A stretch of 64,000 nt of DNA, taken from the IMG/VR virus record IMGVR_UViG_3300028186_000155. The stretch is one strand, 5' to 3'. The translations under genes were made by a program, and so were the position numbers. The stretch comes from a virus (taxonomy: Duplodnaviria > Caudoviricetes). This document shows, piece by piece, positions 1-64,000 of this stretch. How positions within the stretch are numbered: position 1 is the stretch's first letter; each line of letters starts with the position of its first letter. The notes beneath the pieces are model-generated. The model had not been told where the DNA came from. It saw only the letters and a list, made by a program, of their open reading frames with translations, and searched no databases.

Positions 1-191
1 TCTACTTGGCAATTGGAGAAAATGCGCAGCACCACACGCCCACGTTTGTTGAAGACTTCCAGCTGCACGCAGGTTGGACTACCCTTCGGCAAATCACCTA
101 TCAGGTTGCCACTGGTTAAGGTGTAGTCGATATTATACGCAGCCATTTTAGTGACCAGCGTGGTTGCCACCATGAAAGGATTTACGTTCAT
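1..191 (-). CDS. hypothetical protein, runs off the window edge
   Basis: ATG at 191, 1 nt after the upstream stop; frame MNVNPFMVATT... open to position 1. Confidence 0.6.
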   Translation of the reverse strand, partial: MNVNPFMVATTLVTKMAAYNIDYTLTSGNLIGDLPKGSPTCVQLEVFNKRGRVVLRIFSNCQV

Positions 192-192
192 T

Positions 193-471
193 TCAATGCA
201 CCTGTATGAATCCGCGATCCAGCAACTTTTTGATCATGAGTTCCATCAAAACTTTTGACGGGTCATCAGGATTGCAGCGCAAGATTTCGACCGTGCCGTT
301 TGCCTTGACGGTCAGGCCAAATTCCGCGTCGGTTTCAGGAATCAAAACCTCGAAGGTGTGCGCCTCTTTGCCTTCGACCGGTTCGATGTTGCAAAAGAAA
401 ACGCCGTATTGATCGGGTATCTGCTCTTGCAGTTGCTCGCACACTGCATGGGTATTCAGTTTGATATCCAT
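193..471 (-). CDS. hypothetical protein (92 aa, MDIKLN...)
   Basis: GGAGA SD before ATG 471; the longer ORF-track start overlaps the Nudix gene. Confidence 0.7.
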   Translation of the reverse strand: MDIKLNTHAVCEQLQEQIPDQYGVFFCNIEPVEGKEAHTFEVLIPETDAEFGLTVKANGTVEILRCNPDDPSKVLMELMIKKLLDRGFIQVH

Positions 472-493
472 ATTTTCTCCTGCCAGAAAGTGC

Positions 494-517
494 AATGGCG
501 CCCAAAAGGACGCCATT
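494..517 (-). promoter_or_regulatory. intergenic stem-loop
   Basis: AATGGCGTCC-TTTT-GGGCGCCATT, 10-bp stem with one G-U, between stop and SD. Confidence 0.55.
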
Positions 518-521
518 TTGA

Positions 522-1043
522 TTATGCAGCTTTCTTGATTTTCTTCGGTTTGATCTTGGCAGGTTTCAGCGCCTTGATCTTTGGCTTGTCTTTCTTCGGC
601 AACTTTTTGATTTCGTCCAGCAGCTTGTGGTGCTCGCGGCTCAGTTTGTCGCGGGCTTCCGGTAGGCTGAACCACTTGCGTTTCCGCATGTGTTTTTCTT
701 GCCAGTCATCGAGTGCCGTATGGAAATCCATCGCGTACATGACGACGTTCTGTTTCATCCCGTCTTTCTTGTACTCAAATTTACCAATTTTCTTGGTAAC
801 GGTTCCGGTGACTCCCGCCTCTTCGAAGCATTCTTTTGCCGCGTTTTCACGGGCATTCAAATGCTTCTCCTGCCCGCCTTTGGTGAAGCCCCACCACGCG
901 CCTTTCTTCAGCTTTTTCACCAGCAAAACTTGGCGAATGCCGTCTTTGTCGCGGTACGGAATACAACCCGATTGTTCGCGGACTTTTTCCTTCTTTTTGG
1001 CCGACTTCGCGGTGGCCAATTGGAGTTCAACCTGCATTTCCAT
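522..1043 (-). CDS. Nudix hydrolase, DIPP/Ap6A-type, with Lys-rich tail
   Basis: Nudix box GGQEKHLNARENAAKECFEEAGV; WQE...RKRKWF. Confidence 0.85.
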   Translation of the reverse strand: MEMQVELQLATAKSAKKKEKVREQSGCIPYRDKDGIRQVLLVKKLKKGAWWGFTKGGQEKHLNARENAAKECFEEAGVTGTVTKKIGKFEYKKDGMKQNVVMYAMDFHTALDDWQEKHMRKRKWFSLPEARDKLSREHHKLLDEIKKLPKKDKPKIKALKPAKIKPKKIKKAA

Positions 1044-1113
1044 ACAGCCCCTTGTTAGTTAATGGTCGCGACCTTAAAGATCGCTCCCTATTAAATTACT
1101 GCCTACAAGGTAT

Positions 1114-1124
1114 GTTTACAGTTT
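1114..1124 (-). promoter_or_regulatory. AAACTGTAAAC motif copy 1 (putative phage promoter)
   Basis: exact 11-mer, essentially intergenic, followed by SD-occluding hairpin. Confidence 0.65.
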
Positions 1125-1303
1125 TAGTGACCGGCTTCACGCATGTCATCCACTGCACGCTGCACAGCTGCGATGAAAGAGTAGTTTTCAGTGTTCCACG
1201 ACCAGAAGTTAGTCATGCCCGGATGTGAAATTGTCCGGGTGCGGAAACAAACCGTGAGTTCGTAGGTTGCCAGCTGGATAACTGCCCATTCGTATTTGCT
1301 CAT
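1124..1303 (-). CDS. 59-aa hypothetical, paralog of 1300..1485 (not in ORF track)
   Basis: MSKYEWAVIQLATYELTVCFRTRTISHPGMTNFWSWNT...; ATGA-coupled. Confidence 0.75.
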   Translation of the reverse strand: MSKYEWAVIQLATYELTVCFRTRTISHPGMTNFWSWNTENYSFIAAVQRAVDDMREAGH

Positions 1304-1485
1304 GTGCGGCGTTCCTCGACGTATGCAACGGCTTCGACCATGGCTTCGATTAGTCCCGCAGTATCAATCGAATTCCACGTCCAATAACGGGTGTGGCCGG
1401 GGCATTTGATGGTGCCCATAGCGAAGTTGATATACATGCCGTATTTCATGGCCTGCGCCAATGCCCAATTCCCATCGTAAATCAT
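1300..1485 (-). CDS. 61-aa hypothetical
   Basis: ATGA-coupled; shares WA..Q...Y.....F...TI..PG....W.WN with neighbour. Confidence 0.75.
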   Translation of the reverse strand: MIYDGNWALAQAMKYGMYINFAMGTIKCPGHTRYWTWNSIDTAGLIEAMVEAVAYVEERRT

Positions 1486-2360
1486 TTATCTTCCTCAACT
1501 GGCTCGCTGAATATGAGGGTGTACCCTGTGTATTCATTGTTAGTCAAATCAAGCAGCGGCATAAAGAACGGCGAATCGCAAACCTGCCAGCTAACCACCT
1601 TCGTGGTTTTGATACCGACAATTCCATGACGCAAAACCATGTCGGCAAAAGCGCTAGGTTTTAGCAGGGTCAGCAGTTCGGTATTGTTGGCAAATGGAAT
1701 GTATTTGCGCAGTGCAAACGACGGGCGTTTCTCTTCCAACAACAGCGGAATTTCCGAAGCGACATTGACGCTCAGGCGCAGGCCGTGGCGCGTGTGGAAC
1801 TCTTCGAAGTCTTCCGGTTCGTCATAGGCGCCCGGCTCGCCTTCCAAACGGTTTTTGTTAGGCTCCAGCCATTTAATCCCGTCAAAATATACCGAAAACA
1901 TCCCATCGGTAAACGTGCTGGTGTCACGGCCAAGGCCAAAGATTTCATGATCACCCAGCATGACCGACGCGCTGTGCGGATACCCTTTCGGATCGAGGAC
2001 CACCTTGGCTTCGGTTTTCACCTGATTCAGAATAACTTGAACGTCGGACAAAAACGTGGCCCACAATTGGTCAAAATTGAGGTTGGTTTCCGCACTCTTG
2101 GTCAGGATTCCGAATAGCGCGCTGGTCGTCATTTCCTCTGGCAGTTCTTTACACCCTTCGACAAACGCGGTACATCGCTCGCGGTTTGCCGGAACTTCCA
2201 ACCACGTAACTTTTACGCCGTTGAGTTCCATGGTCACAGGCGGCAAATAACCTTGCTGTCGTTCATCGTGGGGCCACGGGCTTCTGATGCTGAAGCCGTT
2301 GGCAATCAAACCCTCGATAAGGTTCACCCGGTGCCGCGTTACAATTTGAGTGCTCGACAT
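1482..2360 (-). CDS. hypothetical protein, family A (cf. 8674, 9489)
   Basis: start MSSTQ at TAATG overlap; terminal segments resemble paralogs. Confidence 0.75.
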   Translation of the reverse strand: MSSTQIVTRHRVNLIEGLIANGFSIRSPWPHDERQQGYLPPVTMELNGVKVTWLEVPANRERCTAFVEGCKELPEEMTTSALFGILTKSAETNLNFDQLWATFLSDVQVILNQVKTEAKVVLDPKGYPHSASVMLGDHEIFGLGRDTSTFTDGMFSVYFDGIKWLEPNKNRLEGEPGAYDEPEDFEEFHTRHGLRLSVNVASEIPLLLEEKRPSFALRKYIPFANNTELLTLLKPSAFADMVLRHGIVGIKTTKVVSWQVCDSPFFMPLLDLTNNEYTGYTLIFSEPVEEDK

Positions 2361-2671
2361 TATTTTTGAATCCTTCCGTGGCCATAAGTGCTGTACTGTT
2401 CGAACAAATCGGCGTCCTGTTTCCCACGCGATTTCAAATTCAGTGATTCCGATTCGCCCTCGCAACTCATGCCACTTTTGCCGAAATTGCAGAACCCTGC
2501 GCTGATGGCGCCGCCCGGACTCATGTCGCTGTATCTGTCGCGCAGCATTACGCGCTTCGACGCTTCACACATGTCGGCATGGGTCAGGTATTTCGGGAAC
2601 ATCACAGGGACTTCGAATTCGTCACCCTGTCTGTTGATTGCCTTGAAAACGATGTATTTGAACGCACTCAT
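2360..2671 (-). CDS. small phage protein, family B
   Basis: KY..F...LTHAD...SAGFC...C.GESESL.L.SRG motif shared with 50196 and, more weakly, 12456. Confidence 0.8.
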   Translation of the reverse strand: MSAFKYIVFKAINRQGDEFEVPVMFPKYLTHADMCEASKRVMLRDRYSDMSPGGAISAGFCNFGKSGMSCEGESESLNLKSRGKQDADLFEQYSTYGHGRIQK

Positions 2672-2672
2672 T

Positions 2673-2987
2673 TTAATTGCTGCTCCGTGCTGTGATGCGG
2701 ATGGTTTGGCGTTTCAGGTCAATCAAATTGTCTCGCAGGCTATCGCGCTCGGTGGTCAGCAGGTTGATACGGCGGGTGTGCTGATCCATCGTCTTTTCCA
2801 CGAAATCAATCAGGTAAAGCTGCGCTTCCAATTCGGTGGCGAACGCTACCTGTTTGGTGGCCGTGTTGTTGTTCCATGCACGCCAGCCACCGCCTTCGAA
2901 ATATTGCGGAATGAACATGTCTTTTTCGCTGATGCCGGGGGCTGGTACGCGGGCAAAAACACGGAACGGAAATTCTGGTTTATTCAT
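2673..2987 (-). CDS. hypothetical protein
   Basis: tiles operon; C-terminal coiled coil. Confidence 0.7.
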   Translation of the reverse strand: MNKPEFPFRVFARVPAPGISEKDMFIPQYFEGGGWRAWNNNTATKQVAFATELEAQLYLIDFVEKTMDQHTRRINLLTTERDSLRDNLIDLKRQTIRITARSSN

Positions 2988-3390
2988 CTTTAGAAATACC
3001 TTTCAAGCGGAACACTGCACGACTGCCGTCAGGTTTGGTGCAGACTGTGCGATATGGGTTTTCCTGATCCGCATAGCTAACGTTGCGGAAACCTTCCTGA
3101 ATCCAGCCTTTTTCAAGGCACAGGCGCTGGGCCTCGAAACGTTCGGCCCAAAGCACACGCCGCTCGTAACGATCTTTACCGTTTACTGGTGGTGGAATAT
3201 CGTGCAGGATGAAATTTTCTTCCTCGATACGTTCGCGCTCTTCACGCTTGGCTTTAACCACAGCATCGCGGATTGCAGCGCTCTCGGCACTCTCTGCTTT
3301 TTCCTTGGCCTTCACGCCCTTATCTTGATAGGGATATTTGCCGTCACAACCAGCCAGCAAAACCAGTGCAAACACCACCAAATATTTCAT
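2980..3390 (-). CDS. lipoprotein paralog 3
   Basis: MKYLVVFALVLLAGC lipobox; AQRLC...YRTVC. Confidence 0.8.
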   Translation of the reverse strand: MKYLVVFALVLLAGCDGKYPYQDKGVKAKEKAESAESAAIRDAVVKAKREERERIEEENFILHDIPPPVNGKDRYERRVLWAERFEAQRLCLEKGWIQEGFRNVSYADQENPYRTVCTKPDGSRAVFRLKGISKDE

Positions 3391-3647
3391 TGCTGGCCAT
3401 TCCTTTTCAGGTAGATAACGGTGCCATCTTTCTGGCGACAAACGGCGCGGTAGCTTTCTGGCCCGCCGCTGCGCAGGTAGTTGCTGGTTTCGAACAGCAT
3501 GCCCATACGCTGGCAGATGCCTTGGGCTTCCCATTTCGCATCCCAATTCAGGCGCGTTTCTTTGGATTTATCAACGCCTCGCGAAGGTCGATCAAGGGCA
3601 TCGCAGCCAGTCAGCAACAGTGCGGCAACCACCATCAAATATTTCAT
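3387..3647 (-). CDS. lipoprotein paralog 2
   Basis: MKYLMVVAALLLTGC lipobox; AQGIC...YRAVC. Confidence 0.8.
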   Translation of the reverse strand: MKYLMVVAALLLTGCDALDRPSRGVDKSKETRLNWDAKWEAQGICQRMGMLFETSNYLRSGGPESYRAVCRQKDGTVIYLKRNGQQ

Positions 3648-3955
3648 TCTGCCACCTCGAATTGTTCCACCGGCTGATTTTCAAGCATACAGGTGGCGCG
3701 GGGTTTCATGTCGTCAACGCCCGGCACCAAACCGATGTAAACCATGTCACGATCAGCGCAAATTTTCTGTGCCTTCAGCGTGCGTTCAAACTGGCCCTTG
3801 CGGTATTCTTGACGCTCCGCCACATAGCGTTGGGCTGCTGCAATTCGGTCGGCGCGTTTTTGGTCACGATCTACCATGCTTTGATATTCTTTTTCAGCGC
3901 CCGAATCACAACCAACCAGAACCAGTGCGGCCATCACGGCCATCAGAATTTTCAT
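3644..3955 (-). CDS. lipoprotein paralog 1
   Basis: MKILMAVMAALVLVGC lipobox; AQKIC...RATC. Confidence 0.8.
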   Translation of the reverse strand: MKILMAVMAALVLVGCDSGAEKEYQSMVDRDQKRADRIAAAQRYVAERQEYRKGQFERTLKAQKICADRDMVYIGLVPGVDDMKPRATCMLENQPVEQFEVAE

Positions 3956-3972
3956 TGTACCTAAATCCTTGA

Positions 3973-4015
3973 AGGTGCCCACACCACGCAGGCACCTGTT
4001 TATCGTTTACAGTTT
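3973..4015 (-). promoter_or_regulatory. AAACTGTAAAC motif copy 2 (4005..4015) plus downstream 10-bp hairpin
   Basis: exact 11-mer overlapping the stop; AGGTGCCTGC/GTGGGCACCT stem before SD AAGGA. Confidence 0.65.
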
Positions 4016-4247
4016 ATTTGTCGCGGTAGCGAGCGTCACGGTCACGCACGAAGCAACGCGCACGGCGCCATGCATCTTGCGCCAGTTCACCAATCAACAT
4101 CACGAACACGAACAGGCCCATAAAGAACATGAAAAGCGGGGTCCACCATGCACGCCCGCCCGGTGGATAATGGTCGTTGCGCGTGTCGTACACAAACCAA
4201 AACGCGTAGGCCAACCACGCCCCTACAATCAGCAAAAGGAAAATCAT
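4014..4247 (-). CDS. small Trp-rich membrane protein (2 TM)
   Basis: two hydrophobic segments; resembles 6322..6525. Confidence 0.7.
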   Translation of the reverse strand: MIFLLLIVGAWLAYAFWFVYDTRNDHYPPGGRAWWTPLFMFFMGLFVFVMLIGELAQDAWRRARCFVRDRDARYRDK

Positions 4248-5614
4248 TCGAAATCTCCCATGTCGTCATCGTCATGATCCACATCGTCAATCAAAACGTG
4301 CGGGATGAAACGTTCGTTGCTGGTGCCCAAAACCGGTTCGTCAAATTCACGAATACACAGTGTGGCAGCCGACGCTTCACGCAGCGAACGGTAATCGGTT
4401 GCACGATCCGGGCACATGAACATGCCGACGATGAAACTGTTACGGCCATCGACCTTGTACGGCGCTTTATATTCCTGATAAACCACATCAGAACCGCCGT
4501 AAATTCCATCGGTCGAGAACTGGTGTTCACCGTTGGCGCGATAGATCACGATGTTGTTGGACATGCGACCGATCACAGGCTTTTGCACATACGCATTTTT
4601 GCCCACAAAACGATCCGGTTTCATGTAAGTGCGCAGCACTGGAACCGTCGCATATTTGTCCGCGAAATTCTGATCGTTTTCCATCAGGTAAGTGACGTAG
4701 GCCCAAATGCCTTTGTTGGACGTAAACCAACGCCACGCCGGTTCCATGATAGTGACGTTACGCGCCCAGTTTTCCCACTGCTGATAGGCAATCGGGCAGG
4801 CCTCGACCATTTCTTCCCACGGCACCAGCGCGAAGATAACCGACAACGGCGTGTCGCCGTATTTCCACGGGTTTTCGCGGTCGGTCAGATCGAACTCGAT
4901 ATCCTTGCTCGAAATGAACAGGCAATCGTTTTCCTCGCCCATGATTTGCGCCACGACTTCCGAAGTGGCTTGCACCTCGAAACTTTCGTCGTCAAACACC
5001 ACAGCCGCCGTGCCGGGAATCTCACCCATTTCCGCAAACAGATCGGATGCCAGCGGGAAATAGGAATTCAACTGCAATTCCGAATCGCCGGTCACAGCTA
5101 CGCACACTTCGTTTTGCAACGAAACGGATTCCAGCAGCATGGTCGGGGTATCGCCGTTAAATTCGTAGATACCTTCGATCTTTTCCGTGACTGGGTTCAT
5201 CACGGCGTCAAAGCGACCGTAGATCGACTGGCGCGCCGAACTGTTGTCGCGATAGGTCCATTTTGCGTAGTCGATGAAATACGGGTGCTTGCGCAGGAAA
5301 TCGCAGCCCATATATTCCATGATGGTGCTTTCGGATTCGTTGAACAGGTGGCCCACAGCCTCGACCAGCATTGCGTAAGCGGCTTCAAACGTGAGTTCAA
5401 TATCGCGGCACGAACTCAGGTTGAAATTGTAGACCGGCAGGTTGTGTTTGTTGTTCATGGGGAACGAGAAATAATCGCGAACCGTCTGATAAAATTCTGC
5501 GTCGGCTTCCGCTTCTGGCTTCGGCATTTCGCGCCAGAATGCTTGAGTCCATGGCAGTTCGTTAACCATGAAATCGTTGAGTTCGAAAGATACTTCGTGA
5601 TACGTGCAATGCAT
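4244..5614 (-). CDS. glutathionylspermidine synthase-like ATP-grasp ligase (YgiC/YjfC family)
   Basis: IYGRFD, IYEFNGDTPT.L.ES, PWE, EPAW....SNKG, KPVIGR...N, VYQEY, IRE, RFIPH. Confidence 0.9.
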   Translation of the reverse strand: MHCTYHEVSFELNDFMVNELPWTQAFWREMPKPEAEADAEFYQTVRDYFSFPMNNKHNLPVYNFNLSSCRDIELTFEAAYAMLVEAVGHLFNESESTIMEYMGCDFLRKHPYFIDYAKWTYRDNSSARQSIYGRFDAVMNPVTEKIEGIYEFNGDTPTMLLESVSLQNEVCVAVTGDSELQLNSYFPLASDLFAEMGEIPGTAAVVFDDESFEVQATSEVVAQIMGEENDCLFISSKDIEFDLTDRENPWKYGDTPLSVIFALVPWEEMVEACPIAYQQWENWARNVTIMEPAWRWFTSNKGIWAYVTYLMENDQNFADKYATVPVLRTYMKPDRFVGKNAYVQKPVIGRMSNNIVIYRANGEHQFSTDGIYGGSDVVYQEYKAPYKVDGRNSFIVGMFMCPDRATDYRSLREASAATLCIREFDEPVLGTSNERFIPHVLIDDVDHDDDDMGDFE

Positions 5615-5653
5615 GATCTATTCCTTGAGAAATTGGAAGGGTGAAACGGGGAA

Positions 5654-6325
5654 TTAACCCCCGCCACCACCTTTGGCACCTGCACCACCGCCACCGCTGT
5701 GCATTGCGGACTTCACGCGGGCTTGCGTAGCCTGCTGTACCGTGGCTGGGGCACTGCTAGGGCTGGCGCGCCATTGCGATACGCGATTCTGCATATTCTG
5801 GCGATAATTCGGGCTGGCCATAACCGCATTGCGATTGCTGTTCATCAGGGCGCTGGTGTAAATGGCAGAACCACCATTCCGGCATTTACGGCGTTCGTCG
5901 CGATTGTCACAACGTTGCGTGGTCATCGGCGCATGCTGCTGTTGATATTGCTGATAGCCGCCCGATTGATTCATGGATTTTGCCAACGCGTAACCGCCCA
6001 GCGCACCGAGTGCCGCACCGCCCACCATTGGCCAGATGGAATTGCTGCTGGTGCCGTCCGCTTCTTCACGCACAACGTTCAAGACTTTTTCGCCTTTTTC
6101 GTTGACGGAATAATACACGTCTTTTACCGACGGATCTTTAGATTGAAGTTCACGCAACGCGGCCTGTGCGTCTTCCTGATCAGCAGCCATTTGCTTGCGC
6201 GTTGCTTCTGATGCCTGTTCGTCAACATACGCCTTTTCTTCATCGGGATAGGCCCCGCTATCGTCACACCCGCCCAGCAAAGCCAATGCTGCGGCGCCTG
6301 CGGCCAACAGAACTTTGTTGCTCAA
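5654..6325 (-). CDS. YgiB/DUF1190-like lipoprotein with Gly-rich tail
   Basis: LLGGC lipobox, WPMVGG..GYAL segment, GGGGAGAKGGGGG end; next to the GspS-like gene as in ygiBC. Confidence 0.7.
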   Translation of the reverse strand: MSNKVLLAAGAAALALLGGCDDSGAYPDEEKAYVDEQASEATRKQMAADQEDAQAALRELQSKDPSVKDVYYSVNEKGEKVLNVVREEADGTSSNSIWPMVGGAALGALGGYALAKSMNQSGGYQQYQQQHAPMTTQRCDNRDERRKCRNGGSAIYTSALMNSNRNAVMASPNYRQNMQNRVSQWRASPSSAPATVQQATQARVKSAMHSGGGGAGAKGGGGG

Positions 6326-6525
6326 TTCTTTTTCCTCAGTTTTTTAACCAGATTGTCTTTAATGATCCACACGTCCATCAGGAACATTGTGGGCTGCCAA
6401 ATGTACATGGCGAGAAAAACAATGGGCCACGCCCACCATTTCACATCGTGGTTGATCCAGCTGTACCGAAAACCCCACGCGGCCCAGCAGGTCCACAGAA
6501 CGATCAGCCACCAATACCACGCCAT
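6322..6525 (-). CDS. small Trp-rich membrane protein
   Basis: MAWYWWLIVLW...; SD AAGGG. Confidence 0.7.
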   Translation of the reverse strand: MAWYWWLIVLWTCWAAWGFRYSWINHDVKWWAWPIVFLAMYIWQPTMFLMDVWIIKDNLVKKLRKKN

Positions 6526-6527
6526 GC

Positions 6528-6872
6528 CTAATCCCTTTTGATTTTGGTGAACTGGATAGCTTCCAAATCGACTGCACCACAATATTTGTGCAGAAAATCG
6601 TAAGCCCGTTGGTCGATCAGCATAACCTCGGATTGCGGCCAAGTGATTACATCCAACGGCTCGCGAACTAGATCGTTAACCGAGACTGCGATTTCTACCG
6701 GCTCTTCGTCACAAACGGAAATGTAACGGTAACGTTCGTAGCTATCGCATTTCAGTAAGACGCCCAAATATTCAAACTCGGGATCTACTTCGAGCGGCTT
6801 CCCTTCAGCATAGGACGCCAGTATCCCGGCAGCCTCGACCAACTTAATGTGGCCTTCGTGCAAAACGTTCAT
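6528..6872 (-). CDS. hypothetical protein
   Basis: AGGA SD; tiles operon. Confidence 0.7.
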   Translation of the reverse strand: MNVLHEGHIKLVEAAGILASYAEGKPLEVDPEFEYLGVLLKCDSYERYRYISVCDEEPVEIAVSVNDLVREPLDVITWPQSEVMLIDQRAYDFLHKYCGAVDLEAIQFTKIKRD

Positions 6873-6884
6873 TCCACGTTTCCT

Positions 6885-6895
6885 GTTTACAGTTT
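6885..6895 (-). promoter_or_regulatory. AAACTGTAAAC motif copy 3
   Basis: exact 11-mer containing the upstream stop, directly before the SD. Confidence 0.55.
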
Positions 6896-7852
6896 GTGGA
6901 TCAGCGCCAGCAACTGCGCGTTGTGCTCGGGGCCTTGCGGAACTTTGATGATTTCGCCGTTTTCGTTCTGCCCTTTTTCGTAGCGGTAGGTAACGGTTTC
7001 ATCCGGGTAGAATGAGCACGACCACCAAACGTTAGTGTTTTCTTCATAGGGCAGCATCAGGCCGACGTAGCCCTCATGATCCAGACTGGGCATTACACGC
7101 TTACGCGAATGCACGGCCAGATTTTCGCGCACGTATTCGAAGAATTCACGCGCCAACCTCAACGAATCGGGCAACGGTGCTGGCAGGTCTTCGAACCAAC
7201 CGTCTTCGAGTTTTCCGTAGGCCACATATTCAGCTTCAACACCGGCCCAAACTTTCTGGAACCACTCTTCTTTTTCGCGTGCTTGCTGCTGCATCGACAA
7301 TTCCATCAATTCAGCTTCGGCGCGTTCAATGTCGGCCTCTGTTTGGTGCGGTAAACCAGCCATCACCATTTCGCCACAAACCGGGCAGTGGTGCATGCCC
7401 ATTGGTTCACCGCTCAGCATTTCCGGGTGCCCTTGGCAATGGCCCTCAACGTTGCGGTGTACGCGGTAAATGAACGTGCGTACCGAACCCTTGGCCGAGC
7501 CTTCGAAAATGCGGTGCGACACGTGGTATTGCGTCCAGTCGTGCGGTAGTGCGTGGGTAAACGCACCGATCAAACGCATTTGCAAATCCTGCAATTCCGG
7601 TGTGAATTTGCCACCCAGTTTGAACACGTAGGTCATGCATGCATTGGGCAGGCCTTCGATATCCATCCAGTAATCTTTGCCGCCCTTGTAGCTAAACGGC
7701 ACGCGGCTTTCTTCCATCACGATTGCATCAAACGTGACCTGCAATGTGGAGCCGTCAAACTCGGGGTTTTGGTAGCCCCACAGGGTTTGGCGCTCTTCGC
7801 CCTTGAAAATCATTTGGTCGATGATCGAAGAATTGAAATCGCGAAATTCCAT
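6887..7852 (-). CDS. multi-domain hypothetical with Zn-ribbon-like HCPVCG
   Basis: GAGGA SD before MEFRDF; C-terminal domain resembles 48220. Confidence 0.75.
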   Translation of the reverse strand: MEFRDFNSSIIDQMIFKGEERQTLWGYQNPEFDGSTLQVTFDAIVMEESRVPFSYKGGKDYWMDIEGLPNACMTYVFKLGGKFTPELQDLQMRLIGAFTHALPHDWTQYHVSHRIFEGSAKGSVRTFIYRVHRNVEGHCQGHPEMLSGEPMGMHHCPVCGEMVMAGLPHQTEADIERAEAELMELSMQQQAREKEEWFQKVWAGVEAEYVAYGKLEDGWFEDLPAPLPDSLRLAREFFEYVRENLAVHSRKRVMPSLDHEGYVGLMLPYEENTNVWWSCSFYPDETVTYRYEKGQNENGEIIKVPQGPEHNAQLLALIHKL

Positions 7853-7862
7853 TGGTAGATCC

Positions 7863-8096
7863 TCAGAAAATTTGAACATTCTCGATTTGACGGGATTCGT
7901 TATTGCCACCGGGACCGTCGTTAGAGAAACATTTGCGAGACTGCGCGTTGAGGTAGTCCGCCGGAGTCTTAAATTTCAGGCCCGGCCCCACGTCTTCGCT
8001 CGCAAATTCTCGGTGAAACGAATACTCCAACTGCCGTAGCCGTTTGCAGATTTTGAACGTCACCAGCACATGACGGAAAGGGGAAGGTGCTTTCAT
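7863..8096 (-). CDS. hypothetical protein (77 aa)
   Basis: ATGA-coupled to the 8093 stop. Confidence 0.5.
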   Translation of the reverse strand: MKAPSPFRHVLVTFKICKRLRQLEYSFHREFASEDVGPGLKFKTPADYLNAQSRKCFSNDGPGGNNESRQIENVQIF

Positions 8097-8677
8097 TCGT
8101 GGGGGTCTTCCAGCGTGGAGTACGCAACGTTCCAAAGGTTGCCGTTGGAACCTTCAACCGACGCCCGGAATTTCTCGGGGGAGAACGCCACTCTATGATC
8201 AACGTCAACCCAAATTTTACGCAGAATACCCAGCTTGTATTTGTCACCCGATTTGAATTTGACGGGCATGCCTTCTGTTGGGCGGAACACTGGTTTCTGC
8301 ACAGCGACCACCTGCCCCATCGGATCGGCAGCATCAAGCGTTTTCGGCATGGCCAGAATTGCACGCAATTCATTTTCGAATTCTTTGCCGTCAATTTCGT
8401 TGACGTACCTATCAAGTTCGATTGCGCTACTGAACCACGAACCGTTTTCCAGCAGACGCAGCACCACACGTTCCAGAGCATCGGCGCGGGCATCGGATGG
8501 CAACAGCTGCTCACCGATTTTCAGGCCGTTTTCTTCGGCCTCGATACAGGCGTCCAGCCACGCACTGATTTGGCTGTTCATCGACCGGTGGTTGCGGTTG
8601 GCCAATCGCTGGATTTTGTCGCGCATTTCACCGTCATACATGCGCACGTTGAATTTAGCTACGACAGGCCGTTTCAT
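8093..8677 (-). CDS. Arc-like ribbon-helix-helix DNA-binding protein
   Basis: KFNVRM...MRDKIQRLANRNHRSMNSQI matches the Arc/AmrZ pattern. Confidence 0.85.
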   Translation of the reverse strand: MKRPVVAKFNVRMYDGEMRDKIQRLANRNHRSMNSQISAWLDACIEAEENGLKIGEQLLPSDARADALERVVLRLLENGSWFSSAIELDRYVNEIDGKEFENELRAILAMPKTLDAADPMGQVVAVQKPVFRPTEGMPVKFKSGDKYKLGILRKIWVDVDHRVAFSPEKFRASVEGSNGNLWNVAYSTLEDPHE

Positions 8678-9489
8678 TCGGTAACTCGCTGGTTGAGGCC
8701 GCTGGAACGGCGCAGTTTGATTTTGAGATATTTACGGGTTTCTGGCTGCGGGTTGAACAGCAGGTGTGCCGCTTCGTCATGCGAAATGATTTGCACCGGA
8801 GCCGCTACCACTCGCGCACTAGCCAGCCCATATTTGAAGAGCAACGGGCCGAACTGATGCAGTGGGCCGGTGGTGTAAATTTTGTCGTTGTCGATTATCG
8901 TAACCTGATCTTTGGACCTGTAGCGTTTCGGGAATTGGCCGCTGTCAGTTTGCAGGATTTCGATTACTTGACCAGCCGACGTAATTTCGTGCTCTTCATC
9001 ACCATATTCCATGAACGATTGGCCTTCATGGTAAAAGATAGTGAAAATCGGATCGCCTTTTGCTTCGGCCATCAGGCGGAACGACACGTGCCATGCGTTG
9101 TACCAATCGGTAGTGGCACGCATGTGCGCAGACCCGACCTTGCAGGGTTTGTCCGTTGGATGCAGACGCACGCCGAGCGATTCAATGCGATTTTCTACAT
9201 CGGTAATCAGTGCTCTGAAATCGTCACGCTCAGCCTTCATGGTCGCCAAGCACTTTTCGATATATTCCAGCACTTCCTGATCAGGGACCGTATCAAAGAA
9301 CGTCTTGGCCTCAGCGACCGAGCCATCCAACATGATGCGCATGGTGTTACCGTATGACGTGACGTTGATTTTCAGCCGGTCAAACACAAACGAATAACCG
9401 GTGCGGGTAACGAAACCGAGGTCCAGCAATTTCTGACCCAGTTCTGCACGGGAACCCAAGTTAGTTTGTTTCTGCTTTGCAAGCTTCAT
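8674..9489 (-). CDS. hypothetical protein, family A
   Basis: tandem paralog of 9489..10316. Confidence 0.8.
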   Translation of the reverse strand: MKLAKQKQTNLGSRAELGQKLLDLGFVTRTGYSFVFDRLKINVTSYGNTMRIMLDGSVAEAKTFFDTVPDQEVLEYIEKCLATMKAERDDFRALITDVENRIESLGVRLHPTDKPCKVGSAHMRATTDWYNAWHVSFRLMAEAKGDPIFTIFYHEGQSFMEYGDEEHEITSAGQVIEILQTDSGQFPKRYRSKDQVTIIDNDKIYTTGPLHQFGPLLFKYGLASARVVAAPVQIISHDEAAHLLFNPQPETRKYLKIKLRRSSGLNQRVTE

Positions 9490-10316
9490 TAAATGTCATC
9501 CATCACTTTGTCGGCTAAGGCTTTGACTTCCATGAACATGCCCCGGTTGACCGGCATGCGGAAACGATATTCGTAATACTCTTTTGTGACTGGTTTGCCA
9601 CCCAGCAACAACTCGTTGAGCGCTTTGTCTTCCGATTGGCGAATCACAACGCCTTCCCGCTTGTGGCAACCGACCAAACCGAATTGGAAAAACAGCGGTT
9701 TGAAATCGCAGGCCGGGCGGTACGAGAACATCGATTTACCTTTGAACACTAGCGGCGACGATTCGTCTGGCCAGTCATCGAAGTCCTGACCCAACAGACG
9801 TTTGGTAACGTCTTGTTCGCAGGTGACTACCTGATCATAGAAAGCATGATCAAACAGGAAATCTTTGCCACGAATCGACATAGAAAACATTTCCTCTTCA
9901 CCGTTCATGTAACCACGGCAGAAGAAACCTAGAGTGAACGGCCAGTTGGTGGTTTTCTTGAACTTACCAATTACGCCCATGGTGCGCGCCCAGTATTGGA
10001 CTTCGACCGTGAGCGCCACAAATTCCTCAAGGCGTTTATTGAAAATCGCCATTTCGCTATCGATGTAGGCCACGATTTCATCGATTGGCACCGGGACACG
10101 GCGCTGGGTATTGTGATTGTAGCTGTCCCAATCCTTGCAGACTTCGATTTCGACCACGACGCCGTATTGGTTGATACGCACCGACAAATCGGTATCGGTT
10201 TTATGCTGCCACAGGTAGCCGCCGTCCGAATCGTCTTTATCGATTTTGAAGCCGTGACCACGCAGGCAATCGTTAAGCTTTTTCGAGCGAGTCATAGCGG
10301 GGTGTTGGTAGCTCAT
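9489..10316 (-). CDS. hypothetical protein, family A
   Basis: F.PL.F..GL ... LL...P.T..Y C-terminal motif. Confidence 0.8.
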   Translation of the reverse strand: MSYQHPAMTRSKKLNDCLRGHGFKIDKDDSDGGYLWQHKTDTDLSVRINQYGVVVEIEVCKDWDSYNHNTQRRVPVPIDEIVAYIDSEMAIFNKRLEEFVALTVEVQYWARTMGVIGKFKKTTNWPFTLGFFCRGYMNGEEEMFSMSIRGKDFLFDHAFYDQVVTCEQDVTKRLLGQDFDDWPDESSPLVFKGKSMFSYRPACDFKPLFFQFGLVGCHKREGVVIRQSEDKALNELLLGGKPVTKEYYEYRFRMPVNRGMFMEVKALADKVMDDI

Positions 10317-10855
10317 TTCTTCAGATCCTTGACGTATTTGTTGACGGCACGTTTTGCAGCAGCCTTGAGTTTCGGCACGGAGTCAAACCGCTTATGCCTT
10401 GCGCCTTTTACCGAACTTGTGCGGAGCGTATAAACATCCCGGCTTTCAGCACCCATGCTAACCACTTCGATTCCGTCGATCAGGATGCCCGCAATGTCTG
10501 GACACTCTGCTGGTGCGTCCAGTCGAAACGTATGGCCCGGCACCGTGACGTTTTCCAGAATCTGCTGGCGCACTTCAGCGAAATTTTGAATGATGGAATC
10601 AGCTTCGAGTTTTGCATCATCCAGCACCCGGCAAATAGCAGGCACAGATTCATCGGTAAATGTTCGTTGCACCAGCCCTTCCAGAACAATCGGGGATTTG
10701 TCCGCATTTTGTGGATCGCGGAAAATCTCCAACGCACCATCGAAATAAGCGGCGTGTACGACTGGCAGTTTCTTGTGGTGCGTAAAACCCAACTTGGATC
10801 GGGCATGCTTGACCACACGCTCGAAATCCTTCTGCGTGTAGCCGGTCATTTGCAC
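10313..10855 (-). CDS. hypothetical protein
   Basis: tiles operon. Confidence 0.7.
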   Translation of the reverse strand: MQMTGYTQKDFERVVKHARSKLGFTHHKKLPVVHAAYFDGALEIFRDPQNADKSPIVLEGLVQRTFTDESVPAICRVLDDAKLEADSIIQNFAEVRQQILENVTVPGHTFRLDAPAECPDIAGILIDGIEVVSMGAESRDVYTLRTSSVKGARHKRFDSVPKLKAAAKRAVNKYVKDLKK

Positions 10856-11499
10856 ATGTCCTTGTAGGAAATCACATCAGAGTTTTTGCCGTTGTCCATA
10901 AAGAACGAATAGGCCTCAGCACGCGGCAGCGGGTAGCGCCCCGGCTCTGCATCTTTCACGTTGACTTTCGGGTGCGTGCCATCACTCATGTGGGCCAAAA
11001 CCGATACGCCATTGTTGGGCATATCCACAAAGGTTTTTTCTTCCATGTGGCGCAGATCATACAGGCGCCAGTTGAAAATGGTGAAATAGCGATACGAATA
11101 TTCGCGATTGCCCTTGACCGTCCGATCACCCACTTTGAAGATGCATTGCGTTTCGTGCGAACCGTATTTGTTCCAGTCCTGCACCACTTCGCCACGGTAG
11201 GCCCAGCCGATGGCCCCCAGCAGCGCCAGCAGGCCCACGAAGCACGCAAAGATCCAAGCGCGTACCATCCACTTGCCAAACGCGATACGGCTTTTGTCGG
11301 CCTTCGCCTGCGCGGTGCCGAGGCTGGCGACGTGTTCTGCCTCGCTGGCGAGATTTGCCGCCAACACCTCGATTTCTTCCGGCGTTAACGGAGGCAGCGC
11401 CCGGTCCGCTGCGTCTGGGACGTGCGGTGGCAATTCTTGATCTTTGTTCAGTTCGTCATTGATTTTCGACATGTCCAGCCCTTCCCCTGTGTGTCCCAC
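10846..11499 (-). CDS. single-pass membrane protein
   Basis: TM segment AWIFACFVGLLALLGAIGWAY; start may be MSKIN. Confidence 0.75.
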   Translation of the reverse strand: MGHTGEGLDMSKINDELNKDQELPPHVPDAADRALPPLTPEEIEVLAANLASEAEHVASLGTAQAKADKSRIAFGKWMVRAWIFACFVGLLALLGAIGWAYRGEVVQDWNKYGSHETQCIFKVGDRTVKGNREYSYRYFTIFNWRLYDLRHMEEKTFVDMPNNGVSVLAHMSDGTHPKVNVKDAEPGRYPLPRAEAYSFFMDNGKNSDVISYKDMCK

Positions 11500-11508
11500 A
11501 ATTGATCC

Positions 11509-12057
11509 TTAATATTTATCAGCGAAAAATTCAATCTTCGCCCTGTGTTTTTCAAACAGTTCTTGATCAGTAGTCCATACCAGATCAGTGTTGGTAAAGA
11601 CGTGCGTTTTCTCGCAAACGAACTGGCACTGCCGCACATTGCCAATGGCCGCCGAGTGCGCCCAGCGCATAACCATCATCAGCCGCGTAAGATTCACCAG
11701 CGGCGACGTGTAGGCCACGTGGTACACGTTCGCATTCTGGCGCGGGATATGGTTGTACAGGATAGACAGGCTGGTGCCCTCTACCCAAAACAAATTCGTT
11801 GGCTGTTCGAGGAAATATTTCTGCGGAAGCCAGCCCTGCTTCTTAACCAGAATTTTCTTTCTGATGCTGTGAATAAATTCCAGCAGGTTTTGATCTTGGC
11901 GAAAGGCAGCGCCTTCCACTAAATGCTTTAGACGGGCCAGTGTCCCGTCCATAGCTGCGCGTGCATCCCGAATGGCAATCCACTGTTCTTTTGATACGCG
12001 TGGTCGCTTTTCGGGGCTTACTTGCTGCGCTTGTGAACCTTGATTCACCTGTTCCAT
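11509..12057 (-). CDS. hypothetical protein
   Basis: AAGGA SD; tiles operon. Confidence 0.75.
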   Translation of the reverse strand: MEQVNQGSQAQQVSPEKRPRVSKEQWIAIRDARAAMDGTLARLKHLVEGAAFRQDQNLLEFIHSIRKKILVKKQGWLPQKYFLEQPTNLFWVEGTSLSILYNHIPRQNANVYHVAYTSPLVNLTRLMMVMRWAHSAAIGNVRQCQFVCEKTHVFTNTDLVWTTDQELFEKHRAKIEFFADKY

Positions 12058-12075
12058 TTAGGCTTTCCTTGTACC

Positions 12076-12453
12076 CTAGATTTTTCGCCCAATTGTCGTT
12101 GGGTCTTCGGAATCGCTGATGTATTGATAGCCGCCCTTGTTGTACAGGGGCGCAGTGCGTTTCTTTTTGCGTTCGATTTCTTCCTGTGCCGCCTGTTCAC
12201 GTGCAGCCCAGTCTTCACCCTCGACCAGAAAAACGCCTTCCTCGGTCACGGTCAGTTTTTTCGCACTCGGCAAATGTCCAACGTCCGACGTGCGATATTC
12301 GAGTTTAAGGGACGATCCATCGTCCACTTTCTTTGCAGCTTTTGGCAAAGAACCATCGGCATTACGGCCCAGCTGTTTTGCCAGCTTTGCACGGGCCGCC
12401 GCTTCCTGTTGTTCTTTGCGCTTGCGTTCTTGTTGCTGCTTTTTGGTCAGCAT
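12076..12453 (-). CDS. basic phage protein with APLYNKGGYQY motif
   Basis: GGAG SD; motif type recalled from myovirus hypotheticals. Confidence 0.75.
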   Translation of the reverse strand: MLTKKQQQERKRKEQQEAAARAKLAKQLGRNADGSLPKAAKKVDDGSSLKLEYRTSDVGHLPSAKKLTVTEEGVFLVEGEDWAAREQAAQEEIERKKKRTAPLYNKGGYQYISDSEDPTTIGRKI

Positions 12454-12455
12454 GT

Positions 12456-12779
12456 TTACTCCCGCGTTTTGAACTCGGTTTTATTGAGAATGATGGTAGC
12501 CTTATCCTTGTTTACAGTTTGGGTCACAGGCTGCTGCACAGGGGCCGGTGCGTCCACGTCTTCGGCAGAACGAATCAGGATTTCGTCACGCAGGCCACGC
12601 GAACCGAACTCGATGCCACCAATGGTCAGCGAGGATTGGCAGGTGTAGAAAATGGTTTGACCTACGGCCCAGCCAGCGGCCACGATTGGCCATGGGAATT
12701 TCACCTGCTCCAGATCCACTTTCGGATCAAACATCATCACAGCTTCTTTGCCTTCGATTTTGACAACAACGTATTTCAT
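12456..12779 (-). CDS. small phage protein, divergent family B
   Basis: MKYVV...VAAGW...S.T....SRG..D. Confidence 0.7.
   Translation of the reverse strand: MKYVVVKIEGKEAVMMFDPKVDLEQVKFPWPIVAAGWAVGQTIFYTCQSSLTIGGIEFGSRGLRDEILIRSAEDVDAPAPVQQPVTQTVNKDKATIILNKTEFKTRE
12510..12520 (-). promoter_or_regulatory. AAACTGTAAAC motif copy 4
   Basis: exact 11-mer 56 nt upstream of ATG 12453, inside the 3' end of the previous gene. Confidence 0.55.
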
Positions 12780-12786
12780 GTGGACC

Positions 12787-13020
12787 TCAATGGTGTGCAG
12801 CGTTTTCGAGAAGATCAGTCATGTCGTCATAACTGATGAACGCTTTGTTTTGTTCGATGGTGAAACTGCCGTTATCGACAGTAGCGATTATTTCAAAGTC
12901 GCCGGATAGTTGTCGCGGAACTGCTGCAACAAAGAAATCGCCGTAGCGGTGGATATCGGCTGCTCGGACTTGATCGATAAACAGCGTTTCGGATCGCGAA
13001 GCATATACGCGAAGTACCAT
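12787..13020 (-). CDS. hypothetical protein (MVLRVY...)
   Basis: GGAGA SD. Confidence 0.7.
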   Translation of the reverse strand: MVLRVYASRSETLFIDQVRAADIHRYGDFFVAAVPRQLSGDFEIIATVDNGSFTIEQNKAFISYDDMTDLLENAAHH

Positions 13021-13039
13021 GGTTGTTTCTCCAGACGTT

Positions 13040-13771
13040 TCATTTAGGTTGCTCCCCTGTTTGCTCCAAAGCAAAATCTTTGGTGCGAGTAAATTGGTGT
13101 GACCTTGGTGAATTGAAATCGGTGCAGCTGAAATGCTCTGTGTCTTTGGCCCACGTGTTGAACTTCGAATAAAATCCATAACCGAGGGTGACTGGCTTTT
13201 GTTTGTGCGGCACCCGCCCCAGCAGCATATCTACCGAGAACGTTTCACCCATCGGCCACTCTTTAGCCATTTGACGAACCGCGTCCTGCAATTGCTGTTG
13301 CGTCATGCGGCGCAGTGCCAGTGGATCACGTGGCTTTTTGTTGGCGCGTCCCTTGGGCAGCGGCGCTTCTACGTCGCTAATGCGCTGGAACAGGTTGCCA
13401 TTTTGTGCCGGGATTATGCGGAACTCTTCGTGACGGCGAACCCACTGCGCGAACACAGAATGCCAGTAGCCGGGCACCTTCAGTGAACTGAATTGGTTAC
13501 GGCTATGCAGGCGAATCACAAGGTCATACAGGCTAAACATCATGCCCATTTTTATTGTGCGGGCCACCGGGACCAGTTCAGTCCATTCGAGGCTATCCAG
13601 CGGCACGGCCTGTTTTTCATACAGGTCTTCAGTGGTCGCCAAATGTTGCTCAAGAATTTTGCTAATCGCCTGTTCGACCGTTTCGCCTGTGCGCTCGCAA
13701 TGATCGGCCAGCGCACGGTGCAGGTCTTCACCAATATCCAGCTTCAACAAAACTTTTTTATCTTGTTCCAT
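13040..13771 (-). CDS. RHH DNA-binding protein with two repeated C-terminal domains
   Basis: LKLDIGEDLHRALADHCERTGETVEQAISKIL; two G..FS...L...F..W repeats. Confidence 0.7.
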   Translation of the reverse strand: MEQDKKVLLKLDIGEDLHRALADHCERTGETVEQAISKILEQHLATTEDLYEKQAVPLDSLEWTELVPVARTIKMGMMFSLYDLVIRLHSRNQFSSLKVPGYWHSVFAQWVRRHEEFRIIPAQNGNLFQRISDVEAPLPKGRANKKPRDPLALRRMTQQQLQDAVRQMAKEWPMGETFSVDMLLGRVPHKQKPVTLGYGFYSKFNTWAKDTEHFSCTDFNSPRSHQFTRTKDFALEQTGEQPK

Positions 13772-13857
13772 TGTTCCTCCTTAGAGGCTGCCCCACATGC
13801 CGAACAGCCGATCCATTTCGCCCAGTGCATTCCCCTGCTGCACCGGCACCGCCTGTT

Positions 13858-14052
13858 TTACGGCAGGTGTTCCCACTCGGCTAGGATTAACCGGACTTTT
13901 AGATTGCGCCTTAGCACCTTGCATTCTTTCGGTGTGAACTGCCGGGCGCGTAATCTGCTTTTGCATGATAAAATCTTAGTCTCTTGAATTGCGAAAATAT
14001 ATTCGCCCGATGGCAACCGGGCTACATAGCGTTTACAGTTTTCCCTGTCCAC
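13858..14052 (-). CDS. small hypothetical, family C domain
   Basis: YVARLPSGEYI...ARQF; overlaps an alternative ORF 13781..13966. Confidence 0.5.
   Translation of the reverse strand: MDRENCKRYVARLPSGEYIFAIQETKILSCKSRLRARQFTPKECKVLRRNLKVRLILAEWEHLP
14031..14041 (-). promoter_or_regulatory. AAACTGTAAAC motif copy 5
   Basis: exact 11-mer containing the stop of 14033..14281. Confidence 0.55.
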
Positions 14053-14281
14053 TGCGCACCACCTTGCGCGACCAGAACAACAGGGCCACCATGGTGCCCT
14101 GAATGATGGTGATCAGGCCGTGAATTATCAAAAGTAGCCAGCGCGTTTCGTTATCAGCGGCCAAGGATTCCGCACGGAGGAAACAGATGCTGGCAATCAT
14201 CAGCAAACCCATCATTATCGCAATGGGCCATACGTTGTGCATTACAGCTTTTGCCACGCCTTTTTGTCGTTCGTTGTACAT
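14033..14281 (-). CDS. small membrane protein (2 TM)
   Basis: two hydrophobic helices. Confidence 0.7.
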   Translation of the reverse strand: MYNERQKGVAKAVMHNVWPIAIMMGLLMIASICFLRAESLAADNETRWLLLIIHGLITIIQGTMVALLFWSRKVVRSGQGKL

Positions 14282-14988
14282 CAGTAAGCCCCTTCGTGCG
14301 GTGGCAGATTTTGCAGGCTCAGGGCACGCACAGCGGCTTCACGTGCGGGCAGCGTGCGGGTCCAGATGATCTTGCCGGGATCGGTGAACATTTTCGCCTG
14401 TTTCAGGAAGCCGATTTGCAATTCGATTGCGTCGGCCACGTCCACGTTCATTTCTTCGCACAGGTCGAACATGACGTGTTGCACGCAACGCGGTTCACAG
14501 CTTTCCATCAGGTCGGCATCGCGCAGCACTTTTTCCATCAAATTTTGCGGTGGGTTCGGGAAGCCGTGCGCAAACTCGGTGCAGCGGATCATGTTTTCAA
14601 TCCGGCCCAACGAAACACCGCCGAAGTAATCTTGCACGCACTCTGCTTGCCGTAGCCCGTGGATAGCGATTTGGATATTTTTGCTATCGGGACCACCACC
14701 GGTATGGCCGAAATCGTGGAACAGCGCGGCGCACAACGTTTGCGAAATTTCGTGACGCAGGCGCCAGCCCATTGCGGCAAACAATTCGAGGCAGCGGTGT
14801 GCCACACGGATGCAGTGATCGACGTTGTGGTACGGCTGGTGCGTGTCGAATTGCGGCTTTTGCACATACTCGAAAATCGCACCCATTTTGTATTCGTCAA
14901 TCGCGGCCTCAAACATGGCACGGCGATAGGTAGCGGCCACGTCCAGTTCAGCGTCCAGAACTGCTACGGTTTTTTCACTGTACGACAT
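14281..14988 (-). CDS. HD-superfamily phosphohydrolase, PDEase-like
   Basis: YHNVDH, AALFHDFGHTG, DADL. Confidence 0.85.
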   Translation of the reverse strand: MSYSEKTVAVLDAELDVAATYRRAMFEAAIDEYKMGAIFEYVQKPQFDTHQPYHNVDHCIRVAHRCLELFAAMGWRLRHEISQTLCAALFHDFGHTGGGPDSKNIQIAIHGLRQAECVQDYFGGVSLGRIENMIRCTEFAHGFPNPPQNLMEKVLRDADLMESCEPRCVQHVMFDLCEEMNVDVADAIELQIGFLKQAKMFTDPGKIIWTRTLPAREAAVRALSLQNLPPHEGAY

Positions 14989-15006
14989 TTTGGTTCACCT
15001 CTTGGG

Positions 15007-15210
15007 TTATTTGCCTTTTTGCCCGGCTGTGTAAGCTGCGCGCATCACCATGAACATACCCAACATCAGGATGCACATAATGGTGCCCATTGCCTTGTGC
15101 GCACGGCCCTTGGAGAAATCGATCATGCAATCGACCGCCATCCCGATAAGGCCAACCCAGCACACATGCCACCAGCCAATGATCGGCAATTTACTCAGCA
15201 GCTTTTGCAT
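15007..15210 (-). CDS. small membrane protein
   Basis: two hydrophobic segments; tiles operon. Confidence 0.65.
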   Translation of the reverse strand: MQKLLSKLPIIGWWHVCWVGLIGMAVDCMIDFSKGRAHKAMGTIMCILMLGMFMVMRAAYTAGQKGK

Positions 15211-16147
15211 TCTTTTTGGCCTTCAATTCTTTTTCGTAACCGGCGCCGATGTGCTCCAGCCGTTGGGCCGTGCCTTTCTTGTCGTGCCATTTGTTGTGCT
15301 TCATTACGCGATTGACCGCTGCTTTGTGGTCGTATTTCTTTTCGCGCTCTTTGGTGTACAACTTGGTCAGCAGATCATCCGGGTTGTACCGATAAATATG
15401 CGCTTCGTCCCACACGATGAATTTCCGTTCCAGATCGAAATCGAAATGGTGGTCGCTATTGATTGGTGATCGAGGTTTGGTGCGCACCACACGCATAGGA
15501 TTTCGGGGCAAAGAATCGCAGATGAACCGTTCCATATTTTTCATCGAGGCTTCCATGTCAATGGAGTCCTCCAGACACACGGTAAACGGCTTGCCCAGTT
15601 CTGCCAGTCGTTTGTATACCTGCAATTGATGCGCATACATGGGCGGACGGCCAGCGCTGTAAAGCGGCAATCCGCCGCTCAAGTAACCGCCGGGAAGCAG
15701 GCCGGGATCGAAACCCATAATCGGAATGCGTGGCTCGGATTTTACACCCAGTCTCTCGCGAATCCATTCAAGGCTGTTTGCAAATTCTTGCGCCATTTTT
15801 TCACACTCCACATTGGTGCCTTGCACAGGGTGATTGCGCAGGAAACTGAATGGGCCGTCGTCAATTTCGCTACGGTGGCCGACGCAATCCCACATGCCGG
15901 TTTTGCCCGCGCCTTTTGGAATGTTCATGGTTTGCCATTGCCGTGGACGGGACCGGGCGAAGAGGCGTTCCCTAGCTTGCCAGTTGGTGCGGGCAGGAGG
16001 TTGCCAGCGATAATCACCAAACACCACCATGTTGCGTATACGATCCCACAGGGCTTTGGCTTCGGGTGCATTCAGTTCCATCGGGGTTTTACCGATCAGC
16101 CCAATGTAATCGACTGCCCGGAAATCACGATCATGGTTTTGTTCCAC
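15191..16147 (-). CDS. hypothetical protein with scattered NTPase, nuclease and polymerase-like motifs
   Basis: NIPKGAGKT, NHPVQGT, IMGFDPG, YAHQ, IVWDEAH. Confidence 0.75.
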   Translation of the reverse strand: MEQNHDRDFRAVDYIGLIGKTPMELNAPEAKALWDRIRNMVVFGDYRWQPPARTNWQARERLFARSRPRQWQTMNIPKGAGKTGMWDCVGHRSEIDDGPFSFLRNHPVQGTNVECEKMAQEFANSLEWIRERLGVKSEPRIPIMGFDPGLLPGGYLSGGLPLYSAGRPPMYAHQLQVYKRLAELGKPFTVCLEDSIDMEASMKNMERFICDSLPRNPMRVVRTKPRSPINSDHHFDFDLERKFIVWDEAHIYRYNPDDLLTKLYTKEREKKYDHKAAVNRVMKHNKWHDKKGTAQRLEHIGAGYEKELKAKKNAKAAE

Positions 16148-16322
16148 GTTCTGCCTCTTTTTTCAGTTCTGCAATTTTGGTCAGTGCTTGGGCCACCAGA
16201 CGCTGGCGCAGTTTCGGCGGCACATACGCATAGTCACGATTGAGCCGGGCCGCAACCGCTTTGCCGTCCAGCCCTTCGGCCAAAAGTTTGGCAATGGATT
16301 CCGCCATTTGATCAACGACCAT
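16131..16322 (-). CDS. small HTH-like protein
   Basis: LLAEGLDGKAVAARLN. Confidence 0.6.
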   Translation of the reverse strand: MVVDQMAESIAKLLAEGLDGKAVAARLNRDYAYVPPKLRQRLVAQALTKIAELKKEAERGTKP

Positions 16323-16747
16323 CAGCGATTCACACCGTAGCTAACGGCCAGCTTGTTGATACCACGGCGGAAAGAATCGGTGTAAAACTCGACACGATAC
16401 GGACGCTCCAGCACGTTGAATGCGTCGTAGAAATCAATGCTTGGGCCATCCTCGGGGCACGCCAGATGCAACACCACATAAGGGCGCTCGGTGCTGCGTG
16501 CACGCAACGCATTTACAGAACGTTCAATTTCGCGAATTGCGATTTCCACCAGTTCGATTGCCGAGTCGCTATGGACCACGCAACCGTCGAAGGTGAAGAC
16601 GTGCAGGCCTCGCGCTTCGTCGTAGGAATACAGCGGCGTTTCTGTAGCGGTCTTCAGCGGTGAATCATTGAACAGCGTAGGCACCACGTCGAGGAAGAAA
16701 ATGCATGGGAAGAAAGGTTTTTTGCCGTCGTATTTCAGAAGATCCAT
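16322..16747 (-). CDS. hypothetical protein (MDLLKY...)
   Basis: AAGGTG SD; TAATG overlap. Confidence 0.7.
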   Translation of the reverse strand: MDLLKYDGKKPFFPCIFFLDVVPTLFNDSPLKTATETPLYSYDEARGLHVFTFDGCVVHSDSAIELVEIAIREIERSVNALRARSTERPYVVLHLACPEDGPSIDFYDAFNVLERPYRVEFYTDSFRRGINKLAVSYGVNR

Positions 16748-16926
16748 TACAACACCTTTTGCAGAATTTGTTTGATGATGTGAACAGTTGCGAACATGCC
16801 GACCGCCATGTGCATCGGGGTCAACTGGTGCCAATAGGTTTTGGTGCGCCAGCCGTGGAACAGGTAGAAGCCCGCGAAGCTATACATGCCGTACAGCAGC
16901 CACCGCCAGATATCCCAGTCATCCAT
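16747..16926 (-). CDS. 59-aa membrane peptide (not in ORF track)
   Basis: MDDWDIWRWLLYGMYSFAGFYLF...; fills the gap with overlaps at both ends. Confidence 0.65.
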   Translation of the reverse strand: MDDWDIWRWLLYGMYSFAGFYLFHGWRTKTYWHQLTPMHMAVGMFATVHIIKQILQKVL

Positions 16927-17446
16927 GATAATAAAAATCCATGCGCATCTGGCTATGGTTCACGCACAGGTCGATTATTTCAGAGCGCTTTTTGCCTTTG
17001 AAGCTATCTCGGAATTCTGTGAGCATGCGGCCCATCGCGTCTGCACCTTTCCCATCGCGCCCGGTGCCCCAGTCCTTATCCCAATCGGCTTTGTGCACCA
17101 ACCGCCCTTTGGTTTCCAGTAGGGCTAACAGGCGGATAGGGTTTTGCAAATACGCTTCACGAATCGCGATTTTCATCGTGTCGTAACGCTTCGATTTTTG
17201 ATCCTTGCGTTCCTTGCCCTTCGCCTTGGGGCCGCCGAAATGTTTGGCCTTGTAGGGATCAAAGGAATTTAGGATTTTGGTGCGCAGTTCTTTTTCGCTC
17301 GGGTCCAGCGAATAAAACTGGTACATGTGTTCGATGGATTTGAACAGCCGTTTCTTGTAGAAAAACGGCGAGGGCCACATCGCGCTCCACATCGGATTTT
17401 CATACGAGTTAAATTCGATGATCGGTACAGTCGTTTTCTTCGCCAC
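16919..17446 (-). CDS. NADAR (YbiA-like) family protein
   Basis: S..WPSPF, SIEHMYQ, P..AK..G, QNP..L..LLET, D..WG.G.DGKG...MG.ML...R. Confidence 0.9.
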   Translation of the reverse strand: MAKKTTVPIIEFNSYENPMWSAMWPSPFFYKKRLFKSIEHMYQFYSLDPSEKELRTKILNSFDPYKAKHFGGPKAKGKERKDQKSKRYDTMKIAIREAYLQNPIRLLALLETKGRLVHKADWDKDWGTGRDGKGADAMGRMLTEFRDSFKGKKRSEIIDLCVNHSQMRMDFYYHG

Positions 17447-17585
17447 TTAAACCTTGCCCTTTTTCTGGTGTGCCGTCCGGGTTGAGTTTCACCCAGCGCG
17501 CTTCGATATGCGGCCACGGGTGGTATGGATTCGGTTCAACAAAGTGAACCTTTACTGCCGGAAATAAGCTGGGGAGTTTATCCAT
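17409..17585 (-). CDS. 58-aa hypothetical (not in ORF track)
   Basis: MDKLPSLFPAVKVHF...; AAGGT SD. Confidence 0.55.
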   Translation of the reverse strand: MDKLPSLFPAVKVHFVEPNPYHPWPHIEARWVKLNPDGTPEKGQGLSGEENDCTDHRI

Positions 17586-17606
17586 TTTTCATTGTACCTT
17601 TGGAGT

Positions 17607-17627
17607 GGGGCACCACAAGGGCACCCC
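17607..17627 (-). promoter_or_regulatory. intergenic GC-rich hairpin
   Basis: GGGGTGCC-CTTGT-GGTGCCCC with two G-U pairs. Confidence 0.5.
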
Positions 17628-17637
17628 AAACGATTAA

Positions 17638-18387
17638 TCAGTCACCACCGCCGCCACCGCCACCGGAATCACCGCCAGAATCGCCACCGCCGCCCCAGCC
17701 CCCGGAACGGTCGCTAGTGCTAGGCGAATCATCATGGCGCGAAGGCGTATAGGACGGCGCAGGGGCCTCATGGCGCGTTTCTGCCATAGGTTCGCGGTAT
17801 CCACGCGTTTCTGCCATAGGTTCGCGGTATCCAACCGAGGGCTGGTGCAACGCGTTGCCGGTGATTTGCTCGCGCTGTTCCGGCGTAACCTTCAGCGTGT
17901 GCGTTTCTACGCTGGCGCGCCGGTTGCCCACTGTCAGGTCGCCAGGGTAGCCCTGTGCACGCTCTAGCGCATCGTCGTAAACACCGTTGACGTTTTGCGT
18001 TACCGCAATGTGCGTTGCCATCAGAATTGCAGAATCATCTGGCGGCGTGCTTTGGATTTGACCGCTGCGGTATTGCTGGCCATAACGCGCCACCTTTTCC
18101 GCTAGGTGACGTTCCGGGTGCTGGACCGGCTGGGGCTGCTCGCGCTGCAATCGGCTCAGACGGTCCGTCACTTCGAAATATTCGCGGCGCACCGAATTGA
18201 TTTCGTTTTGCAGGCCTTCGATTTGTTTGTTCTTTGCCGCCAGTTCGCGGTTTACGCGCAGCAGTTCAGCCGCTTGTGATTCGTAGCCCAGTGCCAGCAG
18301 TTTGTAGTGCGACTGGAACTCGCGGAAACGGCGGGTGCCGAACAGCTTGTCGAACCAGTAAAAATTACGCGGTTTTTGGTGATCCAT
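17638..18387 (-). CDS. coiled-coil protein with Gly/Ser/Asp-rich tail
   Basis: GAGGA SD before MDHQK; ends GGWGGGGDSGGDSGGGGGGGD. Confidence 0.8.
   Translation of the reverse strand: MDHQKPRNFYWFDKLFGTRRFREFQSHYKLLALGYESQAAELLRVNRELAAKNKQIEGLQNEINSVRREYFEVTDRLSRLQREQPQPVQHPERHLAEKVARYGQQYRSGQIQSTPPDDSAILMATHIAVTQNVNGVYDDALERAQGYPGDLTVGNRRASVETHTLKVTPEQREQITGNALHQPSVGYREPMAETRGYREPMAETRHEAPAPSYTPSRHDDSPSTSDRSGGWGGGGDSGGDSGGGGGGGD
17774..17833. repeat. perfect 30-bp tandem duplication (GYREPMAETR x2)
   Basis: cgcgtttctgccataggttcgcggtatcca twice in a row. Confidence 0.95.
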
Positions 18388-18401
18388 CAGTTTTCCTCTG
18401 C

Positions 18402-19289
18402 TTATTGTGCGCAATCATCTTGATCATCATCGTCGCATTCTTCGAGGTCGTAGCCGTAGCCAGCCTCTGCGAAATAATCCTTGCTGATTTCGTCTTGTTC
18501 GGTCAGTCCGTTGAGGTGATCAACGAACAGTTTGGTCCAGTTTTCGAACTTCACACCCGGATAGGTTTCGTACAGCTTTTGGGCCGCAACTGGCGGAATG
18601 AAATCGACGCCTTTTTCACGATTGCCTACCGTCACTCCGTCTTTCAGACGCAGACGCCACGCGATAGCCAGATGCAGACGGCCTACGTTGTCGCTATTGT
18701 CGAAAATCAGGCCTTCGAAATGCAGGGTTGCCAAATCCGCCAGATCATCCAGCGTGGCAGTCAGCCGTTCTTTCGCCGTGCCTTCTGCCCGGTAGGCGCT
18801 GAATTTTTCACCGTGAACGAAGAACGTCATTTCTTCGAATGCTTCGCGCATGATGTTTTGCAGAGAAGTTTCCAGCAGGTTCGGAATACTGGTATTGCGG
18901 TGTGTTACAGGGTCGCGCAGATAACGCACGTCCACCGCGTCGAGGTGGCCGCCCGGCATGCCCGAACCTTTGCCTTGCAGATCGGATTCGCCGTTGCCTT
19001 CACGTGCACGCATGTAGGCGTTCAGTTCCGGCAGGTAATGCGGCGTACCAGCCTGCTCTACCGTGAAGTAGTTCAGCCATTGCGCGTAATCGCGGTTGCC
19101 TTTGAACGATTCGCCCCAGTGCAAAGATTCGTCAAGGTCTTCGCGCTGGCCAATGATGAACCCGCGACGAACCAAACCGGAGAATTGTTCCCAGTCCACT
19201 TTTACGAAGCCGGTTTGACCCATGCCGAGTTGCGGAATGTCACGCAGAACGGTGCGGCGAATCGCGCCAATGAATTCTGGATATTTCAT
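18402..19289 (-). CDS. Nudix-fold phosphoesterase (YmaB/COG4112-like)
   Basis: Y.R....GES.L.G..S...GGH, REAFEE, D..VG.LH, ENW. Confidence 0.8.
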   Translation of the reverse strand: MKYPEFIGAIRRTVLRDIPQLGMGQTGFVKVDWEQFSGLVRRGFIIGQREDLDESLHWGESFKGNRDYAQWLNYFTVEQAGTPHYLPELNAYMRAREGNGESDLQGKGSGMPGGHLDAVDVRYLRDPVTHRNTSIPNLLETSLQNIMREAFEEMTFFVHGEKFSAYRAEGTAKERLTATLDDLADLATLHFEGLIFDNSDNVGRLHLAIAWRLRLKDGVTVGNREKGVDFIPPVAAQKLYETYPGVKFENWTKLFVDHLNGLTEQDEISKDYFAEAGYGYDLEECDDDDQDDCAQ

Positions 19290-19297
19290 GTTGGTTC

Positions 19298-19353
19298 CTA
19301 GATACAGGGCGGCCCCCTTTGGACCGCTCGCCTGTACCTAGTGTTTACAGTTT
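19298..19353 (-). promoter_or_regulatory. AAACTGTAAAC motif copy 6 (19343..19353) plus SD-occluding hairpin
   Basis: CTAGGTACAGG/CCTGTATCTAG 11-bp stem plus 7-bp inner stem; 3' arm includes the AG of SD AGGA. Confidence 0.7.
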
Positions 19354-19356
19354 TAC

Positions 19357-19848
19357 TTAGTCGCCCAGTCGAGTGGACATGGAAGCGCAACGGAAACGCA
19401 CGTTATGCCCGTTCAATGCGTCGGCCATCGCATCACTGGTTTCAACCGAGAACGGAACCACCATTCCGGCCCCCGTGGTGCAACCCAGCTTGAACGTGCG
19501 TTGCAGATCAGCATAAATCCACAGCTGCTGCTCCACCGGCAAATTGTCAGAAATATTCTGAACCATTGTCGATATTTGTTCCGGGGTTTTGCCTGCCAGA
19601 TCGGGAACCATCAAACGCTGGCCGAACTGCTGGTAACGTTGCAACATCCCTTCACCGTCATCCACGATTTTTTCGAGACGTTCCAACAATTGCGCTGGCG
19701 TGGATTCATCGTGCAGATACAGCAAAACCGTGTTGGGCACATCCCATGCAAAATACAGGTCGGCAAACAGGGTCATTAACACCGCGTTGGTGGCACCTGC
19801 GCCCGGTTGGGTAACACCAACGATGATTTCAGGTTTTACGTTTTTCAT
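19357..19848 (-). CDS. degenerate RecA/DnaB-fold P-loop protein
   Basis: IIVGVTQPGAGAT (no Walker A Lys); VLLYLHDESTPAQLLERL. Confidence 0.7.
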   Translation of the reverse strand: MKNVKPEIIVGVTQPGAGATNAVLMTLFADLYFAWDVPNTVLLYLHDESTPAQLLERLEKIVDDGEGMLQRYQQFGQRLMVPDLAGKTPEQISTMVQNISDNLPVEQQLWIYADLQRTFKLGCTTGAGMVVPFSVETSDAMADALNGHNVRFRCASMSTRLGD

Positions 19849-20330
19849 TTGCTCAGGGTTCCGGTGGCGCGGGCGAAATCAACCATTTGGTGTGCACTCA
19901 TGCGCAGGTTTGCGACACGTACCACCACATTCGGGTTTTCTTCCAGCAGGCGGTCGAGTTCGATGCTTTGCATTTCGTCGGTCAGTGTGACCTGTACGTC
20001 TTTGCCTTTGGCGCGGATGTTGGTCATGCCCGGAGCGTCCAGATAAATGTTGATTTCTTTATCTGCGAATTTTTCGGTCATGTGCTTGATGGCGCCGAAC
20101 ACGTGGCCGCATTCGAGGGCGAAAGCGAAATTCAAAACACCCTTCTTTTCGTCCAGACGCTCCAGCCCGAATTTGGTGACGAATTGTTGGGCCAGATTAT
20201 CCGGCGAACTTTCATCGGAAATCAGCATGTGTACCGAGTCGCGAACGTCCAACTGGCTTTCCAGCTGGCGCATGCAGGAAGACGACAGGCCGCCGTGGGT
20301 CATGCCGAAAGAAACAATACGTGGGATCAT
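19845..20330 (-). CDS. degenerate P-loop protein, paralog of 19357
   Basis: HMLISDESSPDNLAQQF; INIYLD; NVVVRVA. Confidence 0.7.
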   Translation of the reverse strand: MIPRIVSFGMTHGGLSSSCMRQLESQLDVRDSVHMLISDESSPDNLAQQFVTKFGLERLDEKKGVLNFAFALECGHVFGAIKHMTEKFADKEINIYLDAPGMTNIRAKGKDVQVTLTDEMQSIELDRLLEENPNVVVRVANLRMSAHQMVDFARATGTLSK

Positions 20331-20334
20331 GGTT

Positions 20335-20766
20335 TTACTCTCCAGTTTTTGGTTCAACAATCAGGGTGACTTTTTGGAACAGATCCGAGGCAATTTGCCG
20401 CTGGATTGTTTGCGAAGCGATGTAGACCGGCAACGCGCCGTTGCAGTCCAGATCCGGGTCAGCCACGATGTGCTCAGGCATCCAGTAAATCACATGCAGC
20501 GGCCTTACCTCGGGACCGGCCCACAGCGCCTGTAGTTCTTTGGCCTTTTGTTCGATGTTGGAAACACCGTGGCAAATCACCATGTCGCGGGCCAGTACGC
20601 CGTTGTTATCGATGGCATGCCGTAGGTTATGTGGCAGACTCAGCGGGTTCCAAACGACGATCACCAGCAGGTCATTTTTCAGCAGGCGTTCACCGATCTT
20701 TTTGCCGATGATGAACAGGCATTCGTCGTGGGAACAATCGCTGTAAATCGAAATCTTTTTAGCCAT
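20335..20766 (-). CDS. hypothetical alpha/beta protein, possible third paralog
   Basis: similar size and strand/helix pattern. Confidence 0.65.
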   Translation of the reverse strand: MAKKISIYSDCSHDECLFIIGKKIGERLLKNDLLVIVVWNPLSLPHNLRHAIDNNGVLARDMVICHGVSNIEQKAKELQALWAGPEVRPLHVIYWMPEHIVADPDLDCNGALPVYIASQTIQRQIASDLFQKVTLIVEPKTGE

Positions 20767-21469
20767 TGACTTCATCCTGCATTTTGCTGATGCCGCATTC
20801 CTTGATGCTGGTAATTGCATCGTAGGCTTCGGCTTCGGTGGCAAACATGTCACGCCCCAATACGCGGGTGCCGACGTACAGATAGCTTTGTTCCTGCGAT
20901 TTAACTGGTTTGTCTTCACCAACAACCAGCGCCCAACCGTGGCGGCTATATGGGCCTTCGCCATTAGCGATCAGGAACGGCTTTATCTTCGATTCACCAG
21001 CCGCCACGGACATTGCAATGTCGGACGCGGCGATAACGGATACTGGCTTTTTGCGCTGGCGCTCTTTTTCACGGTTAAAACGCAGCGTGCGGTCGCGGGC
21101 TTTGCGTTCCTCTTCGGCCATTTCTTTTGCATCTTCGGCGTCGAGTTTTATGATTTCTTCACCGACCATGATTTGCTTGGCCAGTTCTGATGCGTGCACG
21201 GTGCCGCTGAACATACCGGAATTCACGACAACCTTTTTCGCTTTGACCGCCATGCCCGGCTCACGGTCCAAAGCCGATTTAGGCACGACGCCCAGCAGCC
21301 AGCTAACAGAAACCTCGGCGTCAACGCGCATTTGGTGCGCCTGCTGCAATTTGCTTTGCAGGCCTTCGGTCATGGCCGACATTACGTCGCGCATCAAGCT
21401 TGGATCTTCTGCCACGCTATCCGCAACATAGCGCAGGAAAACCATGCGTTGTTCGTGATTCATTGCCAT
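20759..21469 (-). CDS. hypothetical protein (MAMNHEQ...)
   Basis: TAATG coupling. Confidence 0.75.
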   Translation of the reverse strand: MAMNHEQRMVFLRYVADSVAEDPSLMRDVMSAMTEGLQSKLQQAHQMRVDAEVSVSWLLGVVPKSALDREPGMAVKAKKVVVNSGMFSGTVHASELAKQIMVGEEIIKLDAEDAKEMAEEERKARDRTLRFNREKERQRKKPVSVIAASDIAMSVAAGESKIKPFLIANGEGPYSRHGWALVVGEDKPVKSQEQSYLYVGTRVLGRDMFATEAEAYDAITSIKECGISKMQDEVNG

Positions 21470-22230
21470 TACTTCTCTTCCTGTACGGGTTGGGCCGCGA
21501 TTGCTACGTCGTGGGTTTTGGTCAGCACGAAAATATCCCACGTTTCTGGTTCAAATTCGGGCAGCACATATTGGCTGGTGGTGTGGATCGTGGCCTTGGC
21601 CGGAATGAACGTAAACGGCCCGCCCTCCAAGAAATTGCCGTGTGCCTCGGGCGCATGCCCATTGGTGTAGCTGCTGCCAATAGGCGAACCCAGCGCGTTG
21701 ATCATGCTGCTGAAATGCCGGGTGAAAACGCGTTCCGACTGGCTATCGTACCAATCGCAATTGACCACGTAATATTCTTCACCGGCCAGATATTTGTGGA
21801 ACGGTTCACGTCCCAAAATATTCAGACGCACATACGCATGAATGCGCAAACGGTGGTCGCCCTCACCTGCATGCGAATCGCCTTTGATCCCCACGGTGAA
21901 AATGATCCAGTAAGGGGCCTTCGTCATTTCCCGCGCTTTGGTCGCATACAGAATTGCGGTGCAGAAAATGCGCAACTCACGGGCAAACGCCGCGTGCTCT
22001 TCCGGGCTTTTCGGTTCGTGCAGCTGTTCGTGGTAGCGCTCGCCCACCAGCCCCTGATGGTTCACTTCCGGCGCCCACATTTCGCAGGTGCGTTTCTTGA
22101 ACACGATGCGGAATTCTTCCGCCTTAAATTCGATGCCCCAGCGGGTTGGCAATTCCTCGAAATTGATTTTCTCGCCTACGAGGAATTCACGCACGACCTG
22201 AATGTGGTTATGCAGAATATGCTTACTCAT
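21469..22230 (-). CDS. hypothetical protein
   Basis: AAGGA SD; tiles operon. Confidence 0.75.
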   Translation of the reverse strand: MSKHILHNHIQVVREFLVGEKINFEELPTRWGIEFKAEEFRIVFKKRTCEMWAPEVNHQGLVGERYHEQLHEPKSPEEHAAFARELRIFCTAILYATKAREMTKAPYWIIFTVGIKGDSHAGEGDHRLRIHAYVRLNILGREPFHKYLAGEEYYVVNCDWYDSQSERVFTRHFSSMINALGSPIGSSYTNGHAPEAHGNFLEGGPFTFIPAKATIHTTSQYVLPEFEPETWDIFVLTKTHDVAIAAQPVQEEK

Positions 22231-23356
22231 GGTTTTCTTCCTTTTCCTCGGTTTTGACTTTCATGTCGTTGATGATTTGAGACATGAACATTTCCCGGTC
22301 GCGCACCTCAAACAATTCGCGACGGGCTTTCATCTTGCCCTCTTCCTCAACAACCCACAGCAGGTACAGATTGCCGCGACCGTCTACGCAGGTAAACAGG
22401 GTGCCCAAAATTTCCTTGCGGTTGCTCAGGGTTTTCTTCCGATGCAGTACCAACTCATGCAGGCCGTTGGTGAACTGGCCGACATACTTCGGCAGCATGT
22501 CGCACAGGTGCTCTTGGAATTGCACGATCCAGCTTTTTGCGGGTGCCGAAAACTCGATGGGTTCCCTTGGCTGCAACGCTTCGATCAGGCCGTTAACGCA
22601 ATTCAATGCGCTTTCGTGCTGGTGGCGTTCGTATTTGTAAACGGTGGTGCTGCCCAGCACGTTGATTTTTACGCCGTCCGTTTCCAGATCGTGCACCACC
22701 GTAATCTGGTTGGCAATTCCGTAAACCACCTGTTCGGAATCGGCCTTGTAATCGAATTGTCGCCCGTGGGATTCTGCGAGATTTTCCAACCCGTAGGCCA
22801 GCGAACATGCTTCGAACGGATTTGGCGAAAACTCTTCCGCGTATTCCGTGATGAATGCAGCACGGGCGTAACGATGCTGCACACCATCGGCCTGCACACG
22901 GCGAATCTTGACGGCCTGCGCAGCCATTACAGCATGATCCCGGCGCACGGGACGCATTGCCTTGATACCGTCAACGCCTTTCACCCGCACGCCCAGCGAC
23001 AACGACAGCACGTCGATTTCGCCATTCAGGTAATGCGTGAAGTTTTCCACGGTTAGACCGCTGAATGGGTAGGCCTCGACCACAACCACTTCGGCCTTGT
23101 CGCGATCCGCGTAGCCTTGATGGAACGCCCAGCTAATCAGCGCCTGATTAACGACCTTCGGGTGGTAATGGCCCAGTGCGCCTTCGTGTGGCGTGATGGA
23201 ACCGAGATATTCAGCACGCAGCACGCCCATTGCGGTATAAACCATGATGTGCAAATTGCACGGGGCGAACGGGCGGTTGTTGAGGAAACAAATGTTGTAG
23301 AATTCCTGCAACGTGTCGCCACAAAAAGCAATGTGCTGGTCCGGTGTCATGCTCAT
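22223..23356 (-). CDS. hypothetical protein (377 aa)
   Basis: long ORF, ATGA-coupled. Confidence 0.8.
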   Translation of the reverse strand: MSMTPDQHIAFCGDTLQEFYNICFLNNRPFAPCNLHIMVYTAMGVLRAEYLGSITPHEGALGHYHPKVVNQALISWAFHQGYADRDKAEVVVVEAYPFSGLTVENFTHYLNGEIDVLSLSLGVRVKGVDGIKAMRPVRRDHAVMAAQAVKIRRVQADGVQHRYARAAFITEYAEEFSPNPFEACSLAYGLENLAESHGRQFDYKADSEQVVYGIANQITVVHDLETDGVKINVLGSTTVYKYERHQHESALNCVNGLIEALQPREPIEFSAPAKSWIVQFQEHLCDMLPKYVGQFTNGLHELVLHRKKTLSNRKEILGTLFTCVDGRGNLYLLWVVEEEGKMKARRELFEVRDREMFMSQIINDMKVKTEEKEENHE

Positions 23357-23763
23357 GAGTGCTGTTCCTTGTACTGCTCGATAAATTGTTCACGCAGGGA
23401 TTCGGCTTCCGCCCGTTTCTGTTCCCAATTGCGCAGGTAGGTGTTTTCTGTGCCGACGTACAAAATGTGCGGTTTGTTCGTGGCTGGATTGCAGACTGCA
23501 AAGCGATGCTTGATTTGCTTGCCGTCCGTGACCATGTAATGGGTGATCCCAACAGGTAAATCACCCGCTTTGTTTGGTCGCGCTTTTGTTTCGATTTTTC
23601 GATGCAGCGTTTCGTCTGCATCCGGTTCCAGTTCGCGCAGGGCAGCGTCATACGATTGCTCGCGGCTGCCATACACCGAATCTAAAAACCGTTGGCGCCG
23701 GGTTCCTAGCGCCTTGGGAATGTACCAACCGTTTTGCTGGCTGTTACGGCAAACACTTTTCAT
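23353..23763 (-). CDS. AP2-like DNA-binding protein
   Basis: GW...RF.D..YGS.E.....A and LPVGI...A...R pattern. Confidence 0.55.
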   Translation of the reverse strand: MKSVCRNSQQNGWYIPKALGTRRQRFLDSVYGSREQSYDAALRELEPDADETLHRKIETKARPNKAGDLPVGITHYMVTDGKQIKHRFAVCNPATNKPHILYVGTENTYLRNWEQKRAEAESLREQFIEQYKEQHS

Positions 23764-24389
23764 GGCTTTGCATAATAAATACTCACATTGGTGGCTGGGA
23801 TTTCAGCGCGGATAAATTCGCCGGACAGATGCAGCGCAATGCCGTGCATGCGCAATTCTGCATCAAGGTCCAGCAGGGTTTTCTGGTCGCTGCTACGGAC
23901 CACAAAACTTTTTTCGTGAATCTGTGTGAGGTTCCACACGTAGCGCCCCACATGCAACAGACCACGCCGGGCGTCGTAATGCACCTCGGGCCTCAGTTCG
24001 TTCTTGTAAAAGAACTGGCGGCCTACAGGCACTTCGTCAACATCGACCCCGAATAGCTCTTTGATTCTACGGCGGCTAACAGGCTTCAGGAGGCGTTTTG
24101 CGCGTGCCCACTGGCTAACTGTCTCAGGCTTCGCAATCGCGCTCAAATCGTGCCCTGCGCGCCCCAGTTCGAGGATGTGGTAGGCATACAGGGCCAACCG
24201 CCATTCGTTCTCGAAGTCAGGCAGGTTTGAAATGGCTTTCACTTCGTCCAGCGTGGGCAGATAAAGCCCAGTTCCATAAGCGGTTAATGCAGCGGTCGCC
24301 CGCTCTACATCCCAGCCCATTTTATTTGCATACGATTCGATAATGGACCGGTTACTGGCCATAGCCCCAACCGATAGATTGAACATCAT
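23760..24389 (-). CDS. XRE-HTH-like protein
   Basis: ETVSQWARAKR......RIKELFGVDV. Confidence 0.6.
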   Translation of the reverse strand: MMFNLSVGAMASNRSIIESYANKMGWDVERATAALTAYGTGLYLPTLDEVKAISNLPDFENEWRLALYAYHILELGRAGHDLSAIAKPETVSQWARAKRLLKPVSRRRIKELFGVDVDEVPVGRQFFYKNELRPEVHYDARRGLLHVGRYVWNLTQIHEKSFVVRSSDQKTLLDLDAELRMHGIALHLSGEFIRAEIPATNVSIYYAKP

Positions 24390-24455
24390 GTAAACCTCTT
24401 AGAATCGCTACAGATTGCCGTTTGAAAAATGAGATAAAGGGTGTTGCGTACCGAT

Positions 24456-24490
24456 AAAAAAGTAGGGCCGCCCAAACCGGCACGGCCCCT
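24456..24490 (-). terminator. intrinsic terminator
   Basis: GGGGCCG...CGGCCCT stem followed by ACTTTTTT. Confidence 0.8.
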
Positions 24491-24494
24491 TGCA

Positions 24495-26456
24495 TCAGAT
24501 GAACACGATGCTATGCATGTATTCGTCCGCGTCCTTGTTGTTCTGGTGGAACGCGTTGTAAGCAGCCTGCGACAGCGGCAATTCCAGTTCATTGCGTTCG
24601 TTGAGGAACGCGCCGTGCAGTTGCGCCCCGCGTGGGAACGGTGGGGCCAGATCGTTGATGTGGTCCGCGTAGCTGGCCGCGCCTTTGGTAGGGCCATTGG
24701 CCGCCATGGTATCCAGATTCAGCACGTGGAATTCGGCCTCTTCACCAACGTGCAGATTGAACGCCGCGAAGCGCTCCACCGCATTGGCTTTACGCATCAC
24801 AATACCACGCGTGGTTTGTGCGGCCAGCAGCAGGAATTGCGAAGCGCTGTAAAGGTTGCCGTTGCCTGTGATCGTGATTTCGTTGGAATAGGCTTGGTCG
24901 TAGAACGCGGCAGGCGTGTAGTTGGTCTTGCTCTCCAAATGGAATTCCACACCAGCCACGTGATCGTTTTCGAAACCGAGATTTTTGTGCATGATTTCGC
25001 CCAGTTGATCGCTGGTCATTACGTCGAAAAGACGGAACACCTGTTCAACCGATTCGCACAGCCCTTTGGTGTTGGCGTACATCACGTAACCGCCCCCGGA
25101 TTCCTCGACAAAAACTTCGGCGCGGTTTTCGGTCACGCGTGCCTTGAAATTGCAGGTTTCCAGATTCCACCAAACGCGGGCGCCGTCTTCGTCCAGAATC
25201 TGCTCGGATTCGAGTTCATGACGCAGCGTGTTAGGCCACAGTTCCATCATGGCGCGGAAGCCCGGACCGTTCACCAGTTCGGCGTAAACGTTGCGGTGAA
25301 CGTTTGCAGGCATTTCATCCATGATGGCCGCGAAATCCTTGGACAGGTGCTGCACCCGATCCAAATCACGCTTAGTGAAGAAATCGTAAATTTCGTCACC
25401 CTCGGAAAACGCAGCGGCCCGCACGGCCTTGCGTGGCGCGTGGAATTCTTCATCAAGCACAGAGCCATCCATGACGTAAATGCCACGGTCGTGCATGTCG
25501 TTCAGCGCGTCATAGCTGGGAAGCGAAGCCATGTTGTCGGAAAGCCACCGGCCAACTGGCGCCGCCGAAAACATTTGCTGAATTTCCGCGTGTTGCTCAG
25601 GCGACAGGCGCGCATAGTTGCGCTGTAGAACAGCCTTGCGATAAAGCACGTCGATTTGCTGCCTCGGGTGCTTGTCCTGCATGGCATCAAGCATGCTGCC
25701 CGAAAATTCGTTGAGCATGTCCGAATCACCTTCGACCACGTGCGCGTAAATATCGGCTTCACGGCGGTTGAAAGTAGTGTCGCAATACGCTTCCAGATCG
25801 CTATGGTGTTCGAGCCATACATTGCTGAAAACGAACGAAGGTTTTTTCACTTTCTCGACCACGGTTTTTGCTCCCCCGACAGGTGCGTTCTTTTTGTCGT
25901 CTTCGGACAACGGCGGCAAAGATTTTTTGCCCTGCGCTTTCACAGGCTTTTCATCGACCGCGCTTTCGTCTTTGGCACCGGTAGGCTTGGCGAATTCCGA
26001 TTGAGGAACAACGGAATATTTCAGCAGGTCCAAATCGAATTCGTCTTCGAGTGCCAGCAAAGTTTTGTCGCTCGGCAGCGAATGCTGGGTAAGCCACGAA
26101 TTGACGGTTTCGCGCTTGAATCGCTTGCGCAGCTGGTCGATTACCTCGGTGCCTGCCTTGTTCAGGCCGTAGGCTACAAGGGCCTTCATGTAAAGCCCGT
26201 AGACGTTGACCTGCTGCCCCTTGAGGATTTTGGCCATCGCGTCCAAATCTTCCGCCACCAGCGTCAACAGCTTTTGCGGCTCGCCATCGGTGTACGCGGC
26301 ATAGGCGCGGAATTCATCGTCGCCCGTTTTCGCCAGCGCATCGGTAAAGCCCTTGAGCGTTTTGTAACGCAGCTTCCACATGTTGGCGAAAGTGGGTTGC
26401 TCTTTTGGGGTGATTTTCTTGTCGGTGGCTTTGTTGAGGGCTACGCGATTTTTCAT
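24495..26456 (-). CDS. 653-aa protein with N-terminal XRE-HTH-like segment
   Basis: RETVNSWLTQHSLPSDKTLLALEDEFDLD; AGGAG SD. Confidence 0.8.
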   Translation of the reverse strand: MKNRVALNKATDKKITPKEQPTFANMWKLRYKTLKGFTDALAKTGDDEFRAYAAYTDGEPQKLLTLVAEDLDAMAKILKGQQVNVYGLYMKALVAYGLNKAGTEVIDQLRKRFKRETVNSWLTQHSLPSDKTLLALEDEFDLDLLKYSVVPQSEFAKPTGAKDESAVDEKPVKAQGKKSLPPLSEDDKKNAPVGGAKTVVEKVKKPSFVFSNVWLEHHSDLEAYCDTTFNRREADIYAHVVEGDSDMLNEFSGSMLDAMQDKHPRQQIDVLYRKAVLQRNYARLSPEQHAEIQQMFSAAPVGRWLSDNMASLPSYDALNDMHDRGIYVMDGSVLDEEFHAPRKAVRAAAFSEGDEIYDFFTKRDLDRVQHLSKDFAAIMDEMPANVHRNVYAELVNGPGFRAMMELWPNTLRHELESEQILDEDGARVWWNLETCNFKARVTENRAEVFVEESGGGYVMYANTKGLCESVEQVFRLFDVMTSDQLGEIMHKNLGFENDHVAGVEFHLESKTNYTPAAFYDQAYSNEITITGNGNLYSASQFLLLAAQTTRGIVMRKANAVERFAAFNLHVGEEAEFHVLNLDTMAANGPTKGAASYADHINDLAPPFPRGAQLHGAFLNERNELELPLSQAAYNAFHQNNKDADEYMHSIVFI

Positions 26457-26473
26457 GGTGTTACTCCTAAAGT

Positions 26474-26500
26474 GGGGACCGCCAACAGGGCGTGGTCCCC
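26474..26500 (-). promoter_or_regulatory. intergenic hairpin before SD
   Basis: GGGGACC...GGTCCCC. Confidence 0.55.
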
Positions 26501-26510
26501 TTTCTGAAAT

Positions 26511-27320
26511 TTACTTGTTGTTGAGTTCTTGCGCTGCCAGTTCGGCAAAGCGGGAATCCACTTCACACAATTGTTTCAGGTAGCGTTTCGGGAAATTGTT
26601 AATCGACTGGGCGCCGCTGTACAGTTCGTGGCTCGACTTGTACATGCTGGTCATGTCGTGGAAGAAAAGCAATTCGCCAACCGTCATGCGGTAATAGCGG
26701 GTCATGCCGAAATTCGGAATTGCCTCACACAGGCGCCCCCACACTTCGGGAATGTCACGACCGATCATCATTTCCTCAAACTGGGTTTTGCTCATGAGTT
26801 TGAGAATGTGCACATGGCCGAAACGCTGCACCGTGTTCTCAAACCAGCGGGCGCGGAATTCTTGCTGAATGATGCCCTCGATGTACTCGACACGCTCGCC
26901 GGTTTCGTCCGCAATGATTTGGATGTGTTCGGCGGTCGGTACGTGCGTGCCGTTGTGCTTGAACAGCTGGTAGCGCAGCGCAGGCAACGGCAGGGCCATA
27001 AAGGTCGATTGGTAGAGGTTCACGAAATCAGTGAACGGCGTAGCGGTGTCGCTTCCCTCGAAATACGGGCCGACCTGATAAACGTGTGAACGGTCGGTTT
27101 TCGCTTTCTTGCCTCGGATGATCCATTGCTTGGCGGAACCCAGTTCGCGCTGGTCGAGAATCATCCAGACGTTTGGGCAGGCCTGCTTGAAAAGCAAATC
27201 GGCTTCATCCTTGGACAGCGCCATAACGTGCGCTTCCATTTTGGTGACTGCCGGGGTCAGCACGGTGAAAATGAAATGGAAGTGTTTCAGCGAATGCGTG
27301 GTGCGGGAAAGCGTAGCCAT
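26511..27320 (-). CDS. hypothetical protein, possible HTH remnant
   Basis: HVPTAEHIQIIADETGERVEYI; GAGGT SD. Confidence 0.75.
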   Translation of the reverse strand: MATLSRTTHSLKHFHFIFTVLTPAVTKMEAHVMALSKDEADLLFKQACPNVWMILDQRELGSAKQWIIRGKKAKTDRSHVYQVGPYFEGSDTATPFTDFVNLYQSTFMALPLPALRYQLFKHNGTHVPTAEHIQIIADETGERVEYIEGIIQQEFRARWFENTVQRFGHVHILKLMSKTQFEEMMIGRDIPEVWGRLCEAIPNFGMTRYYRMTVGELLFFHDMTSMYKSSHELYSGAQSINNFPKRYLKQLCEVDSRFAELAAQELNNK

Positions 27321-27338
27321 TGTGAACCTCGTAGGGGC

Positions 27339-27587
27339 CTAGTTATTAATCAACAGTGCAAAGCAAACAACGAACGCCACCATATTGAAGCGTTCGAATC
27401 GGGCAGTCCAACGGTCGGTATTGCGCCCTACAAAAAGCAGCGACACAACCGAAAGCAGGATTCCCAAGGTGCCGATAATGGCGTGCGCCATTTGGCTATT
27501 AAACGGAACGGCAATCCAGCACAGGCTCAGCAATCCAACGACGATGCCTGAATGGGGGCGCATAAGCAGTGCCCGCGTAGTTTTCAT
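27339..27587 (-). CDS. small membrane protein (3 TM)
   Basis: three hydrophobic segments; start 27587 or 27596. Confidence 0.7.
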   Translation of the reverse strand: MKTTRALLMRPHSGIVVGLLSLCWIAVPFNSQMAHAIIGTLGILLSVVSLLFVGRNTDRWTARFERFNMVAFVVCFALLINN

Positions 27588-27604
27588 TGTACCCATGGAA
27601 ACTT

Positions 27605-27703
27605 CCCTTAATCCGTGAGGGTGTAGGTAACAGGCAGCAAATGCCCAGCCACCAATCTGACAGACGGTCGCCCATCTGTCAACACTTGCCCACGGATCAA
27701 GGG
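27605..27703 (-). ncRNA. candidate multi-stem cis-regulatory RNA
   Basis: 15-bp outer stem, GCGA-capped 10-bp hairpin and a third stem; wobbles are G-U only on the minus strand. Confidence 0.5.
27654..27682 (-). promoter_or_regulatory. sigma70-type promoter within an inverted repeat
   Basis: TTGACA-N17-(TG.)CAGATT; TGACAGATGG-GCGA-CCGTCTGTCA inverted repeat. Confidence 0.6.
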
Positions 27704-27765
27704 CTTAGGCCCCAATGGGAGCGGCTATAGGCCTGTGCACACGCGCACGCGTATACAGGGCAGGG

Positions 27766-28245
27766 TTAGGCCGGGTCAACCCCTGCACCGGCTTCCTTGG
27801 CGTGCTCCAGCTTGGCCGCCACCTGCGCCAGTTGAACCACGGTGTATTGCTCGGGCGACATGAGATTGGCCAACCCGGCGTCAATGGTGAACCACTCGCG
27901 CTTGCGCAATTGGAACTCTTCCCAATCGCAATAGGAAGCGAACGAAGCGCGGAAATAAATCTCGCGCTGGATCTTTGCCGGGTGATCGTCGGTTGCTTCG
28001 TAGGACAATACTTCGTCGTAAATCTTTTCACGCAGGAAAACTTCCATGCCTGCCTCTTCACGGGTTTCCTTCTGCGCGTTTTGTGCCTCGGTCAAACCTT
28101 CCTCCAAACCACCTTTGGGCAAAACCCACAGGCCGGGGAATTTCAGTGACGTGACCAGCAACACTTTATTGGTATCGTAGGAAATGACGGCAACGCCGGT
28201 AGCGGTGCGGCTATAGTTCAGGTCTTCAGATTTAACGACGTTCAT
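27766..28245 (-). CDS. Nudix hydrolase, DIPP/Ap6A-type
   Basis: WVLPKGGLEEGLTEAQNAQKETREEAGM; WEE..LRKREWF. Confidence 0.9.
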   Translation of the reverse strand: MNVVKSEDLNYSRTATGVAVISYDTNKVLLVTSLKFPGLWVLPKGGLEEGLTEAQNAQKETREEAGMEVFLREKIYDEVLSYEATDDHPAKIQREIYFRASFASYCDWEEFQLRKREWFTIDAGLANLMSPEQYTVVQLAQVAAKLEHAKEAGAGVDPA

Positions 28246-28953
28246 TTAGCAGTCTCCAATGTAATCAGTAACGAAGGGTCCGAAATTGCGGTTGAGCGCA
28301 TCACGCAAAGGCTTCACGCAACGCACCACAAAGCCAAAATCTTTCAGGTCGAAATAAAGTTCGTAGGGCACGGGGCCTGCCATATTCCACAGCTTCACAC
28401 ACTGGTTAATCAGTGCGATGCGGAATGTGTGGTTGCCTCGCAGGTGCATGTAGCCTATGGCCGTCATGTGATTGATAGTATCGTGCACCGCCTGTTCTAC
28501 AAGCCGAATGTATTGGCGAACATGCGCAGAGTCCAACGGATTATATCCATTGTCTTTCAGGATGCTGCGAAGCCGGTCTACACTATTTCCGACGTTTTCG
28601 ATGATGGATGCAACGACCACCAAATCAAACATGGGCATAGCGTGGCCGGATTCCACGCTGGGGCAAACCACCGCACCAATCCCCGGATACATGTGAAAAA
28701 ACGACCAACCATTTCTGTCTAATTGGTCCCTCACCGCTTTCGTCAGGTAACGCGGCCTTTCTGACCAATACATCCGAAATTCATCACGCTTCCAGCCATT
28801 CGACAAATAATGCATGATGGCTCGATTGAACAGAATTTGTGAATCTGGCTGTTCTTTGATCGGCACCAAAAACCCCATACCGCGTTCGACCTTGTGGGCC
28901 AAACACTCTTCTAGGTCGAAAGAGATTTTGTACAGCGGAATAGACAAATTCAC
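28246..28953 (-). CDS. hypothetical protein
   Basis: GTGA-coupled; tiles operon. Confidence 0.7.
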   Translation of the reverse strand: MNLSIPLYKISFDLEECLAHKVERGMGFLVPIKEQPDSQILFNRAIMHYLSNGWKRDEFRMYWSERPRYLTKAVRDQLDRNGWSFFHMYPGIGAVVCPSVESGHAMPMFDLVVVASIIENVGNSVDRLRSILKDNGYNPLDSAHVRQYIRLVEQAVHDTINHMTAIGYMHLRGNHTFRIALINQCVKLWNMAGPVPYELYFDLKDFGFVVRCVKPLRDALNRNFGPFVTDYIGDC

Positions 28954-29333
28954 ACGGTGCCCCTTTCGTCCTGAAGTTCGGTGTAGATTTCACGTGCAAT
29001 GCGTTCGATTTGTCGCTGGCGTTTGCCACGCTTGGCAATCTTCATTTTCTCACGGCGTTTGCGCACCACACGATCATGCAGCAACATGCCTGCAACCCAA
29101 CCGGCGCCAGCACCAAACGAGGCAAATAGCGCGTAGTACGGATTGGGCAAATCACGCGTGGCACCCACAACAAAAAGCGTGACCAAAATTTCGCAAGCAT
29201 TCATCAGGGTGCCGGTGATGCCAGCCGCCGTTTTGTGGCCGCTGGAAACTGCCTTGCTCTGAAAACCACGAAGCAACGTCGTGACGAACAAAACGCACGC
29301 CATGGCCAGCACCACAAAAACGGTATGATTCAT
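28950..29333 (-). CDS. 3-TM membrane protein (UPF0316/DUF2179-like layout)
   Basis: TM pattern with GAGAGW.AG. Confidence 0.65.
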   Translation of the reverse strand: MNHTVFVVLAMACVLFVTTLLRGFQSKAVSSGHKTAAGITGTLMNACEILVTLFVVGATRDLPNPYYALFASFGAGAGWVAGMLLHDRVVRKRREKMKIAKRGKRQRQIERIAREIYTELQDERGTV

Positions 29334-29944
29334 TTCGGTTCCTTACCCAAAATGTGCACTTGATCACTCGGCAAAATGGTCAGCCGGTCATCCGTGAAAA
29401 AATCATCCATCAGGCCGCTTTGAATGTCTTTGTACACACGCAGGCGCCAGTTCTGGAATTTGTCAGGTTCTGCACCTTCAGGCAGTGGCCGCGCCAGATC
29501 GTTTTCGATCACACCAATTTCCAGCATCAGTGCAGCTTCGATGGCGCCGGTCAGCTGCTGCATTTCTCTGCGGGCGTAGAGGGGGATTGCGTGGGCAAAG
29601 ATTTCCATTTGCACCGTGACGAATCCGCCGTCGAAATACACCCAGCAATTACGCGTGGCGTTGTCGCACATCCGCTTCGATTTCTTCCAGAATTCATCAG
29701 GCGGCATGCCTTCCAGCTGCTGATATTCTGGTTGTTGTGCGTGCCAGCAGAAACGGGCGGCAGGAATCAATACGTCTTGGCGCCACCACTCGCGCATATC
29801 GTGCTGCGCCTGTTCCCGGCCACGCAGGGCCTTGCCGTTCGGTTGGAATTTGAACCGCGCTTCCATATCCGGCGAAGGGAAACGGAAGGTAACGATGTGA
29901 GGCCGTGCACTGATAGGTATCAGATCGGAGATATTAACGTTCAT
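29330..29944 (-). CDS. hypothetical protein
   Basis: tiles operon. Confidence 0.75.
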   Translation of the reverse strand: MNVNISDLIPISARPHIVTFRFPSPDMEARFKFQPNGKALRGREQAQHDMREWWRQDVLIPAARFCWHAQQPEYQQLEGMPPDEFWKKSKRMCDNATRNCWVYFDGGFVTVQMEIFAHAIPLYARREMQQLTGAIEAALMLEIGVIENDLARPLPEGAEPDKFQNWRLRVYKDIQSGLMDDFFTDDRLTILPSDQVHILGKEPK

Positions 29945-30266
29945 ATTTTTTGGCCTCTTTCTCTCGGGCGTTGCGGTCTTCGATAAACTCGCGGTACTTT
30001 CGATATTTCACACGTAGCTTGTCCGAATTATTGGGCGTACACGACATGGTTAGCGAAATGGAAAGTTTGTAGCAAACCACGTCGGCCTCGGAATCGTAGG
30101 TACGTTGCACGTCCGTGACGCCGGGGCCGTTAACACCGTTGTCGAACATGTAGGGCGAATTTTCAACCCATTGGTTGGTGACGGTTTCCGCACGCGCATT
30201 GGACGCGATCACCAGCAACACGGAAATCAGCAGGATGGTCAACCAGTGTTTTTCTAACATTTTCAT
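29934..30266 (-). CDS. secreted small protein, paralog of 30269
   Basis: signal peptide; YDSEADVVCY...SC. Confidence 0.7.
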   Translation of the reverse strand: MKMLEKHWLTILLISVLLVIASNARAETVTNQWVENSPYMFDNGVNGPGVTDVQRTYDSEADVVCYKLSISLTMSCTPNNSDKLRVKYRKYREFIEDRNAREKEAKKYER

Positions 30267-30268
30267 TC

Positions 30269-30544
30269 CTAGAGGCCGAGGTTCTCTTCGATGGTTTGGC
30301 GCCACTTGACGGCAGAGCATGCGAACATTCCGCTTTTGTTTAGCTCGTAGCACACAACACCAGTCTGTTGGTCGTAATAGCGGACAACGGTCGTTGATCC
30401 GACTTCGAAACGCTGGCCCTTGATTGGGTTCTCCGCGTGGGCGGCATTGGCCTCAACTTTGGAGCCTTGGCCGAACACCGACCACACAGCCAGCATCAGA
30501 CATGCGGCGCCCAACGCACCAAAACAAAACGTCGTGTCTTTCAT
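30269..30544 (-). CDS. secreted or anchored small protein
   Basis: N-terminal TM; YDQQTGVVCY...AC. Confidence 0.75.
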   Translation of the reverse strand: MKDTTFCFGALGAACLMLAVWSVFGQGSKVEANAAHAENPIKGQRFEVGSTTVVRYYDQQTGVVCYELNKSGMFACSAVKWRQTIEENLGL

Positions 30545-31011
30545 GAAAGTTGCTCCAAAATTTCCTTTCCGACCAATTCTGCTGCTTCCTCGACCACACG
30601 CATAACGATCATGTCTAAAACTTTGTCCACCAGATCAGCGTGGGCCTGTGCTTCTTTAGCCGTGCTAAACAGTTGACCCGTAGAAAGGCCGTGCGGCAAT
30701 CCAGCTTTTTCCAGATCGAAACCACCCGTGATCCGCACGTACCAACCACCGCTGTAGTAAATGTGGGTCCAGCGGCTTTCGCGGCCCTTGTTCCCATCAC
30801 GGACCGTCACGCCCGAAATCGGTTTAACCAATTTTGGGTCCAAACAGTCGATAGGCGGGTACGGGGGAATGTACACCTGCACGCGTGACGTTTGTTCCTC
30901 ACGTACACATATTAGCTTCCCGCAACACTCGCTGATAAAATTCGGGACTGTATAACTCTGCAATTTCTGGTTGCAGTACGGGCACTTCAGAACTTCCGGC
31001 AAGGTGTTCAT
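30541..31011 (-). CDS. Zn-ribbon protein
   Basis: CPYC...CCG. Confidence 0.7.
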   Translation of the reverse strand: MNTLPEVLKCPYCNQKLQSYTVPNFISECCGKLICVREEQTSRVQVYIPPYPPIDCLDPKLVKPISGVTVRDGNKGRESRWTHIYYSGGWYVRITGGFDLEKAGLPHGLSTGQLFSTAKEAQAHADLVDKVLDMIVMRVVEEAAELVGKEILEQLS

Positions 31012-31150
31012 AATGGGTTCTCAGGATCTTGGTAAGTGCGCCGCACCAACGGCAGCGCACAGAAATTTCAGCTTGAGCAAACAGGGACGCGACTTCGGGG
31101 CTAACGTAAATTCGCCGCCGACACGATCCACAGTTAGATATCTGGATCAT
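30899..31150 (-). CDS. small Zn-ribbon protein
   Basis: CGSC...CRWCG; 113-nt overlap with next gene. Confidence 0.5.
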   Translation of the reverse strand: MIQISNCGSCRRRIYVSPEVASLFAQAEISVRCRWCGALTKILRTHYEHLAGSSEVPVLQPEIAELYSPEFYQRVLREANMCT

Positions 31151-31640
31151 TCTGGTCCAGTTTATATTTCTTGATCCCTTTGAGAACCATGCGGTGCAGG
31201 TGTTCGTTTTCCTGCTCCAGCATTTGCATCATGTACGAACCGGTAAATTCGTAACCCGTTTCTTTGACCTGCACCATCGCATTGGTGTGCAGGATGTAAA
31301 TCAGAAATTCGCCGTCGTGTGTGCCATATACGCCGCACGGCAGCAGGTCAACGTAGGGCGGTTCATCTTTGATCGGAATTTCCAGTAGCAGGCGGTAGCG
31401 GTGGGCATTGTCTTGCTTGATGTGGGAAGCATCCAGCAAATGCGTGTAGCCGAACCAGTGATCTTTGTTGCGCTCTTCTCGGCGGAAAGCCAGCTTTTTC
31501 AACACTTCGCCATGGGGCAGGCGCCCGCGCAAGGTAAGGCACGATGACAGATCCATGTGGTCTTTTGGATTCTGCACACCGCCAACCGAAATGTCACCTT
31601 GGGCGTTCCGTTTGATTTGTACAATTTGTGTGAAATGCAT
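31134..31640 (-). CDS. hypothetical protein
   Basis: AGGA SD. Confidence 0.75.
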   Translation of the reverse strand: MHFTQIVQIKRNAQGDISVGGVQNPKDHMDLSSCLTLRGRLPHGEVLKKLAFRREERNKDHWFGYTHLLDASHIKQDNAHRYRLLLEIPIKDEPPYVDLLPCGVYGTHDGEFLIYILHTNAMVQVKETGYEFTGSYMMQMLEQENEHLHRMVLKGIKKYKLDQNDPDI

Positions 31641-31658
31641 GGGATTTCCTAAATGGGT

Positions 31659-31880
31659 TTAGACTTGTTTAAGTCGCTCAATTGCCTTGGCCTGTGCCGT
31701 AGCAATTAGTGGCCGATATTGTTCGGCCCGTTCTTCCAGCAGACGTTTGCGCGCCTCATGGAAGTTTTGGAATTTCATTTCCCGTGCCAGCGTTTCCTGC
31801 GCCAACGTGATCTTGGCCCCGGTCGCTTTACGAATTTGTCTGGCACTGAATTTGAAAAGGTCTATTGCATCGTTGATCAT
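31659..31880 (-). CDS. small helical protein (MINDAIDL...)
   Basis: GGAG SD; AR.IRK......AQE.LARE..F. Confidence 0.65.
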   Translation of the reverse strand: MINDAIDLFKFSARQIRKATGAKITLAQETLAREMKFQNFHEARKRLLEERAEQYRPLIATAQAKAIERLKQV

Positions 31881-31890
31881 TTTCGCTCCG

Positions 31891-32286
31891 CTACCGGCGC
31901 CACCACCGTTTCTTTTCCTTTTGCTCTTCAGGGGTTTTTGCCCGGCCTTCATAGATCGGCACCATGTGGCTAACAGAGTCAACGTGCTGCGCAATTACTT
32001 GCAGCGTTTGGTTGAACTCGTTGAGGCCCATTTTCGAATTACGAATCGACTCGGTGTATTCACGAATTTTCTTTTCGTGCGAGTTGAGGGCACGCACACA
32101 ATCCGCAATGGTGGTCAGGCTAGAATAGCCGCGCTGGCCGTGTGGGGGCGCGCTCCAAATGGCGCAAACCTGTAGGTGCAGTTCGTGTTCGATTTCACGG
32201 GCTTTCTTCACAAACAGCTGCGCTTCCTCAAGCGTGGTTGCGTGTGAAATTTCCCGCGTCTTTTTGCCACCTTCACAGTGCACCAT
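31891..32286 (-). CDS. hypothetical protein (MVHCEG...)
   Basis: TAATG coupling. Confidence 0.65.
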   Translation of the reverse strand: MVHCEGGKKTREISHATTLEEAQLFVKKAREIEHELHLQVCAIWSAPPHGQRGYSSLTTIADCVRALNSHEKKIREYTESIRNSKMGLNEFNQTLQVIAQHVDSVSHMVPIYEGRAKTPEEQKEKKRWWRR

Positions 32287-32507
32287 TAGCAGGTCGCTCG
32301 ATGTGATTTGATGTACGTCACTTCCTTGCAGCCGGGGCACACGTGACGATAGCGCTGGCCGATAGGAATCACCATGCCAGTTGGCGGTCGGTGGCTCTGG
32401 TGGAAGCACGGTTGTTTCTGGCTGAATTCTGGATCAGGTTCGAAGCCCGAACCGTCCCGGTTTTCCTGCATGATCATGGCGGCGATCAGATCGTTATCTT
32501 CTGTCAT
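32286..32507 (-). CDS. small Cys/His protein
   Basis: CFHQSH...HVCPGC. Confidence 0.7.
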   Translation of the reverse strand: MTEDNDLIAAMIMQENRDGSGFEPDPEFSQKQPCFHQSHRPPTGMVIPIGQRYRHVCPGCKEVTYIKSHRATC

Positions 32508-32521
32508 TTTTCATTGTTCCT

Positions 32522-33028
32522 TTACGATTCCCAAATGTCAGCCGGGGCAATGTCACCACCGGTAAACATGCAGGTCATGAGAGCCGGAATCTGCGCATAC
32601 AGCTTTGGATTCATTTGATCAAAATGTACGCAATGCAAAACGCGCAATTTCTCGTAGGCCATACGGGCCGCCCCGTTCTGTGCCACGTTAAACTGCTCAA
32701 CAGCATCACTTGGAATGCACACAGAAAACCAACCTTTTTCGAACATTTCATGCGTCTTGCGCACAAGGTTGGCCAGTGCCTGTTGCTGCCACGGACTATC
32801 TGGATTTTCAGGCTCAGGGAAAACGATTTCTTCGACCGGCGATTTCTTACGGTAGGTCTTCAGTGTGAAATCTTTTGCCTTGCGTTCGCGGTAGCCGTAA
32901 TTGGAATCAACGCTAGCTGAAACCTCTTTGCTATTCGACAGTTTGGTACGTTCCGCAATGTCAGCCTCGGCCTCTGCGCCGTCCTTGCCAACACGACGAA
33001 ACGAAACTTCTACGCCACAAAATTTCAT
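32522..33028 (-). CDS. hypothetical protein
   Basis: GGAGG SD. Confidence 0.75.
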   Translation of the reverse strand: MKFCGVEVSFRRVGKDGAEAEADIAERTKLSNSKEVSASVDSNYGYRERKAKDFTLKTYRKKSPVEEIVFPEPENPDSPWQQQALANLVRKTHEMFEKGWFSVCIPSDAVEQFNVAQNGAARMAYEKLRVLHCVHFDQMNPKLYAQIPALMTCMFTGGDIAPADIWES

Positions 33029-33384
33029 TCGCCCAGTACCTCCGAAAGAATGACAGACATGTCGAGTTTGTTTTCCATGGCGATGCCAATGGCTTGACTG
33101 AATTTCTCTTCGTCAGTCATTTTGTCGATTGGCTTTTCCGGGTTCTTGTATTTCTCGATTTGACGCTCGAAATATTTGATTTCCCGGTCGATGGCGCGGA
33201 TGTGCTCCAGAACCGATTTGATGGTCAGGCCCTTGGGCTGGATCGGCGCGGTGTTAACTTGCTCGCCGGTCGGCACGCTATAACGCAGATTGTTGAACTC
33301 GATTCTGCGTTCCTGTTTACGCTGTTCCAGCCGCTGGTAAACGTTGTGCAGAATGGCGATGTGCTGCTGTACGGTCAGGCTCAT
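33025..33384 (-). CDS. coiled-coil hypothetical
   Basis: ATGA-coupled; resembles N-terminus of 33381 (L...Y..L...I..I). Confidence 0.7.
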   Translation of the reverse strand: MSLTVQQHIAILHNVYQRLEQRKQERRIEFNNLRYSVPTGEQVNTAPIQPKGLTIKSVLEHIRAIDREIKYFERQIEKYKNPEKPIDKMTDEEKFSQAIGIAMENKLDMSVILSEVLGE

Positions 33385-33950
33385 TGGGATTTCTCCACGA
33401 CGATTGTTTCCTCGATTTCGCACGGCACACACGTCATCCACGTGCCATAGATCAGCGAGGGTTTGAGGCCCAGTGCACCGGCCATTGTCTGGCCCAGCGA
33501 CATTGCCACGTCAAACGAAACACGGTCGCGAATAATCGAACGGCTCAGCCACTCACCGTCCTCGGTTTCCGTGTCGTGGTAGACGCTATAGAGCGCGTCT
33601 TTATCCGCGAATTCTAAGGCGTGCTCTTCGATGTAACCGTTCAGGTCAAATTCGGCAGCAATTTTCGCCACGATGTGGATTGGATTGGCACGTGCTCGGG
33701 TTTCGAGTTCGTCTTGCTGGGACAACTGGAAATGGGTAATCTTGCGGCGCATTTCCAGAATGTCTTCGCGGATCGTGAGGATGGCACGAATCGCCGCCTT
33801 CGAATCCGGGTGGTTGCCCACACGCAGCGCGATTGGATCGGGCTTGCCTCGGATCATCATCGAATATTGATCTACCAATTCTTTCAGCTGGATACCCAGC
33901 GCAGAATACAGCTGGTTGAGACGGGAAATACTCAGATTAGGTTCCGACAT
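33381..33950 (-). CDS. hypothetical protein
   Basis: AAGGA SD. Confidence 0.75.
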   Translation of the reverse strand: MSEPNLSISRLNQLYSALGIQLKELVDQYSMMIRGKPDPIALRVGNHPDSKAAIRAILTIREDILEMRRKITHFQLSQQDELETRARANPIHIVAKIAAEFDLNGYIEEHALEFADKDALYSVYHDTETEDGEWLSRSIIRDRVSFDVAMSLGQTMAGALGLKPSLIYGTWMTCVPCEIEETIVVEKSQ

Positions 33951-34344
33951 TTTTCAGTCCTTTGCGCATTTTTTCAGCGCGTCGTTTTTGCCCTTCCCGG
34001 TCGCGGATGCTTTGATTCGGGGCAGGCCAGATAACAGGCAGGTGACGCACCAGATTGAAAAACTTCCGGTGCTCGATTTCCAACACGTCAGCCACGTGAG
34101 TGCGACTGTAGCCCTGTGATGCCAGTTCGCGACAACGCAATACCAAACACCCGACTACACCGCACTGGCAAACGTCTATCGCCCCCGTTTTTGGGTTCGG
34201 GCCGTGGCCTTCGGTTTGAAACGATAGTTGGTTTTGTAAATTGACCATACGGTTACACCCAAAGGCAGACAGTGCATGAAAAGGAGAAACAATGCAAACA
34301 GGTGAATCATTCGGTGGTATCCACGCAGGTGTAAGTAACGGCAA
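33937..34344 (-). CDS. HTH-like protein, start uncertain
   Basis: ELASQGYSRTHVADVLEI. Confidence 0.5.
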   Translation of the reverse strand: MPLLTPAWIPPNDSPVCIVSPFHALSAFGCNRMVNLQNQLSFQTEGHGPNPKTGAIDVCQCGVVGCLVLRCRELASQGYSRTHVADVLEIEHRKFFNLVRHLPVIWPAPNQSIRDREGQKRRAEKMRKGLKNVGT

Positions 34345-34597
34345 AGCCGTTGATCAGGCTTTCTTTGACGACGGTTACTGCATCTTTTTTGGAGTCGCTA
34401 CGGCGCGTAATTTTCACGTCGTCTTTGCCGTCCATATAGGCAAAGCCCTGCGTCTCGAAATAGCGGTCGCGCACCCGTACACACGTGGCTTGATCGGGGA
34501 ATGGTTGCATGCCCTGTGCAACACTAGGCACACCCACATTGAGCGGCGCCTTGAAGCTAACCAGCGTGAAGAGAATTGCGCCTGCCCAATTATCCAT
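34307..34597 (-). CDS. hypothetical protein (MDNWAG...)
   Basis: tiles operon. Confidence 0.6.
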   Translation of the reverse strand: MDNWAGAILFTLVSFKAPLNVGVPSVAQGMQPFPDQATCVRVRDRYFETQGFAYMDGKDDVKITRRSDSKKDAVTVVKESLINGFAVTYTCVDTTE

Positions 34598-34847
34598 TTT
34601 CCGAAACCACCAGATCCACAGTGTATCCAAGGTTAGCGGCGAACATCACCAGCCGGGCGAACGGAATGTTGCCCTTGCCGCTAACCACCGAGTAAAGGTC
34701 GATCTTCGAAATGTCGTACAGCTTCTGGATTTCCGGTGCCTGCAAACCGAGTGTCATCAGCTTGGCTTGGCATGCAGAAATCAGCTGCGCCTGCATTTCT
34801 TGCACCGCGATGCGGCCACGGTCCAGATCAACTTTTTGCTTTGCCAT
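34590..34847 (-). CDS. XRE-HTH-like protein
   Basis: LQAPEIQKLYDISKIDLYSVVSGK...RLV.FA..LG; AAGGA SD. Confidence 0.65.
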   Translation of the reverse strand: MAKQKVDLDRGRIAVQEMQAQLISACQAKLMTLGLQAPEIQKLYDISKIDLYSVVSGKGNIPFARLVMFAANLGYTVDLVVSENG

Positions 34848-35208
34848 ATTGAATTCCTTGAAGTTCCTGTAAGAGACGTATGTGGACGGTTTCGAGTCGT
34901 TCGCCACATATATCGTTTACAGTTTTCAGGAAGTCTTGCAATTCATCCAGTACCGTGAGGATTTCCACCGACAGGTCGGACCAGCGTTGATTGCCGCCCA
35001 GCGTCAATTCCAATTCAGGCCTACGTGTTAGGCCGGGGATAGAATGGCGCACGTGAGTTTCGTCAACATCGATTTGAGAAACGGCGAAACTTTCACGCGA
35101 TACGTGCACCTTGTGGCGCAGAACGGCAACGCGGCGGAACAGTTCCTGTGCGTAGGCCTGCCGTTCCATTGGCATCATGTCCTCGATTTCTTTCCGGCTG
35201 TATCTCAC
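34828..35208 (-). CDS. hypothetical protein
   Basis: GTGA-coupled. Confidence 0.65.
   Translation of the reverse strand: MRYSRKEIEDMMPMERQAYAQELFRRVAVLRHKVHVSRESFAVSQIDVDETHVRHSIPGLTRRPELELTLGGNQRWSDLSVEILTVLDELQDFLKTVNDICGERLETVHIRLLQELQGIQYGKAKS
34915..34925 (-). promoter_or_regulatory. AAACTGTAAAC motif copy 7
   Basis: exact 11-mer 67 nt upstream of the HTH gene; shares downstream GATA with copy 2. Confidence 0.55.
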
Positions 35209-35648
35209 TGGTCAGACTCCCCCAGTTGCTGCCAGAACCAGCGCGCAGGTTTTTCTGCATCGTCCACGTTGTACACGCGCCAATTCATGTTAAGCAGACC
35301 AATCGGCGTGCCCGGCTCAACATCTTGGAAATCTACGCTGGCGCGGAACAGGAAACGCGGTGCCGAACCATCCTTCGGATAGCCCTCAATACGGAACAGG
35401 TTGGAAACTTTCACGTGAACGGTGTAGGCCAGTTCGTGATAGTTTTCCGTAACGGTTTTGTAGAAACGTTTGCGCAGCCAGAAGTCGTATTCACCATCTT
35501 CCAGACGCGCTAGGTCTTCGGGGTGGACGCGGACCCACTCGTAACCGTTGTTCACGAACTCGGCAAAGATTTCATTTTTTCCGAGAGCGTTTGGAAGATC
35601 GAACACGTCGTCCAGACTTAGCGGCTTGTGGTGGTTTTTTCTCAGCAT
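35205..35648 (-). CDS. hypothetical protein
   Basis: GAGG SD. Confidence 0.7.
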   Translation of the reverse strand: MLRKNHHKPLSLDDVFDLPNALGKNEIFAEFVNNGYEWVRVHPEDLARLEDGEYDFWLRKRFYKTVTENYHELAYTVHVKVSNLFRIEGYPKDGSAPRFLFRASVDFQDVEPGTPIGLLNMNWRVYNVDDAEKPARWFWQQLGESDQ

Positions 35649-36201
35649 ATTGTTTCAGCCTCGTTTCTTGTACGATAAGTTCAACAAATCTTACGGGTTC
35701 GCGGTGGTACATAATGAGGTCCATGATTTCGGCCCCACTTGCGAACACTTTCGACACGCCATCCAGAGGATCAATTGCTTCAGAACGCACAGACTCAACA
35801 CGGCGCAGCATACGCCACGCAGCCTTACGCACGGCCAATGCAGTTCCGTGAATTTTTGCAGCCAACCCCACAACCAAAATGGCGTGGTGTGTATCAACCG
35901 GCGCCGGGTCAGGCTTTTTCGGATGCACCACAAAATGCACGTGGTAGCCAATCGACTTGCGCGGGAACGGAATGCGCTTCACAGGCATAGGCCGATAGGT
36001 CAGGTCTTCGTCAATTTCGAACCAGACGAAAAAACCTGTTGGGTAATACGGGATGTACGGGACGACAACAGGTGGAAAATCAGTAATGCTCTTCGGTTCC
36101 GGTTCCAGCAGTGCTTGCGCGTTCATCCAACAAATCCCACAACGGTTTAAAATCGGTATCTTGTTGCGCGGTTCGCGCTTGGTCCAGCGCTGCGCGTACA
36201 T
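35572..36201 (-). CDS. hypothetical protein, start uncertain
   Basis: overlaps both neighbours. Confidence 0.55.
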   Translation of the reverse strand: MYAQRWTKREPRNKIPILNRCGICWMNAQALLEPEPKSITDFPPVVVPYIPYYPTGFFVWFEIDEDLTYRPMPVKRIPFPRKSIGYHVHFVVHPKKPDPAPVDTHHAILVVGLAAKIHGTALAVRKAAWRMLRRVESVRSEAIDPLDGVSKVFASGAEIMDLIMYHREPVRFVELIVQETRLKQYAEKKPPQAAKSGRRVRSSKRSRKK

Positions 36202-36400
36202 TCGGGTCTAGCCCGTCTTTGCCTAGCCATTTGAACAACGCAACTTCCAGCCGGTGCAGCCCATTGGCCTTACGGCAGAAAGCATCATTCATGTCTTGAA
36301 TTTGCTGCTTCTGGTGTGATGCGTAATGCTTGTCACCCGTAGCATTTGAACGGTCGCCATTCGAGCGTTTCTTTTTCGGTCGGTCGTCTGTGTTGTCCAT
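36080..36400 (-). CDS. hypothetical protein
   Basis: AAGGA SD. Confidence 0.65.
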   Translation of the reverse strand: MDNTDDRPKKKRSNGDRSNATGDKHYASHQKQQIQDMNDAFCRKANGLHRLEVALFKWLGKDGLDPNVRAALDQARTAQQDTDFKPLWDLLDERASTAGTGTEEHY

Positions 36401-36409
36401 AACAGTCCT

Positions 36410-36793
36410 TTACAGAAATTGAATATCAAACACGAATTCGTCGTGTGCTCGCCATTCATCCGCTACGGCGTAGAGGCTGGGCAGCATAGCTTCCTTTTTG
36501 AAAATATCAGGAACCCAAGCCAGAAATGCCCGGCTCACCTCATGCCCATTTGGAATCGGTTTAGCCACAATGAACAGTACGTTATTTTGGTAGCCACACG
36601 CCTGCTTGCTGTATGGCTCTAATTTCACCAACGAATCATCGCGCACCAGTTTCAGTTTCGACACTTGGCTAGGGGTTAGCAGGTCGCGCCCCTTTAGCCA
36701 ATCCAAGGAATCGCGTAGGCTTTTGCGTGTAGTTTTCCACGCCAAATATTCAGCGGCATCCATTTGTTGCCCGTAGGAAATTCCGTTGCGCAT
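36410..36793 (-). CDS. hypothetical protein
   Basis: GAGG SD. Confidence 0.7.
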   Translation of the reverse strand: MRNGISYGQQMDAAEYLAWKTTRKSLRDSLDWLKGRDLLTPSQVSKLKLVRDDSLVKLEPYSKQACGYQNNVLFIVAKPIPNGHEVSRAFLAWVPDIFKKEAMLPSLYAVADEWRAHDEFVFDIQFL

Positions 36794-36799
36794 AAGGCC

Positions 36800-37216
36800 T
36801 CACGATTCCCATTGTTGAATGGCATTCAACGGATGACTCATGCGCCCTTTGAACACCGGCATATTCAGCGTGACCAGCGCGTTAACTTGACGTTTGGTTT
36901 CCACCTGATCGCAGCAGCCGGAATGTTTGGACTCGACCAGACCGTCCACAGTTTCGCTGTAGACAAACCGGGCGCTTTCACGCCAGATTCCGGGCACCAT
37001 CAAATGCATTTTGTCACCTAGCGGATCATGCAGGGCTTTCTTGCGTTCGCAGCGCAGCAGCCAGAAGGTTTCGCCGTCGATTTGGTGGCTGATCAGGAAG
37101 GCGGCGATATCATCATCGCTGTATTGCAGGCCGAATTGTTTCACGCAGTTATCAAACGCTTCTTTATGGCTGAAACCCAAAACCAAACGACCGTAACCTG
37201 CTTGAACTTCACTCAT
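36800..37216 (-). CDS. hypothetical protein
   Basis: ATGA-coupled, GGAG SD. Confidence 0.7.
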   Translation of the reverse strand: MSEVQAGYGRLVLGFSHKEAFDNCVKQFGLQYSDDDIAAFLISHQIDGETFWLLRCERKKALHDPLGDKMHLMVPGIWRESARFVYSETVDGLVESKHSGCCDQVETKRQVNALVTLNMPVFKGRMSHPLNAIQQWES

Positions 37217-37815
37217 GCTTGTTGCTCCTGTTGTTGGTCCAAAGTGTGCAGCAAACCAGCCGCTTTCAGCTTACGAATTTCGCTCAGCGATTTACCATAT
37301 TTCGCGGCCAGTTCTTTCACTGTACCTTCGGGCGCTGGTTTGTGCTGGCTCAGGAATTGCTCGCGCTGTTCAGCCTTCTTTTGTTCAGCACGTTTCTGAT
37401 CGGCTCGCAGGCTTTCACGCCAGTCTTGCATACCGAGCACTGTAGGCTTGTTCGGCACGCGCATAAGCTGGCCGATTTGTTCCATGGTGGCTTGGTCTAT
37501 GAAAGGCAAAATTGCCTCGACTTGTTTGGTCACAGCTTCCTGCGCCCAATCCTTCGCTTCGTTGAGCAAAGACGTGGCCAGATCACCGAAAATAAACCCA
37601 GCGTCTTCCAGCGAATTCAGATCAACATGGCGCTCATGGATCGAATGGAAAAAGCACATACGCACTTCCAGATCAGCTAGGCCGGTCAGCAGGTCACGCG
37701 CATATTTGAATTTCTTTTCGTATGAATCCAGATACAGCATGTAACCGATGCGGGTGCGCTGCTCGATTGGGTAGTCTGCGAAAGGGCTACGGGTTTGTTC
37801 TTGATGTTGCATCAC
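37213..37815 (-). CDS. protein with C-terminal HTH
   Basis: TVKELAAKYGKSLSEIRKLKAAG. Confidence 0.7.
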   Translation of the reverse strand: MMQHQEQTRSPFADYPIEQRTRIGYMLYLDSYEKKFKYARDLLTGLADLEVRMCFFHSIHERHVDLNSLEDAGFIFGDLATSLLNEAKDWAQEAVTKQVEAILPFIDQATMEQIGQLMRVPNKPTVLGMQDWRESLRADQKRAEQKKAEQREQFLSQHKPAPEGTVKELAAKYGKSLSEIRKLKAAGLLHTLDQQQEQQA

Positions 37816-37824
37816 AACTTCCTT

Positions 37825-38577
37825 TTATTTAACTCGTTTGGTTCCAGACTTTTTCTTAGTCTTAGTCTTGGAGAATTCACGCTCCACCTCAGCCAACATT
37901 TCCAGCCAGTCCAAGGTGCTCACCCATTCCTGCCCTTGTTCGTCACCGAAACGAATGTGGCTCACGCTGCGTTCCAGAATGGCGGCGCAAATGTTGTGGG
38001 CCGCGCTCACGTACAGCTGTTGCACATCGATAGTAGGCAGTGGCGAGCGCAGTGGGCTTTCGCCTTCTGGACTTTTGATCCAAATCGGCTGCTGTTGCAG
38101 GAAATCTACGTTGTCACCTTCGATTTCCACATGTACAGGGAAACCGCCGAAAATACGTTCCAATGCAGCCTTTGCCATTTGACCGGTCAACGCGGGCAAA
38201 TCTGGTTCTTTGTCAGGATCGACAATGGCATGCAACGTCAGTTCTACCCAGCGATCATCGAAGTCACGCTTGATTTCGGCTTTCAGCGTCAAATCGATAA
38301 CGCTACGCTCGGTGCGTACCTCGTTGAGGTTGACCATCAGGCCCCCGATTTTATCCGCCAGAACTTCACGGAAAATTTCTTCGGGTTTTGCCGAACGCAT
38401 CAGCCCTTCGATCAGGTTGTGTCCGTTGGCATTGCGAATCGGCAACGACACTACGCCTTCGAGGCCGTCGAGGAAATGTTCAACACCGATTTCAACCGAA
38501 CGGACCTTGATCGATTTCGGCTCGGACTTTTTCACTTTCTCTTTGTAAGACTTTGCGGCTTTGACTGTGCTGGGCAT
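37825..38577 (-). CDS. hypothetical protein with Lys-rich ends
   Basis: TAATG coupling. Confidence 0.75.
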   Translation of the reverse strand: MPSTVKAAKSYKEKVKKSEPKSIKVRSVEIGVEHFLDGLEGVVSLPIRNANGHNLIEGLMRSAKPEEIFREVLADKIGGLMVNLNEVRTERSVIDLTLKAEIKRDFDDRWVELTLHAIVDPDKEPDLPALTGQMAKAALERIFGGFPVHVEIEGDNVDFLQQQPIWIKSPEGESPLRSPLPTIDVQQLYVSAAHNICAAILERSVSHIRFGDEQGQEWVSTLDWLEMLAEVEREFSKTKTKKKSGTKRVK

Positions 38578-38840
38578 TACACGTTTCCTGTGTTGTAGTT
38601 GAGGACCAGCAGGGCAGTGCAGGCGATGGATACGGCAACCGTGATCACGCGCACCACCGCCCGATGAATTCGGCTCTGTCGCTGCTTGTCAGCGTATGAA
38701 AGGGACAGAGACGCTACGATAAACACAATCATCAGGCCGAGCACAACTTGCGAAGTATTCAGCCCAATTTGTTCGTGCAAGATTTTGTCAGTGTGGGCCG
38801 ATGTTGTGATACCCACGTGACTGGAATTCGTTTGTGTCAT
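38577..38840 (-). CDS. 2-TM membrane protein
   Basis: two hydrophobic helices. Confidence 0.7.
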   Translation of the reverse strand: MTQTNSSHVGITTSAHTDKILHEQIGLNTSQVVLGLMIVFIVASLSLSYADKQRQSRIHRAVVRVITVAVSIACTALLVLNYNTGNV

Positions 38841-38843
38841 TTC

Positions 38844-40034
38844 TTACTTAACCCCGACCCATTCTTTCAGTTTTGCATCCCACATTTTGGTGTTCTTTGG
38901 CGACATGATAATCGCCTTCCCTTGTTGGTAGACGCACCAGCCGCCTTTGGAGAAGTTGATAATCCACGGGCTGGTGCTCGATTCACGAACGTAAAGTTTC
39001 CGTACTCGCATAACCTGTTTCTCGATGCAGATGTTTTGACGTTGAATTTCAACCGCACCGGTCTTCAGACGTGTGAGGATTTGCACAAGGTAGCAACCCT
39101 CCGTCATCCGCACCGATGGCAGTTCACCCGGTTTATAGCGACGATAGTCTGCGACCACAACACGCGATTCGGATGCACCTGCGTGAATGCTTTCGCTATT
39201 GTCTAGGTTTGCGTACAGCGGGTGATCCCCGTAATTTGTCCGCAAAAATCCAACGTTTACCGGCGTCCGATCAAACAGGCCGGTGAAATAAACTCCGTAC
39301 TCGGAAGCAATCTGGTTAGCGCTGCGGAAAAAGCCGGTGTAAGCGTTGTTTGCCGCCGCGTTCACGTCCGGTAAATCCGGCCCGTGGTCCGTGATCAGAA
39401 TTACGCCGCTTCCTGCTTCGCGATAGGCCACCATTGCAGCCACAGCCGCATCGGTGAAACGCCCGGTTGGTGTGCCGTAGTCCGAGGACATGACCAGCAC
39501 CGCGCAGTAGCTTTCCAATTCGGACAATGTGGGATTTAACACATCCCCATAATCCGAACGATCCTTGAACGTCGGCACATAGCCAGCGATGGCGAACAGG
39601 CGCGTAAACGACGTGCGGAAGCTGGTTGATTCGCTGCCCTTCACGCTGTAGTTCTGGCCTTCGACCTGATCGCCAAGGATCAACACCTTGTTATTGCCTG
39701 CCGCCTTTTTCGTTTGGTTGGCCACGAAATTGAGGGCGTTGTAGAGATATTTGTAGGCGCCGGTTAGTCCAGCAAACACCGTGCCTTCGGCTGGCGCCCC
39801 GACGTTGTAAAACTTCGGAAAGCCGCCGTCATAAACCACGTTGCCCCGGCCATCCTGCGTGACAGCAATGAACGGGTTTGGTGGGTTCAGCGTGTCATAC
39901 GCCACATATTCAGAATATGTCGGCATAAGGCCGTTGACTGTGAACATGACGAAATCAACTTGTGGCGTCGTATTCCATTCGACCAGCAGCGGTTCGCCGT
40001 AAGTGCCTGCGGGATACGTGAGGCTTACTTGCAT
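38844..40034 (-). CDS. possible virion/tail-associated protein with GATase1-like fold
   Basis: GSGVILITDHG...ANQIA..YGVYF pattern; family assignment from recall only. Confidence 0.45.
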   Translation of the reverse strand: MQVSLTYPAGTYGEPLLVEWNTTPQVDFVMFTVNGLMPTYSEYVAYDTLNPPNPFIAVTQDGRGNVVYDGGFPKFYNVGAPAEGTVFAGLTGAYKYLYNALNFVANQTKKAAGNNKVLILGDQVEGQNYSVKGSESTSFRTSFTRLFAIAGYVPTFKDRSDYGDVLNPTLSELESYCAVLVMSSDYGTPTGRFTDAAVAAMVAYREAGSGVILITDHGPDLPDVNAAANNAYTGFFRSANQIASEYGVYFTGLFDRTPVNVGFLRTNYGDHPLYANLDNSESIHAGASESRVVVADYRRYKPGELPSVRMTEGCYLVQILTRLKTGAVEIQRQNICIEKQVMRVRKLYVRESSTSPWIINFSKGGWCVYQQGKAIIMSPKNTKMWDAKLKEWVGVK

Positions 40035-40052
40035 TTTAAAACCTTTTGAATT

Positions 40053-40361
40053 TTATGGAACGTAATCTGCCTCCCATAGATCGAGTTCGCGCATAACGTC
40101 GCCCCACTGCGGGTTGAAATTTCCCTTGGGCAACACGCACGATTCGAACACGTGGCAGAGTTCGATAATGTTGGTGACGACTCGCGTCAAATCGTAACGG
40201 GTTTCTACGGCCAGCGAACCACCTTCGAGCGCATAGGCCGTCATGGTTTCCTTGGCCCCTGAATGCAGGTCATACAGGAAAACATTGCGGTTGCGGTCGT
40301 AGTGGATTTCTACGTCAACGCCGAGCCGGATAAGGCGTTCAATCAGAGGATGGATTTTCAT
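40053..40361 (-). CDS. hypothetical protein
   Basis: AAGGA SD. Confidence 0.7.
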   Translation of the reverse strand: MKIHPLIERLIRLGVDVEIHYDRNRNVFLYDLHSGAKETMTAYALEGGSLAVETRYDLTRVVTNIIELCHVFESCVLPKGNFNPQWGDVMRELDLWEADYVP

Positions 40362-40803
40362 CGCTGCTTCCTTCTGGTTTACAGTTTTCTTCAGTGCGGC
40401 GAATCCGCGTAATTATCGGAGTGATTCGCTCGCGTTGTTGCGCACGCCGCTTGTGGACCGTTGACAGAATAATTTCCTCTGACAATTTTAGGTGCCAGTC
40501 AGTGCAAGGCCAGCGGTCATGGTCCGCGTGATCGTTGCGGGGTACGCCGTATTGGTTGATTGTGCCGGAATGGCGGCCCTTATCGTCAAAGGCGCGCCAG
40601 CGGATGTTTTCCGGGGGAATGTGCCCCAGTGCCACGGCCAGTCGGAACGCGTCAAACGCCAGCGTGTTCGACAAGTGGATTTTGGCCTCGGTGTCGGGTC
40701 CGTAGTAGCGAGCAGGCAAAGAAATCGCCTCGGAATCCGAAAGTGCGTAGGCCCCGTGTTCCAGATCGGGGGAGCCGGGTAGGTGTAGATACAGAGTGAT
40801 CAC
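40339..40803 (-). CDS. hypothetical protein
   Basis: GGAG SD, GTG start. Confidence 0.65.
   Translation of the reverse strand: MITLYLHLPGSPDLEHGAYALSDSEAISLPARYYGPDTEAKIHLSNTLAFDAFRLAVALGHIPPENIRWRAFDDKGRHSGTINQYGVPRNDHADHDRWPCTDWHLKLSEEIILSTVHKRRAQQRERITPIITRIRRTEENCKPEGSSDENPSSD
40377..40387 (-). promoter_or_regulatory. AAACTGTAAAC motif copy 8
   Basis: exact 11-mer immediately before the SD of 40361. Confidence 0.55.
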
Positions 40804-40959
40804 GATTCAGTAACTCCACGTTTAGGAAATGTTCGGCTTGGCCAAGTTCCTCAAAGAAACGGCGGTTGCAGACCACGCCATACTGGATTTGGTCAATTGT
40901 GAATTTGCGACTGGTTTTCGTAACGTATTCACTGACCCGGATGTTTTTCAGATCGTCAC

Positions 40960-41370
40960 TCACGAATATTTCGTGGACATACTCAGACGGCCCGATACGG
41001 TAAGCAGTGTGCCGGGCTTCACGTGCTTGATCAAACTGATGCACGACCCGAGCACGTTGCAGAAATTGCGAACGGTATTTTCGTTGCCACGGCCAGAGCC
41101 ATCGTAGCTCTTTTTTATTTGGCGTTTCTGCACTTGTTGCAGCATGCACAGTAGTGACTCCTTTTCATGTGCTGGGTAACTTTTTTCGAGGCCTGTATTC
41201 AAATTACGGAGAACGGTACTGTCACGATATTCAATGACAATGTACTGGATTTTTCTGTGACCATCACGCGGCTCGAAGCGGAACTCTTGAGTACCCGCGT
41301 GACGGGTGCGCAGAACGCGGTGATGCGGTAGGGCGTGTTTCAGATCGTTGAAGATTTTCGAGTAGAGCAC
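40960..41370 (-). CDS. hypothetical protein; overlapping ORF 40652..41149 may also be coding
   Basis: AAGGGA SD, GTG start. Confidence 0.5.
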   Translation of the reverse strand: MLYSKIFNDLKHALPHHRVLRTRHAGTQEFRFEPRDGHRKIQYIVIEYRDSTVLRNLNTGLEKSYPAHEKESLLCMLQQVQKRQIKKSYDGSGRGNENTVRNFCNVLGSCISLIKHVKPGTLLTVSGRLSMSTKYS

Positions 41371-41395
41371 AGGTGAATTCCCTTTCCAGTTTCCG

Positions 41396-41641
41396 TCAAA
41401 TGCGGGTTACATGAATGCTGATAATGTCGTCGGGGTTAATGTGGTCTTCACCCTCGGTGGTCATGTGCTCATACAGCGTTTCGCCCGCCATGCGCAGCAC
41501 TTCGTTAATCGGGTGCGGTATGTAGGTGCCTGCTGCATCATGCGACGGATAGGTGCGAGCCAGTTCGGTATCTTTGCAGCCACCTTTTACGGCTTGCACG
41601 CACACCACGCGGAAATGCGGTTCACGTCGTTCATTGGTCAT
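41396..41641 (-). CDS. hypothetical protein
   Basis: GAGGA SD. Confidence 0.7.
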   Translation of the reverse strand: MTNERREPHFRVVCVQAVKGGCKDTELARTYPSHDAAGTYIPHPINEVLRMAGETLYEHMTTEGEDHINPDDIISIHVTRI

Positions 41642-41651
41642 GGATTTTTCC

Positions 41652-42041
41652 TCAGAGGCTTACTGGAATGCCCGCCGCAATTTCTGCGCGGCGAACGTCG
41701 TCCTGCGTCAGAGTTTTATGCAGGGTTTTTGTGACGAAGAAACAGAAAACGTCGCTGGCCTCAAGTTCACCGTTGGCCAACATTTCTTGCAGCGCTTGGT
41801 TGCCACGCTCGATCACGTTGGACACTGGATCGGGGATATAACGCCCGTCAATGTCGAAGGCTTCCAGCGTGGATGCCAGTTCGATTTCGGATTGCCCGTC
41901 AAACATTTTGCTGAAGAGTTTCACGGTGGCGCGATACTGATCCTCATGCCACGTTTTCGATTGCTGGCGTTTCAGGTTTGCATCACGCGCCGCTTCTACC
42001 GCCAGACGCAGATCGTCAACCGTTGGATTTTCTTTGCTCAT
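41652..42041 (-). CDS. hypothetical protein
   Basis: TAATG coupling. Confidence 0.7.
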   Translation of the reverse strand: MSKENPTVDDLRLAVEAARDANLKRQQSKTWHEDQYRATVKLFSKMFDGQSEIELASTLEAFDIDGRYIPDPVSNVIERGNQALQEMLANGELEASDVFCFFVTKTLHKTLTQDDVRRAEIAAGIPVSL

Positions 42042-42463
42042 TATCGGATTCCATAATCGTAGGCTTTCAACCGGCCTTGCCGGTCGTACCCAACTTGTGC
42101 ACAGTCCACGGAATCAACCCACACAGGCAGATTCCTTGGGCGTTTAACGTCATGGTGTAGGCGCTGCAAACGTTCCTGCATAACACAGCAGAAACCCATA
42201 AACTCGACACGACGGCTACGGGCCTTTGTAGGGCCACGGTGACGGCCTTCGTAATTGTTGTCAGCTTCGCCATTCAGGCTACGCGGAAACTTGAGCACAA
42301 AACCGCGACCGGTAGAGAACACCAGACGATTGCGCCCGGCGTCGATTGGCCTTCCGTATTTGCGGGCCAAAATCTGTAGGGCTTCGTCGGCCTTGGCGCT
42401 CAGTTCAGGATTATCTGCAAACACTTTAGGCAGCAAAATATATCGACCTACACCTCGATTCAT
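42041..42463 (-). CDS. minimal protein-kinase-like fold protein (140 aa)
   Basis: IDAGRNRLVF, FVLKFP, N..E, VMQE, D...VG, AYDYG in kinase order. Confidence 0.6.
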   Translation of the reverse strand: MNRGVGRYILLPKVFADNPELSAKADEALQILARKYGRPIDAGRNRLVFSTGRGFVLKFPRSLNGEADNNYEGRHRGPTKARSRRVEFMGFCCVMQERLQRLHHDVKRPRNLPVWVDSVDCAQVGYDRQGRLKAYDYGIR

Positions 42464-42464
42464 T

Positions 42465-43217
42465 TTAGTGCACCACGTGGCCCGGAACGTTGAGACGAAC
42501 CAGCGTGCGCTCGCAGTCGAACGCCACTGGCAGCGATTCATGGATAAACGAAACGTTACCCTGATAAACACGATTTGGCAGCATGATGATTTCTTGCATG
42601 TGGCTCAGGTCCAAATGCGTCACATCACCACCAATCGAAATCGGCCCGTCGAATTCCCCGATCAAGCCGCGACTCGCGCAAACGTTGGTCGCCAAAATGA
42701 TCGATTCGGGTTTGTCGTTGATATCGAAATACCAGCTAGGCGTCGGTGTATCCCAACGGCCTTTCAGGTAGGCGCTACGGTGCCCTTGGTGGCCACCAAT
42801 AGCTGCGATGGAACCGTGACGCGGTTGCGGATTGCTTGGGCCGTGGAAAGGTCGGGAAGGCTGGCCACCACCGTGCGCTGATTTGGTCATGTGAGAACCA
42901 CCGCCGTGACCGGGTTCTGGTGCAGGTTTAGAACCGTGCCCGCCACCACCGTGCGCCTGAATCATTGGGTGCCAATAACCATCGACGTGCAGGCCGGGGC
43001 GACGGTGCGTGACATTGGCCTTCACCGCTTTCTGATCGATCATCAAATAAATCGGCCCGTCAGTATCGACGCCGACCAACATTTGATCCACGGTTTCTTG
43101 CCAGCGTTTCAGGCTTTCAGGCAAACCCTGTTCCATGCGAAATTCGTGCATGTAAACACGCTCGCCCAAAAACGCAGGGAAATCTACAGAACCAACTTCA
43201 CGTGCTACTGAAATCAT
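42465..43217 (-). CDS. 2OG-Fe(II) oxygenase-like protein with Gly/His-rich insert
   Basis: RPGLHVDG (HxD), distal HES, R...R. Confidence 0.65.
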   Translation of the reverse strand: MISVAREVGSVDFPAFLGERVYMHEFRMEQGLPESLKRWQETVDQMLVGVDTDGPIYLMIDQKAVKANVTHRRPGLHVDGYWHPMIQAHGGGGHGSKPAPEPGHGGGSHMTKSAHGGGQPSRPFHGPSNPQPRHGSIAAIGGHQGHRSAYLKGRWDTPTPSWYFDINDKPESIILATNVCASRGLIGEFDGPISIGGDVTHLDLSHMQEIIMLPNRVYQGNVSFIHESLPVAFDCERTLVRLNVPGHVVH

Positions 43218-43444
43218 TTCTTTTTCCTTGATTGTTGCCGCATTTTCTTTTTGATTTTGCGCTTTGCTCGCAGCTTTCTGGCACCGGGGCAGCCGTAACC
43301 GATCCGGTTAGAATTGCGCCCCGCTGTTCCACCAATTTCCCAGCGTGGTGAACTTTCGGTGATTACCTTGGGCATTGCAGATTGTGCCATCTGCGCAGCC
43401 AACGCCAGCGCCGAGAAATGCCCAAGGATGGAAACGCGCTTCAC
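43214..43444 (-). CDS. small Lys/Arg-rich protein
   Basis: ends PGARKLRAKRKIKKKMRQQSRKKK. Confidence 0.7.
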   Translation of the reverse strand: MKRVSILGHFSALALAAQMAQSAMPKVITESSPRWEIGGTAGRNSNRIGYGCPGARKLRAKRKIKKKMRQQSRKKK

Positions 43445-43671
43445 AGCAGCGCCTCAGCCGATGCAATCACAGGAATAAAACTCGCAGGAACATTCACGTT
43501 GTTATTTAACAGTCCGGCTTGTTCGTTGGCTGTGCCTTCATGTCGCCAGTGCATTGCGTATTTCCCCTTGGGAGTAGTGACCACAACTGACTGCGCAATT
43601 TTGGCCACGTATTCACCAGAACGATTCTCGCGAATCAGCCACATGGTTTCTGTTTTCTGTTCGTTACTCAC
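43441..43671 (-). CDS. small protein, family C domain
   Basis: WLIRENRSGEYV...AMHW. Confidence 0.7.
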   Translation of the reverse strand: MSNEQKTETMWLIRENRSGEYVAKIAQSVVVTTPKGKYAMHWRHEGTANEQAGLLNNNVNVPASFIPVIASAEALL

Positions 43672-44312
43672 CGGAAAGCCCGCCCTGTTACCTCGCCTTT
43701 GTTGCCAGCGTGAAGCAAAACGACCGTGATCCCGTAGCGTGTCGATTGCGGCCCTCGCAGCGAATCACGAACTTGCAACGCCAAATCACGCCCGGTAATC
43801 AGCATTGCACGGTCCAACGATTCATCGGTGCGGATATCCGGGCCAACCAGCGCAGTGATGTAGCGATTGTGGTGATTGTCGCAAATCGCGTACAGCGCTG
43901 TGTCTTCTGCTTCTGGCTCTGCTTCTTTTTCGAAGGCTGGGCGACGGAAATTATATTCACCTTCAGCGCTACCCGGCACGCGTACAAAACCGTTACGCAG
44001 CAAAACTTCGCGCAGCATTTCGTTGTGCACCTGATCTACCCACATGGCGTCGTAGCCCAGTGTGTGACACTGCGCAACAAAGTGCACCAGAAAATCACGG
44101 AACAAACCTTGCCCGCGTTTTGCTGGGTCTACATCGACACGGGACAGCACCATTGCGTTTTCCCACACGTTGGTGCCGGGCACTATGCGATTGTTGGCCC
44201 GCACGTAAACCACAATGCCTTCCTCGCTCACAAACTCTTTCGAGCGTGGGAATTTCTGGCCTTTGCGTTCCTCGAAAAACGCGTAGAGTTCTTGGTAGAA
44301 TTTATGGCTCAT
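43668..44312 (-). CDS. GNAT acetyltransferase fused to family C domain
   Basis: VDVDPAKRGQGLF; N..L...L.RNGF. Confidence 0.8.
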   Translation of the reverse strand: MSHKFYQELYAFFEERKGQKFPRSKEFVSEEGIVVYVRANNRIVPGTNVWENAMVLSRVDVDPAKRGQGLFRDFLVHFVAQCHTLGYDAMWVDQVHNEMLREVLLRNGFVRVPGSAEGEYNFRRPAFEKEAEPEAEDTALYAICDNHHNRYITALVGPDIRTDESLDRAMLITGRDLALQVRDSLRGPQSTRYGITVVLLHAGNKGEVTGRAFR

Positions 44313-44890
44313 ATTTCACCTCGCTGTTGTGCCTTCAGCACCTTTTGCAAAAATGCCCGTTTCCGGCGTTGTAGGATTACCCGCACCGCGTCACCGTAAT
44401 AAGGCTGCGGCAGGTCTTTCAATTTCCCGGCCCGCGCCAATTCGGCGTTGGTGTCTTTGAGTTCCTTTTCCCCGAACGTGCAGTCAGGAACGAAAATCAG
44501 ATTGCGTTCGAAGAAATGTTCCGATCCGGGGTAGCCTTCGTAAGCACTGATAACGCGCCGGTCGTAATTCTCGAAATCACGCAGGCGGCTGATCAACGCA
44601 GAACCTACGCCCTGCCTGCGATTTTCCGGTTTCACGTAAAGCTGAATGTGGCTGCGGTTTATTTCGTAAACCAGCGCCCCGTAAAACGTCCAGTGTGGGA
44701 AATATGCGCTGCCCTTTTCCAACTCACAGGCAACCACCACCAAAACCTTGCGGCCCTTATTGGTGCCGGTTTCGGCCACACGTTCCCACACGCCCAGCAG
44801 TTCGTCGCCACGATCATCGTAGATGCGCTGGTGCAGCAGCTGTTTGGCCAGACTACGCAAATCGTTTCCCTGATAAACCACGTAGCGCAT
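44309..44890 (-). CDS. GNAT acetyltransferase
   Basis: LYVKPENRRQGVGSALI; FFER; start MRYVV at TAATG. Confidence 0.85.
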   Translation of the reverse strand: MRYVVYQGNDLRSLAKQLLHQRIYDDRGDELLGVWERVAETGTNKGRKVLVVVACELEKGSAYFPHWTFYGALVYEINRSHIQLYVKPENRRQGVGSALISRLRDFENYDRRVISAYEGYPGSEHFFERNLIFVPDCTFGEKELKDTNAELARAGKLKDLPQPYYGDAVRVILQRRKRAFLQKVLKAQQRGEI

Positions 44891-45087
44891 TAACGCTTCC
44901 TCGCCTTGCGTGCTGCCTTGTTTTTGACTTTGCGTTTTGCACGTGCCTTGGCGGCACCCGGTGCACCGCGCCCGCTGGTGGTGATACGGCCCGGATGTGG
45001 ATAGCCAGCAGGGTGTAGCAGCTTGCCAACTTCCTTGCCGATTTTTGCCGTGGTGGTCATCATTTGCATTGCTTGGGTCAGCGTCAC
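44890..45087 (-). CDS. small Lys/Arg-rich protein
   Basis: ends PGAAKARAKRKVKNKAARKARKR. Confidence 0.7.
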   Translation of the reverse strand: MTLTQAMQMMTTTAKIGKEVGKLLHPAGYPHPGRITTSGRGAPGAAKARAKRKVKNKAARKARKR

Positions 45088-45320
45088 TTTTTCTTCCTCG
45101 ATTGCTGGCGCATTTTCTTACGCGCTTTGCGTTTGTCCTTGGCCTTTTGTGCCTTGCGCATTTCGTCAATGCCGATTGGTTGAGGGGCGCGGCTGTCGTA
45201 ACCGGGTAGACTGGCACCAGCACGCATAATACGCGTGTCGCCCATAAGACGTTCACGGGTGGTCGGTGGCATGCGTTCCAGTTCGCTGCTCATGAGTGCA
45301 TCAAACAAATCATTTTTCAT
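45084..45320 (-). CDS. small Lys/Arg-rich protein
   Basis: ends KRKARKKMRQQSRKKK. Confidence 0.7.
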   Translation of the reverse strand: MKNDLFDALMSSELERMPPTTRERLMGDTRIMRAGASLPGYDSRAPQPIGIDEMRKAQKAKDKRKARKKMRQQSRKKK

Positions 45321-46050
45321 TGGCAGGCCTCGCTTCGTTGCTAACAGGAATATCGTGGGTCAGGATGTACACATACGGCATACGGAAACTTTTGCCACGC
45401 GTTTTGATTGTCACTTGATTTGGCAGCAGGCTGCTAATCGGTCCATCAAGGGCTTTCATACCGAAAATGCTTTTGCACGAACGCCCGTTGATAATGGTCG
45501 CCAGTTTCAGCGTTTCGCCAATGTGCAATTCATTGTCAATTTCGGTCGAGTAGTGGGCCGGGCGATTCATCACCGAATACACCAGCTTGAGGAACGTGGC
45601 GTTTGGTGCAAAATAGATATCGTGTTCCAGATCGTGCCACAGGCAATAGGAGCCACGCGGCTGCATAGGGACCGCCAACTGGTGGCGCCCTTCGAAAACG
45701 TCTTGTAGGCCCGCGCTAATGGCTTCAGGGCCTCCCAAGGATTCGAGTGTGCTGGTGCGCAGCAAAGCGTACAGCTTGCGCCCCTGCATGAATGGGGTCA
45801 TATAACGAACGTCGCCGGGGTGGCGGTATTCGTCCGGTTCGAAACGTGGACGGCAATTCAGAACCACAAGCGAATAGGGTTCTTTTTCCAGCATATCGCG
45901 TTGTGTACGCATCCAGCTGAAACCCACGGCGCCACAGTCATATTCGCTGCTGCCCATGATATCGTAGTTAACCAGTTCGGTAAGGCCTTGGCCGCGTTTG
46001 AGTTCGTCATAGCGGAAGGCGGCGCGGTGAATCAGTCGTGGTCGGTACAT
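45310..46050 (-). CDS. hypothetical protein
   Basis: AAGGA SD; YD.MGSSEY motif. Confidence 0.75.
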   Translation of the reverse strand: MYRPRLIHRAAFRYDELKRGQGLTELVNYDIMGSSEYDCGAVGFSWMRTQRDMLEKEPYSLVVLNCRPRFEPDEYRHPGDVRYMTPFMQGRKLYALLRTSTLESLGGPEAISAGLQDVFEGRHQLAVPMQPRGSYCLWHDLEHDIYFAPNATFLKLVYSVMNRPAHYSTEIDNELHIGETLKLATIINGRSCKSIFGMKALDGPISSLLPNQVTIKTRGKSFRMPYVYILTHDIPVSNEARPANEK

Positions 46051-46065
46051 TTTGATGGTCCTTGA

Positions 46066-46485
46066 TTAAGGTCGTTTTTGATCGGTGGCTGAATCGTCAG
46101 GTATTTCAATTTCGTCATCGTCTTCGAGGTCTTCTGGATCGATAGGCGTTGACGGTACAACAGTTGTGAATTTTCCACGGATAATCCAGCGGCCATATCC
46201 GAGGAACTGATCGCCGTGAACGGAGGTCAGAGATTCGCCTGCGCTCCAGCCCATGAAATGCCACCACGAATTAAAGAACCAGCGAAAACGAAATTTGTGC
46301 TGGGTGTTGCGGTAGGTGGCGCACTTGCGTTTGAAGCGATGGAAATCGATTGCCAGCACGAAACCTTTGACAATTTCCAACAGGAACATTCCCAGCGTGC
46401 ACAGCAGGGCCAGCGTAACAAGGGTGCCGCATAGCATTAGCCAACCATGCAGCCAAGGTTTATCGGCCAGATAATCGAATAGCAT
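46066..46485 (-). CDS. membrane protein
   Basis: N-terminal TM; acidic tail. Confidence 0.7.
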   Translation of the reverse strand: MLFDYLADKPWLHGWLMLCGTLVTLALLCTLGMFLLEIVKGFVLAIDFHRFKRKCATYRNTQHKFRFRWFFNSWWHFMGWSAGESLTSVHGDQFLGYGRWIIRGKFTTVVPSTPIDPEDLEDDDEIEIPDDSATDQKRP

Positions 46486-46488
46486 GGC

Positions 46489-46806
46489 TCAACCCTCTTT
46501 GCTTGGGATTGTGTTCGGGTGCTGGTTCACCGATTGAATGTTGAACCGTTCTTGCCGAATGATCGCGTCGGGGTCAAACGTCGGGTCAGGGTGTTTGATG
46601 TAGGACATAAAGCGCTCTACAGCCACCACCGGGATCGTTTCACCAAAAGGGATTTTGTCGGTGCAAACCAAAATCTTTTCGATGGTAGCTTTGCGCAATC
46701 GCGCTTCGCGGTCGTTGAACTGTTTGCGCCAGATGTAGGCGAACACCATCAGCAGGAACACGAAGCCCGGCCCTACCACGATTAGGTCTTTCTGGAACTC
46801 AGTCAT
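46489..46806 (-). CDS. single-TM protein
   Basis: TM at about aa 8-26. Confidence 0.7.
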   Translation of the reverse strand: MTEFQKDLIVVGPGFVFLLMVFAYIWRKQFNDREARLRKATIEKILVCTDKIPFGETIPVVAVERFMSYIKHPDPTFDPDAIIRQERFNIQSVNQHPNTIPSKEG

Positions 46807-46827
46807 TTTTCATTGTACCTATGTGGA

Positions 46828-46852
46828 AGGGGGGACCGATATGGCTCCCCCT
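46828..46852 (-). promoter_or_regulatory. intergenic hairpin
   Basis: AGGGGGAGCC-ATATC-GGTCCCCCCT. Confidence 0.5.
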
Positions 46853-46857
46853 AGAAT

Positions 46858-47862
46858 TTACGCAGTGCGTTGTTTGCGGCGCATATCGGCGGCTTGTCGC
46901 TTGGAAATGCCGTCCGGGTAGCCGGGGCCTGCGACGATACGCTTATCATCGATCAGGATATTTACCGGGGTGCCCAGCAGGTCTTCCAACGCGTCTTCGC
47001 AGTGCTGCGCCGTGCGTCTATTTTCCACCAGCTTTTGCAGGAATTCACGCAGTGTCGATTCGTTCAGGTGTTCAAACTTGAACGGGGTTTCCGGTTTCTC
47101 TTCGTCTTCAATCCCTTCGGAATCAGGATCGACGGTAATGAGTGTTTCCACGCCCAATTCGGACGTGATCAGGTTTTCCAGATCCTCTTCAAGGATCATC
47201 CACGTGAAGCTGTTTTCGAGTTCTTTCAATTGCGCCTGCACCAGCTGAATGCGGCGGTATTTTTCGAAACACTCGTAAACGTATTCACGATGGTTGAGGG
47301 TAACGTCATCCTCGGCAATCATCCGCGCAATCTTGCACATCACATCAGGCCATTCCTGATCCAGCTGCATTTCGTGGCGGATGTGATCGATGCAGGCCAC
47401 CAGCGGGCCACGCAGCGTGACAGATTTGCTCGGGTTTTTATGCTCATGCAGAATTTGCACGCGCTCGCCCGTGAGTTCGAAAATCACAGCTTCGACGGTT
47501 TCGATGCGGTACGTGGTGAAGTCCTGCATCCCATAATCGCAAAGCTGCTTTTCGTTTTCCAGCCGGTCAGCAGCACGCGGTTTGTGGCCATGCTGTGTAT
47601 CACCCTCCAGCCATTCGCTGCGGAAATAGGCACCGAGCGATTCGTCGCCTTCCATCCATTTGGAAACCGACAGCATTTCGTCAATGACCGCGTGCCACGT
47701 CTGCAACTTCCAATCGTTGGTATCGAGTTCAACGCCCGGTGCTTCCAAAAGAGCGCCGCCATGCGCGGTTGCGTTGTGAACCGCAATCATGAATTTGCGC
47801 GGACCCATATCGACCAACATTTGGCCGACCAGCTTTTCCGCCAACTCTAAGCGCTTGCCCAT
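46858..47862 (-). CDS. acidic hypothetical protein (334 aa)
   Basis: TAAGGA SD before MGKRL. Confidence 0.8.
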   Translation of the reverse strand: MGKRLELAEKLVGQMLVDMGPRKFMIAVHNATAHGGALLEAPGVELDTNDWKLQTWHAVIDEMLSVSKWMEGDESLGAYFRSEWLEGDTQHGHKPRAADRLENEKQLCDYGMQDFTTYRIETVEAVIFELTGERVQILHEHKNPSKSVTLRGPLVACIDHIRHEMQLDQEWPDVMCKIARMIAEDDVTLNHREYVYECFEKYRRIQLVQAQLKELENSFTWMILEEDLENLITSELGVETLITVDPDSEGIEDEEKPETPFKFEHLNESTLREFLQKLVENRRTAQHCEDALEDLLGTPVNILIDDKRIVAGPGYPDGISKRQAADMRRKQRTA

Positions 47863-47865
47863 TCT

Positions 47866-47952
47866 CAAACTTCCTTAATTGCGTGAGTGTGAATGTAACG
47901 GCCATAGCAAAGGCCAGCCGCCACACTACCATTCGTCGGGTTGCCTTGTCAA
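47866..47952 (-). promoter_or_regulatory. sigma70-type promoter and leader homologous to 27599..27682
   Basis: TTGACA-N18-(TG.)TAGTGT, then GGCGGCTGG..TTTGC..GCC GTTAC..CTCACG..ATTAAGGAAGTTT. Confidence 0.7.
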
Positions 47953-47960
47953 TCAGGCGG

Positions 47961-48260
47961 TTAGCCCGCGTAGCACTGGCGCAGGGCCACAGCGGGGCTA
48001 TCGGTCGTTACGCGTATGCAGGTGCCCGTATCTGCATAGAAGCGGCTAACGGTGTTCCCTAGCGTGCCTTTGGCGTGCTGGATCAACGCCTTTTGCTTGC
48101 CGTTGAACCACACGGCCAGATCCCAGCTGTGAACGGCCTCGGTGACGCTCACAATGAAACCGCGTTCAATTGCAGCCCGTTCGGTTTGCTTGATTACGTG
48201 CGGTGCACTGTCTGGCGTTTTATTCGGGGTTGGTGCCTTCGGTTTTGATTGGCGTGCCAT
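47961..48260 (-). CDS. hypothetical protein
   Basis: GAGGA SD. Confidence 0.7.
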   Translation of the reverse strand: MARQSKPKAPTPNKTPDSAPHVIKQTERAAIERGFIVSVTEAVHSWDLAVWFNGKQKALIQHAKGTLGNTVSRFYADTGTCIRVTTDSPAVALRQCYAG

Positions 48261-48654
48261 ATTCGGTTTCCTCTACGTTCCTCATTGCCCTAATAAATTC
48301 GGGGCGTATCTCACTCAGTGCCTTAACAAAATAGGCCTGTTCAATATCTCCCACGAAATGCCCGATCATAAATGACCCGTCGCCCTGTACTTCGATATTG
48401 AGATAGCTGGTGCTGCCTTTGGAAATGTGGGCAATTTCGATTTCACCACAACTGCCCATGAACAACAGCGGGTGATTGATTCCATGCTGGCGCAAATACT
48501 CGATAACCTGAAGGGCTTCGGCCACCGTTTTTTGATCGGGTGCGCCTTTGGCACTGCCGCCATCCCAACCGGGTTCACTGGTCAGAAATAATTCCAACCG
48601 TTCCCATTGCGTGCTACTTAGCGAAATAGTCTGCGGGCTGTTCAAGGTATTCAA
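48220..48654 (-). CDS. hypothetical protein with GWDG motif, start uncertain (TTG)
   Basis: resembles the C-terminal domain of 6887. Confidence 0.55.
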   Translation of the reverse strand: MNTLNSPQTISLSSTQWERLELFLTSEPGWDGGSAKGAPDQKTVAEALQVIEYLRQHGINHPLLFMGSCGEIEIAHISKGSTSYLNIEVQGDGSFMIGHFVGDIEQAYFVKALSEIRPEFIRAMRNVEETEYGTPIKTEGTNPE

Positions 48655-48883
48655 CCTTTTCTTTGAGTTCGCGGATGTACGCGTTCTTTTCTGCCAGCAG
48701 CTGTTCCAGATGGATAGCGTGCTGGCGCTGGCGTTCGTAACGGGCTTTCCAACGGTGGTGTGCCCGCACAAAACGGGCGTTCATTTTATCCCAAATATGA
48801 TCGCCGGGCGCTTTGCTCAACAGACGCGCTGCGCGCATGATCATGGCGACCGAGGTAGAACGCCCGTGGTAATGAGTTTTCAT
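48614..48883 (-). CDS. hypothetical coiled-coil protein
   Basis: ATGA-coupled. Confidence 0.65.
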   Translation of the reverse strand: MKTHYHGRSTSVAMIMRAARLLSKAPGDHIWDKMNARFVRAHHRWKARYERQRQHAIHLEQLLAEKNAYIRELKEKVEYLEQPADYFAK

Positions 48884-49704
48884 CGTTCTAGTGCCTCGCA
48901 TTGTTCGGCCCACGTTTGCGGCTGTCCCATCAGGCGAGCCAGCATACCGCTCAAGAATTCACGATGTTCATCCTGTTTGAAGTCCACCATTTTCGGGAAT
49001 TGGAAAGCAACCAATTGATCCCATACCCATTTGGCGAAATCCTCTTCTTTCTGGTTGGTTTCCGGCTGCATGGCCCAATCATACAGACGCATGACCGTTG
49101 CATATTCCTCGATGTGTTCCATACGGGATTCCACACCATGATATTGCTCGATGTGGACAACCGGCATGCCCCCGCGCCGCTCGCTCAGTGCACGCAGTTG
49201 CAGCGCAATAAACATGTAGCGGAATGTTTGGCGGCGTCTTTTTGCAGGATCGATGTGTTTTACTGCGTGCATGGAGCCAATGACGGAACGGTACATTTCA
49301 CGCGGGTCAAAACAGCGATCAACCACAGATTGCAAATGGACACGCCAGTTGCAGGTCGAGTCGTGGTAGCCGAATGGAGTGTAGATCGTTTCGTAGGCCA
49401 CCAATTCAGAACGCGCCAGCTTACGCAGGAATTTTTGTGCCGAAAAAACACGCACATCACATTCCTTGCCCATGAACATCATTTTGCCGCTGAACGAATC
49501 GCGCGGCCAGCGGAAATAATCGTAATCTACATCGTGGCCAACAATCGTGAAATCGTGATCGGAATCTTCGACATTGGTGCCCCATGCCATGCTGCCGGTT
49601 TCGCTGATCAGCAGCGGTTGAATTCCCAGCTGTTCCACTTCGACCACAAGCTGATACATTTGGTCTTCGGTCAACGGCGATTTGATGTGTGGTTTGATCG
49701 TCAT
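48880..49704 (-). CDS. Pol-beta nucleotidyltransferase (RlaP/YcgL/NrdC.11-like)
   Basis: [17 protein letters not shown]; D......KFL..L..S....YE. Confidence 0.8.
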
Positions 49705-50051
49705 TCTTCTTTCACCGTTTGCAACGTCATTTTCGGGAACACTGCTGCCAGCGCCGCGTAGGCCGCTAGGCTTGAATGTCTTGAGGCCATACGCGATTTG
49801 ACCGAGGTCAGATTTCCCTTTTCGTCCACTTGGAAAATTTCTTCCGCTGGATTCCGGTACGCGGCTGGAATCGTTTCGCATTCCAGTTTGATGGCGACGT
49901 AGCCCTGCACTTTGAACGCATTGTCCACCAGATACGCGATGTACCGGTGCAGCTGTTCGGGCGTCACAATTTTCTTCGAGTGAAGGGCCGCCAGTTCCGC
50001 AATCTTTCGTAGGGATGCCGCGTGCGGATAAAGCAGCACATAATTGTTCAT
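49701..50051 (-). CDS. hypothetical protein
   Basis: GAGGA SD; ATGA-coupled to the next gene. Confidence 0.7.
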
Positions 50052-50195
50052 TTTTCGGTTCCTCTTTCGGAATCAATCTAACGTCTTCGACAACGATCCA
50101 GCCGTACCAGCGCTTGGAAATGGAATAGGTGCCGTTGCCACCGTTATCGTTTAGGCGCCTCATTTCACGGACGGCACTTTCGTAACTGAACAGCA

Positions 50196-51020
50196 TCAGT
50201 CTTTATCGAGGTCGATGTGGAAATAACGGCACAGGCCTTCCAACGAACCTTTGTGCTGAATTACTTCTTTTTCATCGCCCAGTAACGTGAAGTGCGCCAC
50301 CAGCTGATCATGTGGTTCCGAAATCGGGAACGGATCTACAATGGCCACCAGATTGGCTACGCTGATCGCACCGTCAACCATGACTGCGCGGCAGGATTCT
50401 CTGGTCAGTTTGCGAATTTCCGGCGAGTCTACGTGAATGGCCATCATCCAGATATCGCTAACGGTGTAAATTCCGTCGCGGAAATCTTCGTAGCCTTCCG
50501 AGTCTGGCGCCACTTTGAAAATGTGGACCGCTGCGCCTTCACCGTCCAGCGAAGGGCCGACATATTCCAGACGCATACCCACAAACAAATCGACGTAGTT
50601 TTCATCGATCATGTTGAAGGCGCGAACCTCACGGCCAACTATGTAACGCTGCTGGGTCAGACGCAGCATGGGGCGTGCGCACGTATCCGAGAAATTGTTG
50701 AGCAAAGTGCTCACCATATCGAACGGCCCCGGATTGGCATCGCGGGTTTGCAGCATGCTCGAATTGAGCGTGTTTTCGTCGGCATATCCTCGCGAAGAAA
50801 TACCCAGCGATTCGGAGTGGCCGTAGCACGTCACCGGATAGCCCGACGAACAGAAACCTGCGCCCACGACTTTTACGTCCTCAGTGGTCGTATCGTAGGT
50901 GCAGGCAATGCAGATTTGCATGTGTTCCGCAACGTCGGCGTGGGTCAGTGCATCATGGTGCATCAGGCCGACTTCGAACGTCATGTCGCTTTTGGTGATT
51001 TGGAAAATTTCGTATTTCAT
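50196..51020 (-). CDS. family B domain fused to further domains
   Basis: LTHADV...GAGFC...CYGHSESLGISSRG. Confidence 0.8.
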   Translation of the reverse strand: MKYEIFQITKSDMTFEVGLMHHDALTHADVAEHMQICIACTYDTTTEDVKVVGAGFCSSGYPVTCYGHSESLGISSRGYADENTLNSSMLQTRDANPGPFDMVSTLLNNFSDTCARPMLRLTQQRYIVGREVRAFNMIDENYVDLFVGMRLEYVGPSLDGEGAAVHIFKVAPDSEGYEDFRDGIYTVSDIWMMAIHVDSPEIRKLTRESCRAVMVDGAISVANLVAIVDPFPISEPHDQLVAHFTLLGDEKEVIQHKGSLEGLCRYFHIDLDKD

Positions 51021-51475
51021 TTTGCTTTGGCCTTTATGCGATAGACTGTGCTGATCATGTATTGATCGTAGGGGCCTGAATGCCGGGTTTCCAGATGGTC
51101 ACGGCAGGCCTTCGCCTCTTCGAGATTGTGCCAGCGTTGTGCAACGTTTATGTTAGACGCGAACAATGGCTGATCGGCCATGACTTTCACGTACTGTTGC
51201 GTATGCAATTCCTGAATGATGAACCACGGTTTGTTTAGCGGTCTATCAAACACCCATGCGCCCAACCGGGAACCGGGCCACAACGGAGCGGCACAAATCG
51301 CAATCCACGGCATTTGCAACAACATCAGAAACGTCGAGAAATTCGAATTGGGTCCGGGCCATTTGTCGGCGTGGATTTCGTAAATGAGGTAGCCCAGTGC
51401 AATGGCCACGTAGAGCGTGGACCAGCCGATCAACCACCACGCTTTGCGGCTAATGGATTTGAGGTAGTTAATCAT
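51017..51475 (-). CDS. 2-TM protein fused to family C domain
   Basis: two TM helices; WFIIQE..QQYV...AQRW. Confidence 0.75.
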   Translation of the reverse strand: MINYLKSISRKAWWLIGWSTLYVAIALGYLIYEIHADKWPGPNSNFSTFLMLLQMPWIAICAAPLWPGSRLGAWVFDRPLNKPWFIIQELHTQQYVKVMADQPLFASNINVAQRWHNLEEAKACRDHLETRHSGPYDQYMISTVYRIKAKAK

Positions 51476-51674
51476 TTGTGAAATTCCGTTCGATTAGGAC
51501 ACGTGTTTCCTGATTGATTGCCGCGTAAGGAATCAGCATCATGGACAGCACGAAGGTCATAACGAAAATGCGTGGCCAATCTTTCTTTACAGTTGGATCG
51601 TGCAGGCCGAACAGCACAACGAAAATGCAAATCGTCGGGAACAAAACCCACAAAACGGTCAACAAATCTTTCAT
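51468..51674 (-). CDS. 2-TM membrane protein
   Basis: hydrophobic; ATGA-coupled. Confidence 0.7.
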   Translation of the reverse strand: MKDLLTVLWVLFPTICIFVVLFGLHDPTVKKDWPRIFVMTFVLSMMLIPYAAINQETRVLIERNFTND

Positions 51675-52372
51675 AGCGGCGCCTTGACTGGTGACTGGTT
51701 ACGGTCGTGCAGATCGGTACGGGCCACCACGATTTCACGGCGACCAAAACCGAGGCTCCAGATTTCTCGGTGTGCCTTGAACATGCCGTCGCCTTCTTTC
51801 ATCTTGATTGCCAGCCGCTCGGCAGGATTTACGATGTTGTAGAAATAAACCGATTCTTTGTCACCGAGTGTTGGGTTTTTCACGACAGCCACGAAGTAGC
51901 GGTAGCCGAAGCGATACAGGCCTTCGCCAACAATTTGCTTAGGGAACGCTTCAGCGTAGCCGGGATGGAGCACGCTATAGAACTTGCGATTTTCACGTTC
52001 TGCAATTTCAGCCGCTTCAACTTCGTCTTTCTTCCAGCCATGGAAGAGGCCGTCGCATTCACCCGGATCGACGGAATCTGCGAGACATTTGTCGATCACA
52101 GATTCGAAATTGTCCATGTAGATTTTCTTGGCGACTGCGCGGCCTGCTTCGGTGTAGAAACTTTCTTCGCTGTCACCGCCGTGCACGTAGCGAGTAATAA
52201 GGTGGACGTTTTGGTTGCCGTTCACGTCAGCACCGTAATACCGCACAATGCCGTAGTCACCTTCCTCGTTGTCCACCAATTCGTAATCGTCGTGGTTGGA
52301 ATCCAGCGAGTTTTCCCAATTTTCGATCAGTTCGTTAAGTGGGTATTGATAATCCAATCGTACTTCGAGCAT
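51671..52372 (-). CDS. hypothetical protein
   Basis: AAGGA SD. Confidence 0.75.
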   Translation of the reverse strand: MLEVRLDYQYPLNELIENWENSLDSNHDDYELVDNEEGDYGIVRYYGADVNGNQNVHLITRYVHGGDSEESFYTEAGRAVAKKIYMDNFESVIDKCLADSVDPGECDGLFHGWKKDEVEAAEIAERENRKFYSVLHPGYAEAFPKQIVGEGLYRFGYRYFVAVVKNPTLGDKESVYFYNIVNPAERLAIKMKEGDGMFKAHREIWSLGFGRREIVVARTDLHDRNQSPVKAPL

Positions 52373-52374
52373 GT

Positions 52375-52701
52375 TCAGTTCCTTTGATCGGTGATGATGT
52401 TGCGCAGCGCCTCGACGGCCCGGCCATATTTGGTTACGCGGCTGAAGCGACCTTGCGAATATTCGCGGTCGAGATATTCAACCAGAATCTTGGCGTTTTC
52501 ACGCAGCTTTTCGCTTTCAAGCAACAGCGGTGAAACCAGTTCGTTGACCACCTGATCGATGCCATTTTCGTGAGCGTCTTTAATCAACTCTTCACGCTTG
52601 TTACCGCCCACATCGTATTGGTGCGGGTGGTACGTCGGCCACGACAATTCACGCTTAGCCACCTGCGACCGCAACCAACCTTTCCGCTTTTTCACGTCCA
52701 T
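52375..52701 (-). CDS. hypothetical protein
   Basis: TAATG coupling. Confidence 0.7.
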   Translation of the reverse strand: MDVKKRKGWLRSQVAKRELSWPTYHPHQYDVGGNKREELIKDAHENGIDQVVNELVSPLLLESEKLRENAKILVEYLDREYSQGRFSRVTKYGRAVEALRNIITDQRN

Positions 52702-52886
52702 TAAAAACCGCCTTGCAGCATTTGTTGTGCCCTGTGCATGGCCCGAAGCACTTCACCTTTTGGGCTGTAGCGCTTACGTTCCATTTGCTTTTCGAGTTCT
52801 TGCAGCAGCACGGCCATCACCTCGGCCATTTCTTCTTTCTCGGCTGCGTTTTCCAGCAGGCCCGTCATGATTCCGCCCATGTGCAT
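52701..52886 (-). CDS. small helical hypothetical
   Basis: GAGGA SD. Confidence 0.65.
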   Translation of the reverse strand: MHMGGIMTGLLENAAEKEEMAEVMAVLLQELEKQMERKRYSPKGEVLRAMHRAQQMLQGGF

Positions 52887-52896
52887 TTTGTGATCC

Positions 52897-53286
52897 TCAG
52901 TACCAACGTGGGTTCCAGCCTTCGAGGCGATCTTTCAACTTTTTCAGATCAGCTTCGTGCATGTTTTCGGCCACGGCAATCTGGTAAAGTTTCTCACGCA
53001 TTTCATCGACCTTTTTGATACGCGCTTTCCATTCCGGCGAACGCTGGCACATGGAATCCTGTTCGATACGAATCAGGTTTGGGGTGTACGAAAATTTCGT
53101 GCCGCAATCAAACTGGATGCTGGTGTTCCACTGGCCGCTGCAATGCTGCGAATGCTGGCGGTACTCTTTGACTTTGGTGCACGCGCAGTACGGGCAGTTG
53201 GGAATGTTGCGGGCATCGCGAACGTCCTTGTAAAAATCACGAACTTGGACGGGGTTCATTTCGTTGAATTCGTTGAATGCTTGCAT
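52897..53286 (-). CDS. Cys-containing hypothetical
   Basis: CPYC...HC...FDCG; AAGGA SD. Confidence 0.75.
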   Translation of the reverse strand: MQAFNEFNEMNPVQVRDFYKDVRDARNIPNCPYCACTKVKEYRQHSQHCSGQWNTSIQFDCGTKFSYTPNLIRIEQDSMCQRSPEWKARIKKVDEMREKLYQIAVAENMHEADLKKLKDRLEGWNPRWY

Positions 53287-53301
53287 GACTTTTCCTTGTA
53301 C

Positions 53302-53568
53302 CTAGCGTTTGTTTGCCAGTTCGCGTAGCATGGGCGCAGACCAGCGGGAAGTAATGAACTCGCAGCACCGGGCAATTTGGCCGTCAGTGGTGCCGGGATA
53401 ATAACGTTCGATTTCGGAACGTATGAATGTCGCTTTCGACTTTGGATATCGACGCACCAGATTGATAACGGCGCGGATAATTTCGAAATCGTCATCCGAC
53501 AAATCGGGTTCGGGGTCAGGCTGGTTGACGTACACAATGCCTCGACCTTTTGTGTGTATTTTTCCCAT
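53302..53568 (-). CDS. hypothetical protein
   Basis: GAGGA SD. Confidence 0.7.
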   Translation of the reverse strand: MGKIHTKGRGIVYVNQPDPEPDLSDDDFEIIRAVINLVRRYPKSKATFIRSEIERYYPGTTDGQIARCCEFITSRWSAPMLRELANKR

Positions 53569-53581
53569 CGTTTTTCCTCGA

Positions 53582-53605
53582 AGGGCGCCCCGTCAGGAAC
53601 GCCCT
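53582..53605 (-). promoter_or_regulatory. intergenic hairpin before SD
   Basis: AGGGCGTTCC-TGAC-GGGGCGCCCT. Confidence 0.55.
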
Positions 53606-53613
53606 GTTGCTCG

Positions 53614-54213
53614 TTATTGCGCAGCAGGTGCCGCTGGTTTACGCGATGGCAGATCGTACAGGCCTTGGTCACGCCCGGTGCGGAACGATTCTTCGGCTTT
53701 GTCGTTCATCAGTGGCGCGTAATCGTCTTGCGTGCCCTTACAGCCGATTTTCAGGTCGGCCAGATCAAAGGTGTTGATCACCAGCTTGTTAGGCTGCTTA
53801 CCGCGATAGGTACACGATACCTGTTTGCGGTCGGTCATCATCTTTTCTTCACGCAGGAATTTCTCACGGCCCTGATCGATCAGGTTCACGATCTTTTCCG
53901 CCAGCGCGTTGGACGGCGCAATGTTGTTTTCTTGCAGGAACAGCATGGTAGCTTTCAGGCCATCAGCACCGGAACGCAGCTTGATTTGCTCGTTCACAGT
54001 TTTCTGGATATTTTCAACCGAAATATCCTGAACGCCGATTGCTTCTTTGATCTTCTGGCTGATGTTCGACAGCGTGGCCTTACGGCTGTTGTTCGCTGCG
54101 ACAATCCCCTCTTCCTGTGTCACCAACGTGTTGTTGATGTTCACAACCCAAACCAGACCGATTGCCAGCAGGCCGATCAACATCCACATGGGGCTAATTT
54201 TTGGTGCGGTCAA
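53614..54213 (-). CDS. LemA-like membrane-anchored helical protein
   Basis: N-terminal TM, NTLVTQEEGI.A, Y....PN.LV. Confidence 0.6.
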   Translation of the reverse strand: MTAPKISPMWMLIGLLAIGLVWVVNINNTLVTQEEGIVAANNSRKATLSNISQKIKEAIGVQDISVENIQKTVNEQIKLRSGADGLKATMLFLQENNIAPSNALAEKIVNLIDQGREKFLREEKMMTDRKQVSCTYRGKQPNKLVINTFDLADLKIGCKGTQDDYAPLMNDKAEESFRTGRDQGLYDLPSRKPAAPAAQ

Positions 54214-54243
54214 CTTGGTGCTTCCTTTTCAGTTTTTCAGGGA

Positions 54244-55329
54244 TTAGAAATAGCCGTGGCGTCGGTACATACCTCTGTAACCGGCAGACCAACGCTCACT
54301 CAGTTTGTTTACAGTTATCCAGACGATGGCAGCGATGGCAATCAACGACAGAACGATCAACCACATTGGCGGCGTATATTCGTCTTTGAGGAAATCGTAA
54401 CGGCCAAGGTCTTCACGCTGGAACAGCGCCAGCGAACCGTCGATAGAATCGATGATGGTTGGTACGCTGATAGGGCCTTTCTGTTGTATCAGCGCTTCGT
54501 GTGCGTTCACGAAAAGCGCGGTGGTGAAAGCGCGGCCACTTTTGTCAATCTTTTCGTCTGCCGACCGGCTGAATGCCCAAGCGTGAATCGTGCGGCATTC
54601 GTCGTTCACACCGAGGAACAAAACAGCATCGTTTTTCTTGCCACCATTCCACTTCGACGCCACGGCGTTGACGAACTGATTCCAGTTGGTTTTGGGGCCA
54701 ACCACAATCACGCTCACGTTAACCCCGTGCATTGGTCCCCAACGCTTCTGCGCCACCGACAAGAAATGCGACAGGCCGCGCTGATCCATGCAGGGCGTAT
54801 TCGAGAAACCGCGACTCACTTTGAAGCCCGAATAAATATGCGGATACGCAGGCAGCCAGCCTTGGTATTCCTCGGCAGACGTGCGATCAACCATCACCGA
54901 TTGGTCGCTAACGTTTTGGTAATTCATGAAACGCTGCGTGCTGGCGTATGGATCACCGATTTGCGCCTGCGAGTAAATGGCCGGGGCACGGATGGATTGC
55001 GACGTGTGTTCGCTGTAGTAATCGCCGTAATCGCTGATCACATCCCAGCGCCAGCGCGGGATTTCCCGGCTACACGTTTTGGTATTTCCGTGCGAGTCTT
55101 TGCCGCAGTCGTAATACTCGGTATCAGGATCGTAAACGCGCTGTTTCTTTGCGACAGATCCACTGATGATTTCCGTATCGGACGCCTGCCAATACATCGG
55201 CCCGTAATACAGCGCCAGACTGGCCGCAATGCCCGCCAAGAAACCGCAACCGGTGGCCGCCCAGTCCTTGACATGTAGGTTGCAGTAAACAGCAGCCAGC
55301 AACGCCACCGAAATATAAGCGTAGATCAT
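54244..55329 (-). CDS. membrane protein with TPM-like domain
   Basis: 2 N-terminal TM, WNGGKKNDAVLFLGV, C-terminal TM; next to LemA-like gene. Confidence 0.6.
   Translation of the reverse strand: MIYAYISVALLAAVYCNLHVKDWAATGCGFLAGIAASLALYYGPMYWQASDTEIISGSVAKKQRVYDPDTEYYDCGKDSHGNTKTCSREIPRWRWDVISDYGDYYSEHTSQSIRAPAIYSQAQIGDPYASTQRFMNYQNVSDQSVMVDRTSAEEYQGWLPAYPHIYSGFKVSRGFSNTPCMDQRGLSHFLSVAQKRWGPMHGVNVSVIVVGPKTNWNQFVNAVASKWNGGKKNDAVLFLGVNDECRTIHAWAFSRSADEKIDKSGRAFTTALFVNAHEALIQQKGPISVPTIIDSIDGSLALFQREDLGRYDFLKDEYTPPMWLIVLSLIAIAAIVWITVNKLSERWSAGYRGMYRRHGYF
54307..54317 (-). promoter_or_regulatory. motif variant TAACTGTAAAC
   Basis: 10/11 match, about 93 nt upstream of the LemA-like start. Confidence 0.4.
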
Positions 55330-55616
55330 TATGGTTGTCCCTTACTTTCCATGTGCGCAAGGCTCAGCTTAACTTCGGCCCATGGCATGAAAGTTGCGTC
55401 TTTCACGTCGGTGGAATCTTCCGGCATACGCACGATCAATTCGTAGCGGAACCCGTATTTGTCCGGGCAGTAACCGGCGATCAGGTTGTCGAAAACATCC
55501 GTGGAAAACATCGGAGGAAAACCTGCGTCGAGTAGCGCGTAGGCAATGGCGATGCAATCCGGGCCGGTCAGCAAGTCTTTTTCAATCGACCACGGCCACG
55601 CAAGATTCTCAATCAT
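55329..55616 (-). CDS. hypothetical protein (MIENL...)
   Basis: tiles operon. Confidence 0.65.
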   Translation of the reverse strand: MIENLAWPWSIEKDLLTGPDCIAIAYALLDAGFPPMFSTDVFDNLIAGYCPDKYGFRYELIVRMPEDSTDVKDATFMPWAEVKLSLAHMESKGQP

Positions 55617-56337
55617 TTTCATAGACCTTGAAATTTTCGTTGATGTAGCGAACGAAATCATAAATGCCTTCGTCGCCGTCGAATTCGATGTTGATCCAGT
55701 ATTCGTTCTGGTGTGAACCGTATTCCAGACACGGTTTAGATTTGGCGCGGCGTGCCAGTGCTTCGGGTTCTTGCGTGAACACGTGGTGCACCAGCCAATG
55801 GATCAGATCCGGGTGTGCGTGAACACCGCGAATTTCCAAACCAACTTTGTCACGCTGCACAATCGTTGGCCAGAATTGCGGGCGGCCATTTACCAGACGC
55901 TGTTCGATCAGTTTACGCGGGTACGCCATGTAACCATGCAGCGCCACGACTGGCACCCCACCGTCAACCTCGCGGTAGTCACCAACGGAGCGGCCCAATT
56001 CACAATCGAAAATGTGATTGTCTTCAGAGTAGGCAAGGCGATCAATCAGTTCCTCGCCAACACCGAGGCCACGGAAAATCGAATGGCATTGCTCGGTGAT
56101 TTCGTCGCCTTTTATGAAGTCGCGAACGTCGAACACTTTAGGCCCATAGGGTTCTGGCAAATTGTCATAGGCCACAACATCCATTTGCTCATAACCACCA
56201 ACAAACGCCACGTACCACCCAGTTTTGCGCTCGCTGTTCGGGTGGCCATAATACGCTTTGCACACGGTGCCTTGCGTGGTGGTTACGATGTAGTGGCCGT
56301 ATTCTTCAGGCTCACCAAATTTCCATTGGGCAATCAT
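55609..56337 (-). CDS. DUF551-like N-terminal domain protein
   Basis: W....PEE...YIVT...VVAY..LPEPY. Confidence 0.6.
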   Translation of the reverse strand: MIAQWKFGEPEEYGHYIVTTTQGTVCKAYYGHPNSERKTGWYVAFVGGYEQMDVVAYDNLPEPYGPKVFDVRDFIKGDEITEQCHSIFRGLGVGEELIDRLAYSEDNHIFDCELGRSVGDYREVDGGVPVVALHGYMAYPRKLIEQRLVNGRPQFWPTIVQRDKVGLEIRGVHAHPDLIHWLVHHVFTQEPEALARRAKSKPCLEYGSHQNEYWINIEFDGDEGIYDFVRYINENFKVYEND

Positions 56338-57125
56338 GGTTTCACCTCTTCAAACAGCAGGCCCTGTTCGGCCAGACAATCTTTGATTTGATCCAAGAAA
56401 ATACGGCGGGTAGTGTTGAACCTGTGATGAATATCCGGGTTGTGCGCAGCAGGCAGCTTGATGGTACGCGGCTCACGCTTTTCACGGGCGTGCACCATCG
56501 CCTTGTAAATTTCGCTAATGGCTTGCTTTGCGTGGTGTTTGGCATCCGCTTCGGATTGGTCGGAATTGCCTTCGAAATTTACGTCAGGTTCAGTGTCAAA
56601 GAACCGACCCAGCGCATTCAGCGCCGCACGTTCCATATCATCGGTGATTTGGTAGAGGAAAGGTGCATCCCATTCACGCTGCACAATATCGCCCGTGACG
56701 CCGGTCAGATTCTCTAGCTGCTGGTGCAGATCGTGCAGTTTGTCTTGCAGTTCATCAGCATGCGTTTTGATGATGCCTTTGGCCCGGATTTCGACAGCCT
56801 TTTCGAAGTTGGCAAAGTTGGCGCGGGCCAGCTTGTCTTCGTACATGCGATTGGCGAAATACGAACAGACTTTTTCGAAATCTGCGAACACAATTCGGCG
56901 GCCATTGAGCGTGATGCTGATTTGCATTGCGTCCGCGTCCCAGCCCGGCGTGTCCACAACTTCGCGCAGGTCGTCTTTCGACATGCCTTCAAGCAGCATG
57001 TGCGAAAGCCAAGTCGGGAAACCTTCGGCGTTACGGTCCAGATGCTTGTCAAAACTCAGGATTTCAAATTTGCCATTCTCATGGGCGATATCGATTGGCG
57101 ATTTGCTGCTGTCCTTGCTGCTCAT
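56334..57125 (-). CDS. hypothetical protein
   Basis: ATGA-coupled. Confidence 0.75.
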   Translation of the reverse strand: MSSKDSSKSPIDIAHENGKFEILSFDKHLDRNAEGFPTWLSHMLLEGMSKDDLREVVDTPGWDADAMQISITLNGRRIVFADFEKVCSYFANRMYEDKLARANFANFEKAVEIRAKGIIKTHADELQDKLHDLHQQLENLTGVTGDIVQREWDAPFLYQITDDMERAALNALGRFFDTEPDVNFEGNSDQSEADAKHHAKQAISEIYKAMVHAREKREPRTIKLPAAHNPDIHHRFNTTRRIFLDQIKDCLAEQGLLFEEVKP

Positions 57126-57655
57126 TTGAAGAGGGCCTGTAGTCGGAAATTTTGGTTAACCAGTCGGTTTGCGAACTGGTGATAGTCTGCTTCATCGAGG
57201 CAGGCATGGGCGATTAGGCACATGCGCTCCACGTCGTCGGCTACCATGACGCGGCGACCGCTGCCATGTGCCCACACGCTAAACATTTGGTTCACGTAGG
57301 AGTTGAATACGCGGCTCAATTCGTCAATTGCTGCGTAGCGTTTTGCCGGATCGACAGGCAGCCGGATTTCGGCGCCCATAAATTCGAATGACGGCAATTC
57401 TTTGCAGCGCATGAGATAGCCTTCCCACATGTACTGCACCGGCATAGGTTCGTAGGTGCCAGTAGTGTCACGGCGCCAGTTATGCACGGTCAGTTGCGCT
57501 TCGAAATCTTTGCGGAATTCTTCTTCACGTTCCGCCACACGCTTGCGCAGTTTGCCGATGATGCGTTGGCGCGCGTCTTCTTTCTTTTTCTCATGTGCCG
57601 CTTGTGCTGCGCGGTATTCTTCAGGGCTACCCAAAATGTCTTCGATTGTGCTCAC
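57122..57655 (-). CDS. hypothetical protein
   Basis: GAGGA SD, GTG start. Confidence 0.75.
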   Translation of the reverse strand: MSTIEDILGSPEEYRAAQAAHEKKKEDARQRIIGKLRKRVAEREEEFRKDFEAQLTVHNWRRDTTGTYEPMPVQYMWEGYLMRCKELPSFEFMGAEIRLPVDPAKRYAAIDELSRVFNSYVNQMFSVWAHGSGRRVMVADDVERMCLIAHACLDEADYHQFANRLVNQNFRLQALFK

Positions 57656-57679
57656 GACGTTTTCCTCAGTTTTTCCAAT

Positions 57680-57690
57680 GTTTACAGATT
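57680..57690 (-). promoter_or_regulatory. motif variant AATCTGTAAAC
   Basis: 10/11 match, between stop and SD. Confidence 0.5.
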
Positions 57691-58409
57691 TAGTAATCGG
57701 TTGGCAGTCTCTTCACGTACTGCACCATGTGCTCAATAGTACGGAACTTGTAGCCGTCTTCGTCCGAAATTTCACAGGCGAATTCGTCTTCGAGGCGCAT
57801 GATCATTTCGATTTGATCGAGCGAATCCATGTGGCCCCATTCTTCCAGATCCGTGTCCAGTGTTAGCGCGTTGGCTTCATCTACAGACACGCTGGATTGT
57901 TCCACCACCATTTCGAAAATCTTGTTGGTGATTTGGTCGCCCCAGTCACGCAATTTGCCACGGCGCGAAATGGTGCCAGATTTTTGCGGCAAGTCTTTTG
58001 GTCGCCAGTTTGCAACCTGTTCCGCCACAGGTTCCGTCACAACCATTTGATCAGCGCGAATCACGGCGCGGGTGCCGGGCGGTGCTGGTTTGGCTTGCCC
58101 TTGTGGGAAGTGTTCCCGTGCTAATTCGATGGCTTTACGCAGGTCCGGTTGCGGATCGAAACGCTGGTGGTGCCACATGATTTCCGTGGTGCCGTTCGGA
58201 TGGCCATTGATCGACAGGCCGGTGTAGGAAAGCCTTGCTTGTTTTTCCAGATAATCGATACGATCCGAATCTGCAAAAGCCATTGCTACTTTGACAGCCA
58301 GCACATTATTTTCCATGGCTTGGCCGTAGTCGTCAAAACTGTTTGGGAAATATTCACGCAGAATGCGCAGCACTCTGGCTTGTTCATGCTCGGTCAGTTT
58401 GTTGGTCAT
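57690..58409 (-). CDS. protein with C-terminal acyl carrier protein domain
   Basis: MDSLDQIEMIMRLEDEFACEISDED..KFRTI...VQYV, Ser196 in DSL. Confidence 0.85.
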   Translation of the reverse strand: MTNKLTEHEQARVLRILREYFPNSFDDYGQAMENNVLAVKVAMAFADSDRIDYLEKQARLSYTGLSINGHPNGTTEIMWHHQRFDPQPDLRKAIELAREHFPQGQAKPAPPGTRAVIRADQMVVTEPVAEQVANWRPKDLPQKSGTISRRGKLRDWGDQITNKIFEMVVEQSSVSVDEANALTLDTDLEEWGHMDSLDQIEMIMRLEDEFACEISDEDGYKFRTIEHMVQYVKRLPTDY

Positions 58410-58720
58410 TTCATCAGCTTCCGAATCAGGTAGGAATTACGAACGTTCCGGGCCACGACTTTGTATTGTGAGCGTTTCGGAACTGGTATCACTTTGCCGA
58501 ATGCATCGTGGTGACGCCAATCGGTGCGCATTCGAGTCAGGCCACACAAACCCCACTCGCGGCGCAGTTGAAAGCCTGCATACCAGTAGCCGCTGAACAG
58601 GTGAACGCCGGGACCGTCTACGTTCATTACCTTTGCCTCTTGGCGCGTAACGTTGTGTGCCAAGTAATACTGGCGGCCCGGTTCTGGCAGTTTAATAATG
58701 GTCCGTGGGCGCATGTTCAT
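58406..58720 (-). CDS. hypothetical protein
   Basis: ATGA-coupled at both ends. Confidence 0.65.
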   Translation of the reverse strand: MNMRPRTIIKLPEPGRQYYLAHNVTRQEAKVMNVDGPGVHLFSGYWYAGFQLRREWGLCGLTRMRTDWRHHDAFGKVIPVPKRSQYKVVARNVRNSYLIRKLMK

Positions 58721-58962
58721 TTCCAGAAATATTTGGCCGGGTATTTACGTTCGGTTTTGTTCTGCGCTTCGACCGCGTAGAACAGTCGCGCCAGATCGGT
58801 ATGGGCCAGTGGCATGTTGTCCATCATGCGTTGACGCAGCGCCTTATCTACGGGGCCGTTAATGTGGCCGTGGCCATCGAATAGGCAATCGCCTTTCATG
58901 CCTTGGCGCAGGTTGCCATTGTCGTCAAAAATGATATCGATAGTGCTGCGTTCCATGCCCAC
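58717..58962 (-). CDS. hypothetical protein
   Basis: GAGGA SD. Confidence 0.65.
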   Translation of the reverse strand: MGMERSTIDIIFDDNGNLRQGMKGDCLFDGHGHINGPVDKALRQRMMDNMPLAHTDLARLFYAVEAQNKTERKYPAKYFWK

Positions 58963-58964
58963 GG

Positions 58965-59183
58965 TTAGTTCCTCAAGTTGATTTCGTAAATGTTGTTCTG
59001 GTCAATCTCGCCAGAGGCCACACGCTTTTTCAGTTGGGTCAGTGCATGTTCCATCAGATCGATGGTGGACATGCCGTGGTTTTCGGTGGAAGCCAACGGC
59101 GCCACTTCAGGCTTGCCGGTTTGTTTGCTCAGGTGTTTCATGAAAACAACGCGCATCAGTTTCCCTCGGGTTTGACGGGCCAA
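58965..59183 (-). CDS. hypothetical protein
   Basis: probable start MRVVF at ATGA overlap. Confidence 0.65.
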   Translation of the reverse strand: MARQTRGKLMRVVFMKHLSKQTGKPEVAPLASTENHGMSTIDLMEHALTQLKKRVASGEIDQNNIYEINLRN

Positions 59184-59479
59184 ACTTTATGACCGGTGTC
59201 GATATAAACGTCGAAACCAACAGGGTTAGCTTCGGTCAATTCCTGCGCACATTTGACGGCTTCGTCGTAGCTGTTAAACGTGGTGTTGTGCCGCCCGGCA
59301 AACGACGTGTATTGCAGCGCGGGGCCGGTGTAGGAGAATCCGCTAAAGGCTCGCGAACTCTTCACCACCAACCACTGCGGGGCGTTGCAGTCAGGGCAGC
59401 GGTCGCCGTCGTACCCATCCGGGCGCAGGCAGCCGATTTCCCCATGGTCGTTGCAGGTTTCACAATTTGGTTTATTCAT
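59156..59479 (-). CDS. Zn-finger protein
   Basis: CETCNDHG...CPDC. Confidence 0.7.
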   Translation of the reverse strand: MNKPNCETCNDHGEIGCLRPDGYDGDRCPDCNAPQWLVVKSSRAFSGFSYTGPALQYTSFAGRHNTTFNSYDEAVKCAQELTEANPVGFDVYIDTGHKVWPVKPEGN

Positions 59480-59801
59480 CTTGATCGGCCATCCCCGGCA
59501 TGTCGGCAGTACGCGCCGAATCCACCGTGCAGTCGTCGTTCACCAGATAGAAACTGAATTTCGCCCACTCGCTATCCGACAAATGCGGTTTGATTTCGCG
59601 GGCGATATTTTCAAGCTGGCGCACCACTTCGTGACGACGCGGCGTGTTAGCTTGATGCGTGTCGCGTACCGCCAGTTCCCAGCATCCTAGTACCCAGTGC
59701 AGGTTTTCCAACGCGGCTTGGCGCCCCGGTTGACCTTGGACTGGAATTTGAAACCCGAAGAAATCGGGAATTTGAATGGTGATTGCTTTTTTCACAGCCA
59801 T
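59472..59801 (-). CDS. hypothetical, paralog of 60654
   Basis: IQIPDFF...NL.WV..CW...KPHL...EW. Confidence 0.8.
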   Translation of the reverse strand: MAVKKAITIQIPDFFGFQIPVQGQPGRQAALENLHWVLGCWELAVRDTHQANTPRRHEVVRQLENIAREIKPHLSDSEWAKFSFYLVNDDCTVDSARTADMPGMADQDE

Positions 59802-60185
59802 TTAGCGATGCCCCTTTTGAGTTCTGGATCGTTTATCGACGGATTGCAGCGCATCACGGACAACGCCCAGCGGGGCACCTGTGATTTTGCAAATCTCTGC
59901 GTGATTTAGGCCAAGCTTAAACGCCAGTCGAATTGTGGCAGCCAGCGCGAACACAGGCGTGATTTCATCCACTAGGCCCGCATCGGGTTTTTCATTGTCC
60001 CCTAGTAGATCGCTCAGCATGTCGCGCAGTTCGGTTAGCGATTTACGATCAGTGGAAAATACGGTGCTAACCCCGCCTACCCCGCAATTGACCAGAAATT
60101 CGTCGCGGCTGTCTCGGCGTTCGTTCGCTGCGAAATGTGCCTGCGCATATGCGTTGCCGATCAGGCTCAATTTTACTTCGGGCAT
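59802..60185 (-). CDS. protein with C-terminal HTH
   Basis: GLNHAEICKITGAPLGVVRDAL. Confidence 0.65.
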   Translation of the reverse strand: MPEVKLSLIGNAYAQAHFAANERRDSRDEFLVNCGVGGVSTVFSTDRKSLTELRDMLSDLLGDNEKPDAGLVDEITPVFALAATIRLAFKLGLNHAEICKITGAPLGVVRDALQSVDKRSRTQKGHR

Positions 60186-60643
60186 TATTGCGCTTCCTTG
60201 GGTTTGGTTACGATTCGCATCATGTTGGTGAACTCGAAACCGGAATCATATTCACAGCGGTAAACGATCAGGCGCCAGCTGCTGGTTTTCTCGGCCAGAT
60301 CACCACCGGTCAGGGATTGGTCGATTGCGGTCAGCGTGGAATTCAGCAAATCCCGCATGCGGAATGTGTTTGAGAAATCCCCGGTCGCCGTGTCGTACCA
60401 AACTGCTTTTTCGTTCGGACGAACAATGGTTTTCACCCATTCATCTACAGCAGCGCGCCACAGATCCGGGCACGATTCCTCGCGGTCGATATTGGTCCAG
60501 CCATCGGGCGGCTGTTCGCCCTTGTGCTCATACGGGTGCCAATAGGTGCTGGAAACATACTCGCCGTCTGCGTCGAATTTTTCGTATTCGTATGCGTAGA
60601 TCGGCAACAGTCTGCGCACCGCATCCCAGTCGATATGGAACAT
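60185..60643 (-). CDS. hypothetical protein (MFHIDW...)
   Basis: TAAGGAGG SD. Confidence 0.75.
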   Translation of the reverse strand: MFHIDWDAVRRLLPIYAYEYEKFDADGEYVSSTYWHPYEHKGEQPPDGWTNIDREESCPDLWRAAVDEWVKTIVRPNEKAVWYDTATGDFSNTFRMRDLLNSTLTAIDQSLTGGDLAEKTSSWRLIVYRCEYDSGFEFTNMMRIVTKPKEAQ

Positions 60644-60653
60644 AGAAACCTCC

Positions 60654-60986
60654 TTAATCCAGATCGTAGGCGCGGCCCGTGTCTGCATCCAACAAACCGT
60701 GGCACAACTCGTCCCATTCGTTTTCAGTGAGGTGTGGTTTGAGTTCGTTGTAAACGTTCTGGATTTTTTCGTTGGTTTCCACACGACGCGGCGCGCCTTT
60801 GGAATACCCGCCCGTTTCTTTGCTACCGATGATGCCTTTCAGCCAGCAGTTGAAAACCCAGCGCAGGTTGGTCAATGCATGTTCGCGCTCTTCGCCCTGC
60901 TTGACGGGAATTCCGATTTCGAAAAAATCAGGAATCTGCACACGGATCATGGTGCCGTTAACGTCGGTATAAATCGAAGTGGACAT
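60654..60986 (-). CDS. hypothetical, paralog of 59472
   Basis: VQIPDFF...NLRWVFNCW...KPHLTENEW. Confidence 0.8.
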   Translation of the reverse strand: MSTSIYTDVNGTMIRVQIPDFFEIGIPVKQGEEREHALTNLRWVFNCWLKGIIGSKETGGYSKGAPRRVETNEKIQNVYNELKPHLTENEWDELCHGLLDADTGRAYDLD

Positions 60987-61018
60987 AACGAAGGCCTCGA
61001 AATAAAAGGTGATGGTCT

Positions 61019-61057
61019 AAAGAAAATAAAGGTGCACGTTTTTAGACAGAACGTGCA
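61019..61057 (-). terminator. intrinsic terminator
   Basis: TGCACGTT/AACGTGCA stem, then CCTTTATTTTCTTT. Confidence 0.7.
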
Positions 61058-61070
61058 AACTGTTTATGGA

Positions 61071-61478
61071 TTACAGCGCGTCGCGCATTGCTTTCAGTTC
61101 AGCTGGCGACAGCTTGGCCAGTTCGGCGGTTTCCGCAGTTTCGATCAGGCGATCCAGCTGCTCGCGTTTCGCAGCCTTGTTGTTCTCTGCGACCTTCGCT
61201 TCGTTCTCGGCCTGCTTGGTGTCGATGATGTGTTTCACGATATCGAATTTGAGTTGCAGCACTTCGTCTTTCTTCGCGGATTTCACGAAGCTGGTGGTGC
61301 CCTGTGCTTCGATTTTCTGGTGCAGTTCGACCGCGATTTGATCGAGGTTAACACGATCCGATTTCGGGGTCAGTGGCAGGCCCCACAGGTCTTCCACCGA
61401 GATATTGCCACGGGTGGTTTCGAAACGCAGTTTCAGGCGGGAAGCTTGTTCGAAAATGTTGGTGGTTACTTGAGTCAT
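61071..61478 (-). CDS. conserved phage helical protein
   Basis: IFEQASRLKLRFET.RG...VEDLW.LPL; family recalled as adjacent to the next gene in large phages. Confidence 0.8.
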   Translation of the reverse strand: MTQVTTNIFEQASRLKLRFETTRGNISVEDLWGLPLTPKSDRVNLDQIAVELHQKIEAQGTTSFVKSAKKDEVLQLKFDIVKHIIDTKQAENEAKVAENNKAAKREQLDRLIETAETAELAKLSPAELKAMRDAL

Positions 61479-61510
61479 GGTATTTTCCTTTTTTCAGTTT
61501 GGTTTGTTGA

Positions 61511-63574
61511 TTAGAACTTGATGGTGAATGCGCGGTTGATGGTGCCTTTCACGCGCACTTGAATGTCGTTACGCTCGCTCATGGAGAAGCCGATGCCCGA
61601 CAGCTGTTCATCTGCATAAGGTGCGCGCATTTGCGAACCCAGCAGTTCCATTACCTTGCGGTGTTTGCTCAGATCGGCAGTCAGGTATTCGTTGTAGAAA
61701 CCGCGTGCAGAATCCGGGTTTTTGCAGCCCTTCAGAACGAAGATCAGGTGTTCGTGGCCAACCTCTTTTTCGTTCCAGAAGTTTGGCGAACGGGTGATCA
61801 GATCGACCGGGGTCCAGCCTTCGGTTTGGATGCCCCACTCTTCACGCGGGACGCCAGCGCCAGCGGTGAAACCTTCGACCGTGATTTCGCCCTTTTTATC
61901 GACAATCAGTTGGCCCACAACAACGCGACCGCGCAGATCCTTCGGATGTTCGAAGGTGTAAATCTGGCCCAAGATTTCCACCTGCACTTCGAAACCAATG
62001 TCGTGAGTTTTGCGCTTGGTGAATTGGTTCACTTCGATGGAGTAGGTGCCCGGTTCAATGTCACGCTTTTTGGTCCAGAAAATGTTTTCTACAGGATTTT
62101 TATCATCCTTTGGACCCCATGCGTTCATGTCCACATCGAGTTCACCGCCCAACGCTTGCTTGTCGCTGTACGAGATTTCTTGACCGTAACCACCACGGCC
62201 TTTACGCACGCTCAGGTCGAGGTCGTCGGCGTTGTGCCACGACAGCGAAATACGCACTTCACCTTCGACGTTGCCACCTGCCTTTTTCACGCGCTCTTTG
62301 ATGCCGTTGGTTACGTCGCCGTTGTAGCTCCAGCAGAAACCGTTTTCCCACTTGAACAGCGGCGGGGCATCGGCATGCACCTGTGCAGTCAGGGAAACCA
62401 GACGTGGTACGTGGCGGTTCTGCATGAACACTTCGAGCGAATCGATTTTCGGCAGAACTTTTTGCACGAAATCTTTTGCCGACATTTCGGTCAGGCCGTC
62501 CAGTTTCGCACCGGCTTTGGCAGTCGGTTTGATTTGGTCCAGCGCGCCGCCCAGCAGTTTCGGTTGTACAGAACCGTCAACGAACAGAACGTCGTTTACC
62601 GTGATATCTTCACGCACCGCATAACGGCGTGCCAGCGAATCTTCGATACCCAGTTTCGCGATGGTCTTTTTCGCATCGTCCAGCATGCGCTGTGTTACCA
62701 GTGCTTTCGGACGTTGGAAGTTTTCGCCAGAGGTTTTGTCTTCGTATTTCTTGACCGCAACTTCGAGGTCTTCGCCTTCGGTCAGATCCAGCAGCAGGGT
62801 GCCGAATACGCTGGAATGCACACGCGAACCCGGACCGGCGTTTTGCCACAGCCACAGTTCTTTTGCACGCTTGGTTTTCAGCGCGTTGTATTCACGCTTG
62901 GCGCGCATCAGCATCGCCAGTTTGTGCTTGTACTCTTCGCCCTTGTGCAGGTTGTCGGTATCGATCAGTTCGGCAACGATTTCGCAGGCTTCGTCGGAGA
63001 TTTCCAGAATGGAACGCTCCAGACCTTTCACGTCGTTGGTACGCTCACCAACGTAATCGCTTGGGTTGTTGCGCCACTGGTAAACGGCTGGCACTTCACC
63101 TACGAAGTGATGCCACGTTTCGCCGGTTTCGCCGTTGGTGGTACGGGCCGCGCCATACTTCGGTTCGCTCACAACGAACGGGCGGGCAATTTCCAGCTTT
63201 TTCACCAGCTTCGACATTTCGTCTGCAACGTGCTGGTAGATCGGATCATCGATCTTCACATCCCACACGGTGCTAACTTTGTTGCCATCGACGTAGACCA
63301 CGGCGCCCAAGTTGCGCACGAAGTTGCGGCAGGTGCTGCAATCGTGTTCGGTCTTTTCGCGGAAAATCGGGTTGGTGCCTTCAGGGAACGCAGCGAGGTA
63401 CGCGGCCCACAGTTTGTCGCCAGTGGACAGGCCTTCGAGAACTTCGCCGTCTTCGTCTACCGCATTAGGGAATTTGACGACGAAAACGTGCTTCTTTTGG
63501 CCAGCGTCTTTGCTCAGCATCGAAGCGAAAACGTGAGTGACTGCATGGCCGAAAGTTTTGAAATTGCTGCTCAT
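61511..63574 (-). CDS. 687-aa phage protein with YfaP/DUF2135-like C-terminal domain
   Basis: HDCSTCRNF; LSW.N.DDLDL, GGELDVD, VENIFW, G.Y.I.V; AAGGA SD before MSSNF. Confidence 0.8.
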   Translation of the reverse strand: MSSNFKTFGHAVTHVFASMLSKDAGQKKHVFVVKFPNAVDEDGEVLEGLSTGDKLWAAYLAAFPEGTNPIFREKTEHDCSTCRNFVRNLGAVVYVDGNKVSTVWDVKIDDPIYQHVADEMSKLVKKLEIARPFVVSEPKYGAARTTNGETGETWHHFVGEVPAVYQWRNNPSDYVGERTNDVKGLERSILEISDEACEIVAELIDTDNLHKGEEYKHKLAMLMRAKREYNALKTKRAKELWLWQNAGPGSRVHSSVFGTLLLDLTEGEDLEVAVKKYEDKTSGENFQRPKALVTQRMLDDAKKTIAKLGIEDSLARRYAVREDITVNDVLFVDGSVQPKLLGGALDQIKPTAKAGAKLDGLTEMSAKDFVQKVLPKIDSLEVFMQNRHVPRLVSLTAQVHADAPPLFKWENGFCWSYNGDVTNGIKERVKKAGGNVEGEVRISLSWHNADDLDLSVRKGRGGYGQEISYSDKQALGGELDVDMNAWGPKDDKNPVENIFWTKKRDIEPGTYSIEVNQFTKRKTHDIGFEVQVEILGQIYTFEHPKDLRGRVVVGQLIVDKKGEITVEGFTAGAGVPREEWGIQTEGWTPVDLITRSPNFWNEKEVGHEHLIFVLKGCKNPDSARGFYNEYLTADLSKHRKVMELLGSQMRAPYADEQLSGIGFSMSERNDIQVRVKGTINRAFTIKF

Positions 63575-63617
63575 TTGAACTTCCTTTTTAGTGCGGGTCT
63601 TCCGCGTTAGAAACAGA

Positions 63618-63992
63618 TTAGCGACGGCGGCGAATGAATTCGAGTTCAGAGCGGAAAGCGTCTTCCCACAAATCCGCGTTACGTGGATCGCGTTCGTCAA
63701 GGTACGGGTTATTCAGCATCGCATCTTCGATGCCTTCCTGCGCCATCATTTTCCCCAATTGCGCCGGGGTGTATTCGTGCAATTCGTGCTCACGAATATA
63801 CAGGATGGTTACGTTGCTCGGGCCGCGCTTCACCTGCGCATGATCACAGATCGGGTCAATGATGTTGCTCAGTTCCGGCCCGTGTGCCCATACGGTGAAA
63901 GTGCTTTCCAGAACTTGGGTCATTACACCGTTGACTGGGGTGCTCACTTTTGCCGTTACATCAAAGCGGCGTTTGGCCTTGGTGAATTTCAC
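63618..63992 (-). CDS. hypothetical protein
   Basis: GTG start; tiles operon. Confidence 0.65.
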   Translation of the reverse strand: MKFTKAKRRFDVTAKVSTPVNGVMTQVLESTFTVWAHGPELSNIIDPICDHAQVKRGPSNVTILYIREHELHEYTPAQLGKMMAQEGIEDAMLNNPYLDERDPRNADLWEDAFRSELEFIRRRR

Positions 63993-64000
63993 TTTAACTG

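Follow-up and report, generated by a model that had tools for sequence, protein, structure and literature searches.

Several genes of bacteriophage T4 (e, soc, 49, and I-TevI) carry hairpins that sequester the translation initiation region (TIR) on early and middle read-through RNA, and they are released by a late promoter inside the hairpin (Uzan and Miller 2010, PMC3014915). The hairpin of gene e causes an approximately 100-fold reduction (PMC3014915). Jumbo phages of the Lu11/PaBG group encode their own sigma-like factor (PMC7412058). A preliminary description of the DNA studied here suggested that a T4-like timing switch controls a Nudix hydrolase gene (Nudix 1), in whose leader a motif would abut an arm that pairs with both the Shine-Dalgarno (SD) sequence and the start codon and encloses an inner hairpin. 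In this study, we analyzed this leader at positions 1041-1124 of the window, the whole stretch of 64,000 nucleotides under analysis. All strings quoted in that description were found on the minus strand at the places given for them, and all leader features below lie on that strand.

The window corresponds to bases 876-64875, read on the reverse strand, of a 194,917-base IMG/VR virus contig with an estimated completeness of 63%. The nearest named relative of the contig was Pseudomonas phage HRDY3 (313,683 bp), and the related contig L005 was 100% identical to Pseudomonas phage Lu11. Therefore, the source is a jumbo phage of the Lu11/PaBG group. We considered phiKZ-like and T7-like transcription for this phage and set both aside, as the contig gave no match to Rpb2 or T7 RNA polymerase; the T7 result was uninformative, the T7 model being silent in every control genome as well. 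Pfam searches of the 63%-complete contig for sheath and terminase gave no match, nor did a tblastn search of it with the Lu11 tail sheath. Chimallin was rejected as the identity of a 729-aa ORF, for which a PDB sequence search gave no match. Nudix 1 (522-1043, minus strand) encodes 173 aa from its first AUG and matched the Pfam NUDIX model with an E value of 5e-10; its nearest solved relatives were enzymes of the DIPP/NUDT3 type (E 1e-10). Two in-frame starts are candidates, AUG1 (1043-1041) and AUG2 (1037-1035). In alignments, AUG2 corresponds to the start annotated for Lu11 and to the sole possible starts in the relatives L007 and L008. Initiation at AUG1 gives MEMQ..., which resembles the MEM- starts of six tag genes and favors AUG1.

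The motif of the preliminary description, here called the class A box (AAACTGTAAAC, 1124-1114, minus strand), begins with A1124, the base on which the stop codon (1126-1124) of an upstream 59-aa ORF ends. The word is polarized and over-represented: all 10 copies of CTGTAAAC in the window lay on the minus (coding) strand, and the contig contained 17 exact class A 11-mers following gene direction versus none of the reversed word. More generally, the word CTGTAAA(T/C)A was strand-polarized with the genes and located at gene ends or in intergenic gaps. The same word is annotated in the GenBank record of Lu11 (JQ768459 / NC_017972), where 16-mers starting CTGTAAATA are labelled 'putative middle/late promoter' and precede the genes for DNA polymerase I and DNA polymerase III. 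Lu11 had 28 copies of ACTGTAAATA and none of a control word. The Lu11 features share with the window box the core CTGTAAA(T/C)A, the strand polarity, and the placement at gene ends and in intergenic gaps. They differ in the eighth base, which is C in the window phage and T in Lu11, and Lu11's own class A copy in its Nudix leader is absent from its annotated features. The class A motif is thus already known. In two tandem class A boxes, 35 nt apart, at G000:C1:161275-161360 (minus strand), the second was followed by CATACCTT, 8 bases that also occur in the Nudix 1 arm, but to which the ribosome site of the gene had no match. A further class A box was located just downstream of a 300-aa ORF (G000:C1:153975-154877, minus strand) that matched Sigma70_r2 with 27.8 bits and ECF/SigF models faintly. 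Its product may be the factor that reads one of the two box classes.

The other class was overlooked in the preliminary description, although it lies inside the proposed loop and is the most conserved element of the leader. This class B box (GTAATTTAAT, 1099-1090, minus strand) follows the class A box at a distance of 14 nt and includes an exact match to the class B 11-mer TAATTTAATAG (1098-1088). We aligned the window leader with eight homologues, drawn from HRDY3 and seven viral contigs. Among these nine leaders, the sole block identical in 9/9 was GTAATTTA (1099-1092), which was retained even in the L007 leader, where the class A box is missing. TAATTT was also present in four further metagenomic leader types with protein identity down to 57%, so that class B was found in every homologous Nudix leader recovered. 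In Lu11, the class B word (G)TAATTTAA(A/T) stands between a terminator and the tail-sheath gene. In HRDY3, it precedes both tail-sheath genes and directly follows the head-tail connector gene, and the boxes are often followed by a hairpin and then an SD, as in the sheath-2 leader. Copies in Lu11 and in contig G002 were nearly all intergenic and upstream of genes. In the window's contig, 5/6 copies were intergenic and just upstream of a gene start, at 18-62 nt for the four genes in the call set and approximately 55-61 nt for Nudix 1; the Nudix 1 copy is thus placed like those preceding the tail-sheath genes, a short distance 5' of a gene start. At G000:C1:108925-108960, a plus-strand class A-like box overlaps a minus-strand class B box, back to back between divergent genes. 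PHROG naming of the four genes behind contig class B boxes was uninformative. TAATTTAAW occurred 9 times in HRDY3 versus 7 times for the reversed word; the class B word is not over-represented by count, and the evidence for it is therefore positional. A maximal-order Markov analysis of word over-representation recovered neither box.

From their positions and conservation, we infer that both boxes are promoters, class B being a putative second promoter of the virion-gene type. If so, transcripts would be expected to start 5-8 nt 3' of CTGTAAAT and of TAATTTAA. By analogy with the spacing of T4 late promoters, the class A start would lie at approximately 1107, and T4-like or sigma-70-like spacing would place it at 1105-1109. 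We also considered a single sigma-70 promoter with class A 'CTGTAA' as the -35 and class B 'TAATTT' as the -10 element. This was rejected because the spacing is 17 nt here versus 10-16 nt in the relatives, and because the promoter scan called no sigma-70 site. Literature searches on HRDY3, CTGTAAA, and TAATTTAA returned nothing relevant. As far as these searches reach, the class B box and the leader hairpin described below are new to papers.

The N-terminus MEMQVELQLA of Nudix 1 (1014-1043, minus strand) resembles the start MEM(Q/T/I/M)L(A/S)LA of six genes of the structural arm (G000:C1:123495-130271, minus strand). Seven contig ORFs of at least 60 aa start with MEM, and all belong to this set of six plus Nudix 1. 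By this resemblance, the Nudix 1 protein may be tagged for loading into heads, in keeping with the putative promoter box of the virion type in its leader. The gene product is probably a late enzyme and perhaps loaded into the virion.

Messages are stabilized by 5'-terminal stem-loops, such as that of the E. coli ompA leader, and promoter-early stem-loop cassettes reportedly occur in T4-type phages. The Nudix 1 leader contains a stem-loop at 1094-1059 (minus strand), composed of UUAAU/AUUAA (1094-1090 with 1063-1059), GG/CC (1088-1087 with 1065-1064), and the core GCGAUCU-UUA-AGGUCGC (1084-1068). This is the inner hairpin of the preliminary description (TTAAT..GCGATC-TTTAA-GGTCGC..ATTAA), and it was well supported: it occurred in every predicted fold and showed compensatory changes. 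In the alignment of nine leaders, 81.5% of cells could pair, versus 31-45% when partners were slid. The covariation score was 0.322 versus at most 0.127, none of 500 shuffles reached it, and three pairs carried double changes. In the relatives, this position is likewise occupied by a hairpin, but the sequence differs. The window has GCGAUCU/AGGUCGC, L002 has GCGUUC-UACG-GGGCGC, HRDY3, L003, and L004 have GGGAUGGG(G)/(C)CCCGUUCC, and L006 has GAACGG/CCGUUC. An Rfam scan of window positions 1-5000 gave no covariance-model match at E<=1. An intrinsic terminator was rejected as a reading of the hairpin because the sequence that follows, CAUUAACUAAC, has no U-run; no terminator was called on the minus strand.

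In all leaders, 3-8 nt separated the class B box from the start of the hairpin, and with T4-late-like spacing the hairpin would sit at, or a few bases from, the 5' end of class B transcripts. It may therefore resemble 5'-terminal stem-loops elsewhere in stabilizing the message. As in the ompA and T4-type cases, a stem-loop lies 3-8 nt past a promoter-like box, and shape rather than sequence is conserved. The box of the window differs in being a phage-specific putative promoter of the virion type, and both the 5' end and the stabilization are hypothetical here.

We then compared the outer helix with the preliminary description, in which CATACCTTGTAG (1114-1103) pairs with CTAACAAG (1058-1051), GGGCT (1050-1046), and GTATG (1045-1041). 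The 5' arm lies in the variable 14-nt spacer between the boxes. By pair list and pairing probabilities, pairing with the SD region is predicted only for 1110-1105 (CCUUGU) and 1103-1102, and their 3' partner CU.ACAAGG (1058-1050) overlaps the SD sequence AAGGGG (1053-1048), which is identical in six close relatives. The four anti-SD pairs had probabilities of 0.94-0.97 in read-through RNAs of 200-300 nt and 0.05-0.29 in shorter RNAs. The anti-AUG pairs CAUAC/GUAUG had probabilities of 0.000-0.008. In a 116-nt RNA, the best structure with all 12 described pairs reached -26.7 kcal/mol versus -29.8 kcal/mol for the minimum free energy, and the shifted 6-bp helix CCUUGU (1110-1105)/ACAAGG (1055-1050) with GG/CU reached -29.3 kcal/mol. 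The anti-AUG half was outcompeted by a local hairpin, CUGUAU-GGAA-AUGCAG (1047-1032), with 6 bp and a GNRA loop; it contains both in-frame AUGs regardless of where the RNA starts. Thus, the anti-SD half of the described helix was reproduced and the anti-AUG half was not. The second base of the GNRA loop (G/C/A) is the sole variable base in a 40-nt stretch among close relatives. It is also the first base of codon 2, which varies as GAA/CAA/AAA in these relatives.

The energy required to open the six SD bases depended on the 5' end. It was 3.1-5.9 kcal/mol for read-through RNAs starting at 1164-1424, 2.1-2.3 kcal/mol for starts at 1124-1144, 5.3-5.6 kcal/mol at 1110-1118, and 1.65-1.95 kcal/mol at 1108 or lower, as computed by folding that is unreliable for RNAs of 200-400 nt and ignores ribosomes and co-transcriptional folding. 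The value stepped from 5.6 to 1.85 kcal/mol as the 5' end moved from 1110 to 1108. Shuffling the 12-nt arm in the read-through RNA lowered SD opening from 3.8 to 1.8±0.3 kcal/mol. Therefore, the arm acts in the described direction, but by approximately 2 kcal/mol. As the preliminary description had expected, the SD was less accessible in the long than in the motif-initiated leader; the closure that it took for silencing was nevertheless average for this phage, as follows.

Among 86 ordinary genes of the contig, SD opening in long transcripts averaged 3.03 kcal/mol, and 45% of the genes had values of at least 3.0 kcal/mol. Therefore, the supposedly silenced read-through state of Nudix 1 (3.0-5.9 kcal/mol) is ordinary. 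The long-minus-short difference in these genes had a mean of 0.15 kcal/mol (sd 1.42), a 90th percentile of 1.26, and a 95th percentile of 2.06. For Nudix 1 it was 1.3-3.8 kcal/mol, near the 90th-95th percentile, which is high but not outstanding. The duplex of arm and TIR was not above chance (-9.4 versus -8.1 for shuffled arms, p=0.27), and the native 62 nt upstream of the class B box did not occlude the TIR beyond its own shuffles (p=0.20). CATACCTT also follows a second class A box in the contig with no match to the TIR of that gene, and the arm may thus be a part of the promoter region. No general complementarity between arm and TIR was found in 15 class A leaders (permutation p=0.21).

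These values bear on a timing gate of the T4 type, in which the SD would be hidden on read-through RNA by the arm just after the class A box and transcripts from the gene's own class A promoter (approximately 1107) would be translated. We regard this as a serious but clearly less probable account. It would explain the sharp step between 5' ends 1110 and 1108, the effect of shuffling the arm, and the high anti-SD pairing in long RNAs, and it has the T4 precedent (PMC3014915). It fits poorly with the unformed anti-AUG half, the pairing of the AUGs in all transcripts, the average absolute occlusion on read-through RNA, and the window p values of 0.2-0.27 against shuffles. The nearest promoter-like site upstream, at window position 4012, has the class A word as well, and no terminator separates the two. 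With this site, a timing logic is hard to see: read-through and local transcripts would be of one time class, which leaves no obvious contrast between early and late RNA.

The maximum of SD closure at 5' ends 1118-1110 (5.3-5.6 kcal/mol) raises a different gate, in which class A transcripts start at 1110 or higher and keep the arm, so that translation of middle-period and read-through RNAs would be poor, and late class B transcripts alone are open. Ends of the class B type indeed had SD opening of 1.8-1.9 kcal/mol, and the class B box is within the loop, a location shared with the late promoters of T4. Such control would be apt for a protein loaded into heads, given the similarity between the N-terminus MEMQVELQLA and the MEMxLALA tag of the six structural-arm genes. 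However, the class A start expected from T4-like or sigma-70-like spacing (1105-1109) falls below the step, where RNAs from spacing-placed class A and class B starts were equal in SD accessibility, and SD opening took just 2.1-2.3 kcal/mol at 5' ends 1144-1124. We therefore consider release by class B transcripts very improbable.

The homologous leaders were examined in the same manner. The described helix was not conserved column by column: its 3' strand was identical in six relatives, while changes in the 5' strand (CAATCCCTGAGC in HRDY3, ATATACAGTGAG in L003/L004, and TATCCCTTGGG in L006) were uncompensated. Other, differently built arms gave strong occlusion in L004, L006, Lu11, L007, and L008. 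Read-through RNAs of several relatives were predicted to fold into long irregular rods of 19-30 bp, in which the region of the class A box pairs with the TIR and encloses the class B box and the hairpin. In Lu11 (L015:2425-2515), the predicted partner of the class A box CUGUAAAU was AUUUGCAG, immediately 5' of the AUG. This 19-bp rod joins CGUUA with UGAUG and AGGUGU with AUACCU, its flanking helices cover the AUGs, and opening from SD to AUG required 9.5-10.7 kcal/mol on read-through RNA versus 1.8 kcal/mol from the class A start. In L006, UCCCUUG was predicted to pair with CAAGGGG; in L003/L004, GCCCC just upstream of the box with GGGGC; and L008 had a predicted helix of 10-11 bp. Over L004, L006, and Lu11, SD-to-AUG opening was 10.7-15.8 kcal/mol on read-through RNA versus 1.8-8.4 kcal/mol from the predicted class A start.

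The SD was more closed on read-through than on class A-initiated RNA in 8/8 class A-bearing homologous leaders. Leader by leader, we compared the native upstream segment with shuffles of itself. The native segment was more occlusive in L004 (p=0.016), L006 (p=0.016), and Lu11 (p=0.049), with p values of 0.066 in L007, 0.082 in L008, 0.20 in both the window and HRDY3, 0.46 in L002, and 0.7-0.85 in L030, L031, and L034. Fisher's combined p over ten lineages was 0.004. In 44 ordinary genes, the same test gave p<=0.05 in 2% with a median p of 0.65, and it is therefore conservative. These family-level results suggest that a read-through-specific gate is a real tendency of the Nudix 1 leader across the phage group by these folding models, strong in some lineages and weak in the window phage. 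For the timing gate, the 8/8 leaders, the three lineages with significant shuffles (p 0.016-0.049), the combined p, and the pairing of the Lu11 class A box itself next to the AUG count in favor; the weak arms in L002 and HRDY3 and the drift of the 5' arm beside an invariant 3' arm count against. The switch put forward in the preliminary description was thus supported in part. Its geometry, the effect of the arm, and the occlusion in relatives speak for it; the unformed anti-AUG half, the average closure of the SD, the uncompensated 5' arm, and the same-class box upstream speak against it.

RNase III-type cleavage sites occur in T7 early RNA and in the lambda N leader. The rods of 19-30 bp in the relatives would suit a processing or binding site of this kind, and in many leaders the 3' half of the class B box pairs with a downstream complement, so that the box and its inverted partner ATTAAC might instead be an operator for a phage protein; one copy of the box is separated from an AUG by just 9 nt, an awkward distance if it is a promoter. 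However, the rod of the window is short and interrupted, and the class B box also occurs with neither partner nor hairpin, directly after terminators and before an SD. A site of either type appears marginally less probable still than release by class B transcripts.

Another leader of the same contig provides a precedent for gating. In the Nudix 2 leader (window 19289-19353, minus strand), the class A box is immediately followed by 11 nt that pair with the sequence ending in the SD, with a duplex of -17.2 kcal/mol. SD opening fell from 6.2-6.5 kcal/mol on read-through RNA to 0.3 kcal/mol from the predicted class A start. As modeled, the gate at Nudix 2 is clear and much stronger than that at Nudix 1, and this same-genome case speaks for the timing gate at Nudix 1. 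A class A leader at window 34850-34925 (minus strand; AAACTGTAAACGATATATGTGG...CCACATACG) likewise showed occlusion of the TIR specific to read-through RNA, with a difference of 5.7 kcal/mol.

Taken over the whole leader, we consider it slightly more probable than not that the 84 bases are a compound promoter-leader with mild attenuation. Its parts are, in order, the class A box, the variable spacer, the class B box, the conserved hairpin, and a TIR with local structure. The class A box is the Lu11-type 'middle/late' box seen before replication genes, and the class B box, 14 nt downstream, is the one that precedes tail-sheath genes and further virion genes. A small local structure then contains the SD and both AUGs. 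The spacer between the boxes happens to carry an anti-SD of 6-8 nt, which in the computed folds raises SD opening on read-through RNA by approximately 2 kcal/mol. Transcripts starting at or below 1108 would lack it, and the result in the window phage would be mild attenuation, not silencing. Against so weak a gate, we counted that shuffling the arm removes the SD difference and that this difference lies near the 90th-95th percentile. Given the strong occlusion in the relatives, the gate may therefore matter more than credited in this compound promoter-leader.

The mechanism is known from T4, and the Nudix 1 instance is a weak version of it. As in e, soc, 49, and I-TevI, the window box abuts or lies inside a predicted long-range helix with its 3' strand over the SD, and the 5' strand would be missing from transcripts of the gene's own promoter; the predicted versions in Lu11, L004, and L006 are strong. 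In contrast to the approximately 100-fold effect at T4 e, the window helix has 6-8 bp and contributes approximately 2 kcal/mol. Unlike in T4, the AUG lies outside the long-range helix, two promoter boxes are involved, the promoter words are CTGTAAAC and TAATTTAAT rather than TATAAATA, and the nearest upstream promoter-like box is of the same class as the gene's own.

A broader version seems unlikely to us, though less so than the class B and processing readings: in Lu11-like jumbo phages, promoter-gated occlusion would recur at selected accessory genes, including the two Nudix genes and one or more others, with the box or its flank as the anti-TIR strand, and at Nudix 1 the gate and the virion-type promoter would together confine a head-tagged, packaged enzyme to late infection. 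Lu11 and HRDY3 are cultured phages in which the gate could be examined. The gate aside, the leader is a compact map of two putative promoter classes and a conserved hairpin in a group with an unstudied transcription programme. If the gate works, T4's control of translatability by promoter position would have arisen again in an unrelated lineage of giant phages, with other promoter words.

Follow-up and report, generated by a model that had tools for sequence, protein, structure and literature searches.

Phage Lu11, which was reportedly described by Adriaenssens et al. in 2012 (J Virol 86:6369), carries the closest counterpart of the signal analyzed here. Its GenBank record (JQ768459 / NC_017972) marks the box CTGTAAATAnnnnGTA as a "putative middle/late promoter", and the promoter features in this record are 16 nt long, running from the C of CTGTAAA to position +15. 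Neither a promoter study of the Lu11 clade nor transcript data for any of its members were found in the literature, and the search for HRDY3, a relative of Lu11, likewise turned up no publication. The late promoters of phage T4 have the box TATAAATA, which is read by gp55 together with gp33 and the gp45 clamp, and bacterial sigma70 promoters of the extended -10 type (TGnTATAAT) do not need a -35 element. In phage phiEco32, the phage sigma factor gp36 reads a single box, AATGTA, which is centered at -11.5 in middle and late promoters (PMC12276001).

The DNA under study is a 64-kb stretch of a 195-kb phage contig, and this whole stretch is referred to as the window. DNA matches tie the window to phages HRDY3 and Lu11 and, judged by sequence, it comes from a Pseudomonas jumbo phage of the Lu11/HRDY3 type. 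The 11-mer AAACTGTAAAC recurs in it. This signal is not new, because the Lu11 record already annotates the same box; in motif and placement, the box in this phage is a further instance of the Lu11-type promoter signal that was predicted in Lu11 in 2012. The CTGTAAA core, the preceding A-tract, the TA at +14/+15, the sense orientation and the distance to gene starts are all shared with Lu11, and some placements are orthologous (the gap before primase and the gene following the sigma factor gene). A difference is seen at position +7, where C prevails in this phage (CTGTAAAC) but Lu11 has T (CTGTAAAT); the Lu11 box is likewise a prediction.

An earlier reading of the window, made from the letters alone (the sequence-only reading), had listed eight exact copies of the 11-mer and two copies with one mismatch. 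All ten were recovered by counting, together with one further one-mismatch copy, at 53992, which that list had missed (Table 1). The total of 11 matches in the window compares with a mean of 1.21 and a largest value of 4 in 100 dinucleotide shuffles. As had been claimed, the copies keep to the coding strand (11 of 11 on the minus strand), and for each of the ten listed originally a same-strand start follows after 12-93 nt. The remark that copies fall in different reading frames also proved correct, since boxes overlapping upstream ORFs use all three frames and are read as the stop codon TAA in frame 0, Thr-Val-Asn in frame 1 and Asn-Cys-Lys in frame 2. A weight-matrix scan of the window found no antisense box and returned two additional core-only CTGTAAA candidates (with the C at 51592 and 36415), which were left out because they are not conserved in HRDY3. 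The copy at 53992 was rejected as a promoter on account of its core mismatch, intragenic location and matrix score (12.7 compared to at least 21.9 for the other ten), and is probably a chance match. Hairpins were found in the leaders that follow the boxes, with a mean z of -1.95 over seven leaders and two leaders at -3.4 and -5.4.

Table 1. Box copies and a second candidate box in the window, with their surroundings and the state of the orthologous place in phage HRDY3.
Feature	Position	Strand	Surroundings	HRDY3
Box AAACTGTAAAC	1114..1124	-	overlaps stop of upstream gene; 70 nt before Nudix hydrolase gene 522-1043; predicted start site ~1106	conserved
Box	4005..4015	-	49 nt before gene 3644-3955; predicted start site ~3997; hairpin after box	TAACTGTAAAC at orthologous place
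Box	6885..6895	-	TAA is stop codon of upstream gene; called start at 6872 only 12 nt away	AAACTGTAAAT
Box	12510..12520	-	within 3' end of ORF 12456-12779 (frame 1); 56 nt before gene 12076-12453	AAACTGTAAAT
Box	14031..14041	-	TAA is upstream stop codon; 64 nt before 61-aa ORF 13781-13966	conserved
Box	19343..19353	-	53 nt before gene 18402-19289; leader hairpin -29.9 kcal/mol, z = -5.4	box and hairpin kept
Box	34915..34925	-	within upstream ORF; 67 nt before gene 34590-34847	exact copy upstream of orthologue (protein only 50% identical)
Box	40377..40387	-	within ORF 40339-40803; 15 nt before gene 40053-40361	AAACTGTAAAT upstream of orthologue (43% protein identity)
One-mismatch box TAACTGTAAAC	54307..54317	-	93 nt before gene 53614-54213 (PHROG 'virion structural protein')	TAACTGTAAAA upstream of orthologue
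One-mismatch box AATCTGTAAAC	57680..57690	-	24 nt before gene 57122-57655; lineage-specific	orthologue lacks an upstream box
AAACTGTGAAC, core mismatch	53992..54002	-	intragenic, 423 nt to next start; not counted as promoter	
GTAATTTAATAG, second, weaker candidate box	1088..1099	-	sole window copy; between the 1114 box and the Nudix gene	

The 195-kb contig as a whole contains 17 exact copies, or 31 boxes when one mismatch is allowed, and the strand and start bias described from the window carried over to this larger set. The orientation was unambiguously sense for 29 of the 31 boxes, the other two lie in mixed-strand neighborhoods, and none was clearly antisense. A start follows within 100 nt in 20 of the 31 cases, compared to a background rate of 16% (binomial p = 2e-9), and within 130 nt in 22. 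Speaking against a promoter role, some boxes outside the window are intragenic, 230-780 nt before the next start. Both this genome and Lu11 also hold boxes in divergent gaps of 60-134 bp, where a same-strand gene upstream is lacking. Such boxes are found ahead of thymidylate synthase (84-bp gap) and primase in the present phage, and ahead of primase in Lu11 (60-bp gap). HRDY3 keeps nine of the ten sites of the original list at orthologous places, even beside proteins that are only 43-50% identical. In other phages, the junction between the sigma factor and SSB genes carries the box in Erwinia phage Y3 and phage NCTB and variants of it in PaBG and PhiXhv-16. Counts of ACTGTAAA exceed those of its reversed control by a factor of 3-7 in Lu11, HRDY3, Y3, NCTB and PaBG.

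The consensus of 26 sites in this phage, AAAACTGTAAACA, and that of 30 Lu11 sites, aaaACTGTAAATA, both consist of a CTGTAAA(Y)A core following an A-tract. Information content is limited to positions -4 to +8 plus +14/+15. A -35 element is absent, as is a second box up- or downstream, and all positions upstream of -4 stay at or below 0.4 bit. At +15, an A is present in 20 of the 26 sites of this phage and in 25 of the 30 Lu11 sites, and +14 is a pyrimidine, so that a conserved pyrimidine-purine step, usually TA, is located 7 nt past the box. This spacing agrees with a start site for which TAAAYA spans -12 to -7. A point against this reading is that an A at position -7 is unusual for recognition by the sigma70 family.

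The arrangement resembles T4 late promoters in its single A/T-rich 8-bp box at -10, the absence of a -35 element, a start (predicted here) about 6-7 nt past the box, and a phage-made specificity factor, here a candidate, acting on the host core polymerase. The motifs themselves differ, as the box here is TGTAAAC(A/G) and TGTAAACA agrees with TATAAATA at six of eight positions; TATAAATA occurs on the contig once per strand. With phiEco32 the box shares the single -10-type layout including TGTA and a phage-encoded sigma70-family protein that works with the host core polymerase, here as candidate reader, whereas the sequences flanking the box differ and phiEco32 is a small podovirus. By analogy, the best reading is that the box would work like the T4 late and phiEco32 promoters, yet it falls in neither family.

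The sequence-only reading had proposed a search beyond the window for a gp55-like sigma factor or an RNA polymerase. A phage sigma factor of 337 aa is indeed encoded outside the window (G000:C1:153975-154988; phrog_17569, E = 5e-139), but the searches run with it gave no sign of a relation to gp55, and a domain search found no RNA polymerase beta-subunit domain in this genome, HRDY3 or Lu11. The protein is 89.6% identical to its counterpart in HRDY3 and 72.8% to the Lu11 orthologue, and the sigma factor of this clade is present in 85 phage records. In an AlphaFold2 model built from an alignment (pLDDT 81.5; a single-sequence model with pLDDT 38.6 was discarded), residues 4-229 superpose on residues 112-448 of sigma70 with a Z-score of 15.3 and an rmsd of 3.4 A over 218 residues. 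According to this model, residues 4-229 match sigma70 region 1.2-2, the only part that is recognizable. The Y/WW melting motif of region 2 is kept in the alignment to RpoD (Y..WW), and Pfam Sigma70_r2 was detected in 51 of 53 family members, whereas region 3 or region 4 was matched in none of the 53 (E <= 1). The C-terminus forms a conserved three-helix domain (residues 282-333). With its 337 aa, full sigma70-like region 1.2-2 and C-terminal helical domain, this protein probably differs from the T4 factor gp55. When it was searched as a profile against PHROG and PDB, all matches were to RpoD/SigA chains or to families broadly labeled 'RNA polymerase sigma factor'. Around its gene no convincing sigma70 promoter was found, and sigma70 promoters and intrinsic terminators were not enriched there. 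The 337-aa sigma is the leading candidate for the reader of the box, and the link between the two is circumstantial.

Two other proteins were considered as sigma factors and dismissed. A split sigma was suggested by a 200-aa protein encoded at 37213-37815, which has weak matches to Sigma70_r4 (E = 0.003) and Sigma70_r3 (E = 0.034) in the right order; however, a profile of 34 sequences found no sigma factor in PDB, PHROGs yielded nothing and the Atlas offered no more than generic helix-turn-helix (HTH) leads, and the product is treated as a conserved protein with a C-terminal HTH rather than as sigma region 4. A 367-aa protein (G000:C1:145664-146764) was considered as a second sigma since its HRDY3 orthologue has a sub-threshold region 2 match, but a PDB profile search and hhalign against the sigma family revealed no similarity.

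We consider it likely that AAAACTGTAAAC(A/G) is a phage-specific promoter box of a single -10 type lacking a -35 element, used by the host core polymerase together with a phage factor that is probably the 337-aa sigma. The -10-only phage promoter suggested in the sequence-only reading is thus supported by the sense placement, the lack of a second box, the pyrimidine-purine step, the copies in divergent gaps, the conservation at orthologous places and the sigma gene. A phage protein, with the 337-aa sigma as leading candidate, would steer the host core RNA polymerase to the box. Transcription would begin at the conserved purine 7 nt past the box, provided that TAAAYA spans -12 to -7. The boxes would re-start transcription every few kb along the long one-directional array of small genes. 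Sigma70-type promoters and terminators were not enriched in positions 1-20000 of the window.

The box could alternatively be read directly by the host sigma70 holoenzyme, either as a weak promoter resembling the extended -10 type or by sigma70 remodeled by a phage protein, with no dedicated phage sigma involved. A TG immediately before a TA-initial, A-rich hexamer (TAAACA) and the absence of a -35 element recall extended -10 promoters, and conservation of the box across phages of different hosts could reflect the conservation of sigma70 itself. Moreover, the sigma gene lies downstream of same-type boxes, so something else must fire those boxes first. We nevertheless regard this explanation as unlikely. 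At -7, for which sigma70 requires a T in nearly all cases, TAAAYA has an A, and this position carries high information content; the hexamer lacks the T at -10 as well, and the TG abuts it, one base closer than, and out of register with, the canonical TGn. In addition, the -35 is absent, the box was not among the matches of a simple sigma70 scan, and a dedicated sigma has been kept in the 85 phage records.

The motif might instead act in RNA, as a cleavage or stability site at which a host or phage endoribonuclease cuts polycistronic transcripts before each gene, often beside a protective hairpin. Its strict sense orientation, A/U-rich composition and location at gene junctions, in places very near start codons (6885, 40377), would suit such a role, as would the stable hairpins that often follow it. 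Copies in the short divergent gaps argue against RNA processing, because a same-strand transcript should not arrive there, and both the pyrimidine-purine step, fixed at +14/+15, and the resemblance to known -10-type boxes are in keeping with initiation. No RNase is known to recognize a site of this kind with a length of 11-13 nt, and we find a role in RNA quite improbable. Highly improbable is a function as operator for a phage DNA-binding repressor or activator rather than as a polymerase-recognition element: the motif is asymmetric, single-copy and strictly gene-oriented, unlike typical dimer operators, and is not accompanied by any other conserved promoter element, although the phage does encode small HTH proteins (e.g., the product of 37213-37815 with its invariant C-terminal HTH) and a 'putative transcriptional regulator' is annotated beside a box in Lu11.

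A second, weaker candidate box was also encountered, which elsewhere on the contig lies upstream of genes in the 70-140 kb block. Of the ten copies of the 7-mer in TAATTTAATAG, eight are upstream of starts, but as an 11-nt motif, one mismatch being allowed, it does not outnumber the reversed control, and it was rejected. The existence of this candidate (TAATTTA) means that the 337-aa sigma could read TAATTTA instead.

If the boxes act as phage-specific promoters, they provide a usable predicted transcription map for a 64-kb stretch of almost wholly unannotated small genes, with exact start sites predicted 7 nt past each box. Across the clade, the box and its unusual sigma would form a compact, host-independent promoter system, of interest for the timing of phage expression and as an orthogonal expression part. 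A bolder proposal, which we hold to be unlikely, is that the clade sigma, with only region 1.2-2 recognizable, reads a single box as T4 gp55 does, so that replication-coupled transcription lacking a -35 element would have arisen independently a second time. Such a system would be shared by at least 85 jumbo phages infecting Pseudomonas, Erwinia, Dickeya, Xanthomonas, Burkholderia and marine hosts, with the box doubling as the stop codon of the upstream gene and the start site placed at the foot of a leader hairpin.

The leaders predicted from initiation at the conserved purine would be about 5-86 nt long, several of them opening with a hairpin. A point against the promoter reading is that, at 6885 and 40377, a start site at +15 would leave leaders of 5-8 nt that miss part of the ribosome site.

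On a 194,917-base virus contig with an estimated completeness of ~63%, the window corresponds to bases 876-64875 in reverse complement, and its minus strand carries nearly all genes. Among 50,697 phage records, only Pseudomonas phages HRDY3 (314 kb) and Lu11 (281 kb) gave DNA matches to it. With at most one mismatch, the window holds 11 copies of the box (the repeated 11-mer AAACTGTAAAC), every one on the minus strand, whereas shuffled sequences contain 1.21 on average and never more than 4. The sequence-only reading had listed ten strand-specific copies (1114, 4005, 6885, 12510, 14031, 19343, 34915, 40377, 54307, and 57680), located at gene junctions or shortly upstream of starts, and in different reading frames or between genes. 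All ten positions and all three properties were confirmed, but one copy had been missed: that at 53992 (AAACTGTGAAC) is intragenic, lies 423 nt from the next start, and has a weight-matrix score of 12.7, whereas the other ten score at least 21.9 and end 12-93 nt before a start codon. Overlaps with upstream open reading frames use all three frames, the box providing the TAA stop of the upstream gene in frame 0 (sites 6885 and 14031) and encoding Thr-Val-Asn in frame 1 and Asn-Cys-Lys in frame 2, which indicates a nucleic-acid signal rather than a protein one. A genome-wide count, proposed earlier as a check, gave the same picture for the contig: 29 of 31 copies with at most one mismatch are unambiguously sense (two are in mixed-strand neighbourhoods), and 20 of the 31 have a start no more than 100 nt downstream (background 16%; p = 2e-9); some copies outside the window sit deep within genes. 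ACTGTAAA and its sub-words stand near the top of the 7- and 8-mers ranked by enrichment 5' of genes, and among the 7-mers TAATTTA alone outranks these sub-words.

The box is already annotated in the relative Lu11, whose GenBank record contains 16-nt features designated 'putative middle/late promoter' (CTGTAAATAGGAAGTA at the first locus inspected), and it is a member of this Lu11-type class of predicted promoters. Within a 39-kb stretch of Lu11, eight annotated features, each starting at the C of CTGTAAA and ending at +15, match exactly the independently found CTGTAAA sites. The genes downstream of the box fit the 'middle/late' label: in the window, two encode a Nudix hydrolase and a 'virion structural protein' homologue and the other eight have no known function, and outside it they encode the single-stranded DNA-binding protein (SSB), primase, and thymidylate synthase. 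In the first 20 kb of the window, six sites align with HRDY3 boxes at orthologous junctions with diverging flanking DNA, and of the remaining four all but the 57680 site have a counterpart box 5' of the HRDY3 orthologue despite protein identities of 43-78%. In five phages, ACTGTAAA outnumbers its reversed control by a factor of 3-7 (see table). The junction of the sigma factor and SSB genes holds a box in Y3 (AAACTGTAAACA) and NCTB (AAACTGTAAAACA) and box variants in PaBG and PhiXhv-16; the present phage has a box upstream of its SSB gene.

Positions, feature coordinates, and word counts (G000:C1, the whole contig holding the window)
Feature	Location	Strand	Remark
Nudix hydrolase gene	window 522-1043	-	product starts MEMQVELQLA
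Second word (G)TAATTTA(ATAG)	window 1088-1099	-	between 1114 box and Nudix gene
Second word (G)TAATTTA(ATAG)	contig 84667, 94570, 102117, 108955, 134425, 136427, 183966		
19343 leader	window 19290-19342	-	53 nt
200-aa protein gene	window 37213-37815	-	
367-aa protein gene	G000:C1:145664-146764	-	outside window
Box followed by hairpin and T-run	contig 136405, 165017	-	outside window
ACTGTAAA	Lu11		37 vs 5 (reversed control)
ACTGTAAA	HRDY3		51 vs 7
ACTGTAAA	Erwinia phage Y3		19 vs 4
ACTGTAAA	phage NCTB		27 vs 8
ACTGTAAA	PaBG		9 vs 3

In an alignment of 26 sites from this phage and 30 from Lu11, information is confined to positions -4 to +8 (AAAA-CTGTAAAYA) and +14/+15, counted from the C. Position +15 is A in 20 of 26 and 25 of 30 sites, respectively, and a purine in 25 and 28; +14 is usually a pyrimidine. 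The absence of conservation at -35 and further downstream speaks against both a two-box promoter and a box upstream of a -10 element as in T4 MotA-style promoters. With TAAAYA at -12 to -7, the conserved A would be the transcription start site (+1). Such spacing is usual between a -10 element and the start site, and T4 late promoters share it. An RNA-processing site, as a rival explanation, needs a transcript from upstream, which is not obviously supplied where boxes occur in short divergent gaps without a same-strand gene upstream. Such boxes were found on this contig before the thymidylate synthase gene, in an 84-bp gap whose opposite strand carries the second candidate box (the TAATTTA-type word), and in the gap before the primase gene; the orthologous primase gap of Lu11 (60 bp) has one too. 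In window 1-20000, neither sigma70-type promoters (12 vs. 14.7 in shuffles) nor intrinsic terminators (25 vs. 27.9) were enriched, leaving the box as the sole recurrent candidate signal there. The proposed promoter mechanism most resembles those of T4 late and phiEco32 gp36 promoters, with the box belonging to neither family: it matches six of eight positions of the T4 late promoter (TATAAATA), and gp36 promoters carry AATGTA at -11.5 (PMC12276001).

The predicted leaders of the ten window sites measure 63, 42, 5, 49, 57, 46, 60, 8, 86, and 17 nt, and for the boxes at 6885 and 40377, which lie very near the called start, transcription from +15 would leave out part of the ribosome site. Several leaders open with a hairpin (mean z -1.95 across the seven long leaders; -3.4 at 1114 and -5.4 at 19343). 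The hairpin of the 19343 leader (-29.9 kcal/mol), which starts directly 3' of the box, is conserved in HRDY3 with minor differences in each arm. At two contig sites the box is followed within 15-30 nt, before the gene start, by a GC-rich hairpin and T-run that looks like an intrinsic terminator and could be an attenuator, yield a very short RNA, or be a terminator left without its 5' arm in box-started transcripts.

The sequence-only reading had suggested a search for a phage sigma factor or RNA polymerase. A 337-aa sigma factor (Pfam Sigma70_r2; phrog_17569, E = 5e-139) is indeed encoded on the contig, outside the window; an RNA polymerase beta domain was absent from the contig, HRDY3, and Lu11. 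In an AlphaFold model based on a 53-sequence alignment (pLDDT 81.5), residues 4-229 superpose on sigma70 residues 112-448 (5yix_A; Z 15.3, rmsd 3.4 A, 218 residues), which span region 1.2, the non-conserved insert, and region 2, and profile alignment placed a Y..WW motif on the promoter-melting residues of RpoD. Sigma70_r3 and Sigma70_r4 were not matched by any of the 53 family members, even at E <= 1; since the family has a conserved, uncharacterised three-helix C-terminal domain, lack of region 4 is not proven. A sigma factor with region 2 only and a one-box promoter fit together, a circumstantial match; boxes of this type also occur upstream of the sigma gene itself. Members of the family are present in 85 records of Pseudomonas, Erwinia, Dickeya, Yersinia, Xanthomonas, and Burkholderia phages, and its PaBG member has been described as a divergent sigma70 (PMC7412058).

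The second oriented word, (G)TAATTTA(ATAG), lies 11-100 nt 5' of genes in the 70-140 kb block of the contig, including those of a PAAR protein and a 1191-aa protein, and may be a late promoter box; at 11 nt it was no commoner than its reversed control. The Nudix hydrolase gene is the only window gene with both candidate boxes upstream. Two further proteins were considered. The conserved 367-aa protein (phrog_19229, unknown function) was rejected as a sigma factor: its HRDY3 orthologue gave a sub-threshold Sigma70_r2 match, and profile tests gave no support. The 200-aa protein, probably a phage transcription regulator, has ~70 relatives, mostly on contigs of jumbo-phage size; its C-terminal helix-turn-helix (GTVKELAAKYGKSLGEIRKLK...) is almost invariant, and its matches to sigma regions 3 and 4 are weak and sub-threshold.

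Follow-up and report, generated by a model that had tools for sequence, protein, structure and literature searches.

A recombining accessory gene of Lu11-like jumbo phages carries pieces resembling replication-enzyme motifs and may act as bait for host defence proteins

Results

The P0001 locus and its family

The window, that is, the whole 64,000-nucleotide stretch of viral DNA that was analysed, comes from a 195-kb fragment of a jumbo-phage genome of ~314 kb, related to the Pseudomonas phages HRDY3 and Lu11. Positions 15191-16147 on the minus strand hold a genuine open reading frame of 318 aa (P0001), which opens with a GTG start codon, has a GAGG site upstream and overlaps the adjacent genes at both of its ends. 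The gene is found among small accessory genes, shortly downstream of a NADAR-domain gene (16919-17446, minus strand) and upstream of an HD phosphohydrolase gene (14281-14988, minus strand), and the adjacency to NADAR is kept at all homolog loci that are long enough to show position. NADAR proteins reverse ADP-ribosylation, and the two flanking genes together hint at a counter-defence neighbourhood. A scan for promoters and terminators gave results at chance level, and no paralog of P0001 was found in its own genome fragment.

Several other reading frames were noted in the window and in related phages. At 17638-18414 (minus strand) a 258-aa ORF carries a coiled coil, a short direct repeat and a Gly/Ser-rich tail. 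Near the equivalent locus of a related phage, a 160-aa ORF (L354:1657-2139; G005:115657-116139, plus strand) has a Walker A-like start and ranks just under true DnaB/SF2 helicases in HMM scans, and is possibly another helicase fragment. A conserved 150-aa ORF (L009; G000:C1:111416-111868, plus strand) matches P-loop templates (KaiC P=1e-5) and is probably a small nucleotide kinase or ATPase, and a probable large terminase (L010:16141-19041; G000:C1:140138-143041, minus strand) is interrupted around Walker A by an intein-like insertion (Pfam Intein_splicing E=0.001).

P0001 is one member of an orphan family that occurs in Lu11/HRDY3-like jumbo phages. Full-length searches with P0001 returned nine homologs, and a profile of the last 69 residues (the tail-only search) returned 31 proteins of 259-387 aa in six lineages, none of which (0/31) contains a Pfam domain. 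The cultured phages Lu11 (gp291, among the 31) and HRDY3 (XDJ14978.1) both carry the family gene. Sequence searches of Pfam, PHROGs and the PDB gave zero matches for any family member tested, no homolog was found in the bacterial and archaeal genomes searched, and the ESM Atlas returned only unnamed clusters, with TM<0.35 for the whole of P0001.

The P0001 gene is an accessory gene of one locus that evolves fast, its ends constant and its motif-rich middle exchangeable. The tail (aa 253-318; 15191-15391, minus strand) defines the family, is basic (18 K+R against 10 D+E) and is the most conserved part of the protein, with an identity of 0.54 across lineages. AlphaFold predicts three helices for it at a pLDDT of 80. 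In a structural search its best hit (Z 6.4, rmsd 3.6 over 66 residues) fell within the helical-bundle background, and its viral Foldseek matches at E<0.02 were a family member and a 324-aa protein, which is the length of Lu11 gp291. The middle is poorly folded in the AlphaFold model, as the initial annotation had anticipated: from a six-sequence alignment the mean pLDDT is 44 and only residues ~256-317 are confident, a result which, the alignment being shallow, does not prove disorder.

The pieces of the middle region

Short pieces that resemble signature sequences of DnaB, RecA-type ATPases, SF2/SNF2 helicases and PolA make up the middle. All six motif strings picked out by the initial annotation are present at the residues it assigned to them, and a further piece, absent from its list, precedes them. 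This N-terminal module (aa 12-44; 16016-16114, minus strand) starts with DYIGL and resembles, in the DnaB of the clade itself, the Walker B (H2) motif with the helix that follows it (profile P 0.0025-0.009 for lineages A and C), with an identity of 0.64 across lineages at aa 12-19.

The Walker A-like piece (aa 74-83; 15899-15928, minus strand) had been called terminase-like, a reading that we replace with an SF2-helicase-like one. It is homologous to an SF2/SNF2-helicase-like stretch of lineage C, in which the Walker A-like piece follows a Q motif at SF2 spacing; that stretch matches ResIII at P=6e-4 and the clade's own SNF2 helicase over 40 columns at P=0.003. The piece lies near the end in lineage D and is absent in lineage E. 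The broader idea of a terminase or packaging origin is not supported either: in every lineage the clade's own TerL is unmatched at motif level, and neither Pfam nor PHROGs links P0001 to a large terminase. The PolA-like piece, NxPxQG (aa 105-111; 15815-15835, minus strand; motif p=0.006), stands before the GG..G block in lineages A and B, after it in C and near the start in D, and matches to PolA reach P 0.004-0.008 in lineages B and D.

The largest piece is a DnaB/RecA/KaiC-like block (aa 140-197; 15557-15730, minus strand), the alignment of which reaches back to ~aa 103. It comprises a strand, a GG..G motif, an xHQ piece in place of the P-loop, a helix and a strand ending in LED, and it takes in the islands at 143-149, 153-168 and 170-174 that had been listed separately. 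The view of the middle as six separate short epitopes is consequently not supported for ~103-197, which aligns as one DnaB-like block, whereas the view of it as a patchwork of pieces from unrelated enzymes is. In lineage A the block matches DnaB over 99 columns (P=8e-4), RadA (P=8e-4) and KaiC (P=0.01); lineage E has no such block. The string IMGFDPG within it is ambiguous, and may represent either RuvC motif I or the first strand of the DnaB-like block. In P0001 alone it is RuvC motif I-like, and the clade's RuvC starts with a similar string; in the lineage profiles it coincides with the DnaB/RadA strand preceding the GG..G motif, and no RuvC match attains P<0.01. Two members of lineage C have a RuvC-like string and a DnaB-type strand in tandem.

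An SF2 Walker B-like piece (DEAH, aa 243-250; 15398-15421, minus strand; motif p=0.007) follows, with P=0.005 in lineage A and P=7e-4 in lineage E; it is present in A, B and E and absent in C and D. Further pieces occur in other lineages, among them an SF2 motif VI located beyond the tail (P=6e-5), both motif A and motif B of PolA and an exonuclease-I-like piece; an HGYM piece may be PolB-like. Presence and order of the pieces in each lineage were scored with hand-written patterns and are descriptive only. Some clade-specific letters match the phages' own enzymes, namely DYIGLL (DnaB), WGPG (SNF2 helicase), the Trp after GG..G (RecA) and DYSA (PolA).

Joint significance of the motifs

Taken together, the motifs exceed chance. 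The initial annotation had cautioned that strings this short could match by accident, and for single motifs the caution is sound: against shuffles they are mostly not significant (best ungapped p for P0001: RuvC 0.01, ResIII 0.06, PolA 0.14, DnaB 0.26), and control genes score equally high in single-motif ungapped PSSM tests. It fails for the motifs jointly. In a panel of 33 replication-enzyme motifs, chosen after reading the initial list and hence partly post hoc for P0001, with windows selected automatically from family alignments and a cut-off of p<0.05, P0001 has 7 motifs, whereas 513 control phage proteins average 1.5 and only a true clamp-loader ATPase among them gets to 7. Three homologs have 7-8 each, and control motifs show no enrichment in P0001 apart from that arising via Walker A.

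A depth-matched comparison, in which 70 families from the same phages were aligned at equal depth to eight enzyme profiles, singled out the P0001 family as the only one to match, at P<=0.011, both RecA/DnaB-type enzymes (P 0.003-0.005) and PolA (P 0.003-0.011). Lineage profiles, in which the majority of rows come from the tail-only search, reached P<0.01 against helicase, RecA-type and PolA templates in 18 of 55 tests, whereas no P below 0.05 came out of 45 tests on nine non-ATPase control families, with the caveats that the control templates are mostly shallower and that the DnaB, KaiC and RadA tests land on the same stretch. A pooled 13-sequence profile compared with 328 shallow families of the clade gave a weak signal, with DnaB third as the best relevant match (P=0.04) and RecA and PolA outside the top 25, because pooling lineages with different payloads dilutes the signal. 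Out of sample, homologs retrieved by their tails have textbook RecA/DnaB pre-Walker A strands, the SF2 motif VI and Q/DEAH pieces.

Absence of a complete active site

The initial annotation held that the motif order fits no single enzyme, and we reach the same conclusion: the motifs are non-collinear with any one enzyme, and their order differs by lineage. Its description of a patchwork from unrelated DNA-metabolism enzymes, as opposed to one ordinary ATPase, is also borne out, there being no complete active site and no Pfam match; the protein is thereby ruled out as a functioning enzyme. Against DnaB, RadA and KaiC the likeness is confined to one block of 60-100 residues and a separate Walker B-like piece (P ~1e-3), but the block is without a P-loop, the Walker B piece is out of order, and neither a Pfam match nor a fold is found. 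Where a RecA/DnaB-family ATPase would have an intact P-loop directly after the GG..G strand, P0001 has the xHQ-containing stretch, and its H2-like piece sits at the N-terminus, ahead of the H1-like block. Across the family, Q, Walker A, DEAH and motif VI pieces recall SF2 helicases (ResIII, SNF2), and NxPIQG, motif A, motif B and exonuclease-I-like pieces recall family A polymerases, but these are isolated pieces of 5-40 residues and never a domain. No member has motifs I, II and VI at the spacing of an SF2 domain, and in place of motifs A, B and C of a ~380-aa polymerase domain there are single pieces scattered over lineages. Because the tail-found homologs carry further or other pieces in other orders, a single decayed ancestral enzyme does not account for them.

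Conservation, selection and shared DNA

Across lineages the six islands are better conserved than the remaining middle (0.29 vs 0.15, p 0.001-0.01), and for Gly/Pro residues alone the values are 0.52 and 0.24; within lineage A the difference is not significant. Conservation is absent from the Q-like piece at 170-174 (0.05) and weak in the PolA-like piece at its own position (0.15). The expectation that homologs would conserve only the motif islands is not borne out, since both the N-terminus (0.38) and the tail exceed them. In lineages C and E the invariant residues of the middle are largely the motif letters.

Ortholog identity is 33-35%, against ~80% for the NADAR neighbours, and yet dN/dS between homolog pairs (dS up to 1.3) is 0.22-0.48 for the whole gene and 0.27-0.50 for its middle, which reads as an arms-race pattern. 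Together with the conservation of the islands, these ratios support the view that the motif pieces are retained by selection. The family sits amid variable accessory genes and evolves fast under selection, as would be expected of a decoy-type gene.

Blocks are exchanged by recombination, as in the homolog P0002, which has P0001-like ends and a P0007-like middle. Short identities also link the family to other genes. A 22-nt piece of P0001 (15911-15932, minus strand) is identical at 22/22 positions to a stretch of an unrelated small ORF in a related phage (G005:111401; blastn E=6e-4), whose contig is the only other one in IMG/VR to contain a 20-mer from it. This ORF, of ~84 aa (L353:16327-16578; G005:111327-111578, plus strand), looks like the C-terminal (H4) part of DnaB standing alone; in blast it comes closest to the clade's four DnaB helicases (E 0.3-0.6), and in HMM scans it ranks directly behind them. 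Elsewhere in the window, a 32-nt piece (55915-55946, minus strand) is identical at 30/32 positions to a module of the homologs P0005 and P0006 (blastn E=1e-6) that P0001 itself does not have; it lies in an unrelated 242-aa singleton ORF (55609-56337, minus strand) with no orthologs in four related genomes. A blastn search for DNA-level matches of family genes to core genes found none, which rules out recent capture from core genes, implies that any captures are old or the likeness convergent, and leaves the case for self-origin resting on a few residues. Self-comparison of five genomes revealed, among the matches listed, no general pool of repeated motif modules.

Discussion

Our findings describe a selected gene built of hallmark scraps from at least four enzyme families that are reshuffled between lineages on a fixed tail, which constitutes a new architecture; searches of family libraries and of the literature found no multi-donor motif patchwork. 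The family gene is under purifying selection, undergoes block recombination, varies in content and order between lineages and encodes no complete active site. The question is what such a middle region might be retained for.

One account, chance resemblance in a Gly/Pro-rich orphan protein, draws on the mostly non-significant single-motif scores, on hhalign probabilities that are low in absolute terms and on a template panel picked after the initial finding had been read; it is largely refuted by the depth-matched null, the control proteins, the control templates and the new motifs in tail-retrieved lineages, and we consider it very improbable. Scarcely better placed is the idea that the protein still folds as a nucleotide-binding domain after much divergence and rearrangement, or is what remains of a single multi-domain ancestor. 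The DnaB-like block of 60-100 residues does exist, and the low pLDDT comes from six sequences only, but a block without a P-loop, a non-collinear and lineage-dependent motif order and the lack of any profile or fold match make this improbable.

Two other explanations deserve more weight. The protein could be a dominant-negative or regulatory binder that docks on helicase hexamers, RecA filaments or polymerases of the host, of a rival phage or of the phage itself. The DnaB linker helix and adjoining strands form subunit contacts in DnaB and RecA-family oligomers, and the longest match, in lineages A and C, spans this linker helix and the adjoining strand; most other pieces (Walker A/B, Q motif, PolA fingers motifs), however, are catalytic and not interface elements, and the block is missing from lineage E, so that we regard such a role as unlikely. 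A somewhat stronger contender, doubtful though it is, holds that only the conserved ends, chiefly the basic tail, are functional and that the middle is a tolerant linker gathering gene scraps by illegitimate recombination; the motif excess would then reflect recognisable sequence and the sites at which divergent genes still share microhomology. The conservation of tail and N-terminus above the islands, a payload that differs wholly between lineages and the 22-32 nt pieces common to unrelated genes all speak for it. Against it stand the dN/dS of the middle at dS up to 1.3, the invariant middle residues of lineages C and E, which are largely motif letters, and a motif density that is probably far above expectation for random scraps of a 310-kb genome.

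The explanation that we favor, with a probability of only about 0.4, is that exposed motif strings serve as bait for host defence proteins, on pieces of own-gene origin and with the tail as a tether. The pieces would have been captured long ago from replication genes of the clade itself and since rearranged at short homologies, and the basic tail would park the protein on nucleic acid or on a partner near replication. There, the exposed, unfolded motif strings may bind host defence proteins without activating them, the targets being defences that keep watch for the helicases, recombinases and family A polymerases of phages. The motif excess over controls, the pieces seen out of sample, the clade-specific letters, strong divergence at low dN/dS, block recombination and the DNA pieces common to unrelated genes count in its favor; the weak pooled profile, the lack of DNA-level matches to core genes and the mostly shallower control templates count against it. 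Binding of a piece to a sensor could equally well trigger that sensor.

Phage proteins that act by mimicry offer partial precedents for bait of this kind. DSAD1 is a phage mimic inhibitor directed against DSR2. ICP1 Gp145 is another, directed against DarT (PMC13728456). The mode proposed for P0001, binding a defence protein where its natural partner would otherwise bind, would be analogous, but these inhibitors are small, single-target and experimentally supported, whereas P0001 has no sequence link to them and its target is putative. T4 vs.8 and Ksap1/2 are stand-alone terminase-ATPase look-alikes that engage Avs2 (PMC13601566), and like P0001 they are accessory phage proteins that resemble part of a sensor-watched core enzyme. 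They are, however, whole folded single-donor domains that activate the sensor, while P0001 consists of short multi-donor pieces, is predicted to be unfolded and has no terminase part.

What is known of the sensors themselves bears on the bait explanation in both directions. Avs19 targets family A polymerase (PolA) and Avs20 targets helicase/RecA (PMC13581612), and we counted the coincidence of these replicative targets with the donor classes of P0001 in favor of bait, together with the modelled binding of Upx to unfolded ATPase core strands (PMC13601566). Activation of Avs19/20 does not require catalytic residues (PMC13581612), and the strand binding of Upx is described as independent of sequence (PMC13601566); for these reasons no clear selection for catalytic letters is expected from either. 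Folded cores are enveloped, through broad fold-based interfaces, by at least 12 of the 14 Avs families (PMC13581612), so a decoy against Avs as now understood is not a natural fit. Avs3 recognises active-site residues of terminase and ATP (PMC13601566). A more natural partner would be an unknown or Upx-like protein that reads unfolded strands. Lit/gol and CapRel are precedents for defences that recognise a phage core protein by short linear stretches (PMC13581612); as described there these read capsid peptides, whereas the P0001 pieces resemble helicase and polymerase motifs, and our literature search found no description of a sensor of linear helicase or polymerase motifs.

In its widest form, the bait explanation would mean that Lu11-like jumbo phages maintain a dedicated, recombining display locus, which presents signatures of their own replication enzymes on a constant tail and saturates multiple sensors, a proposal that we offer tentatively and think rather unlikely as a whole. 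If true, it implies undiscovered sensors that read linear or unfolded catalytic-motif strands. The decoy idea is directly testable, as cultured phages carry the gene and cloned Avs19, Avs20 and Upx screens exist. A decoy of this kind would give these phages a one-protein counter to several pattern-recognition systems, and its pieces would amount to a map of the parts of phage replication enzymes that bacteria actually read.

Follow-up and report, generated by a model that had tools for sequence, protein, structure and literature searches.

In bacteriophage T4, hairpins at the ribosome-binding sites of e, soc, 49 and I-TevI silence long early RNA, and a late promoter located at the 5′ arm of the hairpin releases translation (PMC3014915). 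On early RNA the hairpin cuts T4 lysozyme synthesis 100-fold, and Aeh1 mobE and T4 segB belong to the same group of promoter-released hairpins (PMC3014915). Two further systems are relevant to the locus described here. The gp36 promoters of phiEco32 (tAATGTAtA) consist of a single A/T-rich element with a TGTA core and no −35 element; they are served by a phage sigma factor and start 6–8 bp downstream of the element (PMC8948821). In addition, 5′-terminal stem-loops block the action of RppH and RNase E (PMC8833179).

Here we analyze the leader of a Nudix-fold hydrolase gene in a Lu11-like jumbo phage. As in the T4 genes, the Shine-Dalgarno (SD) sequence is predicted to lie in a helix on read-through RNA, in part (the AG of AGGA), and a gene-proximal phage promoter has a predicted start that removes the inhibitory 5′ strand. 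There are several differences. The promoter, TGTAAAYA, looks like a middle promoter, whereas the T4 promoter is the late TATAAATA (gp55); since TGTAAAYA precedes replication units and a separate motif precedes baseplate and tail-region genes, this would be a T4-like lock but not the T4 late-gene case. The controlled gene encodes a Nudix hydrolase rather than a lysozyme, nuclease or capsid protein. Finally, pairing covers only half of the SD, and the short RNA retains 12 of the 18 base pairs. We favor, with a probability of about 0.6, the reading that the leader is a translation lock opened by a promoter, on the model of T4 e, soc, 49 and I-TevI, shifted to the early-to-middle transition and possibly combined with protection of the RNA 5′ end. 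The leader element itself is real and conserved, and probably functional.

Genome context

The window, the whole 64-kb stretch of DNA that was analyzed, is part of a 195-kb virus record. Among named viruses it is closest to Pseudomonas phages HRDY3 and Lu11, and the virus is a Lu11-like jumbo Pseudomonas phage of the Lu11/PaBG group. Phages of this group encode sigma factors (PMC7412058), and a 343-aa open frame in the present genome matches sigma70 region 2 (sigma70_r2). Promoter motifs, start signatures and early cassettes were compared across four genomes: this one (G000), HRDY3, G001 and Lu11.

The genes around the leader are on the minus strand. A co-oriented gene of 163 aa (19357..19848) ends with its stop codon just before the promoter motif and is followed by the Nudix-fold gene (18402..19289, 295 aa). 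In nearly all orthologous loci retrieved, the Nudix gene is followed, two to five genes further on, by a NADAR gene (16919-17446 here, minus strand).

A stable hairpin overlaps the Shine-Dalgarno sequence

The leader, on the minus strand, reads exactly as given in a preliminary description of this DNA. An 18-bp hairpin (19298-19341) lies between AAACTGTAAAC and the Nudix gene. It consists of an 11-bp outer stem (5′ arm at 19331..19341, 3′ arm at 19298..19308) and, at 19309..19330, a 3-nt bulge that leads into a 7-bp inner stem capped by a 5-nt loop, for which both the predicted fold and covariation speak. The SD, AGGA (19296..19299), is located 6 nt before the ATG (at 19289), and its AG forms the last two bases of the outer 3′ arm. 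The pairing of this AG by the base of the stem, as first proposed, is borne out by the fold, in which the other two of the four SD bases are unpaired and the full stem ends 8 nt before the AUG. With a predicted energy of −29.9 kcal/mol (z −5.4), the fold was matched in stability by none of 200 shuffled sequences and by none of 194 control gene leaders of the same genome.

Two other identities were considered for the hairpin and rejected. An intrinsic terminator would require a U-tract after the stem; there are 0–2 T in the 8 nt that follow it in all 15 hairpin-bearing orthologous leaders, and the site is absent from the terminator scan. A covariance model of the hairpin matched only orthologous leaders plus one borderline sequence, so the hairpin is not a member of a repeated family. 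Rfam covariance models gave no match to the leader up to an E value of 10.

The upstream motif is probably a middle promoter

The motif upstream of the hairpin occupies 19343-19353 within the putative promoter element AAAACTGTAAACA (19342..19354, minus strand), which places TGTAAAC at about −14 to −8. The window holds eight exact copies, all on the minus (coding) strand, and a looser pattern, WAMTGTAAAH, occurs 38–50 times per complete related genome versus 5–7 times when reversed; the exact motif is rare in PaBG (5 sites). The proposal that the motif acts like a promoter gains support from the Lu11 GenBank record, which marks it as a putative middle/late promoter. One of the marked copies (JQ768459.1, 234364-234379) has the same position before Lu11_0292, the orthologue of the Nudix gene. 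The Lu11 record annotates neither a start site nor a hairpin, and the hairpin that we find in Lu11 leaves the SD free.

In Lu11 the motif stands at the start of units that include the genes for primase, topoisomerase, DNA polymerase I, RecA and thymidylate synthase, and a separate motif, RTAATTTWA, precedes baseplate and tail-region genes. Because one motif stands before replication genes and the other before virion genes, TGTAAAYA is probably a middle promoter and not a late one. Since exact matches to RTAATTTWA exceed those to the reversed control by little, it is the location of the motif, and not its frequency, that supports the late class. The two motif types stand back to back between divergent units at 108926 (+) and 108956 (−) of this genome, a pair whose position corresponds to that of the junction between thymidylate synthase and baseplate genes in Lu11, near 175200. 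Together with the early cassettes described below, this yields a working model of three promoter classes: early TTGAC cassettes, middle TGTAAAYA with +1 at the eighth base after TGTAAAY, and late RTAATTTWA.

We infer that the middle motif is read by a phage sigma factor. In this it would resemble the single-element phiEco32 promoters, although that phage belongs to another family and its consensus differs. At two sites of this genome outside the window (genome positions 165016 and 136404, minus strand) the motif is followed by a hairpin with a U-tract, an SD and a start codon; these are candidates for a promoter overlapping a terminator, an attenuator or a short RNA.

A predicted start inside the 5′ arm would free the SD

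The position of the transcription start was predicted from base composition downstream of the motif. Across 149 sites in the four genomes, the eighth base after TGTAAAY is A at 103, G at 32, T at 14 and C at none; in this genome alone, A stands there at 21 of 28 sites (p 9e-8). A codon artefact was rejected as the cause of the bias, since it is strongest outside continuous reading frames, where the eighth base is a purine at 83/86 sites and the seventh a pyrimidine at 66/86, and since control motifs with one mismatch are flat and lack the purine/pyrimidine signature. A pyrimidine followed by a purine is the usual initiator pattern, and the position of the signature fits the 6–8 bp spacing of the phiEco32 promoters. 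For the Nudix leader the predicted start is the A at 19335 (minus strand), which follows a T. It lies inside the range 19331-19342 that had been anticipated, one base beyond the expected distance of 4–6 nt from the motif. A literature search found no start-site mapping for Lu11 or PaBG phages.

With a start at 19335, the first six bases of the outer 5′ arm (19341-19336) would be present only in read-through RNA. Their loss lowers the predicted cost of opening the SD from 4.8 to 0.1 kcal/mol, and that of opening the −16..+10 region from 16.4 to 7.8 kcal/mol. When 194 control genes were cut at an equal distance, only 4 showed as large a drop for the SD and 1 for the −16..+10 region. The result is tolerant of the exact start: 5′ ends from 19339 to 19334 are all predicted to free the SD, and those at 19341-19342 are not. 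The predicted short RNA retains a blunt 12-bp hairpin (−18.8 kcal/mol) with its first base paired, so the idea that a start at this place would free the SD yet leave a 5′ hairpin holds in the predicted folds. The retained stem ends 14 nt before the AUG, and opening −20..+13 still costs 13 kcal/mol; with a stem this close, release is probably partial and the ON state may be modest.

An early cassette is the likely source of read-through RNA

A lock of this kind requires RNA that enters the leader from upstream. In support of the original reading, an early-type promoter was found 8.3 kb upstream, as a sigma70-type cassette (27597..27682, minus strand) with TTGACA, a 5′ hairpin, a CTCAC box and an SD. 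An equivalent cassette is present upstream in HRDY3 (8.7 kb), G001 (8.8 kb) and Lu11 (9.5 kb). No motif site lies between cassette and Nudix leader, and the intervening ~8 kb contain only three weak, non-conserved terminator candidates, although early RNA may still be lost there. It is therefore likely that RNA reaching the hairpin from upstream is early, and the cassette at 27682 is its likely source.

Early cassettes of this type, which combine a hairpin at the 5′ end with a conserved leader, CTCAC...GGAAGTTT, occur at 27597-27682 and at 47887-47952 (both minus strand), and several copies are found in Lu11, HRDY3 and G001. In the 27682 cassette an inverted repeat covers the −35 to −10 region and could be an operator. 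A further predicted hairpin of ~17 bp (28293-28328, minus strand) lies near the end of the gene at 28246-28953, upstream of a third Nudix gene.

Proposed mechanism

The lock would work in four steps. First, early RNA initiated by the host sigma factor at the cassette near 27680 would run through the packed genes into the leader. Second, the full 18-bp stem, as predicted by folding and supported by covariation, would pair half of the SD and reduce ribosome loading. Third, judging from the positional signature, polymerase with the phage sigma factor would start at ~19335 inside the 5′ arm, so that the six SD-proximal base pairs could not form. Fourth, the SD would be free, and the 12-bp hairpin, its first base paired, should make the 5′ end a poor target for RppH and RNase E. 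In this last respect the predicted short RNA resembles the 5′-terminal stem-loops mentioned above, except that its stem is what is left of a longer stem beginning upstream of +1. The net effect would be that the Nudix hydrolase is made mainly from its own promoter, around the time of the replication genes.

The mechanism is already known from T4 and would not surprise a phage specialist. If the reading is correct, a control device documented in T4-like phages extends to the Lu11/PaBG jumbo group and to an early-to-middle switch, and it controls an uncharacterized Nudix enzyme whose timing matters enough for six lineages to keep the arrangement in unrelated sequences.

Conservation of the leader and competing explanations

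Motif and hairpin are both present in 15 of 19 distinct orthologous leaders; that of HRDY3 hardly differs in sequence from the leader described here. The other four (L026, L030, L032 and L015) form one clade, lack promoter and hairpin, and abut the upstream gene. The 15 hairpin leaders represent about six lineages, between which the hairpin sequences are unrelated; the lineage count comes from a tree used for this purpose only, in which the labels L005-like, L006-like and L015 were assigned to protein rows by likeness. In all 15 leaders the predicted +1 falls inside the 5′ arm, with 3–18 pairs upstream of it, and the distance from stem end to start codon is 3–17 nt on the long RNA and 14–26 nt on the short RNA.

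Within the nearest clade, all scored alignment cells pair, and 8 of the 18 pairs show two-sided changes, in an alignment that was fitted to the structure and comprises seven related leaders plus one weak non-orthologous match, which gives 1 of the 8; the accompanying shuffle test ignores kinship. In the six pairs upstream of +1 the bases have changed but pairing is preserved, and it therefore appears that the long RNA form is under selection. The arm upstream of +1 is partly promoter sequence, which is a second possible cause of conservation there.

Occlusion of the SD is less widespread than the hairpin. In 8 of the 15 leaders, drawn from three unrelated lineages, the predicted cost of opening the SD falls by 2 kcal/mol or more; in the other seven (Lu11, L024, L027, L029, L031, L004 and L005) it hardly changes. 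In Lu11 the SD is free with or without the full stem, and the −16..+10 cost changes by 0.4 kcal/mol. Masking of the SD can thus not be upheld as a general rule for these leaders.

The seven leaders that keep a hairpin over a free SD lend weight to a less probable reading, in which the main role of the hairpin is to stabilize RNA, acting as a 5′ stem on its own mRNA and/or as a barrier or 3′-end stabilizer of the upstream early message, and its overlap with the SD is incidental. A residual hairpin is found at or near the 5′ end in 13 of the 15 predicted short RNAs, the early cassettes of these phages also begin with hairpins, and neither RppH nor RNase E can act unless two or more 5′ bases are unpaired (PMC8833179). 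A pure 5′ stabilizer, however, needs no pairs upstream of +1, and yet every leader has them. Moreover, L008, L025 and L028, in which the 5′ arm takes in promoter sequence as in the T4 gene e layout, lose most of the stem when the RNA begins at +1 (a residual of about −4 to −5 kcal/mol) and have the SD covered on the long RNA. Both observations speak against stability as the main role.

That the full stem can form only on read-through RNA would also suit a mechanism, unlikely in our judgment, in which the long stem ends or cleaves that RNA (by factor-dependent termination, by pausing or as a site of the RNase III type) and thereby uncouples the gene at the level of RNA and not of the ribosome. 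A hairpin and U-tract directly follow the motif at the 165016 and 136404 sites, and PaBG, whose more distant relative of the Nudix gene is PaBG_00060, has, just before the Nudix promoter motif, a strong hairpin with runs of A and T at its flanks (L080:2346-2456). The PaBG hairpin appears to be a terminator, of the bidirectional type, that would also cut the Nudix gene off from read-through, and in this sense it counts in favor of the lock as well. Against termination or cleavage at the hairpin leaders, the U-tract is missing from all 15, and stem length varies between 7 and 23 bp, without a loop or bulge common to the lineages. At the lower end of this range the stems seem too short for RNase III.

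Least of all do we expect that the inverted repeat acts as DNA, as an operator or cruciform bound by a regulator: it does overlap the predicted +1, but the lineages share no sequence, the covariance model found no second copy in the window, Lu11 or HRDY3 beyond one borderline match, and in 15/15 leaders the sense strand gives the more stable fold of the two strands, with G-U pairs in 14/15, which favors RNA on the coding strand.

The predicted switch is not specific to Nudix genes

The leader had originally been paired with that of a second gene as a dedicated system that delays nucleotide-hydrolyzing enzymes by a promoter switch. The second gene, Nudix-1 (522-1043), is recognized by the Pfam NUDIX model, and its leader (1044..1124, minus strand) has the same motif, with a late-type GTAATTTAA embedded in it, and an anti-SD arm that is moderately conserved. 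The predicted lock at Nudix-1 is weaker: SD opening is 3.3 versus 1.2 kcal/mol, and the arm is not part of the minimum-energy fold here.

A dedicated Nudix system is contradicted by two other genes. The motif is absent before Nudix-3 (27766-28245). Conversely, a gene that is not a Nudix gene and belongs to no known family (85 aa; 34590-34925, minus strand) has a motif-plus-hairpin leader (34848..34925) with a comparable predicted SD switch, seen in three genomes. The opposite generalization, that the switch is a property of the promoter class, was rejected as well: over 74 motif sites the SD effect gave p 0.18, and the wider region gave p 0.03 for a slight effect among orthologues that are not independent. 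Most motif sites show no predicted SD switch.

In the Nudix-1 leader a late-type GTAATTTA lies ~25 nt after the middle motif and is kept in Lu11 (218588-218605), HRDY3 and G001, which suggests tandem middle and late promoters.

The regulated protein has a predicted Nudix fold of the TM1382 type

The 295-aa protein is missed by the Pfam NUDIX model (PF00293), receives no name from Pfam or NCBIfam, and falls in PHROG 8902, of unknown function. Its AlphaFold model (pLDDT 86) matches TM1382 (3e57) with a Foldseek E value of 1e-10 and a TM-score of 0.87 by target at 18% identity, and nearly all of the remaining top matches are Nudix-fold proteins. Among 27 homologues there is no variation in GGH-x-D or in the three glutamates of the Nudix helix (E149, E152 and E153), in a Nudix box that carries an insertion. 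The name "predicted NUDIX family phosphoesterase" is attached to two homologues, the PaBG relative carries a Nudix hydrolase annotation, and the wider family numbers 1673 representatives. [quoted passage not shown]

We take TM1382 and Bacillus subtilis YmaB to belong to the same COG (COG4112), which would make the phage protein YmaB-like. YmaB is encoded in the nrd operon, and a preliminary dNTP pyrophosphohydrolase activity has been described (PMC5960316). In phage nickie a relative of the Nudix protein sits between dihydrofolate reductase (DHFR) and thymidylate kinase, and these neighbors, together with the presumed kinship to YmaB, hint at a role in nucleotide pools. Unlike TM1382 and YmaB, the phage protein is longer and has insertions, and its conserved neighbor is the NADAR gene; the constancy of this neighbor would also allow a role in ADP-ribose metabolism (PMC7824862). 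A literature search did not find TM1382 mentioned together with Nudix.

It would be surprising if the enzyme attacked RNA 5′ ends in the manner of RppH or a decapping enzyme and sped the decay of host messages, with the hairpin silencing the early RNA and making the enzyme's own mRNA resistant through its blunt 5′ stem, and with the hairpins of the early leaders protecting phage RNA likewise. The same Nudix type also occurs as the N-terminal part of a 633-aa protein with LysM domains at its end, gp286 of Burkholderia phage FLC9 (L081:1489-3390).
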